A stretch of DNA of 64,000 nt, taken from NCBI RefSeq assembly GCF_006345805.1, contig NC_043020.1, positions 10,602,001-10,666,000 on the forward strand, given 5' to 3'. A program made the position numbers and the translations under genes. Shown one piece after another: positions 1 to 64,000 of this stretch. Origin of the DNA: Octopus sinensis (lineage: Eukaryota). The notes under the pieces are model-generated. The model worked only from the letters and a program-made list of their open reading frames with translations, had not been told where the DNA came from and ran no database searches. Positions within the stretch are counted from its first letter, which is position 1; every line of letters begins with the position of its first letter.

Positions 1-544
1 TTTGCAGGGACGTAAACACACCAGCATCGGTTGTCAGCAATGCTAGGGGGACAAACACTGACAGACAAACACACACACACACACACATATATATATACAT
101 ATATACAACGGGCTTCTTTCAGTTTCCGTCTACCAAATCCACTCACAAGGCTTTGGTCAGCCTGAGGCTATAGTAGAAGACACTTGCCCAAGGTGCCATG
201 CAGTGGGACTGAACCTGGAACCATGTGGTTCATAAGCAAACTACGTGACACTCAGCCACTCCTATATATATATATATAATATATATATATAAATTTAGAT
301 AGAGGTTGAAATAACCTCATTAAGGGGTAAAAATATCAAATGAATTAATACTACTGTTTTTGGGGGGTTTTTTTGTGAATAGTAATATTCATAAAATAAT
401 TGGTTTATAAATATTCAAATTAAAATTCAGAAAATGGTGATGTAGCATTAATATAAGAGAATATGTTGAATTTTTGCAGTTAATAACTTATATCAATGCT
501 ACATCTTCATTTTCTGAATATATATATATATATATATATACATA

Positions 545-950
545 GGCGCAGGGGTGGCTGTGTGGTAAGTAGCTTGCTAACCAACCACATGGTTCCGTGT
601 TCAGTCCCACTGCGTGGCATCTTGGGCAAGTGTCTTCTGCTATAGCCCCGGGCCGACCAATGCCTTGTGAGTGGATTTGGTAGACGGAAACTGAAAGAAG
701 CCTGTCGTATATATGTATATATATGTATATATATGTATGTGTGTGTGTTTGTGTGTCTGTGTTTGTTCCCCTAGCATTGCTTGACAACCGATGCTGGTGT
801 GTTTACGTCCCCGTCACTTAGCGGTTCGGCAAAAAGAGACCGATAGAATAAGTACTGGGATTACAAAAAGAATGAGTCCCAGGGTCGAGTTGCTCGACTA
901 AAAGGCGGTGCCCCAGCATGGCCGCAGTCAAAATGACTGAAACAAGTAAA
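545..950 (+). mobile_element. tRNA-derived SINE family A. Other copies at about 1-262(-), 1310-1697(-), 6835-7225(+), 23190-23570(-), 26448-27037(+, interrupted), 29775-30173(-), 34115-34505(-), 38650-39015(+), 47705-48080(-), 55825-55995(-)
   Basis: Pol III A box TGGCTGTGTGG, B box GTTCAGTCCC, CORE-like cttgggcaagtg, internal TA/TG microsatellite and a gaaacaagtaaaaga tail. Many near-identical copies. Confidence 0.9.
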
Positions 951-971
951 AGAAAAGAAAAGAAAAGAAAG

Positions 972-1012
<41 letters not shown>

Positions 1013-1775
1013 GTGTGCGTGAGTATTTAGGAAAAACCACTAGATGGATAACCATACGCTAGAAGAAGATCACACACGATCTAACTACAAAGGAAGAATG
1101 TTCTCCAGAGAAAATTCAGTGAACACCAGAACATAAACGGGCAAGACAGATGAAAATTATATAAAAATTATATAAAATTCAATGAATTTTCTCTGGAGAA
1201 CATTTTTTTCTTTATAGTTAGATTGTATGTGATCTTCTTCTAGCATATGGTTATCCACCTAGTGGTTTCCCTAAATATACACATTCTCTTTTTTTCCTTT
1301 TCCTCTTTAACTTTTTTCAGTCATTTGACTGCGGCCATGCTGGAGCACCGCCTTTAATCAAGCAACTCGACCCCGGTACTTTTCTTTTGTAAGCCCGGTA
1401 CTTATCCTATCAGTCTCTTTTGCCGAACCACTAAGTGACGGGGACATAAACACACCAGCACCAGTTGTCAAGCAATGCTAGGGGGACAAACACAGACACA
1501 CAAACACACACACGCATATATATATATATATACATATACACGACGGGCTTCTTTCAGTTTCCGTCTACCAAATCCACTCACAAGCTTTGGTCGGCCTGAG
1601 GCTATAGTAGAAAATACTTGCCCAAGGTGCCACGCAGTGGGACTGAACCCAGAACCATGTGGTTGGTGTAAACAAGCTACTTACCACACAGCCACTCAGA
1701 TTTTTTATATGTTAGGCTACTGGTTTTAAATTGATATTAATCAAATTGATATTCAATTTATCTCCCTCATTATTT

Positions 1776-1819
<44 letters not shown>

Positions 1820-2067
1820 ATTGGACATGCAGTCATGGGTTTATTAGCACAACTTATAATGATATACATATACTTTATGCTAAAATTTATATGTTTTAAT
1901 ATACTTTTGATAAATAAATAAATACTATTAGAAACAAAGGCTTATGAATTATACAATAGTTTACTGAAGTGTGGTAAAGTAATAGAAAAAAATTATAGGT
2001 AAGAGAATGTTATGTATATATTACTAAGTAAATAAGGTTTAATGATTCATTAGAATGATTAACTGTA

Positions 2068-2106
<39 letters not shown>

Positions 2107-2364
2107 CTATACAATATGTTACATTACTCGGTAGTCAAGATAAAACTCTGAGTTTCAGATGCCGAAGTGGAAATCCACAACACCATCTCTTCGGTTATCT
2201 GGCTATTTCTGTGATATGCGTCCATATTAGATTCTTTTGTTTGTGAGAGTCCTCAACCGATGTTAGGCGATAATCCCAAAAAGGTCGTATTAGTTCTTAG
2301 TTGAGAATAACGTCGTCCGGGAGGTGATTTATTGATAAAACGGTAAGATAACAAAAGAATAGCC

Positions 2365-2427
2365 AGATAACCGAAGAGATGGTGTTGTGGATTTCCACTT
2401 CGGCATCTGAAACTCAGAGTTTTATCT
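2365..2427 (+). ncRNA. Hammerhead-like motif, U4C variant. Inverted copy at about 2137-2200(-), relative at about 50605-50668(-)
   Basis: AGAUAA-CCGAAGA-GAUG...CAUC-u-GAAA-CUCaGAG-UU-UUAUCU. Confidence 0.55.
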
Positions 2428-2697
2428 TGACTACCGAGTAATGTAACATATTGTATAGATAAATTTCCTCTATTTACATAATATTGAGGTCTCTTTCTTT
2501 CTTTTGTTATCTTACCGTTTTATCAATATATATATATATATATATACTGGAGTAAACACATAAATGTGAAACAAGGTGGAAAAAAGAGTACTCAAATACC
2601 AGTGGTAGAGTAATATGCTTTATTTAAAGCAGCAGAAAATTCAATGTGAAACTCAGAGTAACAGGTTTTGTTGAATTTTCTGCTGCTTTAAATAAAG

Positions 2698-2738
<41 letters not shown>

Positions 2739-2740
<2 letters not shown>

Positions 2741-3012
2741 AGGCACAATAGCCCAGTGGTTAGGGCAGCGGACTCGCGGCCGTAGGATCGCGGTTTCGAT
2801 TCCCAGGCCGGGCATTGTGAGTGTTTATTGAGTGAAAACACCTAAAAGCTCCCTGATGCCCCGGCAGGGGGTGGTGATCCCTGCTGTACTCTTTCACACT
2901 CTTTCTTCTATTGGCCTGCTCGCTTAGCCAGCGGGGTGGCGTCATTCGAAGGCTAAAACATTGTGACCAGCGATGTGTAACAACATCTGATGGTCTGGTC
3001 GGTCACGTGATC
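2739..3012 (+). mobile_element. tRNA-derived SINE family C. Related pieces on - at about 31065-31420 and 47205-47350
   Basis: tRNA-like head gcccagtggttagggcagcggactcgcg...ggtttcgattccc. Confidence 0.8.
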
Positions 3013-3603
3013 ACTATAAGATGTCTGTCATAGATAAAAGCTTATGATCCATAGGTGTATTCAGGCATGTTATTATATATTGATTATATGATAGCTTTCT
3101 TTGCATTTAACCAGATGCCTCTGAGCAGGTATCACCATGACAACTTTCTCTCTCGTGGTCAATGCAATAATCCCATGCAACACATGCTCATTCCAGCAGA
3201 AGTGAGCTTAGAATGTTCAATCGTAAAGAGCAAGCACAGCAGTGTCCAAGGCAAATCTGTGCCAAGCAGCTTGACACTTGCATGCTTTAGCTTTGTTACT
3301 ATGGCAACAGTCCAGATACTTATTCTTTTCCATGCTAGGCGCAAGGCCCAACATTTTGGGGGGGGGGGGAGGAGGGGCAGTCAATTAGATCGACCCCCAG
3401 TATGCAACTGGTACTTAATTTATCGACCCCCGAAAGGATGAAAGGCAAAGTTGACCTCGGTGGGATTTGAACTCAGAATGTAAAGATACGGAATACTGCT
3501 GAGCATTTCACCCTGTGTGCTCCAGATACTTATTGATCAGACTTTGTATCTTGTATGTATGTATGTATATGTATGTGTGTGTATGTATGTATGTATGTAA
3601 GTA

Positions 3604-3634
<31 letters not shown>

Positions 3635-3649
3635 CATCATCATCATCAT

Positions 3650-4524
3650 CATCATTTAACGTCCGCTTTCCATGCTAGCATGGGTTGGACGGTTCAACTG
3701 GGGTCTGGGGAGCCCGAAGGCTGCACCAGGCCAGTCAGATCTGGCAGTGTTTCTACAGCTGGATGCCCTTCCTAACGCCAACCACTCCGAGAGTGTAGTG
3801 GGTGATTTTATGTGCCACCGACACAGGTGCCAGACGAGGCTGGCGAACGGCCACGCTCGGATGGTGTTTTTTATGTGCCACCGACACAGGTGCCAGACGA
3901 GGCTGGCAGACGGCCACACTCGGATGGTGTTTTTTATGTGCCACCGACACAGGTACCAGATGAGGCTGGCGAATGGCCACGATCGGATAGTGTTTGTTAC
4001 GTGCCCACAGCACGGAGGCCAGTCAATGCGGTACTGGCTACGGCCACGTTCGGATGGTTTTCTTGTGTGCCACCGGCACTGGTACCACAAAGATACAAAT
4101 TCCATTGATGTTCATCTATTTTGATTTGGTTTGATTTTCACTTGCCTCAACAGGTCTTCACAAGTGTCACAAGAAGGAAGGTATGCACAGGTGGACTGAC
4201 TACGTCCCAGGTAGGGGCCACGGGTTATGGCCTGACTAGTCTTGCCGGGTCTTCTCACGCACAGCATACTTCCATAGGTCTCAGTCTCTAGTCATTTCCT
4301 TGGTGAGACCTAAAGTTCGAAGGTCGTGCTTCACCACCTCGTCCCAGGTTTCCCTGGGTCTACCTCTTCCACAGGTTCCCTCAACTGCTAGGGTGTAGCA
4401 CTTTTGCATACAACTATCTTCAGCCATTCTCGTCACATGACCATACCAGCGCAGCCGTCTCTCTTGCACACCACAACTGATGCTTCTTAGGTCCAAATTT
4501 TCTCTCAAGGTACTTACACTCTGA

Positions 4525-4525
<1 letters not shown>
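3650..4525 (-). mobile_element. 3' end of RTE-clade LINE: ORF end plus 3' UTR with ~57-bp subrepeats and (TGA)n tail. 3' UTR-only copies occur throughout the window
   Basis: ERRLRWYGHVTRM...GRGRPRETWDEVVKHDL is the typical RTE C-terminus, followed by gtgccaccg/acac subrepeats and a gatgatgat tail. Confidence 0.9.
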
Positions 4526-4577
<52 letters not shown>

Positions 4578-7500
4578 GTGTGTGTGTGTATGTATGTATG
4601 TATGTATTAATAGAAATGGTAAGATTACAAAAGAATGAAAGAGACCTCACTATTATGTAAATAGAGGAATTTATCTGTAAATGTAATATGTGACAATTTT
4701 TCGATATATGATCTGGACATCGGAAAAAAATGCTATTTTCATGGCATTTTTTTCCGATGCCCTTTGTATTGCCAACCACTCCATGAGTGTAGTGGTTGCT
4801 TTTTACGTGCCAGTTGGGTGGTACTGGCATTGGCCACGACGGTGATTTTACTGGACTCAATAGGTCCTCTCAAGCACAGGACATTGCCCGATGATTGAAT
4901 GGAACTCTTAAATGGGCCAGTTATGCAACACTGGCATAGGGCCATAGCCAAATCCCCAAAACTGCTCTGCTGGGGACAGCTAGAACTTTGAGATTGGTAC
5001 TTGATTGTTGAATGTCTCCCACGATAATTAACAACCAAGTATCAAAGCTTATAATGTGTGAAAAGAGACCCTGTGAGATCTCTGACAGCAGGCTGCTGTC
5101 CCCTCTCATAGAATCTATCAGAACAAATAAGACCAAACGTTCTGAGAAGTAAAGCAATTATAATAAAATACAATACTGTAGTCTTGTATCTGCCACTTTA
5201 TTCATTGGTTTCATACCAGGAGTTAGGATAATCTTAACAATCATCAGATTATCAAAAAATGTCTGAAAGGACATTTTCAAACTCTCTGTGGCAAAGAACT
5301 CAAGCCATAGCATTCCATCCAACCCTTTTCTGATGATTGCTGGGATTACCTCCACTACTGGTATGAAACTGATAGATAAAGTGGCTGATATGAGAATATG
5401 ATATTGTAGTTAATTAATAGTGATTTACCTACTCTATTAACCAACGTATAATACCTGTTTTTTTTCCAACTCTTGAATTTTTAACATAGCTCTGTATGTG
5501 TGTGTAGTGGGTGTTTGTATGTCTTTGTCTTGACTTTACATGATGGTTGTAAACAAGCATCACCATCATATAAGCAGTGTTGTTCATTTCAAGTCTTCCA
5601 TGGAAATACATCTGGCCATGGGGAAATATTACCTTGAGGTGAAGGTTGGCGACATCCAACTGTAGAAAATATGTCTCAGCAAATTCTGTCTGACCCATGC
5701 AAGCTTGGAGAAGTGAACATTAAAATGATAATTATGATGATTATGATGATGCTTATTTATATTTAAAAATATGTCTTATAATTTCTTTACTACAGCATCG
5801 GTTCCTGGACCCCAGGGGAAATTGTACAAAATCCTACCTCGTGCTGGTATTGGAAGGTAAGAGTTTTGTGTAGATGCTTGTGTGTGTGTGTTTGTGTGTA
5901 TAAGTGTGTGGTTGTTCACATTTTCACTTCTCCAAAACCCACATGCTACAAATGGTAATGTCATTTCTCTCAACAACAACTTGTCTGCTGGCTTTAAGCC
6001 CTCTAAAATGTTTGAAATCAGAGACACCTTACTTGAGAAACAAGCAAGAGTTAATAACTGGAAGGGCACCTGACTGTAAAACACTACTTTAACAATATAT
6101 TCCTCTAACCCATGCTACCATGGAAAAGTGGACGTAAATGACAAAGCTTTGGTTAATCCAAAGCCATGATAGAAGGTGCTGGAGAGTGGTATTGAATCTG
6201 AGATCCCATGGTTGTAAAATAAACTTTTTAACCATTCAGCCATGCTTCCAGTAAAACAATAGGTGCAAGATCATTGAGGGAAGTTCCCTGTGAGAGATCC
6301 AGGATCCTTGTGAGTGTCCAAGAACATTTAGCTCTTTGTTCAAGTCAATGATAAGTAATGACCCTTAAAGGTTCCTTTGGGTCTTAAGAGAAAGGGTAAA
6401 GAAACCCTTTGGTCATAAATGACCATGGAATTGCAACTAGAATGTTCCCCTCCAAGGCACAAGTCTAGATAAAGTTGTTTATGGGAGACCAGCACTCACC
6501 CATGCATACCAGCCTCTCCTCTCCACGTCACTGATGTTATCCAAGGCAAAGGCAAAGGCCGATACAGCTTGGCACCAGTGATGTTGCGACTCATTTCTAC
6601 AGCTGAGTGAACTGGAGTGATTTGTGAGCTGCTAACAGGATACGTCTAATTTATTGGTCTAATTGTTTAACTCCTTCAAAACCAATCTGCTCAAGGTTTC
6701 TGGTTATGTGAGACATTCTTCCTACTTTAAAGTGATCTAAATTAAAATTTTCTGTCAAAATTACATGTTAATTACATGTTAATTTGTTCAAAACATCAAC
6801 TCAGTAGTTATTTTACTAAAATCTTCATTAGGCAAAGGAGTGGCTGTGTGGTAAGTAGCTTGCTAACCAACCACATGGTTCAGTCCCACTGCGTGGCATC
6901 TTGGGCAAGTGTCTTCTACTATAGCCTCGGGCCGACCAAAGCCTTGTGAGTGGATTTGGTAGACGGAAACTGAAAGAAGCCTGTTGTATATATATATATG
7001 TATGTGTGTGTATATGTTTGTGTGTCTGTGTTTGACCCCCTAGCATTGCTTGACAACCGATGCTGGTGTGTTTACATCCCCGTAACTTAGCGGTTCGGCA
7101 AAAGAGAACCGATAGAATAAGTACTGGGCTTACAAAAGAATAAGTCCCGGGGTCGAATCGCTTGACTAAAGGCGGTGCTCCTGCATGGCTGCAGTCAAAT
7201 GACTGAAACAAGTAAAAGAGTAAAGAGTATTTTCAAAATACATTGAATTAATCCTTTAACATTTAAACAGGCCATGTCCAGCCAAATTATTCTGCATGTT
7301 TTATGTTCAAACTGGCCAGATATGACCTCTCCTATCTATCCTTTAATGTCATTCTAAAAATAACAATCACATCTTCATCGTCATCGTTTAACATCTGCTT
7401 TCCATGCTAGCATGGGTTGGATGATTTGACTGAGGTCTGGCAAACCAGATGGCTGCCAGATCTGGCCAAATTTCTACAGCTGGATGCCCTTCCTAACGCC

Positions 7501-8744
7501 AACCACTCTGAGAGTGTAGGGGATGCTTTTACGTGCCACCGGCACGTGGGCCAGTCAGGCGGTACTGGCAATGGCCAAACTCAAATGGTGTTTTTTACGT
7601 GCCACCTGCACAGGAGCCAGTCCAGCGGCACTGGCAACAACCTCACTCGAATGTTTTTTTTCATGTGCCACTGGCACAAATGCCAGTAAGGTGACATCAT
7701 CATCATTTAAAGTCCATTTTTCCATGCTGGCATGGGTTGGACAGTTTGACTGAGGTCTGGAGAGCCAGCGGCTGCACTTGTCTCTAACCAAGAGTGTAGT
7801 GGGTGCTTTTTATGTGCCACCAGCACAGGAGCCAGTCAGGCAGGCCTGACATCAATCATGTTCTGATAGTGCATTTTATGTGTCACCAGCATGGGAGCCA
7901 GTCAGTGGGTACTGGCATCAGTCACATTTGGATGGTGCTTTCTACATGCCACCAGCACAGGAGCTAATCAGGGGTTACTAGCATTGGCCACGTTCAGATA
8001 GTGTTTTTTATGTGCCACTAACACAGGAGCCAGTCAGGCAGACCTTAGCATCAACCACATTCAGATGGTACTCTTTTTAGGCGGCGAGGTGGCAGAAACG
8101 TTAGCGCGCCGGACAAAATGTTTAGCAATATTTCGTCTGCCGTTACATTCTGAGTTCAAATTCCGCCGAGGTCGACTTTGCCTTTCATCCTTTCAGGGGC
8201 GATAAATTAAGTACCAGTCATGCACTGGAGTCAATGTATTCGACTTAATACCTATGTCTGTCCTTGTTTGTCTCTTCTGTGTTTAGCCCCTTGTGGGTAG
8301 TAAAGAAATAGGTACTTTTTACATGCTACCGGCACAGGAGCCAATCAGGGGTCACTGACCACAACTACAGTATTGATTTTACTTGACTCAATAGGTCTTC
8401 TCAAGCATATCGTATTGCCCAATGCATCAGGGGTACTCTTAACTGAGCTGGACATGCATGGCAGCAATCTCACTTTAGTTGCCGGGTCTTCAATTACAGC
8501 ATATCGCCAAAGCATATCTCCTGTCATTGCCTCGTTTAACATCCGCTTTCCATGCTAGCATGGGTTGGACGATTTGACTGAGGACTGACAAACCAGATGG
8601 CTGCACCAGGCACCAATCTGATCTGACAGAGTTTCTACAGGTGGATGCCCTTCCTAGTGCCAACCACTCCGAGAGTGTAGTGGGTGCTTTTACGTGCCAC
8701 TGGCACGAGGGCCAGTCATGCAGTACTGGCAATGGCCAAGCTCA

Positions 8745-9510
8745 AATGTGATGCTTCACCACCTCATCCCATGTCTTTCTGGGTCTACCTCTTCCACAGT
8801 TAGGGAGTGGCACTTCCTCACACAGCTGTTCTCATCCATACGTTACACATGACCATACCAGCGCAGTCATCTCTCTTGCACACCACATCTGACACTTTTT
8901 ATGCTCAATTTTCCTCTCAGTTACACTCTGTCGTGTATGCACACTGACATTATACATCCAACGGATCATACAAGCTTCATTTCTTTCAAGCATATGCATG
9001 TCCTCAGCAGTGATGGCCCATGTTTCACTGCTGTGTAGCCTGGCAGTTCACACACATGCATCATACAGTCTACCTTTCATCCTGAGCAAGAGGCCCTTAG
9101 TTGCCAGCAGAGGTAGGAGCTCCCTAAACTTTACACTGATTATTCTTATTCTAGCCACAACACTCTCAGAGCAAGTACTACAGACTTGGTCCCCTAGGTA
9201 GCGGAAGATATTACCTAATTCTAGTTTCTCCCCCTGGCATGTAATCAAATCTGTTTTCTGTACATCTTCAGTGTTTATTGCCCCTGTGCATCAGCCACAC
9301 ACAAAAACTATCTTCCTGGTTAACCTTCCCTTGATATTACTGCACCTTCTATGTGTCCATAGCTTACAGCAAGCACATTGTACGGAATTTCTACCCACAC
9401 CTTTTCTATAAATCAAGCTGGGCCATCTACCTGAAGGGGTTTATGATTTGACAGCCTTCCTGTTTGCTAACACTTTAGTTTTTGCGTGGTTAACCCTAAG
9501 ATTCTTCTCA
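8745..9510 (-). mobile_element. Decayed RTE LINE RT C-terminal fragment
   Basis: FRYLGDQV...RIRI...KFRELLPLLATKG...KGRLYDACV, with frameshifts. Confidence 0.85.
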
Positions 9511-9912
9511 AAGTTACAAGATAATGCATGACTAATTTGTAAATAATCAGAATGCTAAAGGGTTAAAGGCAGTGTATTTCAACTGAAATATGATCACAAA
9601 ATGGTTAATGAGACCATCAACTCAATCATTCATAAATAAAAGGTTAACTTGTATAGTGTTTAACCTTTTACGATTCACATTATTCTGTCAAAAGTAATGC
9701 ATATTTATTCACTTGGCTTTGAATTGATCATGCATTATCTTGTAGTGATGAGAATTTGATGAGATAACTGTTAATTTTTAGAATGATATTGTTGGGCTGA
9801 TATAAGAGTTTACATTTGACCAATTTCAACATGAAACAGGTAGAAAATTTATGCCAGATATGGCCTGTTTAAATGCTAGAAAGTGAAGTGTTGTTTCATC
9901 CTTCTATTACAG

Positions 9913-10018
9913 GTTGTCCAAGCACACAAACACGTTAGCAGAAGATTTTTGTTTAAAACTCAATGAAATCATCAAGAAAATCTCTATCACCAAACCCCAT
10001 TTTATTTATTGCCTAAAG
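9913..10018 (+). CDS. dachs: Dachs-like myosin exon, motor domain (LSKHTNTLAEDFCLKLNEIIKKISITKPHFIYCLK); upstream exons not found in window
   Basis: ttacAG acceptor and GTaagt donor. Translation matches the myosin TL..DF...L...PHFxxC region. Ends in phase 0, as the next exon requires. Confidence 0.9.
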
Positions 10019-10310
10019 GTAAGTAGAGAGCAAACAATCTATACTCATTGAATTATATACCTTCTTGTATGGTTGCTCTTCTCCAACCACTGCAGTCCTC
10101 TAATAATCCCATCTGACGTGAATGCTCCCACCATTCCCTTACCATAAGAAACACTCCGTATCATTGACTCCCCACACTTTCACTTGATGCAACGAGCTGG
10201 CAGAATTATTAATTAAGATACTGAACAAAATTCTTAATAGCATTTCATCTGTCATTATGTTCTGAGTTCAGGGCGGTGAGGTGGCAGAAATACTAGCAGA
10301 AACACTTAAT

Positions 10311-11635
10311 AAGGCGGTGAGCTGGCAGAATCGTTAGCACGCCGGGCAAAATGCTTTGTGGTATTTTGTCCGCTGCTGCATTCTGAGTTCAAATTCCGCC
10401 GAGGTCGACTTTGCCTTTCATCCTCTCGGGGTCGATTAAATAAATGGCAGTTACACACTGGGGTTGATATAATCGACTTAATCCATTTGTCTGTCCTTGT
10501 CCATCCCCCTTGTGAGTAGTAAAGAAATATGTATTTCGTCTGCCGTTACATTCTGAGTTCAAATTCCGCCAAAGTCGACTCTACCTTTCATCCTTTTGAG
10601 GTCGATTAAATAAGTACCAGTTATGCACTGGGGTTGATATAATCGACTTAATCCGTTTATCTGTCTTTGTTTGTCCACTCTGTGTTTAGCCCCTTGTGGG
10701 TAGTAAAGAAATTGGTATTTTGTCTGCCGCTACATTCTGAGTTCAAATTCCGCCAAAGTCGACTTTGCCTTTTATCCTTTCAGGGTCGATTAAATAAGTA
10801 CCAGTTATGCACTTAATCCCTTTATCTGTCCTTGTTTGTCTCCTCTGTGTTTAGCCCCTTGTGGATAGTAAAGAAATAGGTATTTCATCTGTCTTTACGT
10901 TGAGTTCAAATTCCGCCAAGGTCGACTTTACCTTTCATCCTTTCGCGGTTGATAAATTAAGTACCAGTTATGCACTGGGGTTGATGTAATAAAATTAATC
11001 CCTTTGTCCCCTCTATGTTTAGCCCCTTGTGGGCAGTAAAGAAATAAGAAACACCAGCAGGCCAGGCAAAATGCTTAGTGGTATTTCATCTGTCTTTACA
11101 TCCTGAGTTCAAATTCCGACAAGGTCAACTTTGCCTTTCATCCTTTTGGGATCGATAAATTAAGTACCAGTTGTGTTCTGGAGTCGATATAATCGACTGG
11201 CCCCCACCCTCAAAATTTCAGGCCTTGTGCCTAGAGTAGAAAAGATTATGTTCTGAGTTCAAATTCTGCCAAGGTCAACTCTGTCTTCATCTTTTTGGGG
11301 TCGATAAAAGTTAGTACCATTTGTGTCATGGGGTTGATGTAATTGATTGTCCCCCTCCCCCAAATTTCAGGCCTTGTGTTTATAGTAGAAAATATCATTA
11401 TTATTATTATTATGGTAATTAAGGCAGCAAGCTGGCAGAATTGTTAGCATGCTGGGCAAAATGCTTAGCAGCATTTCACCCATCTTTACATTCTGAGTTA
11501 AAATTCTGCCATGGTTGACATTGCCTTTCATCCTTTTGGGGTCGATAAATTAAGGACCAGTGAAACACTGGGATCAATGTAATTGACTAGTCCTCTCCCT
11601 CAAAATTTCAGGCCTTGTGCCTTTAGTTGAAAGGA
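10311..11635 (+). mobile_element. Cluster and tandem array of SINE family B (ggcggcgagctggcagaa...gagttcaaattccgccgaggtcgactttgcctttcatcc). Other copies at about 8080-8312, 14567-14800, 22052-22284, 31750-31967(-), 44945-45283(-), 59381-59793, 60535-60940(-)
   Basis: Repeated B-box-like GAGTTCAAATTCC and a conserved gcctttcatcctttcggggtcgat domain. The roughly 180-bp body is tandemly repeated. Confidence 0.88.
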
Positions 11636-11654
11636 TTATTATTATTATTATTAT

Positions 11655-12211
11655 TGAGTGAGCGAGCAGAGCATGCCATCAAAGTGACACTGGGGTAAAA
11701 TATACGAAGCCCAGTATACCCATCATGACTACCTGTTCGATAAGGGCACACCAGGCACATGCATCACAACCATATGTGCGCGACATGGTGATCTCATATC
11801 AAGATAAACAGCACATGACCTTGCAGGTGGAGCCCAGTTAGAATTTTCTTCAGATCGAGTAACCCATCCCGCTCAAAAGGTCCCTGAATAAGGGTTGTTT
11901 AAGGACGTTGAACGAAACACCCATGTCTCCAGAAGTGAATTATTCAAACCCCAAAGAATCCTTCTCAACACATGGCTATGATGCTCCCCCACTACTTCTG
12001 CTCGTGATCAGAGATGCACATATCGTCAGCCACTAAGGGACATGCTCAACTGGTTATGGTCAAACAACTGACAAGCAAATCTGTGGTATTGAGCAGAATA
12101 TTTGCTGTAGCCCATCTTTTATACCAAGACAAAACAATGTACATGATAGCACTTCCAATCAGTTAAGATCAGAAGCCATGAGAGCCACTGCCTGGTACTG
12201 CATCAGGGCAT

Positions 12212-12212
<1 letters not shown>
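11655..12212. repeat. Unclassified interspersed repeat flanked by (ATT)n. Second copy at about 60165-60530 plus 61015-61075, split by SINE B
   Basis: Two long similar copies in the window, both abutting (ATT)n. Confidence 0.7.
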
Positions 12213-12252
<40 letters not shown>

Positions 12253-12415
12253 GTTGTTGTTGTTGTTATTATTATAATAGTTGTTATTATTATTATTATT
12301 ATCATTATTATTATTATAGTTGTTGTTGTTGTTGTTGTTATTATAATAGTTGTTATTATTATTATTATTATCATTATTATTATTATAGTTGTTGTTGTTG
12401 TTATTATTATAATAG

Positions 12416-12456
<41 letters not shown>

Positions 12457-12581
12457 GTTGTTGTTGTTGTTATTATTATCATTATTATTATCATCATCAT
12501 CATCATCATCATTATTATTATTATTATTATTGTTATTATTATTATTATTATTGTTATTATTATTATTATTGTTATTATTGT
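12213..12581. repeat. Compound (ATT/GTT/ATC)n microsatellite
   Basis: Directly visible. Explains the poly-I, poly-N and poly-V ORFs. Confidence 0.97.
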
Positions 12582-13189
12582 TAAGAGGCAGTGAAGTGAC
12601 AGAAGCGTGAGCACATTGAACAAAATGCTCAGTGGCATTTCGTCCATCTTTACATTCTGAGTTCAAATTCCACCAAGATCAACTTTGCCTGTCTTCCTTT
12701 TGGGGTTAATAAAATGAGTACCAGTTGAACAGAGGGGTCAATGTAACTGACTTAACTCTTCCCCCCAAAATTGGTGGCCTTCTGCCAAAATTTGAAACCA
12801 TTATTATTATTAAGGTGGTGAGCTTCACTTTGTCTTTGCTTTTTAAGTTGAAATTCCATCAGGGTCAACTTTACCTTCCATCCCTTCTAGTGGTTGGAAA
12901 AAAAACCCTTTATTTTTGATATTTATCACAATTATTTAATGCAAATGAATCTACTGGCAAATCTTTTATTAATTACTGAGTACAAAAAAAAAGTACATTA
13001 TTGACTAAGAAAATTAAAATTTTCACAATTCCATGTCCCAATAGAAAAAAAACAAAACAAATTGGGGATCCCACACCCCCACCACAATTTTCACAGGCCC
13101 CCACCAGTGGAGCCCTACATTGGGAATCACTGAACCAGCTCCTCCCCACCAACTTTCAAGTCTTGTGCCTATAATAGAAAAGATATTGG

Positions 13190-13665
13190 CATGTGGTCTT
13201 ACCTGTCTCTGGGCATGGACACATTGAAACTCCGACGTCTGGCAGCTGACTTGGCAGACACCCATAAAATTATCCACCATCTTACAAACAATAACTCTGA
13301 GCACCTTTTCAAACTCCACCCATCTAACAGCCGTGGACATATTTACAAAGTCACAAAACAGCACAGCTCCCATGACTTTCGGAAACATTTTTTCACGCTG
13401 AGAGTTGCTGAAGCATGGAACAAACTGCCGGCATCAGTTGTTAGTTGTTGGAGCACTGCATCCTTCAAAACTTCCATGCTTCCTGAGATTCGCCAACACT
13501 ACACCTGATTTTCTCCCCTCCATACACACACAAGCATGTATCTGACTCATACACTGTTCGCTTTCCAGACATTTGTACATTACTGCATATACTCTATATG
13601 CACTTACTGACAAGTTGTGGCGCACCTGAGCACTGTATACAATAATTTCATTATTATTATTATTA
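13190..13665 (+). mobile_element. 3' end of CR1/L2-group LINE
   Basis: LKLRRLAADL...SRGHIYKV...RKHFFTLRVAEAWNKLP, then a 3' UTR and (ATT)n. Confidence 0.85.
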
Positions 13666-13728
13666 TTTATATCTGCTTTGAAATATTTCCCCATTTGCTC
13701 TGATCTGTGGCGTTGGATCTATTTCTAG

Positions 13729-13828
13729 AGCAATGACAGTTCATCCTACCTGACATTTGAAACTGAGGTGATACGAAGACAACTCCAGAGTTTACAGATT
13801 GTAACAACAGCAAACATCATCAAAACAA
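13729..13828 (+). CDS. dachs: Dachs-like myosin exon (SNDSSSYLTFETEVIRRQLQSLQIVTTANIIKT)
   Basis: tttctAG/GTatgt. The SN...F...V.RQ..SLQ..T.N pattern is what I recall for Dachs. Phases 0 to 1 fit both neighbours. Confidence 0.9.
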
Positions 13829-14849
13829 GTATGTATCAATTCTCTATTTACTGTTTTTATCTTTTTGCTGAATTTTATACACATACATTGATCATCATCA
13901 TGATCAATGGTTTTATATCCACTTTTTACGTGCCACCGTAAAATTTCCATTTGATATTTATTTTTAAGTACATCAACATCAAAATAAATATCAAATGGAA
14001 ATTGTAGTTGTGATACCTCTGCTAGTGGTACGTAAAAAGCACCATCTGAACATAGCCGATGCCAGCGCCGCCTTGACTGGCTTCTGTGCCGTGGCACATA
14101 AAAAGCACCAACCGATCGTGGTCGCTGCCAGCCTCCCCTGGCACCTGTACCGGTGGCACATAAAAAGCACCCACTACACTCACGAAGTGGTTGGCGTTAG
14201 GAAGGGCATCCAGCTGTTGAAACACTGCCAGATCAGACTGGATCCTGGTGCAGCCTCCTGGCTTCCCAAACCCCGGTTGAAACGTCCAACCCATGCCAGC
14301 ACGGAAAACGGACGTTAAACAATGATGATGATGATGATTTTCCATGTAATCATACATCATCATCATTGTTTAACGTCCGCTTTCCATGCTGGCATGGGTT
14401 GGACGTTTCAACCGGGGTTTGGGAAGCCAGGAGGCTGCACCAGGCTCCAGTCTGATCTGGCAGTGTTTCTACAGCTGGATGCCCTTCCTAACGCCAACCA
14501 CTCTGAGAGTGTAGTGGGTGCTTTTACATGCCACTGGCACGAGGGCCATTCAGGCGGTACTGGCAAGGCGGCGAGCTGGCAGAAATGTTAGCACGCCAGG
14601 CGAAATGCTTAGCAGTATTTTGTCTGCCGTTACGTTGTGAGTTCGAATTCCTCTGAGGTCGACTTTGCCTTTCATCCTTTCGGGGTCGATAAATTAAGTA
14701 CCAGCTACGCACTGGGGTCGATGTAATCGACTTAATCCGTTTGTCTGACCTTGTTTGTCCTCTCTGTGTTTAGCTCCTTGTGGGTAGTAAAGAAATAGGT
14801 ACTGGCAACAGCCATACTCGAATGGTGTTTTTTACTTCTTAAAAAACAG

Positions 14850-15495
14850 AAGCCAAGCTGTAGCAGCTGATGGAACCCTCTCCAAGGAAATAGTAATAGA
14901 AAGTGGAGCGCATCAGGGAACTATGTTGGGATTGTTGCTGTTCACAGTGGCTTTTTCAGATATGCCATCAATTACACAGAAAGCCACATTTCCTAGCTAC
15001 GCCAACAATTCGAAAGAGTTCTGAAGCTAATCTTCTACAGAAAAACCTAGATGCCATATATAAATGGGCTGAGGACAATAACATGCAATTCAATGCAGGC
15101 AAATTCCAAGCCCTCCCCTACCAGCTAAGTGGTGCTCAGAAGTTGTAACAACAATACTCTGGACCAAAAGGAGTTGCAATCTCAGAATCACATACAGTGT
15201 GTGATCTTGGGATTGATATGAGCAACGATGCCTTGTTTCACATGCATATCAGCAAGATGTGGCAGTTTGCAGTTGAATGGCCAGATGGATTCTGAGAACC
15301 TTCAGAATAAGGACCAGGAAACTATGTTGGTTCTATGGAGGACATTTCTCCTCAGCTGTCTGGACTACTGCTCTCAACTGTGGTCACCTTACAGTGCCAG
15401 ATTAATAGCAGAACTTGAGGTGGTTCAGCGACGCTACACAAGGAAGATTGCATCAGTGGAACAACTGAGCTACTGGGAGATACTGAAAGAGCTAT
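14850..15495 (+). mobile_element. Decayed CR1/Jockey-group RT fragment
   Basis: LQKNLDAIYKWAEDNNMQFNAGKFQ and LDYCSQLWSP...LEVVQRRYTR motifs, with frameshifts. Confidence 0.8.
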
Positions 15496-15524
15496 TTAGG
15501 CATGCATATGTGCAGGTGTTTGTA

Positions 15525-16088
15525 TTGGGTTGTCCGGAAAGTTCGTGCCGATTTTTAAAGGAAAGAAAAAGGTCAATAAATACTTGCCATTGCATTTTTA
15601 ATCAACCAAATATGAACCATTTTGTTGCACAATGTGTCTCCATCTTTCCTTTAACTTGAAAATACCCTCTTCCCAGAATTGAGGTGGTTTCATGGCAAAG
15701 AATTCATCAAAGTATCTTGTTACATCATCCAAGGAATTGAAATTTTTACCATTAAGACTATTCTGCAGAGACCTGAATAAGTGGAAATCCGAAGGAGCAA
15801 TATCTGGTGAATATGGAGGGTGGGGTAACACATCCCAGCCGAGCTGCAGCAATTTTTGTCTGGTTCCCAAAGCATCAAGTGCTGAAAAGGAACTTTCTTA
15901 TCTTCCATTTTAAAGGTTACAGAATTAACACAGGTTATAGGAACATAAGCCTTCTTCCATGAAAAGATAGCTTAAACTGTGCTCTAAATGGAGGTGTAGT
16001 CAATCCTATTTTATGGACTCAACCATGTTCTAAAATAAGTCGAAAGCTAAGCTACTATAAATCGGCACGAACTTTCCGGACAACTCAA
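15525..16088 (-). mobile_element. Internally deleted mariner transposon
   Basis: ~30-bp TIRs (ttgggttgtccggaaagttcgtgccgattt / aaatcggcacgaactttccggacaactcaa), TA TSD, and the transposase C-terminus HPPYSPDIAPSDFHLF at 15598-15870. Confidence 0.93.
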
Positions 16089-16785
16089 TACCTTTTCATC
16101 TTGACATTGTGTGAATGTTGTAAGCAAGTGACACATAAGAGTGTTGTCATTTGTATCCAAACTTCTGTGAAAACCTGTCAAGCCATGGAGAAATATTATC
16201 TTGCTTGGAAACAATTAAGTGTTAGCAACAGGATGAGCGTCCAGCCATGGAAAATCTGCTTCAACAAATTTTGTCCAATCCATGCTTACATGTAAAAGTG
16301 GATGTAAAAATGATGATGACTAATCGATTAGATTAGGTATGGTGACACAAATGGGGTCCTGCTCTGTCATTTCAACCTGACCCAACTCAAATTCTGGCCA
16401 CCATTTACGGTTTCTGTGCACAAAAGAGCAATTTTTGGGGTTGCTGTGTACTTTATTCCAATGTGGTAACTGAAAGAATTCACTGATTCTTACAGACAAA
16501 AAAAAAGAAAAAAACTCCATGGAAACGTGTCTAACCAGAGTTTGTTTCAACAAACCAGTTAACCCTCTATTTTATGCTACAAAGAATATATTTTTCTTTT
16601 GAATAATATACGAACTTCATGCTGTTGTACATGTCTATAGTACGTCTGGATGAAGTGACTTTATACACTTGAGAAAACAAAAAAATGTAGGTCAATTTTA
16701 TATTCAATTCTTATAATTAGTTTTGTTTTTTCTTGGTAATTTCCTTGACAACACCAACTGTTAACAATTTTTACAATATTTACAG

Positions 16786-16889
16786 CACCAATACATCGAA
16801 TCAAATACAGTTTATTCAACAATCTCTACAAGCTTCTACTTCCTAAAATATCGACAGCTGCGGATCAAAGCCAGGAAGAACTCTGCAAG
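16786..16889 (+). CDS. dachs: Dachs-like myosin exon (PIHRIKYSLFNNLYKLLLPKISTAADQSQEELCK)
   Basis: tttacAG/GTgaat. Corresponds to the myosin P.R....F..RY..L converter entry. Phases 1 to 0. Confidence 0.88.
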
Positions 16890-17785
16890 GTGAATATTCC
16901 CTGTTTTAATTCTTGTTTGTTGTCATTAAGCATTGATTTCTAATATTGGCAAAAACCGATTTGGTGGAACAAAAGAGTCACTTAAATTAATACCAGTATT
17001 TGACTGGAATTTTATTTTATTGATCCTAGTTGGACTTGAACTCAGAACATAGAAACTTACCAGTGGACAGAAGAATGTATTATTTGCATGAGACAAAGAT
17101 AACATCCCCATCACTGAAGAAGTGCCATGCGAAGGCTTACAAGAAGCAAACATTCATCCACAAACAAACATGTTACATGTGACCATCTAATATATATATT
17201 ACATAAAATGCACCATCCGATTGTGGCCGTTGCCAGCCTTGTCTGGACCCCGTGCCGGTGGCACATAAAAAGCACCATCCGATCACGGCCGTTCGCCAGC
17301 CTCATCTGGCACCTGTGCAGGTGGCGCGTAAAAAGCACCCACTACACTCACGGAGTGGTTGGCTTTAGGAAGGGCATCCAGCCGTAGAAACACTGCTAGA
17401 TCAGACTGGGCCTGGTGCAGCCTTCAGACCCCAGTTGAACCGTCCAATCCATACTAGCATGGAAAACGGACGTTAAACGATGATGATGATGATTACATGT
17501 GGCATAATGTAAAAGCATAATGTAATATGTATTACATGTGGCATAATATATGGCATCATGTTAAGATGCCCATGTGGTGTCATGTAAAAGTGCCCATGCA
17601 GTGCCACATAAAAGCATCCAGCATACTCTATAAAGGGGTTGGTGTAGAAATCATGCAAAATAAAGGGGTTGCTGTAGAAATCCTGCAAAATCAGACTGGA
17701 GTCTGGAGCTGCCCCACTGGCTTGCCAGATCTGGTCAATTGTCCAACCCATGCTAGCATGGACAATGGACATTAAATGGTGACAA

Positions 17786-17829
<44 letters not shown>

Positions 17830-18283
17830 GAAATATGTTACAAAAAGAAAATATAAAATACATGTGGAAATGTAAGGGTAAAATATGAAAAATCAACGAA
17901 AATGCACATTGCAAATAAAAAAAGGCTTTTTATGACAGGTAACAACAAATATATACATTTAGATTGACTGAGGTAGTAATAAAAGTCATAAAAGTCATTA
18001 TTATGAGATGATTATAAGATGATAATAAAGTAAGAAAACAAAGCGAACCATGGTTTACACAAAATCTAATCATCGCTTGAAAAACACCGGCTGAATAGCT
18101 TGGCGTAAACCATGGTTCGCTTTGTTTTCTTACTTTATTATCTTATAATCATCTCATAATAATGACTTTTATGACTCTTATTACTACCTCAGTCAATTTA
18201 AATGTATATATTTGTCGTTACCTGTCATAAATAGCCTTTTTTTATTTGCAATGTGCATTTTCCTTGATTTTTCATATATATAT

Positions 18284-18321
<38 letters not shown>

Positions 18322-18785
18322 GTAGAAATATGTTACAAAAAGAAAATATAAAATACATGTGGAAATGTAAGGGTAAAATATGAAAATCAACGAAAATGCA
18401 CATTGCAAATAAAAAAAGGCTTTTTATGACAGGTAACAACAAATATATACATTTAGATTGACTGAGGTAGTAATAAAAGTCATAAAAGTCATTATTATGA
18501 GATGATTATAAGATGATAATAAAGTAAGAAAACAAAGCGAACCATGGTTTACACAAAATCTAATCATCGCTTGAAAAACACCGGCTGAATAGCTTGGCGT
18601 AAACCATGGTTCGCTTTGTTTTCTTACTTTATTATCTTATAATCATCTCATAATAATGACTTTTATGACTCTTATTACTACCTCAGTCAATTTAAATGTA
18701 TATATTTGTCGTTACCTGTCATAAATAGCCTTTTTTTATTTGCAATGTGCATTTTCCTTGATTTTTCATATATATATATATATAT

Positions 18786-20778
18786 ATGAAAAAACAAGTC
18801 AAAAATAGAAAATGCTAAAATAATTTTATAGTGAATCTTTCAGTACCGGTTTCGGTCATTTTGAGACCTTTTCAACTGTAACGATTAAATAATTAAATTT
18901 AGAAAAATTAGAAGAAAAGTTTTTTTAAAGGAATATTTCTATAGTAGTGTTCAGATATGTGGCATTCTGCCTTTCTCTGACTCCCTTGTTTGCACTTGTG
19001 TGTTGGAGGTCGTTGTGAGTTCTTGGTAGGGTAGGAGAAGAAGAAGGCTGAGGAGGAGAGGGGGTGGGGAAATCTGGGAGTGCCCTGATGGTCGTATTTT
19101 GAATGGTCAGTGGCGGCCAGCAGTCGCAGTTCAATTCAGGAAAATATTTCTATTGACTGGCTTGTTTATGGAATTTGCGTAGGCGTTATACTAAAAAACA
19201 TTAGTGACAAGGTTAAGGGGTAGAAGGTGGAGAAGTAGAAGAAGAAGATGACGATGTTGATGATGATGATGATGAAGAAGGAGAAGATGATGATGATGAT
19301 GATGGTGGTGATGATGATAATGATGATGATGAAGAAGAAGAGGAAGAAGAAGAAAAAACAGAGAAGGGAGAATATGAATGGGTGAAAGTATAGCTGTGAT
19401 GGGGCTGATTAGTAATGGATTCTATGGAATGTAATATTTGTGTGTGTATATATTTCTTTTATTCTAAAGTTGAGGTATATTAATTGTTTGTCGTAGACCC
19501 GTTAAGAAGTGGCCTGTATTTTGTAATAAAGAGATTTTCTTTACTTATTCGTTGTCTCGAGGTTGTATCGTCCCTAAATTGGTAGAGGGGGAAAATCCTG
19601 AAGTTTGGTGTTTTTTTGTTGGCGCAAGTACCTATGTGTTGGCTAAAAGCTATTTTTCTGTTTTGGGGAATTTTTATCTGGGATCTGTGCAGGGCCATTC
19701 GTTTACGCAAACCATTTTTTGTTTGGCCTATGTACTGCTCTTGACACCCGGAGCAGGTTAGTGAGTATATTAGGTTCTCCGAAGCACATGTGAAGTTGCT
19801 TTTCACTGTAAACCGTTGTCCCTGGTTGAAGGAGAACTCTGATCCCTCAATTAGATAGTCGCATATCCCGCAATTGGGTCTCCCACAATTTTTTACTGTC
19901 GGCTTCTGTGTTGAAGAGTGAATTCGGGCTTGTGTTAGGAGACTTTTCATGGATCTAGGCTGTCTCTTGCTTTTTATGATCGTGTGTGTTTGGAGGATTG
20001 TGTTCATTCTGTGGTCTTTTTTTAGGAGGGGTATGTTGTGGAGGATGGTGCCGAAGGCTTCGTTATTGAGAGGGTTGTGTGTGGAGATGTATGGTAAGGC
20101 TTTTGGTTGTAAGTTTTTCTTTGATTTGGGATGTCTCAGTTCCTTGATGTTAAGTTGAAGGGCACGTTGAATGCACTTGTCAATAAGTGAAGGTGGATAG
20201 TTCCTGGTGATAAGGGTATCATCATCTTCTCCTTCTCCTTCTTCTTCTTCTTCATCATCATCATCATCATCAACATCGTCATCTTCTTCTTCTACTTCTC
20301 CACCTTCTACCCCTTAACCTTGTCACTAATGTTTTTTAGTATAACGCCTACGCAAATTCCATAAACAAGCCAGTCAATAGAAATATTTTCCTGAATTGAA
20401 CTGCGACTGCTGGCCGCCACTGACCATTCAAAATACGACCATCAGGGCACTCCCAGATTTCCCCACCCCCTCTCCTCCTCAGCCTTCTTCTTCTCCTACC
20501 CTACCAAGAACTCACAACGACCTCCAACACACAAGTGCAAACAAGGGAGTCAGAGAAAGGCAGAATGCCACTTATATCTGAACACTACTATAGAAATATT
20601 CCTTTAAAAAAACTTTTCTTCTAATTTTTCTAAATTTAATTATTTAATCGTTACAGTTGAAAAGGTCTCAAAATGACCGAAACCGGTACTGAAAGATTCA
20701 CTATAAAATTATTTTAGCATTTTCTATTTTTGACTTGTTTTTTCATATATATCAACTCGTGTGTTCCTTTCCACCCTT

Positions 20779-20780
<2 letters not shown>
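18786..20780 (-). mobile_element. 5'-truncated Penelope-like element (Neptune-type) with inverted pLTR
   Basis: Open frame 20220-19480: RNYP thumb, CGRPNCGIC linker, GIY-YIG (NLIYSLTC..C...YIGQT...R..H...E...GLN-like end). 18786-19290 and 20220-20745 are near-perfect inverted copies. Flanked by (TA)n. Confidence 0.92.
20653..20692 (+). ncRNA. Minimal hammerhead motif, U3:A8 variant, in PLE pLTR. Copies at 18841-18879(-), 46201-46238(+), 45874-45911(-, stem II mismatch)
   Basis: CAG-UUGAAAA-GGUC(ucaaaau)GACC-GAAA-CCGG-UA-CUG. Confidence 0.7.
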
Positions 20781-20811
<31 letters not shown>

Positions 20812-20813
<2 letters not shown>

Positions 20814-21092
20814 GGCAATAATGGAGGAATTCAAGATAGGATGCCCCTGGGAGCTCCTCTATGTTGATGATCTTGCTCTAATAGCTGAGTCACTATCAGG
20901 ACTAGAGGAGAAGTTTCAAGTGTGGAAACAAGGATTAGAATCAAAGGGCCTTAGAGTCAACCTAGCTAAAACCATAGTCCTAATAAGTAGGAAGGCAGGC
21001 AAACCACAAATCCCTTCAGGTAGATGGCCCTGCTCGATCTGTAGAAAAGGCGTAGGTAGAAACTCTATAAGATGTACTCAGTGTAACTTGTG
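20812..21092 (+). mobile_element. RTE LINE RT fragment
   Basis: WELLYVDDLALIAES...KGLRVNLAKT, followed by a Cys-rich WPCSICRKGVG segment. Confidence 0.88.
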
Positions 21093-21189
21093 AAAAGTAA
21101 GTAGGGGTGCAAATTTTGATTTTGCACCCACCAAAAATTTTAGGAGGTATGATTACACCCTCTGCAGTCCCTATTCCCAGATCCATATT

Positions 21190-22045
21190 AATCACCAGGA
21201 ACTTTAAGCCCTCTACTACTGCCATGGGGACTCCATAGACAAGCAATGGTCAAAGTATTTTTACTGGTAAACCCAAACCTTCTTCTAAGAAATTCAACCT
21301 TTTCTACAACATTCAACCAGCTCTGATTTCCTTTGATGAGTTGGCATCCTTCATACTGTATTTGAAAACCTTCCCAACCTTCATACTGTATTCGAAAACT
21401 TTCCCAACCTTCATACTGTATTTGAAAACCTTTCCAATCTTCATACTGTATTTGAAAACCTTCCCAACCTTCATACTGTATTTGAAAACCTTCCCAGCCT
21501 TCATACTGTATTTGAAAACCTTCCCAGCCTTCATACTGTATTTGAAAACCTTTCCAACCTTCATACTGTATTTGAAAACCTTCCCAAGACTTCTCACTGC
21601 TTTTTCTTGAAGTAGAACTCATTGGCAACTTTTCCTTTCGTCAAAACTCTCCACTGGGACGTTGTGGGGTTGAAACTCATCCATGTGCACGCCACAAGCT
21701 TCTCTAGTTCATAGAGGATCCACTTAATTTTGTGCACTGTTATAGTCTTTATGAGGTATCTATGAAGGGTCTGATGGGTGGTTATCTTATTCTTGTCCTG
21801 TTTGAGGGGACCTCAGTGCCCTTTCTCTGCTGACTCGATCAGTTTGTTCATTGCTAATTTAAAAAGCGATACCAATATGGTGCACTCAATAATTATTCCC
21901 ACTTCTAGCTGGGGCCAGTCAGACATCAGCTGGTCAAAGTAAACTGTCAACCTCAGCTTGCTGTCATAGTCCATAACCTTCCAAAGCACATGGTATCTCT
22001 AGTGCATCTTTCAACCAGCTTCAGTGTTACTAAGCTGATGGTACT
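21190..22045 (-). mobile_element. Decayed Hero/R2-group non-LTR RT fragment
   Basis: Hand translation of 21960-21815 gives SDWPQLEVGIIIECTILVSLFKLAMN, like the recalled Hero GIITGCTISVxLFALAMN. SLGKVF follows at about 21590. Confidence 0.6.
21348..21587. repeat. 30-bp minisatellite x8 (ccttcatactgtatttgaaaaccttcccaa)
   Basis: Directly visible. Confidence 0.97.
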
Positions 22046-23004
22046 GTCCAAGGCGGCGAGCTGGCAGAAACGTTAGCACGCCGGGCGAAATGCTTAGCAG
22101 TATTTCGTCTGCCACTACATTCTGAGTTCAAATTCTGCTGAGGTCGACTTTGCCTTTCATCCTTTCGGAGTTGATTAAATAAATACCATTTACGCACTGG
22201 GGTCAATATAATCGACTTAATCCGTTTGTCTGTCCTTGTTTGTCCTCTCTGTGTTTAGCCCCTTGTGGGTAGTAAAGAAATAGGTACACAGTTGTGTTAT
22301 AGAAACTTATATAACTTTGGGAAATCCCCAAAAAGAAGAAAACAAATTCAGGTCAAACCATTTATAGAGACACACAATTTGTGTCAGCAAAATATCTTTA
22401 GCATTGCCGAAGCAAACTTGCTGATCATTTGTCAAAGTAATGAACTGAAGGAAGTAATCACAGATTGAGCTATGATTCTAAGTAAAAGGCAGCCAAAGAA
22501 TTGTCCGGATTTAGTCACAGCACAGCCAGATCAACTCTTATACACACACACACACACACACACATCCTTCATCACATCTTTAATTTTGCTTTATTAATTA
22601 GTTGGTGGAACAAGAAGTGGGCATTGACCACAACTTTTCTAAGTTTCCTTATCTGGCTAAAGCCAATTTGATTGACCTTTGATTCATGTAAGCTGATGAC
22701 CGAAGGAAAATGCAAAGAAGTGCATACCATGATGGAAAGATTGAACAAAACGTTTAGAGTAAGACTCAAGATGGGTGAGTCTGGACAGTTTACACAGCTG
22801 TAGTCATAGTAGAAGGAACAGGGAATATATAGAGCATGTTTGTGGGGTCAACTGATGAGTAAATCTTTAGCAAATGTCCTAATAACATTATTTTGACTGT
22901 GGGTGTATAGGATTGCATTAGCCAATGGACTTCTCATTTATGTAATTTGTATTTGATTTGAGGGAGAATTTGGCTACTAACTCTACATTTGGCATTGGTT
23001 GCAG

Positions 23005-23099
23005 AATATTCTTGAACATCTTAAAGAAATCAGTCGCAACTTCAATTTGGAAACCCAAGCGTTCGACTGGATGTTTCGACAACATCACTTACTTTTCAG
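23005..23099 (+). CDS. dachs: Dachs-like myosin exon, converter (NILEHLKEISRNFNLETQAFDWMFRQHHLLF)
   Basis: ttgcAG/GTagtg. Phases 0 to 2 bridge the flanking exons in frame. The W...H..FS pattern is positioned as in the Dachs converter. Confidence 0.82.
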
Positions 23100-23132
23100 G
23101 TAGTGTATAAAATCTGTTTTTATTTTTGCATA

Positions 23133-23183
<51 letters not shown>

Positions 23184-25317
23184 CTCTTTTACTCTTTTAC
23201 TTGTTTCAGTAATTTGACTGCGGCCATGCTGGAGCACCGCCTTTAATCGATCAACTCGACCCCGGGACTTATTCTTTGTAAGCCCAGTACTTATTCTATC
23301 GGTCTTTTTTTGCTGAACCGCTAAGTGACGGGGACATAAACACACCAGCATCGGTTGTCAAGCAATGCTAGGGGGACAAACACAGACACACACACACATA
23401 CATATATACGACGGGCTTCTTTCAGTTTCCGTCAACCAAATCCACTCACAAGGCTTTGGTCGGCCCGAGGCTATAGTAGAAGACACTTGCCCAAGATGCC
23501 ACGCAGTGGGACTGAACCCGGAACCATGTGGTTGGTTAGCAAGCTACTTACCACACAGCCACTCTGCCTATGCAGTGTCATGTAAAAGTGCCCATGTGGG
23601 GCCATGTAAAAGCACCCAGCACACTTTGTAAAGTCGTTGGGGTTAGGAAGGGCATCCAGCCATAGAAACCAGGCCAAATCAGGCTGTAATCTGGTGTAGC
23701 TCCCCAGCTTGCCAGACCTGGTCAAACCATCCAACCCATGCCAACATGGACAACAGATGTAAAATGATGATAGATATATTTAAAGTATCATCATCATTAA
23801 ATGCCCGCTTTTCCATGCTGGCATGGATCAAATAGAATTTGTTGAATCAGATTTTCTAAAACTGGATGCCCTTCCTGTCACTCACTCTCACCTGTTTCCA
23901 GGTAAGGTAATATTGCCCCATGGACAGATTTGTTTTCACAGAAAACTGGAAATTGAATTACACTCATTTACAACCATCACATGATATCAAGATAAGAACA
24001 TACACATATACACACACAGAGAAACATAAATATACATACACATGTGTTTATGCACATATATAATCATATATATACACATACACACATACACGTGTATGTA
24101 TTTAAAAAAAAGTGGGGTGGAGAGGGGAACTAAGCAGATCAAGAATAAAGAAATGAAATTATTTGGTGTGGTCATTTTGGTATGAAATGATGCTAAAAAC
24201 CCTGTTAATGACAAAGGGACCTGGCAGCAAGTCTGCTTGCCAATAGGGTCACAAACATGCACATGTATTTAGTTTTCACACACAGTGTACATGCATACAC
24301 ATACACACATACATACATACTGACACATATATACATATAGATATAAATCCACACATACACATTTTTATACAAGCATATACACATACACACATACATACAT
24401 GCATACATACATACATGATGGCTGCCCCCTCGTTATCGAGTATGGCCATTGCACGAAGCTTAACTGTTATTGGTGCAGTGATCGAATGCGACTTTTATTT
24501 GCTTTTTAAGGCTACAGCCAGCCATTCAGTTGAGACTCACAGCACCATCAACAATCATGAACAATGTTGTTATCGTGCAATGCCTGTGCAAGAAGATTTT
24601 TTTTAAAGTGAGGAAAGGCAACAGCAACAGCAGCCATAATCCAAAAAGAAGAACAAGTCAACATCATCGGTGACCACTGAGCCGCAGGTTTTATGTCGGA
24701 GTTATCCGAGTTACCTTCTCCTAGAAGGATGCCCTAACAAAGGCTAGGAGTCCTTCACTCCCAATGGTTTAACTGAGCGATCGGGTATTCAGTCCAATTA
24801 TTTCTATGACATAATCCTCATCAATGAGGATCATTTTCATTCAAGTAACATTGTATATTTCCAATTTTCTGTGACGAATATGTCTGATTGTGGAGAAATA
24901 TTATTTTCCTTGGAAACAGTTAACAAGAAGCTAATAAAAAACAGGTGTCATCATGTTACCTTTTACCTGAAGGACATGCATCGATAGAAAATCTGTCTCT
25001 ACAAATTCGGTCTGATCCATTCAGCATGAAAAATGGATGCTAAGCTGACAATGTATTTATGTCATTGATCAGTTTTCTTTCAAGATTTCTTGCCAATAGA
25101 GAAAGAGCTGGTTTCTAACCTAGATTCAAGGTTCCTTCATTGGTATTTCAACATCAACAACAGGGTGGGTATGTATGTATGTATGTATGCATGCATGCAT
25201 GTGTGTATGTATGTATGTAATGTATGCATGTATGTATGTGCAGATTTGTATGTTTTGCTTTATGTATGTATTCTCATGCATATAGTTGTATATCTTAGAC
25301 ATGCTCATATATATTTA

Positions 25318-25582
25318 AATGATAAACTTCTGGAAAGTTTAACAGATTTTTACAGTTCCAGTGATGGATTGGATTAGCTTTCTCCTTTCTGGTTTTGAGA
25401 AGCCTAATTTCTCAAGATTGGTATTTAGGTAGTGTGTTACATATCCAAGGGTATAAATCTGAGATTGTAATCTGGATTGAGTAACTGCAGATTTCTCAAT
25501 AGTTCAGTGTGAGTATTCTCTTTTTCGCTGATCTTCAACTTTATTTTAACATCTGCCGGGCAGCTAATTTCCACAACTGTGC
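25318..25582 (-). mobile_element. 3' fragment of R4/Dong-type (RLE) non-LTR element
   Basis: CTVVEISCPAD...K..EK....L.RNLQLL resembles the restriction-like endonuclease C-terminus. Confidence 0.6.
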
Positions 25583-25781
25583 ACATATATGTATGCATGT
25601 TGGTGTGTTTATGTCCCTGAAACTTAGCAGTTTGGCAAAAGAGAATGATAACATAAGTACCAAGCTTAAAAAGAGAAAAAAGAAAACTAAGAACTGGGAT
25701 CAACTTGTTTAACTAAAATTCTTTAAAGCTGTACTCCAGCCTGGCCATTGACTAATGACTGAAACAAGCAAGTAAAAGAAA

Positions 25782-26085
25782 TCTTTATATATAAAACTGA
25801 AGTTGTGTATGTGAGTGTCTGTCTACTCCGATTTATATTCCTTACTCCCACATTTTGCGGTGCAGTTTAACCAAAAGTGGGTATCTTATAGTCGTGATTC
25901 ATATCGAGCCCTTCTGGGTATTAGCGCATGTTTACGATGAGTCTACGATTAAAAAAAAATTTATCATCATTTTTCCGCATTTTAATGCATTTTTTGCTCG
26001 GTTTATATAAAGGAAGTAACTCTCTAAAAATGCTTATATAGTTATTTCCCTTACAAACCCGAGCAACGCCGAGCGATACTGCTAG
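25782..26085 (+). mobile_element. Non-autonomous Helitron
   Basis: A|TC 5' end, subterminal GC-rich imperfect hairpin cccgagcaacgccgag, CTAG|T 3' end. Confidence 0.75.
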
Positions 26086-26613
26086 TAAAATATATAAGCG
26101 ACTTGAGCTATAACTGTGTGTTGAAACTGCAGCTATTACATCAAGAAAGAAATGTTTAAGACGTGTGAAAAGACACACAAAGTATCTTTAGAAATTGTTT
26201 ATTATTTCTTTGGTGAGATGTCGAAATTTAATTGAAAATTTGGTGAACTCGTGTGCTTGAGAAAAAGCTAGTTATCACAGAGACAAAGTCATATCTGTTT
26301 ATAACATCTCTGTAACTGGTAAGAGGCTTCTGCAAAGCAAATAATATTAATACACATGACACATATACACAGCAAGAAATAATTATAAATGGAGATTTGT
26401 TTGAAGTGAGGTTGGCACTAGTTGGGTGCTTCACAATTCTTTACATAGGCGCAGGAGTGGCTGTGTGGTAAGTAGCTTGCTTACCAGCCACATGGTTCCG
26501 GATTCAGTCCCACTGCGTGGCACCTTGGGCAAGTGTCTTCTACTATAGCCTCGGGCCGACCAAAGCCTTGTGAGTGGATTTGGTAGATGGAAACTGAAAA
26601 GAAGCCCGTCGTA

Positions 26614-26660
<47 letters not shown>

Positions 26661-27623
26661 GAGTGGTTGGCGTTAGGAAGGGCATCCAGCTGTAGAAACA
26701 CTGCCAGATCTGACTGGCCTGGTGCAGCCTTCGGGCTCCCCAGACCCCAGTTGAACCGTCTAACCCATGCTAGCATGGAAAGCGGACGTTAAATGATGAT
26801 GATGATGATGATGATGTGTGTGTGTGCATGTATGTTTGTGTGTCTGTGTTTGTCACCCCAACATCGCTTGACAACCGATGCTGGTGTGTTTATGTCCCCG
26901 TCACTTAGCGGTTCGGCAAAAGAGACCGATATAATAAGTACTGGGCTTACAAAGAATAAGTCCCGGGGTTGAGTTTCTCGACTAAAGGTGGTGCTCCAGC
27001 ATGTCCGCAGTCAACTGACTGAAACAAGTAAAAGAGTATAGTTGTAGAAAGGAAAATAGCGGGAACAAGAATCTCTGAACAAATAACAATAATAATAATT
27101 TATTTTGCCGAAATAAACATTTCATCTCTGGACATCAGTAAACTGGTCGCCTTGCGGGTGGAAGCAGCAGGCTTAGTAGTCAGACACAAAATATGAAGGC
27201 TTTCACAGACTCGCAACGTCGCTCACCATCAAAATTCCAGCTCCACATAGCTGGTCTCAGTTGCATCCGTCTTGGTTGGCGGCAGGAGCAAAGAGAGAGA
27301 ATAGCGGTCAAGCCTAGCTGCTGCTGATGACTGCGCATGCGCATAAGGGACTTCCAGCAGGCCTTCTGGAAGACTAACCCTTGCGCATGCATGGATGAAA
27401 ATCCCAAAATGGCATCTGGAACCAGGCGTCACTACAGATTATTTAGAAGTATTCTTTTAAACTTGTTTTTCCACATTATTTACATTATTTACATTTGACA
27501 GATATTTGTCCTCATCTTGTTTGTTGTTAACACAATGTTTCAGCCGATATACCCTCCAGCCTTCATCAGGTGTCTTGGGGAAATTTCGAACCTGGGTTCT
27601 CATTCCTAAGGTATTTTTCGATG

Positions 27624-27662
<39 letters not shown>

Positions 27663-27940
27663 TCACAATTGAACTTGGAATCTTGGAGTTAGTAGCCCAT
27701 GCTCTTAACCACTATGTCATATGCCCATGGGCGATTATGGAGTGAATTTTAGGGCTTATAAATCTAATATTTTCCTATCCTTCCTGTTGAAGGCTGGAGG
27801 GTATATCAGCCGAAACATTGTATCAACAACAAACAAGATGAGGACAAATATCTATCAAATGTAAATAATGTAAGTAATGTACATAATTCCTCATCTCTTA
27901 AATACAGAACTGTATTGTTTTCCCACGTTTCAAATTACAG

Positions 27941-28084
27941 TGAACAAGTACGACAAGAACTGGAAGCATACAAGCTGCATATTCTGTACCAGTCAGCAGT
28001 GATTATTCAAACGCAATGGCGAGGATACCAGTGCCGTAAACGCTGGCCATTCTTATTTCAACACTTGCAAGCACTCCAACTTCG
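27941..28084 (+). CDS. dachs: Dachs-like myosin exon with IQ motif (EQVRQELEAYKLHILYQSAVIIQTQWRGYQCRKRWPFLFQHLQALQL)
   Basis: ttacAG/GTaaga. Clear IQxxWRGxxxRK motif. Phases 2 to 2. Confidence 0.92.
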
Positions 28085-28157
28085 GTAAGAATATTTAATC
28101 CTGTGTGTGTGTTTGAGTTTGTATATATATTATATTCGCATACATATCTTGGTGTAT

Positions 28158-28675
28158 GTGGAGTCGCGTGGCTTAGTGGTTAGGGTGTCAGGATCTTGAT
28201 CGTAAGATTGTGGTTTCAATTCCTGGACCGGGCGATGCGTTGTGTTCTTGAGCAAAACATTTAATTTCACGTTGCTCCAGTCTACTCAGCTGGCAAAAAT
28301 GAGTAACGCTGTGATGGACTGGCGTCCCGTCCAACTCGGGATCACATACGCCATTGAAACCGGGAAACTGGGCCCATGAGCCTGGCTAGGCTTTAAAAGG
28401 GCGCATTTATTTTTGTGGAGGCGCATGGCTTAGTGGTTAGGGTGTCAGCATCATGATTGTAAGATTGTGGTTTCGATTCCTGGACCAGGCGATGCATTGT
28501 GTTCTTGAGCAAAACATTTAATTTCACGTTGCTCCAGTCCACTCAGCTGGCAAAAATGAGTAACGCTGTGATGGACTGGCATCCCGTCCATCTGGGGAGC
28601 ACATATGCCATTGAAACTGGGAAACCGGGCCTATGAGCCTGGCTAGGCTTTAAAAAGGGCGCATTTATTTTTATT
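28158..28675 (+). mobile_element. Tandem pair of tRNA-derived SINE family D. Related copy on - at about 30480-30800
   Basis: Two roughly 257-bp copies with tggcttagtggttagg (A box) and ggtttcgattcc (B box). Confidence 0.8.
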
Positions 28676-28859
28676 TTATCTTGGTGTATAGCTTAATACA
28701 AAAATGCATTGTGACCAGTGATGTGTAACATCTGACAGCCTGGTCTCATGTGTGTTATATATAACACAACCACTCAAAATTGAATATGTTGATGTGTGGC
28801 AGGAAAGAAAATAATTTTCACTTTTTTTCAAACTTCGTGCAATAAAATTCTGAAGTAAC

Positions 28860-29090
28860 ACAGCTCCCCTGCCTTTGATGTGACAACATAAATACAAGCA
28901 AATGGCCTTCAACTTGTTTTCTTTGCTTTCTTCTTTGCCATTCTTTATTACTACTGTTCCAAGTGAAATACATGGGTACTTCAGTGTAAAGTAACGATTT
29001 TGCAAAGTTATCATTAATCCACAATGAAAAGAATTCTGTCAATGTTGCTCTCATATGTCGTTCATTGACTGCCATATATATCCTCATTAT
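28860..29090 (-). mobile_element. Helitron Rep/helicase fragment
   Basis: TLTEFF...FAKSLLYTEVPMYFTWN...KEWQRRK is a recognisable Helitron motif. Confidence 0.75.
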
Positions 29091-30175
29091 TTCATCATCA
29101 TCATCATCGTTTAACGTCTGTTTTCCATGCTAGCATGGGTTGGATGGCTCGACCGGGGTCTGGGAAGCCAGGAGGCTGCACCAGGCTCCAGTCTGATCTG
29201 GCAGTATTTCTACAGCTGGATGCCCTTCCTAACACCAACCACTCCATGAGTGTAGTGGGTGCTTTTTACATGCCACTGACAAGGGGCCAGGGGAGGCTGG
29301 AAACGGCCATGATCGGTTGGTGCTTTTTATGTGCCACCAGCACAGAAGCCAGTGAAGGTGGCGCTGGCATCGACCACGTACAGATGGTGCTTTTTACATG
29401 CCACTGGCACAGGTGCCAGGGGAGGCTGATATTGTTATTCATTTTAGTTTTCATATTTTCCAGTAGTGTTCTCTGTCTATTATTTTAACTTCATCCCACA
29501 GGGGAAGGTGTTCTCCGTTTTTCCATACATGATCAACTATACCCGTTTCTTTTCAACAGCTACTCATGTCACAGCTTTACGACGTTCCTCTACCCTTATT
29601 TTTGAGTGGGTGGCATGTTTTGCCTTTGTATAACCTACCACAACTGCAGTACATGCAGTCTTTGGTCATATTCTCTTCAATTGATGGTTTTACTTGATTG
29701 AAGGAGATATTTGCAAAGTATTGTATTACTCTTGAATACTGTCCTGATGTCATATGGATCACATATACTCTCTTACTTGTTTCAGTCATTTGACTGTGGC
29801 CATGCTGGAGCACCGCCTTTAGTCGAGCAAATCGACCCCAGGACTTATTCTTTGTAAGCCCCAGTACTTATTCTATCGGTCTCTTTTGCCAAACCGCTAA
29901 GTTACGGTGACGTAAACACGCCAGCATCGGTTGTCAAGTGATGTTGGGGGGACAAACACAAACACACAAACATATACACATACATATATATATATATATA
30001 CATATATATACGACGGGCTTCTTTCAGTTTCCGTCTGCCAAATCCACTCACAAGGCTTTGGTCGGCCCGAGGCTATAGTAGAAGACACTTGCCCAAGGTG
30101 CCACACAGTGGGACTGAACCCGGAACCATGTAGTTGGTAAACAAGCTACTTACCACACATCCACTCCTACGCCAT

Positions 30176-33100
30176 ATCTTTTTGTATCTTTTTGGAGAGG
30201 CCCTTCACATAGGGTACGTAGACTGTGGCCAGTTTATGGGCTTCATCTTCTCTCATCTTCCTAATTAGAGTGGATAGTATGTTTTTTGGGTAGCTGTTGC
30301 TTAATAGATAGTTACATAGCTTGATCATTTCTTCATGGTGTGTATCAGGATCGCTGCTTATATTCTTTGCTCAATGTTTCAGGCACTGAGCAATCCCCCT
30401 CTTTACACTGTATGAATTGTGGGAATTGAAATTGAGGTATCGTCCAGTAAAGGTTGGCTTGTGGTATAAAAAAAAAAAAGACTCCGCCGGTTACGACGAC
30501 GAGGGTCCCAGCTGATACGATCAATGGAACAGCTTACTCGTGAAATTAACGTGCAAATGGCTGAGCATTCCTCAGACACGTGTACCCTTAACATAGTTCT
30601 CGGGGATAATCAGCGTGACACAGAGAGTGACAAGGCTGACCCTTTGAAATACAAGTACAACTCATTTTTGCCAGCTGAGTGGACTGGAGCAACGTGAAAT
30701 AAAGTGTCTTGCTCAAGGACACAACGCGTCGCTGGGAATCGAACTCACAACCTTACGATCATGAGCCGGATGCCCTAACCACTAAGCCACGCGCCCTCAC
30801 GGCTTGTGGTATATGGATGTCCTGGACCCATGCTTAGTACATATTATGAATACATCCAGGAATGCTAGCTGATTGTCTTTTTTCTTTTCCATTGTGAACT
30901 ATATAGATGGCTTTATTGAATTCCCATGATCTAGCAGTACTAGGACATCTTCCTGGTGGGGCTAGTATATAAAGGTGTCGTCAACATATTGAAGCCATAA
31001 GGTTGGCTTTAGTGGTGTTGATTCTAAAGGCAAATTCTCAAAGTATTCCATCTATGGTGGAAGTACTCCGTCGGTTACGACGATGAGAGTTCCGGTTGAT
31101 CCGAATCAACGGAACAGCCAGCTCGTGAAATTAACGTGTAAGTGGCTGAGCACTCCACAGGCACTTGTACCCTTAACGTAGTTCTCGGGGATATTCAGCG
31201 TGACACAGAGAGTGACAAGGCCGGCCCTTTGAAATACAGGTACAACAGAAACAGGAAGTAAGAGTGAGAGAAAGTTGTAGTGAAAGAGTACAGCAGGGAT
31301 CACCACCATCCCCTGCCGGAGCCTCGTGGAGCTTTAGGTGTTTTCGCTCAATAAACACTCACAACGCCCAGTCTGGGAATCGAAACCGCGATCCTATAAC
31401 CACTGGGCCATTGCGCCTCCATTCCACCTATATATTGGCTATTGTTGTTGATAATGGCAAGCCCATAGCTAAACCTTCATCATGTCGATATATATCAGTA
31501 TCTACTCTGAAGTAGGTAGTTCGACACAGGTCAACATTTCCATCAAGTTTCTTATTGGTATACTAGTGCGATCTTTTAGATAGGAGTCCGTCACTAGTCT
31601 TACTTGAATCACTGATAGTGTTTCACCAATTTTTCAGAGTAGTCAGACTTGTTCCTCACCACAGTAGCATTTCCCTTGTCCGCTGGAAGTATCATGATGG
31701 AGTTGTCACTCTGTAGTGAAAAAAAAAAATTCAAGCGAAATCGTTGCCAGTACCTATTTCTTTACTACCCACAAGGGGGCAAACATAGAAGGGACAAACA
31801 AGGACAGACATAGGTATTAAGTTGATTACATCAACCCCAGTGCGTAACTGGTACTTAATTTATCGACCCCGAAAGGTCGAAAGGCAAAGTCGACCTCGGC
31901 GGAATTTGAACTCACAACGTAACGCAGACGAAATACCGCTACGCATTTCGCCCGGCGCGCTAACGTGTCTCGTTGCCAGTACCACCTGACTGGCCCCTGT
32001 GCCGGTGGCACGTAAAAGCACCCACTACACTCTCGGAGTGGTTGGCGTTAGGAAGGGCATCCAGCTGTAGAAACTCTGCCAGATAAAGACTGGGGTCTGG
32101 TGCAGCCAACTGGTTCGCCAGCCCTCAGTCAAATGGTTCAACCCATGCTAGCATGAAAAGCGGACATTAAACGATGATGATGATGATGATCTTTTCTTCC
32201 ATAGTAATGTTTGGTTTGGGAAGTTCTGCTTTCTCTAGTACCTATCTCACTTTCCACCTTAGTTCATCTCCCTGAACTTTTGGTATTTTCATGGCTGTCT
32301 CCTCAATAGGGGCTATTATGTCCAAGTATGGAATGCGTTTGATGTCTGTCGCAAAGTTGAGACCTTTGTTTAATACTGCTTTTCCACAGTTTTCTAGATA
32401 TCGGCTACTTACATTAATTACTACTTTCACAGGTGGGTGATGGACTTCGGTCTTCATTCTCTAACCCATGATCGTCATAAACTTCTTAACCTGGCGTGTC
32501 TTCACCTTCTCAAATTCCTTCTGGCACAACTTTTCGAGATCTTGTTGGATTCTCTTTCTATCGTCATCTCTAGTTATTCTCCCAAGTAATGAAGATAACC
32601 TGTCTCTGATTTCATTATTTAGTTGATGTTTTTTCCAACAGTTATAATGGATTCTCTCACAGACGAAGGCATGCCTTGCTCTTTCCATTATTCTTCGAGC
32701 TTTATTTGAAGCCACTGGTGTCATTACATTCAAGCCAGGGGGCATTAGCTTTGAGTCTCTACATCTATACTGAAAGGTTAGATGGTTTGAACTACGAGCT
32801 AGTTTCTGGTGGAGTTTCTCTTTATGTCTCCATTGAAGTCTGATGTCGGCTCTGTACCAATTTGATAATACTGTTCTGTATTTTAGAGATGAGAAATTCT
32901 GTACATTATTTACATTGGATGGATAGGGGTCCTCATATTCTTTGTTGTTACCACTACGTTTTGGCTGATTTACTCTCCAGCCTTCAGGGGCCTGGTGGAA
33001 TTTTGAATCCCACACCACAAAAAAAGGCATTCTTACTTATGACACATTGCTTGTAAGTAAGCAGAATACTTATATTCAGCCGAAACATTGTGGTAACAAC

Positions 33101-33185
33101 AAACAAGATGAGGACACATATCCGTCCAATGTAAATACTGTAAATAATGTATAGAATTACTCATCTCTAAAATATAGAACAGTGT
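30176..33185 (-). mobile_element. Decayed Penelope-like element (RT) interrupted by SINEs and an RTE tail
   Basis: Collinear PLE motifs: VLNKGLNFA (~32370), ILPADKGN (~31680), GLAMGLPLS (~31460), WLQYVDDTF (~30985), LAFLDV, KPTFTGRYLNF (~30440). A pLTR-like piece at 33075-33185 matches 27795-27912. Confidence 0.88.
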
Positions 33186-33967
33186 ATATATGTGTGTGTG
33201 TGTGTATGTATATAAGAATGTATAAAAATTTAGACACTTCTTACATGCTAAAGAGGACAGTCAAATCCCACACCACAAAAAATGTATTCCTACTTATGGC
33301 ACACTGATTGCTTGTAAGTGAGCATATATATATACATATACATGTATATATATTTAAGTAGTTGAATGAATGATCCTAGTATGGATAATTCGGTTAACCG
33401 ATACCCGGGTAGAAAATTCACGTCAGAAAACACGGTTGAAGCTACATGCCAAGGGCAGAAATCATGTGCTTTCGTGTGGAAATTTGTGTGCTTTTTATAC
33501 TATAAATAAATTAAAGAATGGAGTCGAACGACGATTTAACAAAATTCCTTTATTCTCGAGAATAAAGGAATTTTGTCGAGAATAAAGGAATCATGTCGAG
33601 AATAAAGGAATTTTGTTAAATCGTCGTTCGACTCCATTCTTTAATTTATTTATATATATATATATATATATATGAGGGACTTGTCTTAGTTTCCATCTTG
33701 CAATTCTTTGGAGAGTCCAGGGCTATTGTAATGTACAGAAGTGACTGAAACTGAACACCACACATTTGGAAAGCAAAGTTGCTCGTGACACGGCCAATCT
33801 TGATCAAACTGATGACTTAAAAAAAAAAAAATAAATTCAAGTTTTGATTATTGAACTTCCATTTGAAAATTCAGTAACTAAATCTTCTGACCAGTTTTCA
33901 AAAATACCAGTTATGTGATGGATATATTGAGCTCAAACATGAAAACCATTGTTTGTTTCTGTTTTAG

Positions 33968-34079
33968 GCGCCTTAACTCACTGCCAAATGAATACAACCC
34001 TGTATTTGTGACATCAAGTGTTCCTAAGTTGGACTGGAACACAGTGAAGCAGATCTGTGCCACATATGGCATCAACCCA
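33968..34079 (+). CDS. dachs: Dachs-like myosin tail exon (RLNSLPNEYNPVFVTSSVPKLDWNTVKQICATYGINP)
   Basis: ttttAG/GTaagt. D...Q.C..[YF]G resembles the Dachs tail. Phases 2 to 0. Confidence 0.85.
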
Positions 34080-35510
34080 GTAAGTTAACCCAAGGTTTCT
34101 GTTACTCTTTTAATTGTTTCAGTCAATTGACTGCGGCCCATGCTGCAGCACCGCTTTTAGTCGAGCAAATCGACCCCGGGACTTATTCTTTGTAAGCCTA
34201 GTACTTATTCTATCAGTTCTCTTTTGCCGAACCGCTAAGTTACGGGGACATAAACGCACCAGCATCGGTTGTCAAGTAATGTTGGGGGGACAAACACAGA
34301 CACGCAAACACACACACACTCACATATATATATATATATACGACAGGCTTCTTTCAGTTTCCGTCTACCAAATCCACTCACAAGGCATTGGTCAGCCCGG
34401 GGCTATAGCAGAAGACACTTGCCCAAGATGCCACGCAGCGGGACTGAACCTGGAACTATGTGGTTGGTTAGCAAGCTACTTACCACACAGCCACTCCTGC
34501 GCCTATATAGTTAAAAAAAAGTATATAAAGTTGGAAAAAGCAAAAAAGTATATTTTAGAGAATGTTAAATAAGATATAGCTGGTTTCAATGTATCCATCT
34601 TATCAAAAATTAGAAAAAATTGAGTCAAACAAAAATCATTTTTTTTGGTTAGTATAACAGTTTGTACCCATATTTGAGTTCTTAATGAAATTTTGCTTTA
34701 GTCATTCTCTTATAAATGTTTTGTAGGGCCGTAGCCAGGCTGAGGCAGAGGGGGTAGTTGCCTCCTTTGATTTTCCTTAACTGATGATGAAAGTGTTATT
34801 TTGATTTTATCAAGTTGACAATAAATAATAATGACTTTAGATAGTAAATTTAGTTTTAGGCTAATGTAATGAATAACGTCTCGCAGTGGTAATTAAAGCA
34901 TGTAAAAGTAATTACTTATTAAATGTTCTCTCACACTTCCTGTCTCCAAGTATGTGGGCTATTTTTAGACTTGCCTGGGTATTTCTACCATTGCTTGGTG
35001 GAGCTATTTTTGAATGCCTGTGAGATCACACTCCTCACAGTAGGGTGAGGAAGAGAGGTTTTGGATTGGTAATTGGTAAATTTACTGCAACATGTGGGAG
35101 CTACCTTTGTTCCCATTGCAGTTCCTGAAAATTGAAGGTATGCTGAACCATTGAATGTAAATTATGTTTTGGAGGATGAATTTTAGCCTGTCAGTGATGA
35201 GGTCTTTTTCAATGCATGTCAGTAGTTCAGATTGGTGTGTGTCTAGCCAATATTTGATTGCAGTTATTCTGCAGTCATGGGGTGTATTAATGTATAGGTT
35301 AACATCAAAGGTAAAAACGTTGTGTATTATTTTGTTTGCACACTCAAGAAAATTTATGAAAGAAGAAAAAATTATTACCCCTTAATACAGAACCCTACAC
35401 TAGTGTCCAACTCCATTATATAAGTGAATCTTTCTCACAGTTATTAAAATGCAGCTGCCCCAGACACATATGTTGACTGTATTCGTAAGTGATGTCATTT
35501 TAATATCTAG

Positions 35511-35610
35511 AGTGTAACACCACCAGTCCCTCCTGCAAGACATTACAGTGTAGCTGGCAATATGAAGGTGAACTTCCCACAGACACGCATAGCCACAGAA
35601 GTTTTCAAAA
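35511..35610 (+). CDS. dachs: Dachs-like myosin tail exon (SVTPPVPPARHYSVAGNMKVNFPQTRIATEVFK)
   Basis: atctAG/GTatgt. PPVPP.R.Y...GN.K...PQ.R is the conserved Dachs C-terminal motif as recalled. Phases 0 to 1. Confidence 0.9.
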
Positions 35611-35906
35611 GTATGTATTTTTCTTTTTCATTTACCCCACCCTTTTTATTCTCTCTCTCTTCTACACACATACAAATGTATTAATCTGTCCACCCTGTAA
35701 AATGGATGTTAAACAATGAAGATGAGGAGGAGCAGAATATAAGAATGGTTATGTGGTTGAAAAGCTTGTTTTGCAACTGTGGTTTCAGGTTCCATCCCAC
35801 AGTGTGGTACTTTGGGCAAGTGTCTTCTGTTATAGCCCCAGGTTGGCCAGTGCCTCATGAATGAATGTGGTAGACAGAAACTGTGTAGAAGCCTGGATGT
35901 GTGTGC

Positions 35907-35943
<37 letters not shown>

Positions 35944-37084
35944 AGCACACATATATTATATATTTAGGGTGTTTGGAGAATAATTCTGTTTTACCAGAAA
36001 GGATGTAAAAACAAATATAAAGTATGTTTATCTGAAAAGTTTACTTGTTTCAGTCATTTGACTGTGGCCTTGCTGGAGCACCGTCTTGAAGTGTTTTAGT
36101 TGAATAAATCAATCCCAAGACTTTCTTTTAAGCTTAGTATTTATTCTATCAATTTTGGTAATTAACCCTTGGATGATAAGAACTTTATGAAACAACATAT
36201 TCGCCATTGCTTACTGCATATATACATATATATGTATGTGTGCGTATATGTTTGTGTGTCTGTGTTTGTCCTCCCAACATCGCTTGACAACCAATGCTGG
36301 TGTGTTTACATTCCCTTAGCTTAGTGGTTCGCCAAAAGAGACCGATAGAATAAGTACTAGGCTTACAAAGAATAAGTCCTAGAGTAGATTTTCTCGACTA
36401 AAAGGTGGTGCTCCAGCATGGCCACAGTCAAATGACTGAAACGAGTAAAAGAGCACCAATGTTGTGTCTTCTCTACGACAAGACACCTGTTTCTGTCTCA
36501 CTATAAAACTTTCGTCATCTGTCACAAGATTACTTCTTCAAATGCTCCCTCTCCTCTCTGAGGTTTTTATCTTGCAAGTTACTTGGTGACCCTGCCAATG
36601 CTGATGCCACATAGAAAGCATCCTGTCCACGCTGTAAAAACCTTGCTAAAACTGACCTCACCTGTGTTTGTGCCAGGTAAAAAACACTCACTCCACTCTG
36701 CTGGGTGGTTGATGTTAGGAAGGACATCCTGCCGTAAAAACTCTGCGAAAACAAACACAGAATGCAGACTCTTGTCAAACCATCCAACCCATACTAGCAT
36801 GGAAAGCAGACATTAAAAATATGATGAGATAGTTTCTTGTAGCCATTATTATTATCTCTTAGGCAATAAACTGGCAGAGGCGTTAGAACATCAGACATAT
36901 AGCCTAGTAGTTTTCCTTTTGACTCCATAGGTTTTGAGTTCAAATCCTGCCAAAGCCGGTTTTGCCTTTTATCCTTTCAGATTCTATAAAATAAAGCATT
37001 GCTCCCACCCTTCAAAATTGCTGGCCTTGTGCCAAAACTTACAACAGTTTATTGCTATCTCTCCTAAACAACTTCTATTTTTAG

Positions 37085-37218
37085 TTGGCAAACATGTTTG
37101 GCTTCAAGAAGGCGATGATGTAAAGGTCTTGATGCCTTCCTCAACCAAAGATGGACATTTGACGGTACAGTTTCAAGGTGTTACTCAGGACGTCCCACAT
37201 CACATTGTACAACTCCGG
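37085..37218 (+). CDS. dachs: Dachs-like myosin tail exon, SH3-like (GKHVWLQEGDDVKVLMPSSTKDGHLTVQFQGVTQDVPHHIVQLR)
   Basis: ttttAG/GTaagt. Lies inside track ORF 36934-37278. L..G..V.V...S...GHL.V...G....VP fits the Dachs C-terminus. Phases 1 to 0. Confidence 0.88.
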
Positions 37219-39277
37219 GTAAGTTCTTCACCTGCCAAAATTCTTGGTAATTTCTGCATTGTAGCAAAACTTCTTTGAGGGTTTCCTAACAGTTCATGTA
37301 ATCTATTAAAACCTCACTCAAATGTTTTTTCATGTGCCACCGGCACAAATGCCATTTAGGCAATAATAATGATAAAAATAATAATAATTATCATCATCAT
37401 CAGCCAGTGTGCTAATGATTCTGCCAGCTCGCCACATTTTGAATTTTAGCACAAGGCCAGCAATTCAAGGCAGAGGGTTAGTCAATTACATTGACCCCAG
37501 TGCTCAACTGGTACAGAATTGACCTTAGCAGAATTTGAACTCAGAATGTAAAATGGACAAAATGTCGCTAAGCATTGTGCCAGGTGTACTAACAATTCTG
37601 CTAGCTTGCCACCACAAATCATCATCATCATCATTGTTTAATGTTCGCTTTCCATGCGTTGGACGATTTGACTGAGGACTGGTGAACCAGATGGCTGCAC
37701 CAGGCTCCAATCTTGATCTTGCAGAGTTTCTACAGCTGGATGCCCTTCCCAATGCCAACCACTCCGAGTGTAGTAGGTGCATTTTATGTGCCACCAGCAT
37801 GAGGGCCAGTTGGGCAGTACTGGCAACGGCCACGCTCAAATGGTGTTTTTTACGTGCCACCTGCAAAGGAGCCAGTCCAGCGGCACTGGCAATGACCTCA
37901 CTCGAATGTTTTTTCACCTGCCACTGGCACAAATGCCAATAAGGCAATAATAATAATGATAAAAATAATAATTATCATCATCATTATCATCATTTAACAT
38001 CCGTTTTCCATGCTAGCATGGGTTGGACGGTTCGACCGGGGTCTGGGAAGCCAAGAGGCTGCACCAGGACCCAGTCTGATCTGGCAGTGTTTCTACTAAT
38101 AGTAATCATAATTATGGTTTTAAATTTTGGCACAAGGCCAGTAATTTCATGGCCAGTCAATTACACTGATCCCCAGTGTTCAACTGGTACTTATTTTATT
38201 GATCCTGAAAAGATGAAACATAAAGTTGACCTTGGCACAAAATGCCACTAAGCATTTTGCTCAATGTACTAACAATTCTGCCAGGTTACCACATAAATAA
38301 TAATAACAATCCTTTCTACTAAAGGCACAAGGCCTGAAATTTTGTGGGAGGAGACTAGTCAATGACATTGACTCCAGTGTTTCACTGCTAATTAAGTTAT
38401 TGACCCTGAAAGGATGAAATGCAAAGTTGACCATGGCAGAATTTGAACCAAGAATGTAAAGAAAGACAAAAAGCAACTAAGCATTTTCCCCAGCATACTA
38501 ACAATTCTGTCAGCTTGCTACATAATAATAATAATAATAATAATCTGTTGTGTCTGGGGAGAGTCATTCTCTTTTAGCGTCTTATTATTTAACACAATCA
38601 CCGGTAAAATTTGTACTTATTTCTTATCTTTATTTTCTAAAATTTTCGTAGTGGCTGTGTGGTAAGTAGCTTGTTTACCAACCACATGGTTCCGGGTTCA
38701 GTCCCAATGCGTGGCACCTTGGGCAAGTGTCTTCTACTATAGCCTCGGGCTGACCAAAGCCTTGTGAGTGGATTTGGTAGACGGAAAGTGAAAAGAAGCC
38801 CGTCGTATATATGTATATATATATATATATATGCATGTGTGTGTTTGTGTGTCTGTGTTTGTCCCCCTAGCATTGCTTGACAACCGATGCTGGTGTGTTT
38901 ATGTCCCCGTTACTTAGCGGTTCGGCAAAAGAGACCAATAGAATAAGTCCCGGGGTCGAGTTGCTCGATTAAAGGCAGTGCTCCAGCATGGCCGCAGTCA
39001 AATGACTGAAACAAGAGATAAGTCTTGACTCTGTCCGTTATTTACACTGCGTTCCCTTTGGTTTGTTTGTGCGCATGTGTGTGGGTCAGTGAGTCAGTAT
39101 GTGTGTGTGCCTATACATGCATGCATGTACGTATGTATGTGTGTGTGTGTTTGAATGTGTATGTATGTATATATGTGTGTGTATGCATATGTATATATAT
39201 ATATATGTATGTGTGTGTGCATCTGTATGTGCGTATCCTGCATATTTATGTGCTTGCCTGTCTGTGTTTGTGTATTT

Positions 39278-39309
<32 letters not shown>

Positions 39310-39476
39310 AGCATGTGTTTGTATATGTATGCACCTCTGTCTCCTTGTGTGTGCATATCTGTGTGTGTGTGTGTGTGTTATGCAACTATGTACCATGTTT
39401 GTATGTATGGATGTGCATCTTTTTAGATGTGTGGATCCAAAAACAAAATAATAATAATAATAATATAATAATAATA

Positions 39477-41305
39477 AAACTATATAAGATGTTTTTGGTA
39501 CCGTTCAACACTATGTAAGATTTTTCCCAGCATGTTAACAATTCTGTCAGCTTGCTACGTAAATAATAATAATAATAATAAAATAATAATGATGATAATA
39601 ATAATAATAATAATGATAATAATAATAATATAATGATAATAATATAATGATAATATAATAATAATAATGTAATAATAATAAAAATAAAACTATAATAAGA
39701 TGTTTTTGGTACCGTTCAACACTATGTAAGATTTTTCCCAGCATGTTAACAATTCTGTCAGCTTGCTACGTAAATAATAATAATAATAATAATAATATGA
39801 TAATAATAATAATGATGATAATAATAATAATAAAGATAATAATAATAATAATAATGATAATAATAATAATGATAATAATAATAATAATAATGATAATAAT
39901 AATAAAAATAAAACTATAATAAGATGTTTTTGGTACCGTTCAACACTATGTAAGATTTTTCCCAGCATGTTAACAATTCTGTCAGCTTGCTACGTAAATA
40001 ATAATAATAATAATGATAATAAATGATAATAATAATAATGATGATAATAATAATAATAATATAATAATAATAATGATAATAAATGAATAATAATAATGAT
40101 AATAATAATAATATAATGATAATAATAATAAAAATAAAACTATAAGATGTTTTTGGTACCGTTCAACACTATGTAAGATTTTTCCCAGCATGTTAACAAT
40201 TCTGTCAGCTTGCTACGTAAATAATAATAAAAATAATAAATGATAATAATAATAATGATGAATAATAATAATAATAATGATATAATAATATAATATGATA
40301 ATAATAATAATGATAATAATAATAAAATAATGATAATAATAATAAAAATAAAACTATAATAAGATGTTTTTGGTACCGTCAACACTATGTAAGATTTTTC
40401 CCAGCATGTTAACAATTCTGTCAGCTTGCTACGTAAATAATAATAATCATAATGATAATAAATGATAATAATAATAATGATGATAATAATAATAATATAA
40501 TGATAATAATAATATAATAATGATAATAATAATAAATGAATGATAATAATAATAATGATAATAATATAATAATAATGATAATAATAATAAAAATAAAACT
40601 ATAATAAGATGTTTTTGGTACCGTTCAACACTATGTAAGATTTTTCCAGCATGTTAACAATTCTGTCAGCTTGCTACGTAAATAATAATAATAATAATGA
40701 TAATAAAGATAATAATATAATATGATGATATAATAATAATAATAAATGATAATATAATAAGAATAATGAATAATAATAATGATAATAAAATAATAATAAT
40801 GATAATAATAATAAAAATAAAACTATAATAAGATTGTTTTGGTACCGTTCAACACTATGTAAGATTTTTCCCACATTTTTAACAATTCTGTCTGTCAGCT
40901 TGCTACGTAAATAATAATAATAATAATGATAATAAATGAATAATAATAAGACTGATGATAATAATATTATAATAAATGATAATAATAATAATAATATGAT
41001 AATAATAATGCTATAATAATAATAATAATGATAATAATAATAAAAATAAAACTATAATAAGATGTTTTTGGTACCGTTCAACACTATGTAAGATTTTTCC
41101 CAGCATGTTAACAATTCTGTCAGCTTGCTACGTAAATAATAATAATAATAATGATAATAAATGATAATAATAATAATGATGATAATAATAATAATAAATG
41201 ATAATAATAATGATAATAATGATAATAATAATAATAATAATGATAATAATAATAAAAATAAAACTATAATAAGATGTTTTTGGTACCACTCAACATTATG
41301 TAAGA
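39477..41305. repeat. Array of ~8 full plus 1 partial ~85-bp conserved units separated by variable (AAT)n spacers
   Basis: aaactataataagatgtttttggtaccgttcaacactatgtaagatttttcccagcatgttaacaattctgtcagcttgctacgta recurs about every 210-245 bp. Confidence 0.95.
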
Positions 41306-41351
41306 TAAAATTGATTACATATTAACATTTGTCTCTTCAATTATTTTCCAG

Positions 41352-41372
41352 ACTATGGGTACATTATTATAA
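41352..41372 (+). CDS. dachs: Probable terminal coding exon of the myosin (TMGTLL*)
   Basis: Pyrimidine tract plus ttttccAG, phase 0, TAA stop, and AATAAA at about 41466 and 41528. Too short for homology support. Confidence 0.55.
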   Translation, partial: TMGTLL

Positions 41373-42252
41373 ATCAACTACTTATACAAGTGGGAGACGT
41401 ATGAACCAACAACAGATATTGTATGAGATTGCTCAATTCACTAGACACAACATTCTACTGCCTCAAATAAAGATATGCAAAATAACAAGGTTGTTGCTGG
41501 TATACTTTCAATCAAAGTTCTCTACTCAATAAAAAAGGACCAGGAATTGAACAACTTCAGAAAGTAACAGAACACAGTAAAGAAAATGGTATTTTTTCTT
41601 TTAAGTATATTTTAAAGTTTTAATTCATTCAATACAAAATTACACAAGAAAGTTGGTCAGACGTCTTAGATTTCACTTTTAATTTTTTAAAATCTATTTT
41701 GTGCCAAATAATGTGGCATTCAAAGAGTTTTTGGGTGTTGTTAGTAAGACTAGAAACATTTTTGAAAGACAGAAAATAGGTTTAATACAAGTTGTGAAAC
41801 ATAAGTGATGAAAACTGCAATGAGTAACTTTGTGCTGAGTCAGGGTCCCTCTGCATTGGTTGAAGACAAAATGAAATGATACGAACAATTAACTAAATAT
41901 ACTCTATTTTGAAACTAACTAAATTTATATTTTAAATTGTTATATATCATTAAGTGCACTGGACAAAATACTTAGAATGTAGTGACAGGCAAAACACTGC
42001 TGAGTTCAAATTCCGCTGAGGTTGACTTTGCCTTTCATCCTATTGGACTTGATAAATTAAGCACCAGTGAAACACTGGGGTCGATATAATCGAGTAAACT
42101 CTGCCCCACAAATTTGAGGCCTTGTGCCTCCATTAGAAAAGATTATCAACCCATGCTAGCATGGAAAGCAGACGCTAAATGATGATGATGATGATGATTA
42201 TTATTATTATGTGTGTGTGTGTGTGGTAAGAAGTTATATACACACATATAAT

Positions 42253-42299
<47 letters not shown>

Positions 42300-43687
42300 G
42301 ATTATGATGATGATTATTATTATTATTATTATGTGTGTGTGTGTGTGGTAAGAAGTTTGCTTCCCAACCACATGGTTCTGGGTTCAATCCCACAGAATGG
42401 CACCTTGAGCAAATGTCTTCTACTATAGCCTTGGACAGACCAGAGCCTTGCAAGTGGATTTGGTAGGTGGAAACTGAAAGAAGCTTGTTTTTGTGTGTCT
42501 CCTTCATCATCATCATCATCGTTTAACGTCCGCCTTCCATGCTAGCACGGGTTGCACGATTTTGACTGAGGGTTGGCGAGCCAGGAGGCTGCACCAGGCT
42601 CCAATCTTGATCTGGCAGAGTTTCTACAGCTGGATGCCCTTCCTAACGCCAACCACTCCGAGAGTGTAGTGGGTGCTTTTTACGTACCACCAGCACGGGG
42701 GCCAGTCAGGCGGTACTGGCAATGACCTCACTCAAATCTTTTTACACATGCCAGTGAAGCGACGTTGGTAACGATCACGCTCGAATGGTGCCCTTGTACG
42801 TGCCATGGGTACGGAAGGCAGGTGGCTGCTCTGGCAACGATCACGCTCGGATGGTGCTCTTGGCACCCTACTAGCATATACATACATACATATATATACA
42901 TATACATAAATATATATACATATACATAAATATATATATACATATATATATACATACATACATACACATACATACATACACATACATACAGATATTATAC
43001 ATACATATATATATAACATATATATATACATACATTATACATATAATAAACATACAGATATATATACATACATATATATATACATACATATATACATATA
43101 TACATACATACATATATACATACATAGATATACATACATATATACATACGTACATAAATACATATATACATACGTATGTATGTATGTATATATATATGTA
43201 TGTCACAAAATGTGACCTTGTGTGTAACGTTGGCGATTTTTTTTCCTCCGTCTTCCCTTCTTTGGATCTTTCCTTCTATGTTTCCGACGAAGAGCTCCAC
43301 TCAAAACGTTAAACTCTCCTTCTTTCCTGAGCGTCCAATAATACTATATTTGTTCCACGTCCTCGCGTTTTCATGTTTGGATTAACTTTATATATACACA
43401 CACACACATATACATATATATACATATTACATACCATAAACATATATCCACTGAAGTATACAGATATATACGTATATACACTCACGCACATATACATAAA
43501 TATACATGTATACATATATATTGATATATTCTTACCCAAAGCCACAGTTCCATATATACAGTCTTACCTAATATATATACACAAACATATACATTTATGT
43601 CTACAATTGAAAAAATAAACTAATTATAAGTTAAATAATTATAAATACGCAACACGTTCATTAAATAAATAAACAAGAACTTACGCG

Positions 43688-44482
43688 AACCTATCAAACT
43701 AATGTAATTAATAACCAATCATTGAAATAGATTTAAGTATCTCATATTTTGTATAAGTAGTATTACTGGCCTCGTGGCCCAGTGGATAAGGGTGGTTGGT
43801 GACAAACAAGACTGTGGGGGTAGATAGAGGTTTCAGTCTCAGGTAGGGAATGTGATATGATTTTATTTTTTCTTTAAATGGAGAAGGGGGGTAAAAAAAA
43901 AAAAAACTGAATATTTTCACAAGGATTGAACCTTTGTCCAAGGGGTATATGTATTGCTGTGTCCATGTCTTTACCCTCAAGACCATTGAGACAACAACAA
44001 TTACTAGTTTGAAAATAATATATTTAAACCTATCAAACTAATGTAATCAATAACCAATCATTAAAATAGATTCAAGTATCTCATTTTTACTATAAGTAGT
44101 ATTACTGGCCTTATGGGCCAGTGGATAAGGGGGGTTGGTTACAAACTAGACAGTGGGGTAGATGGATGGAGGGTTCAGTCTCGGGTAGGGACTGTGATAT
44201 GATTTTATTTTTTCTATAAATTGAGAAGGGGGGGGAAAAAAAAAAAAAAACTCTGGCTACTTTCACAAAGATTGAACCTTTGTTATAGAGGTTCATGTGT
44301 TGTTGTGTCCATGACTTTACCCACAAGACCATTGAGACAACAGGTAATAAGCTAGTGTGAAAATGATGTATTTAAACCTATCGGAAAAAAAAAAAAAATA
44401 CAATGAGTATGGGCCAAGATTGATCCTTTGTCCAAGGGGTATATGTGTTGATATGTCTGTACCCACAGGACCATTGAGACAA
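43688..44482. repeat. Diverged ~340-bp tandem repeat (2 full plus 1 partial) between the two genes
   Basis: aacctatcaaactaatgtaat...gaccattgagacaa is repeated. Confidence 0.85.
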
Positions 44483-45559
44483 TACAAGTACCAACAATTT
44501 AACCGCTTTGAAAGTCTAACAGATCTGTCATTTTAATGAATTTTAATTACCTTTTTCTGATGATATCTGAAAAGAAACATTAATAAATTTTTATATATTT
44601 TTTATGTATATATTTTTTAAACGTGTATAGCTATCAAAAGGTGTTGAAAAGTTTAATATAAGACAAAAAGTAAAATCACTACGTACGTTTCATGCCCTAA
44701 TTCGAATTACATGTATGTATGTATATATTTGTATGTGTGTATATGTATGTATGTATGTATGTATATGTCTGCACTGATATACACATTTGTGTATACATAT
44801 ATATATGTCTATACATATATACGTGTGTACATGTATACATATATACATACACATAGATATACATACACATATACATATATATACATACACATAGATATAC
44901 ATACATATGTATACATATATATATATACATATAACCCTAACCCTAACAAGGACAGACAACGGGATTAAGTCGATTAGATCGACCCCAGTGCATAACTGAT
45001 ACATAATTTATTGACCCCGAAAGGATGAAAGGCAAACTCAACCTCGGCGGAATTTGAACTCAGAACGAAACGGCAGACGAAATACAGCTACGCATTTCAC
45101 CTGCTCTAAACGGATTAAGTCGATTATCTCGACCCCAGTGCGTAACTGGTACATAATTTATTGACCCCGAAATGATGAAAGGCAAAGTCGACCTCAGCGG
45201 AATTTGAACTCAGAACGTAACGGCAAACAAAATACGGCTATGCATTTCGTCTGGCGTGCTAATGTTTCTGCCAGCTCGCCGCCTAATGATGACGATTTAG
45301 GCACAAGGCCAGAAATTAGTGAAAACCATCAACCCAAGTTTATGACTGGTACTTTATTTATTTATTTTTTTCAACAAAAGGCAAAACTGACCTCAGAACA
45401 CAAACAGTTGGAACAAATATTGCAAGGTATTTCATCTGATGCTCTACCAATTCTGACAATCACCTCAAGAATCAGTTCCTGTCTTTAAAAAATTACAACA
45501 AATGTCTCTTTAATATGAATAAATAATCTATGTGAATGGAAATATTCATACACACATAC

Positions 45560-45634
45560 ACATTTCAATTAATATACATTATTTTGTACAGATAACTAAA
45601 CTATATCACCTCTGCTGAAGTTACAAACAAGGTT

Positions 45635-45668
<34 letters not shown>

Positions 45669-45780
45669 ATATATATATACATATACATGTGTGTATGTAT
45701 ATGTATACACACACACACACACATTTCAATTAATATACATTATTTTGTACAGATAACTAAACTATATCAAACAACAAGGT

Positions 45781-45816
<36 letters not shown>

Positions 45817-46328
45817 TATATGAAAAAATAAGTCAAGATAGAAAATGCTAAGATAATTTTATAGTGAATCTTTCAGTACCGGTTTCGGTAATTTTGAGAC
45901 CTTTTCAACTGTAACGATTAAATAATTAAATTTAGAAAAATTAAAAGAAAAGTTTTTTTAAAGGGATATTTGTATAGTGTTCAAATATAAGTGGCATTCT
46001 GCCTTTCTCTGTCTCTCTTGTTTGCACTTGTGTGTTCGAGGTCATATATAACCACAATGACCCCGAACACACAAGTGCAAACAAGAGAGACAGAGAAAGG
46101 CAGAAAGAATGAAAATGCCACTTATATTTGAACACTATACAAATATCCCTTTAAAAAAACTTTTCTTTTAATTTTTCTAAATTTAATCATTTAATCGTTA
46201 CAGTTGAAAAGGTCTCAAAATGACCGAAACCGGTACTGAAATGTTCTTTATAAAATTATTTTAGCATTTTCTATCTAGACTTATTTTTTCATACATATCA
46301 ACTCGTGTGTTCCTTTTCACCCTTATAC

Positions 46329-46367
<39 letters not shown>

Positions 46368-46440
46368 TTTCAATTAATATACATTATTTTGTACAGATAA
46401 CTAAACTATATCACCTCTGCTGAAGTTACAAACAACAAGT

Positions 46441-46478
<38 letters not shown>

Positions 46479-46667
46479 TTTCAATTAATATACATTATTT
46501 AGTACAGACAACTAAACTATATCACCTCTGGTGAAGTTACAAACAACAACGTTTTATATATATATATATTCATACATACACACACACACACACATTTCAA
46601 TTAATACACATTATTTCGTACAGACAACTGAACTATATCACCTTTGTGGAAGCTACAAACAGCAAGG
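45560..46667. repeat. Five copies of a ~75-bp unit that includes the TONSL-like stop codon
   Basis: catttcaattaatatacattattttgtacagataactaaactatatcacc at about 45560, 45721, 46365, 46476 and 46592. Confidence 0.92.
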
Positions 46668-46964
46668 TCCCCCCAATGTCCACACCAAACTTGCTTTAAG
46701 CTGTTTTGGTCAACAGTGTCCAATTTTACGCAGCTGAAATGCAATTTCACCAACGGGATGGTTGCTGACAGCTTGTTACCCAAGCTGTCGAGAAAGTCTG
46801 ACGTGAGGGGGCTGGAGATTCCACAGTCTATCATAACAATCTGTTCGAGGGCACAGTCAGCATTGCTGGAAGCATTCTGTAGAAGCTGTAATAAAATAGG
46901 TTGCTCGAACTGGGGGTTGCTTGAGAGATCCAGGGTCTGTAACCGTGTGGCAAAGTATGGCAGA
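46601..46964 (-). CDS. TONSL: Terminal exon of TONSL-like LRR protein (LPYFATRLQTLDLSSNPQF...VQLSVRNNVY*)
   Basis: ttttccAG acceptor in phase 2. LxxLDLSxNP...CGI..PL...D matches the TONSL C-terminal LRRs as recalled. Confidence 0.8.
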
Positions 46965-48147
46965 CTGGAAAACAAGAAAAACAAAAACAAAAAAACATAC
47001 ATAAACATCAGAAGAAGAAATATGTTGCAACAAAAGTTCAATTAATAATTGTTAATAATTTAGGTCCAATGACAGCTATTGGAGGAGGTGGGTTTTTTTT
47101 CGTCCTTTTCAAGCCTATCCAGGCTCATGGGCCCCAGTTTCCCGGTTTCTATGGCGTATGTGTTCCCCCTAGCTGGACGGGACACCAGTCCATCACAGCG
47201 TTACTCAAGAAACAGGAAGGTAGAGTGAGAGAAAGTTGTGGTGAAAGAGTACAGCAGGGATCACCACCATCCCTGCTGGAGCCTCATGGAGCTTTGGGTG
47301 TTTTCGCTCAATAAACACACACACCACCCAGTCTGGGAATCGAAACCACATAGTTCTTAGGGAGAATCCACACGACACAGAGTGTGACAAGGTTGGCCCT
47401 TTGAAATACAGATACTACTCATTTCTGCCAGCTAAGTGGACTGGAGCAATGTGAAATAAAGTGTCTTGCTCAAGGACACAGCATGTCACCAAGGATTGAA
47501 CTCATGACCTTACAATCGAGAGCCAAATATCCTAACGGCTAAGCTACATGCTGTCACGCCTACACACACACACACACACGTATAAGCACAATTAAAGGTT
47601 ATAAACCTCATTCAGGGATAGCAAAATCCTATGAAAGTACTAGTTAATGACCTATAGAAAGAGTAATGAACATTCAGTTTAATACTCCACTATCTCTCTC
47701 TCTCTTTTACTTGTTTCAGTCATTTGACTGTGGCCATGCTGGAGCACTGCCTTTAGTCGAGGAAATTGACCCCAGCACTTATTTTTTGTAAGCCTAGTAC
47801 TTATTCTATCGGTCTCTTTTGCCGAACCGCTAAGTTACGGGGGCGTAAACACACCAGCATCGGTTGTCAAGCAATGTTGGGGGGGGGTCAAACACAGACA
47901 CACATATATATATACATATATACGACGGGCTTCTTTTAGTTTCCATCTACCAAATCCACTCACAAGCCTTTGGTCGGCCCGAGGCTATAGTAGAAGACAC
48001 TTGCCCAAGGTGCCACGCAGTTGGGACTGAACCCGGAACCATGTGGTTTGTAAGCAAGCTACTTACCACACAACCACTCCAATGCCTATAGTTACACTGC
48101 AAGGAAGAGGGGAGAAGAGCTGTAAGAAATGCTAACAAAAGACTTAC

Positions 48148-48224
48148 CGTACTAAAAGGTTGCCATCTTCCAAACTAAGATCACAGCCTGCGAGAGAGAG
48201 TTTCTGCAGTTTTGGTTCTTCGCA
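48148..48224 (-). CDS. TONSL: TONSL-like exon (CEEPKLQKLSLAGCDLSLEDGNLLV)
   Basis: ttttccAG/GTaagt. LxxLxLxxCxL repeat. Phases 0 to 2 join both neighbours in frame. Confidence 0.82.
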
Positions 48225-48387
48225 CTGGAAAACAGGTAAACATAGGTAAACGTGTATCTGTATGATGATATACTTGAATACATGCATATACATACACATA
48301 CGCACGCTCAATCACTTGTACATCTCCTGGCCTGGCCAGCTCCTGTCAAATTGTCATACCCATGCCAGCATGGAAAACATACATTAA

Positions 48388-48609
48388 CCCTTTTGATACC
48401 AACCCGGCCAAAACCGCCTCTGGCTCTGTAGTACAAATGTCTTGTTTTCATAAGTTTTGGATTAAAATCTTCCACCAAACCTCAGTCACAATTTATGCTC
48501 CCAATACTAGCTTAATGATAACAAAGTTCTTTTACTAAATTCTTTGTTATATTTAAAATAATTTGAATGAAACACAGAGCATCTCAAAATAAATACGGTA
48601 ATGAAAGGG
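48388..48609. mobile_element. TTAA-flanked (piggyBac-type) MITE. Inverted sister copy at 54256-54475
   Basis: TTAA|CCCTTT...AAAGGG|TTAA termini, and two copies in the window. Confidence 0.85.
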
Positions 48610-48613
48610 TTAA

Positions 48614-49356
48614 CCCTTTAGTGTTCGCATTATTCTGCCAAAATTAATCCTTTTTTATCCACATTGTTTTGAACTATAATCATGCATTATCTTGTAGCTT
48701 TGAGATTTTGATGAGGTAGCTGTTAATTTTTAAAAGGATATTGTAGGGTTGGTCTGAGAGACCAGATCTGGCCAGTTTGAACATAGAACAGGCAGAATAC
48801 TTTTGGCCAGATATGGCCAGTTTAAATGCATTATCTTGTAGCTATGAGAATTTGATGAGGTAGCTGTTAATTTTTACAACGATATTGTAGGGTTGGTGTG
48901 AGAGACCAGATCTGGCCAGTTTGAACATAAAACAGGCAGAAAACTTCATCATCATCATTTAGCATCCGTTTAAATGATGATGATGATGATCTGGCCGGAT
49001 CTGGCCAGTTTAAATGCATTATCTTGTAGCTATGAGATTTTGATGAGGTAGCTGTTAATTTTTAAAACGACATTGTAGGGTTGGTGTGAGAGACCAGATG
49101 TGGCCAGTTTGAACATAAAACAGGCAGAAAACTTCATCATCATCATTTAGCATCCGTTTAAATGATGATGATGATGATCTGGCCGGATATGGCCAGTTTA
49201 AATGCATTATCTTGTAGCTATGAGATTTTGATGAGGCAGATGTTAATTTTTAAAACGACATTGTAGGGTTGGTGTGAGAGACCAGATGTGGCCAGTTTGA
49301 ACATAAAACAGGCAGAAAACTTTTGGCCGGATATGGCCGGCTTGAATGCTAAAGGG
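48614..49356. mobile_element. Second TTAA-flanked MITE family with ~4 internal tandem repeats. Relics at about 7255-7370 and 9660-9880
   Basis: TTAA|CCCTTTAG...CTAAAGGG|TTAA. Shares the TTAA at 48610-48613 with the preceding MITE. Confidence 0.8.
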
Positions 49357-49399
49357 TTAAATGATGAAGATCATGATAATGATAATACATATGAAGAAA

Positions 49400-49812
49400 T
49401 TGTCATTATCATCCAATGTGTATAGACATTGTTTAGTCACCTGCAAATTGACGAAACAATTGTAAACCATGGAATAAATGTAATGCTACTCTTCACTTGT
49501 ATATGAACAGACTACTGACACAATCAGAAATTCAGAAACAATTTACAGAAGATGCCAAGTATACTAATTAAAAAAAAAAAACCCCAAAAAACCTACAAAC
49601 TAAAGAAAGAATTTACAATAAAGAAGCAAGTCAATATGTGGTGACTCTCACTGCTGAACGAACGTGATTACATTGAAAAAGGAAAATAAATAAACTTTAA
49701 AAACGTTTTTAAGAAATCAATGCAAATATGAATTGCAAACCAAGAAACCTGATTCCTTGTGCCATTTGTTCAGAATGCAAAGAATACTACATTGGAGAAA
49801 CAGGAATTGGAT
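49400..49812 (+). mobile_element. Decayed PLE GIY-YIG fragment
   Basis: MNCKPRNLIPCAICSECKEYYIGETG. Confidence 0.65.
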
Positions 49813-49845
49813 TATATACAAACACACACATACACATTATATATA

Positions 49846-49887
<42 letters not shown>

Positions 49888-49915
49888 TATTGTATATAAA
49901 TGCAAATATTTATAT

Positions 49916-49949
<34 letters not shown>

Positions 49950-50134
49950 ATATAAATGCAAATATTTATATACAATATATATATGCACAGCCGCAGCTCC
50001 GAACTGAAACTAGAAAAAAACAAAAAAAAAAAAGAAGAAAAAGAACAATACTGAACTTTACAGAAGTTCCTACCGTTAATATATTTATATTTACTACGTG
50101 ATTTGTAGCCTGATCTTACCGTTTTTACCAATAT

Positions 50135-50194
<60 letters not shown>

Positions 50195-51399
50195 TATAAT
50201 ATTAATTAGAGACAAAACCACTATTTTGCAAAACAAACAAGGAAAGACTTAATCAATACATAAAATTTTAATAAAAAGTTAAAAAACTTTTGACTATTTA
50301 TTAAAATTTTATGTATTGATTAAGTCTTTCCTTGTTTGTTTTGCAAAATAGTGGTTTTGTCTCTAATTAATATTATATAATATTTTACTATAAAATTGGA
50401 TTTAATCCTAAATCTGATTTTTCCCCTGTAAATTTGGATTTATTCCCTAATATTTATTATATACATATATATATATAAACACACACATACATATATATAT
50501 TGATAAAAACGGTAAGATAACAAAAGAATGAAAGACACCTTGATATTATGTAAATAGAGGAAATTTATCTGTAAATATAATATGTGACAATTATTCAGTA
50601 GCCAAGATAAAACTCTGAGTTTCGGTAGCCGAGGTGGAAATCCACACCACCATGTCTTCGGTTATCTGGCCATCTAACCAGATGGTTAATCAGAGATGGC
50701 CAGATAACCGAAGAGATGGTGGTGTGGATTTCCACCTCGGCTACCGAATAATTGTCACATATTATTTTACAGACAGACGGACGGACGGACAGATGGATGG
50801 ATGGATGCATGTATGTATGTATATATTATAATAAATTTAATGCCCAATATATGGATATAACTAATCTGATGGTACTCAGAAAAAAAGATCAGGCTACAAA
50901 CCATATAGTAAACCAAAACAAAACAAAAAGGTGTAATGTATAGTCTCATGCAATTGGAATCCAACAAATCCAGTTGGTAGTGATCATTTCATTGCGAGTA
51001 TAGAGAATATAAAGAAGGAGAGGAAGTATAAGGTGAAAATATTTATTTCACCAATTAACATCCATAACTACACCAATTAACATCATTTTGCAGTCTTGAG
51101 CATACAAAAATGATTTATTTTACTGTATAATAACTAAATAAATAAATACAAGCAAAAAGGCTTGCTCATCAGATCGAAGAATATCATGGTTACTTTACTT
51201 TTCTTTCATCATCATTATACATGTATACAAACACAGAATTAACATTGAAAATATTGATATATGGAAAACAATAAATAGCAAAATTAAAATTAAATTACTA
51301 GAGAAGAGAGGTGGAGATTTAGCAAGATGATAAAAAGTAAACAATGGATTACAGTGGTAGAAAAAAAACCCAGTTAAGATATAGATGGAAAATCATATA

Positions 51400-51888
51400 C
51401 CATAAATCCTTGAGTATAGTCCGCCCTTGAGTATAATACGCAGGGGATTTTTTAGGGGGCTGTACCTCTGAAAAACCTAAACTTTGTGTATAATACGCAC
51501 CCCTTCTCTAACTTGAGTTGTGCGTAATTAAGCCAGCAGAACCTAGTCGAACAAACACTTCCGCACATGCGTAATGCAATAATGGTGATGTTCTTAACTG
51601 TTATATGGGATTGTAAATATGTTTGCAAATTGTTTTTGTTACATGTTATTCTGTGTTCTGAATACTTTTATTTTAATAAATGTTGCTTACTGCAAGTTAT
51701 GGATGATTCTTTTATGACTTCATTGCTTTCAGGCTTAGCTTAAGGTATTGTTCGCACCCGACATCACAAAATGCGTCTGAATAAACATATATATATTTTT
51801 AATTTTTAACCTTGTATATAGTACGCACTAGGGATTTTGACCTTTAAATTTTGAGGAAAAAATGCGGATTATACTCGAGGATTTACGC
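51400..51888. mobile_element. Tc1/pogo-type MITE
   Basis: TA TSD and imperfect TIRs ccataaatccttgagtatagtccgc / gcggattatactcgaggatttacgc. Confidence 0.8.
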
Positions 51889-52663
51889 TATCAATTGTTA
51901 ATAACTTAGAAATAGAAACAGTAGAGAGAAAAAAATGAAACTAGAGATATGTTTGTAGATATTTTGTTACATCATCATCGTCATCATCGTTCAATGTCCG
52001 CTTTCCATGCTAGCATGGGATGGATGATTTTGACTGAGGGCTGGCGAACCAGATGGCTGCACCAGGCTCCAATCTTGATCTGGCAGAATTTCTACAACTG
52101 GATGCCCTTCCTAACGCCAACCACTCCGAGAGTGTAGTGGGTGCTTTTTACGTGCCACCGGCACGTAGAAATTAACATGAACGAGGCAAGAAATAAATGA
52201 AAGTAAAAACATTAAGATGAAATACAGGAAGACAGGACATGAGCAATATTAGTAGAGTAGATAGAAGACATTGAAATATATGAGTTAAACTAATAAAAGA
52301 GTGAAGAAAAATATCAGTATGCATTAGTTAGGGTATTGTTTAGAAATATGTAATTATTGGTATAATATAGTTAGATATATAAAAAATGCATACATAGATA
52401 TTTTATAAATTTTGTTAGTATCTACATCCAGAACTACACTAATAGCTTAGGGGTGAAGTTTTCCCAGCTGGTTTGCACAATACGGCAACACCATTGACAT
52501 GTTTTCATTATTTGTTTTTATTTCAGATCCTTCAGTTTTGGGGTTAACCACACTAAGAGCTTTTGAATGAAAATAACCCATCTAGACATTTTTTTCAGAA
52601 AATGAAAGATAATGATACATATTAAGCGTACATCGAGTAAATATTTAACAGAAAACCATAATA

Positions 52664-52706
<43 letters not shown>

Positions 52707-54539
52707 CAACTGTACAAATAGATACATATGCACAATCACTGATATATACACACACACTACCATATATATATCATCATCATCATCGTTTAGCGTCCGCTTT
52801 CCATGCTGGCATGGGTTGGACGGTTCAACTGGGGTCTGAGAAGCCAGAAGGCTGCACCAGGCCCAGTCTGATCTGGCAATGTTTCTACGGCTGGATGCCC
52901 TTCCTAACGCCAACCACTCCATGAGTGTAGTGGGTGCTTTTTAATTGCCACCGGCACGGAGGCCAGGCAAGGCTGGCAAATATATATATATATATATATT
53001 AGTTGATAAAAGAAACAAGATGAATTTAGTACAAATCTTTATTTTTACTAAATCCATCTTTCATTTCCTTCATCAACTATAAACTCAAGAAACACTGCAG
53101 ATTTTCTGATGTAGATCCAGTGAAAATTATATCATTATTGTAGATGACATCAGTTACCCTGAACAGTGAATGTGCTTTAACTGTCATACAAACAAACATA
53201 TACCCAAAGCCCAAATAGTTAAGAGTATACGTCAGCACACTTATGCAAGCATGAATATACACACATACATAGGATGAATCACTTGACTGACCCAACTACA
53301 ATATTATTAACCTACTACATATGTGGAAATCTGTGGGTGTGTTTGTGGTGTAATTATCTAATTTCTCCTACATCATTTTATCAATTTTAATGAAACTTGA
53401 CACGTGAGTAGAACTCAGGACTGAAATACTAGTGACATACTTAGATTGTTGAAAACAAAATTGATAATAGGGCCCCTGGAAAGGATTCTTATATCCACTA
53501 CATATAACTGATATATTATTTTGAAACATCCAAGGGAAATAACCCATTCGCTCCTGAAAGGGATCCTTATATATAGCCAAAAGAAATAACCCATTCATGT
53601 TCATAAATTATTTTGTATAAGTCAAAATGAGTATGCTTATTTCTTAGTATTTGAACTGAGTTATTTTTGCAATTTATCCAGTACAATGCTTAAACAAGTA
53701 AATGGTATTTTCCTAAACAATAGATCCACTTATTTCAGTTAGTGACTTATTCACGAATATACGAACACTAGCGCCGCTGAGGGTAATATTCTCTGGGACA
53801 CACAAAAGCTTTTTTCAGACTTATTTATTTTGAACTGTTATTATCTCATATCTGATTATCCTGTTATTACATAACATGCTTCACGATTTTAGTATGCATA
53901 CTTTATTACTATTTCCTCCTAAGTTCTATATACTCTGGGAATGTATTGAAGCCCTTTTCAAGGCTACTTTATTTGAATTCTTACTATCAGGTAAATAAAT
54001 TTCATGTTATTACATAACTGACTTCACAATTTTGGTATTCATAACTTATTGGGAATTCCTAAAAACAAGATCCTGTGTAAGACAGTTCGGTATTCTCAAT
54101 AAATGCACAAAAACCGTTTTAGGGGCTACATACTTTGTATTGTTGTTACTGGATGCTGGTATATTTAATACATAGACAGGCAGGCAGAGAGAGAGAGAGA
54201 GAGAGAAAGAGAGATAGACAGACAGATGTAAATAGAATATATTTGATACATTTAACCCTTTCGTTACTGTATTTATTTTGTGATGCTCTGTGTTTCTTTC
54301 AATTACTTTAAATATAACAAAGAATTTAGTAAAATAACTTAGTTATCATTAAGCTAGTGTTAGGAACATAAATTGGGACTAAGGTTTGGTGGAAGATTTT
54401 AATTCAGAACTTATGAAAACAAGACATTTGTACTCAGAGCTAGAGCCGGTTTCAGCCGGGTTGGTAACGAAAGGGTTAATGATATTAAAACACCACATTT
54501 AAAAGTCACAAGTTTTGCACACTATTTCATTTGTTAGTA

Positions 54540-54775
54540 CAGTAATTCCATGCCATATTGTGGTTCACCTATTGCGGTTCACCTATCACAGTTTATTATT
54601 TAAGCTTACGTTGATTCCTCTGTGGTGTTGCTTTGCATTCATAATACAATAAATATATACAAATTATAAAAATAATTTTAAAAAAATATACAGTACAATA
54701 CTGTTTCTATTTCACAGGGTTTCACCTATCACAGGGGTTTTGGAACATAACACCCCTGATAGTCAAGGGATTACT
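54540..54775. mobile_element. Tigger/pogo-like MITE (degenerate)
   Basis: TA-CAGTAATTCC...GGGATTACTA-TA, imperfect TIRs. Confidence 0.55.
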
Positions 54776-56020
54776 ATATTTCAAATAGAAAAATTTAAAG
54801 TTTGATTCATAGAACATGATATCTGAATATTTGAGAAGAATAAATGAAGGGGAAATGTGAAATAAAAGCAGTTTTGGGTCTCAGTATACTTAAAACTTTG
54901 TAAGTTACTGTTTGGACGTGTGATATATTTTTAATTAGCGATTTGAATAAGGATATCAATCTAATATACACTGTCCCCAGTATATGTATTGTGTGGGAAA
55001 TATAGTACCCTAAGTATTCCGACAAATAAAGGTAAAGCTCTTTCAATAAGCACAATTTGATATCAAAACCTTTTTTTTTCAATTTCCTTTACTTGATTTC
55101 ATTGCACAGCAGCCATGCTAGAGCCCAGCCTTCAAGGGTTCTTGTAGGTCAGATCAAACACTACTTACGTCTTAAGTTAGGTACTTGGTGCAGGACAAGC
55201 ATATGCACTAAGCACAAAGACACACAAACATATGTAAAAAACATAACCAAACACACACACACATATATTTATATACATGATAGGCTTCTACACAGTTTCC
55301 ATCAACCAAATTGATTTGCAAGGCATTAAGGCGTTATTCAACCTGAGAATATAATAAAAGATGCTTGCCCCATGTGCCATTCAGTGGGACTGAACCCAAA
55401 ATCACATGGTTGTAAAGTGAGCTTCTTAACCACACAGCTAGAGAACAAACAAAATATTTTCTATTTTCTGAAGACACGACTATTAAACAAGAAATTATAA
55501 AAGTATATTTAAAAGAACAACTCCTGCAGACAATCCAAAAATAAGAAGAAGAATAGGATCTATCAAGCTGAAATATTTATATGAAAAGAAACACTTGACT
55601 GAGCCGAAAGGTGGTGCAATGTTTGTTTTGTAATATGTGGACAAGATTGAATTGTCTCTAGCATGCATGTATAGCCGAAATTGCTAGGATGATCCGGTTC
55701 TTGACTGAAGATTGAAGGCTTCGAATGTCCCGTCCGTGTTTTTTGTATCGTCTTCTAAATGTTTTACGTTCTTGTCCCAGTTTGTATTATAATATATATA
55801 TATATATATATACTCTTTACTCTTTTTACTTGTTTCAGTCATTTGACTGCAGCCATGCTGGAGCACTGTCTTTAATCGAGCAACTTGACCCCGGGACTTA
55901 TTCTATCGGTCACTTTTGCTGAACCGCTAAGTGACGGGGACGTAAACACACCAGCATTGGTTGTCAAGCAACGCTAGGGGGACAAACACAGACACACAAA
56001 CATACACGTAACATACACGC

Positions 56021-56053
<33 letters not shown>

Positions 56054-56217
56054 TAAATTTGTATATATACATATATATACACATATATATATATACACAC
56101 ACATATATATATACATACATATTAGGCTTCCAATGACTTTGTCTGTTTTCAGTGTTCTTCCCTTTGTGTATTTCACGTTCTATATATAAATTTTTATTCC
56201 TATATATACATATACAT

Positions 56218-56248
<31 letters not shown>

Positions 56249-56822
56249 TAATATATATATATATATAAAATATATATAAAAATACAAAATGAGACAAAAA
56301 CGCAAAACACTCAAATAGATGACACAAAAAACAGACGGGTCATTCGAAGCCTCTAATCTTCAGTCAAGAACCGGATCCTCCTCACACAACTGGTACTTAT
56401 TTAATCGACCCCAAAAGGATGGAAAGCAAAATCGACCATGGCAGAATTTGAACTCAGGACATAATGGCAGCCCAAATACCGCTAAGCATTTTACCTAGTA
56501 TGCCAATGATTCTGCCAGCTCACCGCCCTAATAATAAAGTAAATACTGAATTAAAAAACCTTTTGAATAGAAAAAGCAGAAGGCAGCCCTTATGCTTGTG
56601 ACTTGAACCTATATCTACAGTAAACATGATACCCAGTCTACCATCATCATCATCATCATTTAACCATTGGATCAAAAAGGTAGCTCCATCCAAAATGGAG
56701 GTGATTACTAGCATTTTTAAGTGGAATGCTTGAAAAATTATGGAAATTCTTTCCATATGAACCACTGGTAGCTCTGTCATTCACAAATAAAGTACCCACA
56801 CACAAGATTTTTTATTAATTAC

Positions 56823-56918
56823 TACAGCTGTTTCGATCCATCTAACATTGATCCCTCATGGGTGGGACACTTAACAACTGGTTCAGGAGTATCCGACGAT
56901 GCAGATGTATCTCTTCAG
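56823..56918 (-). ncRNA. Hammerhead-like motif with long stem II insert
   Basis: CUGAAGA-GAUaCAUCU...AGAUGgAUC-GAAA-CAGCUG-UA. Stem I is poorly paired. Confidence 0.45.
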
Positions 56919-58287
56919 CTCATAAATAGATATAACTAATTAAAATAATAGTTCCACAATATATCTTCTTAGTTCATGTAAAGAGAAGCAGTTAATTAAA
57001 GGATAGAGCTTCGTTTACATTAAAGACAAATAACAAATTAACAGATACAAAAGAAAAAAAGAAATGAGCACACAGTATATATATTATAACATAATAAATC
57101 GCAAGCTAACCTGGTAGCTAACCGATAAAGCATGTTCATTTTCAGTGATAGAAGATATGAGAACGTTTATTGATCACTGCCATTGCAGTGATCAATAAAC
57201 ATTCCCGTATCTTCAATTTTTCATATCTCTAATTAATCATATATATATACATACATACATGCATACATACATACATAAATGGCATTTCTGTCTGTCTGTT
57301 ACAAACTTAGTGTCCAAACCACCAAACCAATATTCATGAAACTTTACATACATGTGACACTAACATCCAGTTCAATAATAGGCTAATTGGATTTCAATAA
57401 AAATCTATAATATTCCCCCCCCCCTTACCAGGAGTGTTAGGCAAATTATATGATAAAATGAGAAGACTGCAAAAAATATAAGTCTGAGGTAGTAACAGAG
57501 GGAGGGTGACTTATATCAGTGAAGGTGACAACAGCAGTAAGAATGGGATGATAACGTTAACAAAGCTGTCATATACAAGCAATGCTGTATACATACTTTC
57601 GTAAATACATAGATACAACACACACACATACAGAAAGGTGGGTATCAGGAATACATAACTTTAAGGTGGCTTTTCTGTTGTCCACCGCAAAGAAACACTC
57701 AGACACAAACACACACATACGTCTACTATTCACCATTTGAAACTCCTGATTGACTGTGTGTACTTTTGTAAATGTGTGTGTGTATGCATCCTATAACTGT
57801 CTGTCTATCTACTTTTGTAGAGTCTTCGCTGTTGCTGTCACATATTGTAAGATTTTAAAATTACATGAAAATTTTCCAATTTGGTATATTGAAAACATTC
57901 TCTATGTTAAACCCGATTCTGTTATTTATTTGTTCCTAACATCTAGTTGAATTATAGGCGAATTGGATTTTAATAAAAATCCATAATGGGCCCTCTAGGG
58001 CGGAAGGCTGTAGAATATGTTTATAAATCAGTTACAATAAGCTACGACATGTGACAACAGCAGCTAAAATACACAGACTATTTGTCAATGTATTTGTAAA
58101 TCCATCTATTTATCTAATTTATTTTTCTCAAATGCACATTCATTCGTTAATGGCTTAATTACACCTAATTGATTCTAAAATTTATATATTGACATAGGGC
58201 ATGAAACAATGTAATGGGAATGGGAACTGGAAAAAACCCCTGCTTTTCCGAGGATTACTGGTTAATTAAGCTAGTGTGTATATATAT

Positions 58288-58323
<36 letters not shown>

Positions 58324-58542
58324 AAGCACCGTCCGTTCGTGGCCGTTTGCCAGCTCTGTCTGGCACCTGTGCAGGTGGCACGTAAAAAACACCCACTACA
58401 CTCGCGGAGTGGTTGGCGTTAGGAAGGGCATCCAGCCGTAGAAACACTGCCAGATCTGACGAAGCCTTCCAGCTTCACAGACCCCAGTTGACCCGTCCAA
58501 CCCATGCTAGCATGGAAGGCGGACGCTAAATGATGATGATGA

Positions 58543-58592
<50 letters not shown>

Positions 58593-59143
58593 CTACATAA
58601 TGTTGTGTCTGGTGAGGGTCATTCTCTTTTAGCGCCTTATTATTTAACACATTCACCAGTTTAGTTTCCAGTCATTTACTTATTTATTTTTCTTAAAATG
58701 AATAAGTAAATGAGTGGAAGTTGAACCGGTGAGTGTGTTAAATAATAAGGCACTAAAAGAGAATGACCCTCACCAGATGCAACAAAATATGCTTCAACAC
58801 ATGAACTCATATAAAGTATCTTGCAAACTACATATATATACATATATATACATACATATATACAACATACATATATATATTACACACACATATATATAAT
58901 ATATATATATATATACACACAACACACACACATATATATATATAAATACATATATATATGTATGCATGTATATATATATATATATATGTGTGTTGCTAGG
59001 ATGTATAAAAACTAATTAACCAACATTGGTGTCAGAGGTGTGGAGGTAATCCTCACATACTGGAAATACTAAAGCCTAATTATAAAAAAAACAAAAAAAA
59101 AACAATATAAACTAAAAAAGAAAGGATAGTTCTTATGGCTTAC

Positions 59144-59325
59144 CAGTGGTAGAAAGTTCATCAAAGAGTTACAAAAGAGCTGGTTCATTAAATATGATGA
59201 ACAACCAGATGTCCAGGATAAATCCAAGCTGACGAGTTGTGTTGGGTCCAACCATTTGAAGAGCAGGCGCACACCAGCGGATTCCAGTTTGTTGCAAGAG
59301 ACATCCACATGTTGAAGATAGCAAG
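59144..59325 (-). CDS. TONSL: TONSL-like exon (CYLQHVDVSCNKLESAGVRLLFKWLDPTQLVSLDLSWTSGCSSYLMNQLFCNSLMNFLPL)
   Basis: tttccAG/GTaagc. Two ribonuclease-inhibitor-like LRR units. Phases 1 to 0. Confidence 0.82.
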
Positions 59326-62300
59326 CTGGAAATGGGAGAAAGAGAGAGAAAGATTAAAAGAGAATATATTATATAAAATAGGTGGCGAGCTGGCAGAGTG
59401 GTTAGCACGCCGGGCGAAATGCGTAGCCATATTTCGTCTGCCGTTACGTTCTGAGTTCAAATTCCGCCGAGGTCGACTTTGCCTTTCATCCTTTCGGGGT
59501 CGATAAATTAAGTACCAGTTACGCACTGGGGTTGATGTAATCGACTTAATACCTATGTCTGTCCTTGTTTGTCTCCTCTGTGTGTAGCCCCCTGTGGGTA
59601 GTAAAGAAATAGGTATTTCATCTGCTGCTACGTTCTGAGTTCAAATTCCGCCAAGGTCGACTTTGCCTTTCATCCTTCCAGGGTCGATAAATTAAGTACC
59701 AGTTACGCACTGGGGTCGATGTAATCGAAATAATCCCTTTGTCTGTCCTTGTTTGTCCTCTCTGTGTTTAGCCCCTTGTGGGTAGTAAAGAAATATATAT
59801 TATATAAAATATTGGTGCTGGAGTGACTATTGGTGCAGGCATGGCTGTGTGGTAATAAGTTTGCTTTACAACCACATGGTCCTGGGTTTAACAGATTTGT
59901 ATGTACGTAGAGAGTAGAAAAGGTGTTTTCATCAGCTGACATTATGTAATAGGTATGTACTATGAGTTTGATTTACCACTAAAGCTCTGTCTTGAAATGC
60001 ATCTGCAAAAATGTGATGCCAAGACTGCCTATTGAAGGCGGCAATAACTTTATTACCATTATTATTATTTTTGTCCCTTTTTTGTTATAATTAATTTTTG
60101 TCAGCCCTTGTGGCCAATAAAAGAATTAATTATTATTATTATTATTATTAGTATTACTATTATTGAGTGAGAGAGCAGTACATGTCATCAAAGTGACACT
60201 GGGTTAAAATATACGAAGCCCAGTATACCCATCATGACTACCTGTCTTATAAGGGTGCACCAGGCACATTCATCACAACCATGTGTGCAACATAGTAAAC
60301 TCATATCAAGACAAACAGCGCATGACCTTGCAGGTGGGGCCCAGTTAGGATTTTTTTCAGGTCAAGTAGCCCATCCCACTCAAATGGTCCTTGAATAAGG
60401 GTTGTTTAAATATGTTGAATGAAACACCCATGTTTCCAGAGGTGAATTATTTAAACTCCAAAGAATTCCTCTCAACACATGGCTATGATGCTCCCCCACT
60501 ACTTCGGCTCCTGATCAGAGACGCACATATTTAATTCTTTATTGCCCACAAGGGGTTACACATAGAGGGGACAAACAAGGACAGATAAACAGATTAAGTT
60601 GATTACATCGACCCCGTGCGTAACTGGTACTTATTTAATCGACCCCAAAAGGATGAAAGGTAAAGTTAGCCTCAGCGGAATTTGAACTCAGAACATAGCG
60701 GCAGACGAAATACCTATTTCTTTATTACCCACAAGGGGCTAAACATAGAGTGGACAAACATGGACAGACTAAGGGATTAAGTCGATTACATCGACCCCAG
60801 TGCGTAACTGGTACTTAATTTATTGACTCTGAAAGGATGAAAGGCAAAGTCGACCTCAGTGGAATTTGAACTCAGAACGTAACAGCAGACGAAATACCGT
60901 TAAGCATTTTGCCAGGCGTGCTTAATATTCTGCTAGCTTGCTCCCTTTGGAAGTTTATGTATGTATGCATCTTTACATTTGCAATTTAATATATTAATTA
61001 AAATATGAGCTGCACATAAAGGACATGCTCAACTGGTTACGGTCAAACAACTGACAAGCAAATCTGTGGTACTGAGTCATCGGCCGACCAAAGCCATGTC
61101 AGTGGATTTGATTGTTGGAAACAGAAAGGAGTCTATCCTATATCTATGTATTTACGTGTGAGTATTTGTGCTTGTGTTTGGTCCCCCTCCCCCATCACTT
61201 AAAAACTGATGTTGGTGTGTTTACGTCCCTGTAACTAAGTGGTTTGGCAGAAGATATTGATAGAATAAGCACCTGGCTTACAAAGAATAAGTCCAGGGGG
61301 CGATTTCTTGAACTAAAAGGCAGTACTGCAACATGGCCACACTAAAATAACTGAAACAAGTAACAGAGTAAAAGAGTAATATATATATATATATATATAC
61401 ATATACATGTGTATATATATATATGGGTGTGTGCGTGTATACATATATATGAGTGTAAATATATATAGATACACATATATGTGTGTGTGTGTGTGTGTGT
61501 GTGAAGAAATAATTGAGATTCAGTTGAATTAGGTACTTAAGTTGAAGTACTAAGTCAACCCAGTATTATCTGCACAGCTTGAAGTAAGGTGAATAAAATC
61601 AAAATAAGCAACAGGATATCAAGTAGTAACGCAGTACGACCTTTTCAAGCAACTCCATTTAATTGAACAATGCAATCACTACATCAATTTAAGTGCAGTG
61701 CTATCATCAGCTGCACAAATAAATAGAATTTTAACCAGTTGAACACATTAATATAATTTTTCCCACTTACAAGAATGGCATGAAACCCACTGGGGTCATA
61801 GTCTGTAAAGGATTGAGGTACATTTTTAATTTATTTGTCTTTTTATCAACTACTAAATCTAAGACTAGAAGAATGTGTCTGTTTAGAATGAAGGGCAAGG
61901 GTGAGTTGACAGCTCCTGGCTAGGTATGGTCATAAATATTGTCATATGTATCCCTTTTCCTCAGGGAGGGAAGAAGACATTAGGAGTAGTAAATTGGATA
62001 TGGAGTAAATGTCTATAAAAGGAGGCTGGGTAGGGGAAGGCTCTAAATCATAATGTTAATTACCAGTTAAAGGGGCAAGACACTAATAAAACCTATGATG
62101 TTAATACAGAGGAAATTTTATCTTGGGGTACTACGGGTGATTGTTTATAAACAATATTGTTATCATAAGGGGGATCAGCCATCTGAATGTGGCTAGGGTC
62201 AGGGCGGGGTGGTGGGGGTGTTACTGATGCATTTAGCCCCAGGCGAACATCAACGTCACCAGAAGAGCTGACACCATCTCGGTGTCCTTGCCAGCCTGCA

Positions 62301-62335
62301 AAGGGAGATCAGCCTCCCCGAAGATACGGATACCA

Positions 62336-62378
62336 CATACAGACCGGTTTCGAGGTTATTGCCTCTTGTCAACGTATG
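62336..62378 (-). ncRNA. Minimal type I hammerhead ribozyme motif, second tandem copy
   Basis: Same as the 62694 copy, except the 3' strand of stem I is UGUAUG (G-U wobble). Confidence 0.78.
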
Positions 62379-62693
62379 GTAAGCACCGCTCTTCGTTGAG
62401 GGACTTCCTCTACAGGCTGGATGTATAGATTTTCACAGTAACCACAGTCACTGGCGTAGAAAATCCGTTCGAAAACAATAATAAATCTCTGAGCGAGATA
62501 TGAACAGTAACTGCTCTATAACATAAGGGGGATCAGCCATCTGAATGTGGCTAGGGTCAGGGCAGGGTGGAGGGCGTGTTACTGATGCATTTAGCCCCAG
62601 GCGAACATCAACGTCACCAGAAGAGCTGACACCATCTCGGTGTCCTTGCCAGCCTGCAAAGGGAGATCAGCCTCCCCGAAGATACGGATACTA

Positions 62694-62736
62694 CATACGG
62701 ACCGGTTTCGAGGTTATTGCCTCTTGTCAACGTATG
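62694..62736 (-). ncRNA. Minimal type I hammerhead ribozyme motif, U3:A8 variant
   Basis: CAUACG-UUGACAA-GAGG(caauaa)CCUC-GAAA-CCGG-UC-CGUAUG. Perfect 6-bp stem I, 4-bp stem II and palindromic stem III. Confidence 0.8.
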
Positions 62737-63384
62737 GTAAGCACCGCTCTTCATGTTGTATAAAAATAAAATTTGAGATGATCAAAAATGATATCATAAC
62801 CAAAATAGGTAAAATGTATGTATATATTAATTATCAACATTCAGTGCCGGTGACAAGTAAGCGAACCATCCGATCATGGCCGTTGCCAGCGCCGCCCCGA
62901 CTAGCCTGCATGCCGGTGGCACGTAAAAAGCACCATCCGTTCGTGGCCATTGCCAGCCTTGCCTGGCCCCCGTGCCGGTGGCACGTAAAAAGCACCATCC
63001 GTCCGTGGCTGTTTGCCAGCTCCGTCTGGCACCTGTGCGGGTGGCACGTAAAAAGTACCCACTACACTCATGGAGTGGTTGGCGTTAGGAAGGGCATCCA
63101 GCTGTAGAAACACTGCCAGATCAGACTGGAGCCTGGTGCAGCCTTCTGGCTTCCCAGGTCCCCGGTCGAACCGTCCAACCCATGCTAGCATGGAAAGCGG
63201 ACGCTAAATGATGATGATGATGATTCGAAAGGAAATATTACATAGAACCAGTTTAATATTCATTCATGTCCCTTAATTATTTATCAGGTGGTTTCTATAA
63301 AGACTGCTCAGGTCATTTACTTATGGAATACTGGAAAGATAAACATGCTATATATATATTAATTATAAGCCAAGAATCAGAAAA

Positions 63385-63850
63385 ATAAAGATGTGTACAG
63401 ACACACACACATATTTATCTATGTGTGCACAGGCCAAAATATTTACACATTTATATGGATATAATATAACCATCTTGTATAGACTTAAGTAACTGAAAAG
63501 TATCTACTTATGAACAAGAAAAATAACAATTTATAAGAGATAAAAGGTTAATAGGTTATGCACATATATGCATATATACACATATACAAATATTTACACA
63601 TTTATATGGATATAATATAACCATCTCGTATAGACTTAAGTAACTGAAAAGTATCTATTTACGAATAAGAAAAATAACAATTTAGAAAGGATAAAAGGTT
63701 AATAGGTTATGCACATATATGCATATAAACACATACAAATATTTATCCATTTATATGGACATAGTATAACCATCTCGCATAGACCTAAGTAGCTGAAAAA
63801 TCTCTATTTATGATCAGTAACAATTTATAAGGGATAAGAGGTTAATAGGT
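63385..63850. repeat. ~140-bp tandem repeat x3
   Basis: aaatatttacacatttatatggatataatataaccatct...aaaggttaatagg is repeated. Confidence 0.9.
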
Positions 63851-64000
63851 AAGGATATCAAAATAAGAAAACAAAATGATAAGGTTTATGATGTGAGGCT
63901 TGGCTGTGATCGGTAGGCATTCTGGCCTTGATAAATTCTGTTTGACCCATGGAAAAGTGGGCGCTTAAACAATAACGATGATGATAACTGGGAAGGCTAT

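Follow-up and report, generated by a model that had tools for sequence, protein, structure and literature searches.

Hammerhead motifs in the remains of several repeat families at an Octopus sinensis locus

The hammerhead ribozymes of metazoan Penelope-like elements (PLEs) are of type I topology, with a palindromic or absent stem III, several families of them occur per genome, and they are found mostly as single truncated copies and as opposite-strand pairs 100-700 bp apart; in some, a base is inserted after A9 (PMC4209133). All of these features recur in the stretch of DNA analyzed here (the window: 64,000 nucleotides of Octopus sinensis contig NC_043020.1, positions 10,602,001 to 10,666,000), the inserted base in families C and D. 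A core with a U3-A8 pair has about 1,300 matches in S. mansoni and is also found in Saccoglossus (Fig. S3 of the same study); the rows of that figure compared here include neither a cephalopod nor a C4 core. Minimal hammerheads of PLEs show weak cleavage even in dimeric form (PMC4209133), and cleavage is dispensable for PLE insertion in vitro (PMC11167929).

Four to six unrelated repeat families, each with a hammerhead motif, have left remains in the window. We put at about 0.85 the probability that these type I motifs are leftovers of several unrelated repeat families in the Octopus genome, that two of the families are Penelope-like retroelements and the others likely noncoding derivatives of such elements, and that intact copies would self-cut as dimers only. 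The occurrence of many families in one genome, of U3-A8 cores and of opposite-strand pairs has been published before (Cervera 2014, PMC4209133); the octopus host, a family with a C4 core and an intronic tandem are new. Because the general picture is known, the value of the locus lies in an extension to cephalopods and in two test cases, the natural core variants and the tandem of family F. It should be noted that Lunse et al. in 2016 reportedly described variant PLE hammerheads that cleave as dimers, and that their paper and its supplement may already include octopus or C4 variants.

Hammerhead motifs of the window and their separation from chance

The motifs and motif-derived copies, by position, are as follows.

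2104-2207, minus: A2, complete motif (core 2194), inverted arm of the insertion of A1, with a (TA)n end
2365-2427, plus: A1, type I hammerhead, core CCGAAGA (C4), position 3 at 2371, 24.5 bits
4586-4706, minus: tail of family A only, without hammerhead
18841-18878, minus: B1, core UUGAAAA (U3-A8), position 3 at 18875, stem II of 4 bp, palindrome ACCGGU
20654-20691, plus: B2, position 3 at 20657
27530-27573, minus: C1, minimal hammerhead, core CUGAUGA with an inserted A, position 3 at 27569, stem II of 5 bp, 26 bits
27783-27916, plus: C2, core CUGUUGA (27784), 5'-truncated at the core, without stem I
32952-32990, minus: C3, core 32987, damaged
33071-33183, plus: inverted 3' half of a fourth family C copy, motif part 33071-33095
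43280-43314, plus: D, single decayed minimal hammerhead, core CCGACGA (43284) with an inserted A, G12 reading A
45874-45911, minus: B3, position 3 at 45908, one stem II pair broken
46201-46238, plus: B4, position 3 at 46204
50487-50673, minus: A3, core CCGAAGA, position 3 at 50661, followed by the tail; stem II is a local variant, and the copy lies in the sense orientation within a TONSL intron
50691-50773, plus: A4, inverted arm, core (50708) kept, 3' half from GAAA to stem I deleted
56823-56918, minus: candidate E, core CUGAAGA (56918), long stem II, perfect palindrome ACAGCUGU, without stem I
62378-62336, minus: F1, core UUGACAA (U3-A8), position 3 at 62372
62736-62694, minus: F2, core UUGACAA (U3-A8), position 3 at 62730

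Every core named in the original prediction exists, either exactly where it had been placed or no more than about 60 nt away, the low end of the motif having been quoted for several on the minus strand; A2, A4, the lone family A tail, C3 and the fourth family C copy were absent from it. The core Y3-Y4-G5-A6-N7-R8-A9, the G12-A13-A14-A15.1 segment and U16.1-H17 are in register in A1-A3, B1-B4, C1, E, F1, and F2, and this set is broken in C2 (at A6), C3, D (at G12), and A4. Positions 3 and 8 form a Watson-Crick pair throughout, C-G in families A, C, D, and E and U-A in B and F. By a score model, stems I and II pair in A, B, C1, D, and F, but stem I is unpaired in candidate E and in C2 (−2.6 and 0.0 bits). 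BLASTN among the six families gave no cross-match at E ≤ 1e-3. The proposal that unrelated families each carry core, stem II, GAAA, palindrome and UH is confirmed in part, families A, B, C, and F being solid; stem I is missing in E and C2, and G12 is altered in D. The 150 of 175 Rfam matches listed for the window include no hammerhead, consisting instead of microsatellite matches and hairpin matches to miRNA models. It had also been argued that a canonical CUGANGA search misses most of the cores; four of the six families lack CUGANGA, so that a strict canonical search would miss them and CUGANGA-only ribozyme counts would overlook them in the window, but published searches already employ a U3-A8 descriptor (PMC4209133) and a CYGANGA core (PMC13481778).

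The idea that the motifs arose as chance matches within AT-rich, palindrome-rich repeats is hardly credible, and for B, C1, F, and A it has already been refuted. The comparison with shuffled sequence for which the original prediction called, run within the window, came out in its favor: a strict descriptor gave 6 matches and none in 30 of 30 local dinucleotide shuffles, and a relaxed one gave 8 against a shuffle mean of 0.73; one of the 8, 44567(+), is AT-rich and is taken as chance. The weights of the score model were set by hand after the candidates had been seen, so that it leans towards those candidates; with it, the window has 10 motifs of at least 20 bits and 15 of at least 16 bits, against 0.13 and 0.92 per shuffled window (689 shuffles), and 7 of at least 25 bits against 0.001 expected, which argues against chance, as do the position and the covariation of the hammerhead in independent PLE relatives (below). 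The shuffles themselves yield 0.36 motifs of at least 18 bits per window, and 1 of the 689 reaches 29 bits. Family F scores 34-37 bits, B 28-31.5, C1 26, and A 24.5 (A3, 18.5), whereas candidate E (18.5 bits, about 0.3 expected per window), C2 (17.3) and the further candidates 61710(−) (18.3) and 1596(+) (16.5) lie in the range that shuffles attain; the last two were rejected, as was 5330(+), also in the chance range. Viral contigs served as a control: of the 38 matches there to the U3-A8 pattern by sequence only, a single one has both stems, whereas in the window 6 of 6 do. Family D (21.8 bits, about 0.05 expected per window), which has no second copy in the window, is probably a real hammerhead that has decayed. 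Candidate E, at chance level, is not separable from chance, and D and E may both be chance or dead. At lowest energy, monomers of A, C, and D do not fold into a clean hammerhead, and cofolds of C1, D, and E give no double hammerhead; those of A1, B2, and F2 have inter-copy stems I and III.

Penelope-like families B and C

Two of the families are associated with PLE sequence, in the following features.

18780-20783, minus: 5'-truncated Neptune-type PLE, with a 3' pseudo-LTR (pLTR) at 18780-19312 and an inverted copy, which holds B2, at 20218-20752
19480-20214, minus: PLE open reading frame with an open 3' end, encoding a CxxxxCxxC linker and a GIY-YIG endonuclease
29450-33036, minus: decayed, SINE-interrupted PLE open reading frame that starts across C3
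45802-46330, no single strand: ORF-less inverted pair of B pLTRs, holding B3 and B4, with a one-sided tail, just 3' of the TONSL stop

The pLTRs of the family B element are 99% identical, a tail of about 30 nt is present on one side only (20753-20783), and the flanks are (TA)n. Its reading frame matches PF01541 (E 9e-5) and has 15 longer homologs, 36-57% identical, that bear Pfam marks for RT or GIY-YIG; the linker reads CGRPNCGIC, with C110, C115, and C118 invariant across 16 alignment rows. From its sequence the element is classed as Neptune-type, by the Zn-finger-like linker before a C-terminal GIY-YIG domain, the window copy being without RT. PLEs of the Neptune clade have a linker Zn-finger, a (TA)n bias, inverted 5'-truncated copies and a 30-40-bp tail (PMC8557442), and family B shares their CxxxxCxxC linker, C-terminal GIY-YIG, inverted arm and one-sided tail; its layout is that of Fig. 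S4A of PMC4209133. The B sequence is present in 19 runs under three organism labels, among which those guessed to be RNA runs are no proof of transcription.

B1, with a predicted cut at 18844|18843, is sense to the reading frame and lies 605 nt past the stop. Among the 16 Neptune relatives that reach the end of the reading frame with at least 150 nt beyond it, 13 carry a sense hammerhead of at least 22 bits 93-285 nt past the matched ORF end, a shorter distance than in family B. All 13 have C3-G8 and U4, in contrast to the U3-A8 of family B, and most have ACCGGU, the palindrome that B has in common with the relatives in L001-L023. Since 13 of the 16 carry the same motif with C3-G8, U3-A8 in family B is a compensatory change, which preserves the 3-8 base pair. 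In an alignment of 12 rows (B2, F2, and 10 relatives), chosen by a scorer that rewards pairing, 94% of the cells are paired, against 25-47% in slid controls, and none of 500 shuffles is as high; 8 of 10 pairs have two-sided changes, and the 3-8 pair is C-G in ten rows and U-A in two. C1 and D were left out because they were misplaced in the first DNA alignment, and the near-duplicates L014(+), L016, L020, and L023 were also left out.

In C1 the CG of the palindrome has decayed to CA. The family C reading frame was assigned to PLEs by tblastn and a profile of the Neptune relatives, which matches at 31000-30761 (E 3.8e-11), 30469-30224 (4.3e-8), and 31731-31621 (0.0016); none of 172 candidates is homologous to its N-terminal part, and three of its fragments have no PLE-related Pfam match. 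Its layout is presumably Poseidon-like, the clade being taken from motifs. The overlap of C3 with the start of the reading frame resembles the hammerhead placement in Anolis Poseidon (PMC11167929). The view that the motifs are PLE-borne therefore holds for family B (GIY-YIG reading frame, inverted pLTRs, one-sided tail) and family C (5' end of a decayed PLE reading frame); we infer it for A, D, E, and F, which have no reading frame in register within the window.

Family A and the tandem of family F

Stem II of A1 is GAUG/CAUC, with a 1-nt bulge before GAAA, and is followed by the near-palindrome ACUCAGAGU; cleavage is predicted at 2421|2422, and the tail continues to about 2531. The family, a short element, shows inverted arms, a tail on one side and flanks of (TA)n, and its last 14 nt are common to the stretch behind a GIY-YIG fragment at 50103-50132. 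On 204 nt it is represented by 5,091-8,296 contigs in three DNA runs; summed contig depth is not copy number, but we infer thousands of copies. Joints in these runs are both head-to-tail and opposite-strand, and their contigs include a second subfamily, in which GAUG/CAUC is retained and encloses another inner hairpin. A presumed RNA run (X6) has 279 family A contigs, which is no proof of transcription. The pile-up shows no position at which many molecules start or stop, though contigs are unable to reveal one. All four window copies have C4. In the contig pile-up no core variant was called, yet a change at 50654, present in the other three window copies and in loose ends of the pile-up, was also missed; the zone is therefore uncalled and not usable as evidence for conservation of C4.

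The family F tandem probably lies among the exons of a tonsoku-like gene, which is a DNA-repair gene.

62161-62752, minus: family F, noncoding, 49% GC, with 1.65 units of 358 nt in tandem
59326-59143, 48224-48147, and 46975-46604, minus: last three coding exons of the tonsoku-like gene (TONSL), the earlier exons lying outside the window

An exon is 100% identical to the O. sinensis tonsoku-like protein, and the tandem likely lies inside a TONSL intron in the sense orientation. The two motifs are 358 nt apart, with 228 of 234 nt identical between units, a longest stop-free run of 72 codons, and a predicted monomer of 62699-62342. Each hammerhead has a stem I of 6 bp, extended to about 20 bp, a stem II of 4 bp and the palindrome ACCGGU. 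Contrary to what had been proposed, not all motifs are minimal: F has the canonical type I architecture in a retrozyme-like tandem. The unconstrained lowest-energy fold of 62318-62756(−) is a double hammerhead (−149.7 kcal/mol, against −138.8 for two monomers) with an inter-copy stem III pair probability of 0.91, and the monomer fold has z = −3.1. Because F is the sole locus with both partners in cis, on the same strand and sense to a likely TONSL intron, it is the likeliest of all the copies to cut. A C-rich stretch near 62195-62225 raised the idea that F is telomere-associated (Athena-like), which was rejected, there being only two or three degenerate units at an interstitial site.

Proposed mechanism, alternatives and comparison with known systems

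In the mechanism that we propose, the hammerhead is seated in the pLTR, as found in B and C, and stem III is a short palindrome that would be unable to fold within one molecule, so that two copies would pair through it, swap stem I strands and build two active sites, as folding predicts for A, B, and F. Unit-length RNA may be released from a tandem PLE or retrozyme transcript, by extension from PMC4209133 and PMC7229834. When the PLE RT and endonuclease integrate an element, the copies left behind would be for the most part 5'-truncated, with an inverted arm, and seated in (TA)n tracts, and single and opposite-strand motifs would for that reason be dense in the window; lone copies are likely to be mostly inert. 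C4 likely slows cleavage.

It is rather unlikely, though consistent with several observations, that the motifs derive from real hammerheads of which the variant-core families, above all the C4 families A and D, no longer cleave, the fold persisting either solely to signal to the PLE protein at the RNA level or as a passive passenger. According to PMC3088659, U4C makes hammerhead activity in vitro considerably lower, which favors a cleavage-dead C4, but still permits viroid infectivity. Likewise, catalytic mutants of the Anolis PLE have no effect on insertion, and no reads end at the cut site (PMC11167929); CUUCGG, a part of stem II, is able to pair with the A1 core; and all four window copies of A begin at stem I, which lies upstream of the cut site, and the tail-only copy does not start at that site either. 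Against these points, the 3-8 pair of B and F is maintained through a double change, F is predicted to fold straight into the double hammerhead, and copies of A that are 88% identical keep G12-A15, U16, H17 and the 11-bp bulged stem I in register. The high-copy C4 family and the young U3-A8 Neptune family beside its C3-G8 relatives are natural variants for asking whether the catalysis of PLE hammerheads is under selection.

A very large pool of ribozymes had been proposed, and it is supported for family A; the thousands of family A contigs, the spread of B over many runs and the 30 recently active Penelope families of O. vulgaris (PMC13282606, Table 1) all speak for more than a local hot spot of PLE debris. 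The window was, however, selected for this very motif density, PLE fragments without hammerheads also occur in it (35366-34979, 22328-22522, and 49512-49838), and it is usual for a genome to have several families (Schistosoma has 4, coelacanth 6 and Xenopus 8; PMC4209133 supplement), so that an octopus genome with no more hammerhead families than other invertebrates remains a tenable, if not the favored, account. We regard as distinctly improbable the far stronger claim that octopus genomes have one of the densest animal hammerhead complements (on the order of 100 per Mb), including a family of thousands self-cleaving with a C4 core, and that the U3-A8 tandem in the TONSL intron is an active cis double hammerhead that cleaves this DNA-repair gene's pre-mRNA and sets free a circular RNA of 358 nt.

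C4 is common to family A, the U4C viroid variant cited in PMC3088659, and the CYGANGA cores of deep-sea virome hammerheads (PMC13481778), but family A is a high-copy animal repeat with C4 in all its window copies; it differs from the hammerheads of PMC4209133 in C4, the bulge before GAAA, the long inner hairpin in stem II and the 7-nt near-palindrome. Like animal non-LTR retrozymes (PMC7229834; bioRxiv 10.64898/2026.07.22.740005), F consists of noncoding units in tandem, with a type I hammerhead of 6 bp/4 bp in every unit, and has a stable monomer fold, and its unit length is close to those of mussel (300-400) and axolotl (331 and 353); it differs in its U3-A8 core, its GC content (published, <45%) and its 1.65 units. 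By the folding model, F would be a naturally occurring double hammerhead in cis, within a transcript of the host; should it cut, ribozymes carried by repeats would affect the processing of octopus pre-mRNA. In its sense orientation within a host intron and its retroelement-like architecture, F resembles the conserved intronic type I hammerheads of amniotes (RECK, CTCL/C10orf118; PMC6155905), from which it differs in being a tandem repeat insertion that would require a dimer.

Hammerhead motifs compared with chance expectation

The hammerhead feature in the window is real. All of the cores named in the original prediction, which had claimed many distinct hammerhead families borne by Penelope-like elements (PLEs), are present (CCGAAGA in repeat family A, UUGAAAA in B, CUGAUGA in C, CCGACGA in D, CUGAAGA in E, and UUGACAA in F), and the six sequence families show no BLASTN cross-match. 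A strict descriptor applied to the window only found six motifs (four of B, two of F) versus 0 in 30 shuffles, and a relaxed one found 8 versus 0.73 in shuffles. A score model that tolerates decay, compared with 689 local dinucleotide shuffles, gave 7 matches of at least 25 bits (0.001 expected), 10 of at least 20 bits (0.13 expected), and 15 of at least 16 bits (0.92 expected), although it leans towards the candidates because its weights were chosen after these were known. Families F and B, copy C1, and family A stand far above chance and D is probable, but candidate E is within the chance range; it has no stem I, and shuffles reach its score in about one in three windows. About ten separate insertions are present, including copies missed originally. 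Two further CUGAUGA motifs, at 61710(−) and 5330(+), have an extra U on each side of stem II, a feature shared with several Neptune (PLE clade) relatives of family B; the two motifs score in the chance range (18.3 and 13.4 bits).

Ten motifs of at least 20 bits per 64 kb amount to about 160 per Mb in a window picked for this feature. This is far above the density in S. mansoni, whose whole genome of about 0.4 Gb has roughly 3,300 reported minimal motifs, and cannot be extended to the octopus genome because the window was chosen for hammerheads.

Penelope-like elements carrying families B and C

Family B is a PLE. Its ORF, 19480-20214(−), encodes a GIY-YIG domain, has 15 longer protein matches of which 12 bear an RT family mark, and retains the CxxxxCxxC linker characteristic of Neptune and Nematis elements (PMC8557442). 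Inverted arms that are 99% identical flank the ORF, the element has a tail of ∼30 nt on one side only and (TA)n flanks, and the hammerhead lies in the sense orientation 605 nt past the ORF stop. Duplicated hairpin-forming repeats (17883-18628) adjoin the left end of the element, where 18700-18787 is also an exact repeat of 18206-18293.

Relatives of family B were collected from 30 metagenome loci, 16 of which extend past the ORF end by at least 150 nt; a sense hammerhead lies 93-285 nt downstream of the ORF in 13 of the 16 (about nine independent families). All 13 have C3-G8 and U4, and most share the ACCGGU palindrome of B; the UUGAAAA core of B therefore represents a double change that preserves the 3-8 pair. 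In a count over copies B2 and F2 and 10 relatives, 94% of cells are paired and 8 of 10 pairs show two-sided changes, but it should be noted that the rows were chosen by pairing score, so that the independent part of the relatives' evidence is position and strand. In control viral contigs, both stems occur in 1 of 38 sequence-only matches. Among the relatives, a U.U mismatch replaces the G10.1-C11.1 pair beside the core in L001 (2086), L002 (1593), L003 (3050), and L010 (3132), whereas stem II is only 2 bp in L005 and L008 and almost absent from L007.

The hammerhead of family C is minimal and its core canonical; four copies of the family can be aligned. A long decayed ORF, 33036 to about 29450(−), has its start overlapped by copy C3; the ORF is interrupted by short repeats, matches the Neptune profile in the RT region (E 3.8e-11 and 4.3e-8), and lacks the linker cysteines at its endonuclease end. 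Its motifs suggest that it is Poseidon-like. The ORF of Anolis Poseidon likewise starts inside a hammerhead (PMC11167929). Family D, a single copy that has lost G12, shares a C4 core with family A. PLE fragments at 35366-34979(−) (RT region) and 22328-22522(+) (linker region) have no recognizable hammerhead.

Family A, family F, and the host gene

The core of family A, CCGAAGA, is the least familiar. C4 is kept in all four window copies that include the core, which derive from two insertions with 88% identity. C4 gives rise to a CpG, and since such a site would normally decay back to U4, C4 is likely to be the family's own state. Contigs of four runs were mapped onto 50487-50690, with 5,700, 8,296, and 5,091 from the three DNA runs and 279 from the fourth, which is tentatively taken to be RNA, but the core falls in a zone without any listed variant, making the mapping uninformative on C4. 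On the 3′ side of stem II, >99% of depth reads CAUC, with a single C or U between it and GAAA; GAUG/CAUC is also retained in a second subfamily, in which the inner hairpin differs. Each of the three DNA runs contains a head-to-tail joint of ∼188 nt, and joints between opposite strands also occur. Although no ORF was tied to family A, PLE machinery is suggested by its inverted arms, its (TA)n flanks, and a tail present on one side only. A decayed Neptune-like GIY-YIG end, 49512-49838(+), is followed at 50103-50132(+) by a stretch that shares its terminal ∼14 bases with the family A tail, and an inverted copy of the first 16 bases of this stretch lies near 50885-50900; this is possibly a parent or relative of family A. 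A viroid U4C variant has much lower in vitro activity with infection still possible (PMC3088659), and CYGANGA serves as the core in a virome survey (PMC13481778).

The two family F motifs are separated by 358 nt within a tandem of 1.65 units that has no ORF; the units match at 228 of 234 nt. Both motifs combine a 4-bp stem II with a 6-bp stem I (about 20 bp with its extension), and both have the U3-A8 core and the ACCGGU palindrome. None of 100 shuffles folds as well as the monomer (z −3.1). When the tandem is folded without constraints, the most stable structure is a double hammerhead in cis, which is favored by 10.9 kcal/mol over a pair of monomeric folds, and an inter-copy stem III pair has a predicted probability of 0.91. 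Family F is retrozyme-like. Three other tandem arrays, 39440-41409, 21285-21644, and 48660-49367 (units of about 220, 30, and 188 nt), gave no hammerhead match in the score scan.

The window has a GC content of 37% and abundant microsatellites and short interspersed repeats. Its host gene and an adjacent repeat pair are as follows.

59326-59143 (−), tonsoku-like exon
48224-48147 (−), tonsoku-like exon of the same gene
46975-46604 (−), third exon of this gene; 46604-46945 encodes 114 residues with 100% identity to the Octopus sinensis record "tonsoku-like protein"
45802-46330, second family B inverted pair (B3/B4), without ORF

No earlier exon was found within the window, and the stretch above 59326 is therefore likely to be a tonsoku-like intron. 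The F tandem (62161-62752), sense to the gene, is thus likely intronic; E and copy A3 are also sense to the pre-mRNA. Within 45572-46620, a tandem of ∼110-120 nt repeats the last tonsoku-like codons several times, and the B3/B4 pair lies inserted between these repeats; in a read-through transcript, a ∼220-bp hairpin would form just 3′ of the stop.

Proposed mechanism and comparison with known systems

The motif anatomy, the PLE link of families B and C, and the covariation are established here, and dimer folds are predicted for A, B, and F. The literature suggests that pairing of two palindromic stem III halves would form two active sites, that tandem transcripts would be cut to unit length, and that PLE proteins would copy the RNA back, often in truncated form and bearing an inverted arm. 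However, cleavage by PLE minimal hammerheads is weak (PMC4209133) and insertion in vitro is unaffected by catalytic mutants (PMC11167929), observations that count against a strict need for catalysis. Inverted pairs cannot dimerize in cis because their two motifs are on opposite strands. Most copies in the window are likely to be inert, F being the exception.

Cervera and De la Pena (2014) described genomes with thousands of motifs that belong to several families and are mostly single; opposite-strand pairs are spaced by 100-700 bp, and S. mansoni has about 1,300 motifs of the U3-A8 type. The layout in supplemental Fig. S4A is that of family B, and the supplement rows examined include no cephalopod and no C4 core (PMC4209133). 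Octopus is known to be rich in Penelope elements, O. vulgaris having 30 families that were recently active, and the main text of those studies does not mention ribozymes (PMC13282606; PMC8967140). In the literature covered, we found no study of octopus hammerheads, although Lunse et al. (2016) may cover the host or variants. The parts that merit experiment are the C4 family (A) and the putative intronic double hammerhead (F). The size and layout of family F match those of animal non-LTR retrozymes (PMC7229834), which derive from PLE pseudo-LTRs according to a 2026 preprint (bioRxiv 10.64898/2026.07.22.740005).

What the first reader, a model, noticed from the sequence alone, without database searches (positions are those of the whole stretch)
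62164..62752. Tandem 358-nt repeat with two non-canonical (U3:A8) hammerheads, sense to a probable TONSL intron: candidate dimeric ribozyme or retrozyme-like unit
Seen: a full 358-bp unit (62164-62521) plus a partial copy (62522-62752). Each reads on - as CAUACG UUGACAA GAGG-loop-CCUC GAAA CCGG UC YGUAUG, and no long ORF is present. Known: PLE-associated minimal hammerheads have a palindromic stem III and cleave as tandem dimers, C3-G8 is a core pair that U3-A8 preserves, and non-LTR retrozymes are tandem non-coding units with one hammerhead each. Inference: a - strand transcript could cleave after 62700 and 62342 and release a 358-nt monomer that may circularise. The TONSL-like pre-mRNA probably reads through here because its next upstream exon is not evident in the window.
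Basis: partly seen in the sequence, partly recalled or inferred. Interest (0 to 1): 0.85.

Follow-up and report, generated by a model that had tools for sequence, protein, structure and literature searches.

The report
Octopus retrozyme with Penelope-type insertion ends
This is one of several hundred scattered copies of a 358-base non-coding repeat whose two hammerhead motifs are predicted to cut the RNA as a pair; its insertion ends match those of Penelope-like jumping genes, which likely copy it, and its place in a TONSL intron is probably incidental.

Summary
Observation confirmed: 1.65 tandem units (62164-62752, minus strand) with two intact type I hammerhead motifs 358 nt apart, sense in a 5.8-kb TONSL intron (octopus, by protein match). 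It is one insertion of a dispersed family (at least 646 exact hammerhead matches in two patterns; controls 0) with no attached ORF in 148 loci: a non-LTR retrozyme. Helices covary across subfamilies, the stem III palindrome changes sequence yet stays self-complementary, and the unconstrained best fold of the two-hammerhead RNA equals the dimer. Insertions end at two fixed sites about 43 nt apart, in TA tracts; head-to-head insertions pair one end of each kind in 63 of 64 cases, as intact Neptune-like Penelope elements here do (2 of 2). Copies cross the cut site seamlessly (181 of 182), fitting a circular or uncut template. The 3:8 core pair takes four states among subfamilies. Cleavage, circles and expression are untested; no homologous autonomous partner was found. 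The hammerhead is canonical in architecture, not minimal. The scan noted look-alikes in other genomes, not this family. Verdict: new member of a known kind, with unusually clear insertion footprints.

The parts
62164..62752 (-). Whole insertion: one 358-nt unit plus 231 nt of the next (589 bp)
   Evidence: boundaries from empty-site comparison
62677..62752 (-). Hammerhead 1 domain: extended helix I, core UUGACAA (62730-62724), helix II (62723-62710), GAAA, palindrome ACCGGU (62706-62701), C17 at 62700
62319..62394 (-). Hammerhead 2 domain, C17 at 62342; two changes (G-U wobble next to the cut site, one in the helix I extension) keep pairing
62342..62699 (-). Predicted 358-nt monomer released by double cleavage; circular fold z = -3.9 (antisense -0.6)
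   Evidence: prediction
62474..62516 (-). 'Tail' between family end sites A (unit position about 231-236) and B (about 275-281), internal copy; inferred reverse-transcription start sites
   Evidence: tail motif 502 exact matches, control 0
62164..62170 (-). 3' end of this insertion, at site A; at most a 2-bp (AT) target duplication (62162-62163 and 62753-62754)
61930..62163 (.). Older dispersed repeat that received the insertion (continues at 62753-62841)
   Evidence: 7 of 9 fetched copies join both flanks without the insert over 60-90 nt, 1 over 21 nt, 1 not
59144..59325 (-). TONSL-like exon (aa 867-927) downstream of the host intron 59326-65090 (donor beyond the window)

Best explanation
The repeat is one insertion of a dispersed, non-coding, hammerhead-bearing tandem element (a non-LTR retrozyme) that is likely copied into the genome by the proteins of Neptune-like Penelope elements from a probably circular RNA. 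Shown: family, tandem phase, fixed end sites, TA-rich targets, paired A/B ends, covarying hammerhead. Inferred steps: (1) a transcript with two hammerheads (here the TONSL pre-mRNA could supply one) folds them into a dimer through the palindromic stem III and cuts after 62700 and 62342; (2) the 358-nt monomer is ligated into a circle; (3) a dimeric PLE protein binds the tail region, cuts AT-rich DNA and primes reverse transcription at site A on one DNA end and at site B on the other; (4) copying runs round the circle and stops at random, giving partial tandems, or head-to-head arms when both products are kept.
For: Family: 300 + 346 exact hammerhead matches, controls 0. No ORF: 6 of 148 loci have a PLE protein remnant nearby, none contiguous in sense. 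Structure: 96.9% of cells paired, 6 of 18 pairs with double changes, slid controls 23-52%; 4 of 5 stem III variants self-complementary; unconstrained MFE = dimer fold, -149.9 vs -127.8 kcal/mol for two monomer folds; circular fold z -3.1 to -4.3 in 4 of 4 subfamily units, each stronger than its antisense. PLE footprint: 133 of 198 A/B ends have a TA run within 20 nt vs 87 of 1770 background sites; A+B in 37 of 37 head-to-head pairs picked without regard to the tail (p = 7e-12) and 26 of 27 tail-picked; intact PLEs here have two end sites about 35 nt apart and A+B arms in 2 of 2 visible cases. One template: copies within a locus mismatch at 2.8% of diagnostic sites vs 13.1% between loci; locus-private alleles are shared across both arms in 6 loci, in all 3 copies in 2 of them. 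Continuous template: 181 of 182 crossings of the cut site have no indel; 5' ends are not piled there (2 seen, 2.7 expected). Literature: PMC11167929 (two internal RT start sites define the tail; predicted dimer), PMC8557442 (tail often at one end only), PMC7229834 (circles from tandem type I hammerheads).
Against: No RNA-level evidence of expression, cleavage or circles was obtained. No autonomous PLE shares sequence with the unit beyond the hammerhead core among 70 PLE loci examined. A subfamily with a C3-A8 mismatch has spread (at least 3 loci) and a U3-G8 subfamily is the largest, so fast cleavage may not be needed; PMC11167929 found hammerhead mutants did not affect PLE insertion in vitro, and the 2026 preprint saw no cleavage for 8 of 9 Xenopus dimers. 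Only 9 of 155 locus-private alleles at multiply covered sites are shared, so most differences are later mutations and the one-template signal rests on few loci. Seamless crossing also fits uncut multimers. Covariation counts come from related sequences and are few independent events.
Confidence: 0.7

Rival explanations
1. Non-autonomous PLE parasite copied from uncut tandem transcripts of a few master arrays; the hammerhead is slow, protein-dependent or dispensable and no circle is needed.
For: Seamless crossing of the cut site; mobile C3-A8 and U3-G8 subfamilies; PMC11167929 (uncut RNA was the main substrate in vitro); ladder-like subfamily tree.
Against: Longest arm is 3.3 units in 148 loci and no long array shows in the listed matches (only the first 100 places listed); no 5' flank shared among 49 single-arm loci; no clear unit-position-specific differences shared between loci (201 distinct of 240); catalytic residues invariant in 23 rows across subfamilies about 72% alike.
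Confidence: 0.2
2. Detached terminal repeats (pLTRs) of an ORF-bearing Penelope-like element that was not found or is extinct.
For: Same end signature and same hammerhead type as intact PLEs in this genome; a 2026 preprint derives vertebrate retrozymes from pLTRs; only 70 PLE loci were checked out of tens of thousands of candidates.
Against: Upstream of the hammerhead, copies continue into the previous unit, not into an ORF or a PLE 3' UTR; the unit has evolved as a unit through many subfamilies. An origin from a pLTR is not excluded, only present membership.
Confidence: 0.07
3. A co-opted ribozyme switch that cuts TONSL pre-mRNA to tune its level.
For: Sense orientation in a confirmed intron with two intact cores.
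Against: One of hundreds of copies, young (5 differences in 231 nt between its two copies), inserted in an older repeat; 29 of 148 sampled loci have two intact tandem cores; about 42-44% of Xenopus retrozymes are intronic (2026 preprint).
Confidence: 0.03

Closest known systems
Animal non-LTR retrozymes (Cervera and de la Pena 2020, PMC7229834; Li, Clavereau and Pollet 2026 preprint 10.64898/2026.07.22.740005), e.g. mussel 350-390-nt and axolotl 330/350-nt units
   Same: Non-coding tandem unit of 354-360 nt, one type I hammerhead per unit, 1-bp helix III with palindromic tetraloop as in axolotl HHR_Amex1, strongly folding predicted circle, co-existence with PLEs.
   Different: U3:A8 core in the window's subfamily; short arrays (at most 3.3 units seen); PLE-type tail ends and head-to-head arms, which the parts of those papers I read do not describe; no sequence homology found to an autonomous pLTR; circles not shown here.
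Penelope-like elements, Neptune-type (RT + CX2-5CxxC linker + GIY-YIG), and their pLTR hammerheads (PMC4209133, PMC8557442, PMC11167929)
   Same: Two fixed 3' end sites separated by a tail, partial tandems, inverted 5'-truncated arms, (TA)n targets, palindromic stem III, U3-A8 core (reported in Schistosoma PLE motifs).
   Different: No ORF; tail about 43 nt rather than 30-40; hammerhead has canonical helix sizes rather than the minimal form.
Non-autonomous Chlamys PLE derivatives such as MRC1 (PMC8557442, passage)
   Same: Non-coding, multicopy head-to-tail insertions made by PLE machinery.
   Different: Those share 3' sequence with their autonomous partners and mostly lack canonical hammerheads.

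Membership tests
Non-LTR retrozyme | Tandem non-coding unit of about 150-450 nt | tested here: met
   358-nt period; 354-360 nt in four subfamily references; longest ATG frame 70 codons
Non-LTR retrozyme | One type I hammerhead per unit with conserved core and paired helices | tested here: met
   core has U3:A8 in place of C3:G8; no Rfam hit
Non-LTR retrozyme | Dispersed multicopy family without LTR or ORF | tested here: met
   PBS and PPT were not searched for
Non-LTR retrozyme | Predicted highly self-paired circular monomer | tested here: met
   64% paired, z = -3.9, 0 of 100 shuffles as stable
Non-LTR retrozyme | Self-cleavage of the transcript | not testable with these tools
   needs in vitro transcription
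Non-LTR retrozyme | Circular monomer RNA in tissue | not testable with these tools
   only assembled contigs of runs not on record as RNA were available
Non-LTR retrozyme | Target-site duplications, when present, longer than 4 bp | tested here: inconclusive
   this locus at most 2 bp; 40 of 48 single-arm loci none, 5 with 7-12 nt matches, 1 clear 195-nt duplication, 2 microsatellite-rich matches
Autonomous PLE / pLTR | Contiguous with an RT + GIY-YIG ORF | tested here: not met
   0 of 148 loci
PLE-mobilised element | Fixed 3' ends with a tail at one end, 5' truncation, inverted arm, AT-rich target | tested here: met
PLE-mobilised element | Sequence shared with the 3' end of an autonomous partner | tested here: not met
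   70 PLE loci; only separate insertions of the unit and one 24-nt core match; sampling incomplete
Minimal PLE hammerhead (min-HHR, PMC4209133) | Long helix II (7-8 bp), short helix I (4-5 bp), extra base between 9 and 10.1 | tested here: not met
   helix I 6 bp plus extension, helix II 4 bp, no extra base

The most novel reading that the evidence does not exclude
These insertions are a fossil record of rolling-circle target-primed reverse transcription: one dimeric Neptune-type protein grips one circular RNA and copies it from two sites 43 nt apart, one per DNA end, which explains the near-absolute A+B rule and ties animal retrozymes to PLE enzymes by mechanism rather than homology. The same lineage has walked its catalytic 3:8 pair from C-G to U-G to U-A and back to C-G (with a mobile C-A branch) while staying mobile, a natural allelic series for how much ribozyme activity a retrozyme needs.
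Probability: 0.4. Interest if true: 0.6.

Novelty: new member of a known kind. Interest (0 to 1): 0.38.

Why it matters
Animal retrozymes have been proposed to borrow Penelope-like enzymes, on co-occurrence and pLTR homology. Here the insertion junctions themselves carry the PLE signature, and a 358-nt RNA with mapped end sites is a small substrate for testing PLE transposition and circular templates in vitro. The four natural core states allow a direct test of whether cleavage is needed for mobility. The TONSL locus itself is probably unremarkable.

Tried and rejected
Rfam: no hammerhead family matched the window or six other loci, including C3:G8 copies. Sequencing runs: no RNA holder listed; contigs of four runs laid on 61500-63400 could not show strand, ends, level or a circle; no conclusion drawn. 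Autonomous partner: searches with a full PLE protein (60 scored of 32294 candidates, 50 loci or 3' ends fetched) and with a second GIY-YIG family (20 loci) gave no homologue of the unit; the hit in L127 is a separate opposite-strand insertion, and the copy in L189 sits in the TA tract after a complete PLE end. Pile-up of 5' ends at the cut site, expected if cut linear monomers were templates: absent. 5' flank transduction from parent arrays: none among 49 single-arm loci, a weak test. Within-locus versus nearest-other-locus distance did not discriminate (0.017 vs 0.015). A short motif shared between the tails of the unit and of autonomous PLEs was seen by eye, but spacing differs; not counted. 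No cleavage data for a U3-A8 core were found in print; I recall that such swaps keep reduced activity, but this is recalled only. The supplement of PMC7229834 could not be read and may list cephalopod retrozymes; the preprint's supplements were not seen.

Full report
Observation. Unit positions (q) below count from 62752 on the minus strand; C17 is q53 (62700, and 62342 in the next unit). An exon in the window is 100% identical to a protein labelled tonsoku-like, Octopus sinensis. Mapping that protein on the window and the next 60 kb puts the repeat in an intron from window-equivalent 65090 to 59326, on the same strand as the hammerheads.

A dispersed family. A search of the own genome scored 40 of 2000 candidates and gave 68 matches at 85-100%. 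Exact patterns give lower bounds: 193 hammerheads with U3:A8, 84 with C3:G8 and 300 with any Y3/R8 on the same scaffold, so 23 are off-diagonal; a further 346 have an 8-nt stem III palindrome, mostly with U3-G8 among the 100 listed; all controls were 0. I analysed 148 loci holding the unit after leaving out 24 overlapping loci, 9 empty-site loci and 6 neighbouring stretches. These loci were picked by best match, hammerhead pattern or tail pattern, so array lengths are biased upward: 86 of 148 have an arm longer than one unit, 13 reach two units, the longest is 1186 nt. Six loci have a PLE protein remnant nearby, and none is contiguous with the unit in sense. The window's copy lies in an older repeat; its empty copies show a clean insertion with at most a 2-bp duplication.

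The hammerhead. In 23 rows chosen to span subfamilies, all core residues except 3, 7 and 8 are invariant. With 18 named pairs, 96.9% of cells pair, 6 pairs show double changes, and 0 of 500 shuffles reach the covariation score; slid controls pair 23-52%. The rows are related, so these are few independent events. Stem III occurs as ACCGGU, ACUAUAGU, ACUGCAGU and ACUCGGGU, all self-complementary (-7 to -11 kcal/mol); a fifth, single-row variant is not. For the transcript spanning both hammerheads, the free minimum-energy fold has the same energy as the constrained dimer (-149.9), 22 kcal/mol below two monomer folds. The released monomer folds as a circle with z = -3.9 against -0.6 for the antisense; three other subfamily units give -3.1 to -4.3 against -0.2 to -2.9 (25 shuffles each). 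By the definitions in PMC4209133 this is the canonical metazoan type I architecture, not the minimal form. Rfam does not detect it. Activity is predicted only.

The core pair. On a tree of 46 monomers (42 of 95 well-covered loci plus 4 distant ones), with the core columns masked and rooted on the distant C3:G8-type family, the order is U3-G8, then U3:A8, with a nested, strongly supported clade (100/99) of C3:G8 and C3-A8 copies; 5 changes of state. The order inside that clade is unresolved and the root hangs on a long branch. U3:A8 is also the core of all 27 hammerheads detected in 50 intact-ORF PLE loci, so it is common in this genome.

Insertion footprints. Arms end 3' at two sites, A (q227-238) and B (q274-285), and are truncated at variable 5' points. 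Of 198 such ends, 133 have a TA run within 20 nt, against 87 of 1770 background sites. There are 85 head-to-head pairs; 21 have one end outside both windows and were set aside. Of the other 64, 63 have one A end and one B end (37 of 37 among loci not picked by the tail). Intact PLE ORFs are plentiful (60 scored, most without stops; RT above and GIY-YIG just below the Pfam cut-off) and carry a CX2-5CxxC linker, which PMC8557442 gives as a mark of Neptune and Nematis; I infer Neptune-like without a tree. They too have two end sites, TA targets and, in the 2 loci where both arms are visible, one end of each kind. PMC8557442 notes a 30-40-bp tail often at one end only, and PMC11167929 shows that such a tail lies between two internal RT start sites of a predicted dimer. 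The pattern is therefore known qualitatively for PLEs; what is added here is its strictness and its presence on a non-coding hammerhead repeat.

Template. Both arms and all rounds of a locus belong to one subfamily (2.8% vs 13.1% mismatch at 92 diagnostic sites). Nine of 155 locus-private alleles are shared between copies, six of them across opposed arms. Copies cross the cut site without indels in 181 of 182 cases, and 5' ends do not pile up there. This argues against cut linear monomers as the usual template. It fits a ligated circle, and also uncut multimers; the lack of long arrays, of shared 5' flanks and of unit-specific inherited differences tilts towards the circle, weakly.

Against my reading. 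No RNA evidence was obtained. No homologous autonomous partner was found in 70 PLE loci. Mismatch-core subfamilies have spread. In the 2026 preprint 8 of 9 Xenopus dimers did not cleave, and in PMC11167929 the hammerhead needed protein and was not needed for insertion.

Literature seen. 10.64898/2026.07.22.740005: parts 1-3 of 5, abstract to discussion. PMC4209133: parts 1-2 of 4. PMC7229834: parts 2-4 of 6, supplement unreadable. PMC11167929: parts 1-2 of 4. PMC8557442: passages. PMC7151607: one passage. Searches for an octopus retrozyme or hammerhead and for retrozyme junction signatures showed no description in the listings; the library lacks most subscription papers. The scan's own index had no look-alike by sequence and six related notes from other genomes by words.

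Verdict. Real, well-built and probably functional as RNA, but a new member of the non-LTR retrozymes rather than a new kind. Interest 0.38, earned by the family-level footprints and the natural core series, not by the TONSL locus.

Noticed in passing
L101-L130, L251-L270 (e.g. G000:C17:8934217-8936475): Many intact Neptune-like PLE ORFs of about 780 aa in at least four families, some in full tandems about 4.4 kb apart, apparently with an upstream ORF; their 3' UTRs carry U3:A8 hammerheads with palindromic stem III.
   Followed up: partly
G000 genome-wide: 1472 matches (control 56) to a hammerhead core with ACCGGU stem III, in many unrelated scaffolds; the commonest has an A/U-rich helix II and matches a PLE end.
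   Followed up: partly
L150, L155, L171, L177, L190, L209, L211: Distant subfamilies (about 70-75% alike) have C3:G8 cores but a C-A mismatch in place of the usual G10.1-C11.1 pair.
   Followed up: partly
L085-L088: Further hammerhead repeat families; L087 and L088 show faint similarity to the unit's tail region and may be very old relatives.
   Followed up: no
L218:920-1500: A copy flanked by a 195-nt direct duplication of the target.
   Followed up: partly
L231-L250: A very abundant second GIY-YIG PLE family (14260 candidates) with no hammerhead detected within about 1.5 kb downstream in 20 of 20 loci.
   Followed up: no
window 19528-20217 and 35154-35303: Decayed PLE protein fragments elsewhere in the window's TONSL introns or flank.
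   Followed up: no
L031-L036: TONSL residues 665-730 and 1-157 were not mapped at over 80% identity in the 60 kb beyond the window; short exons, a filter effect or an assembly gap.
   Followed up: no
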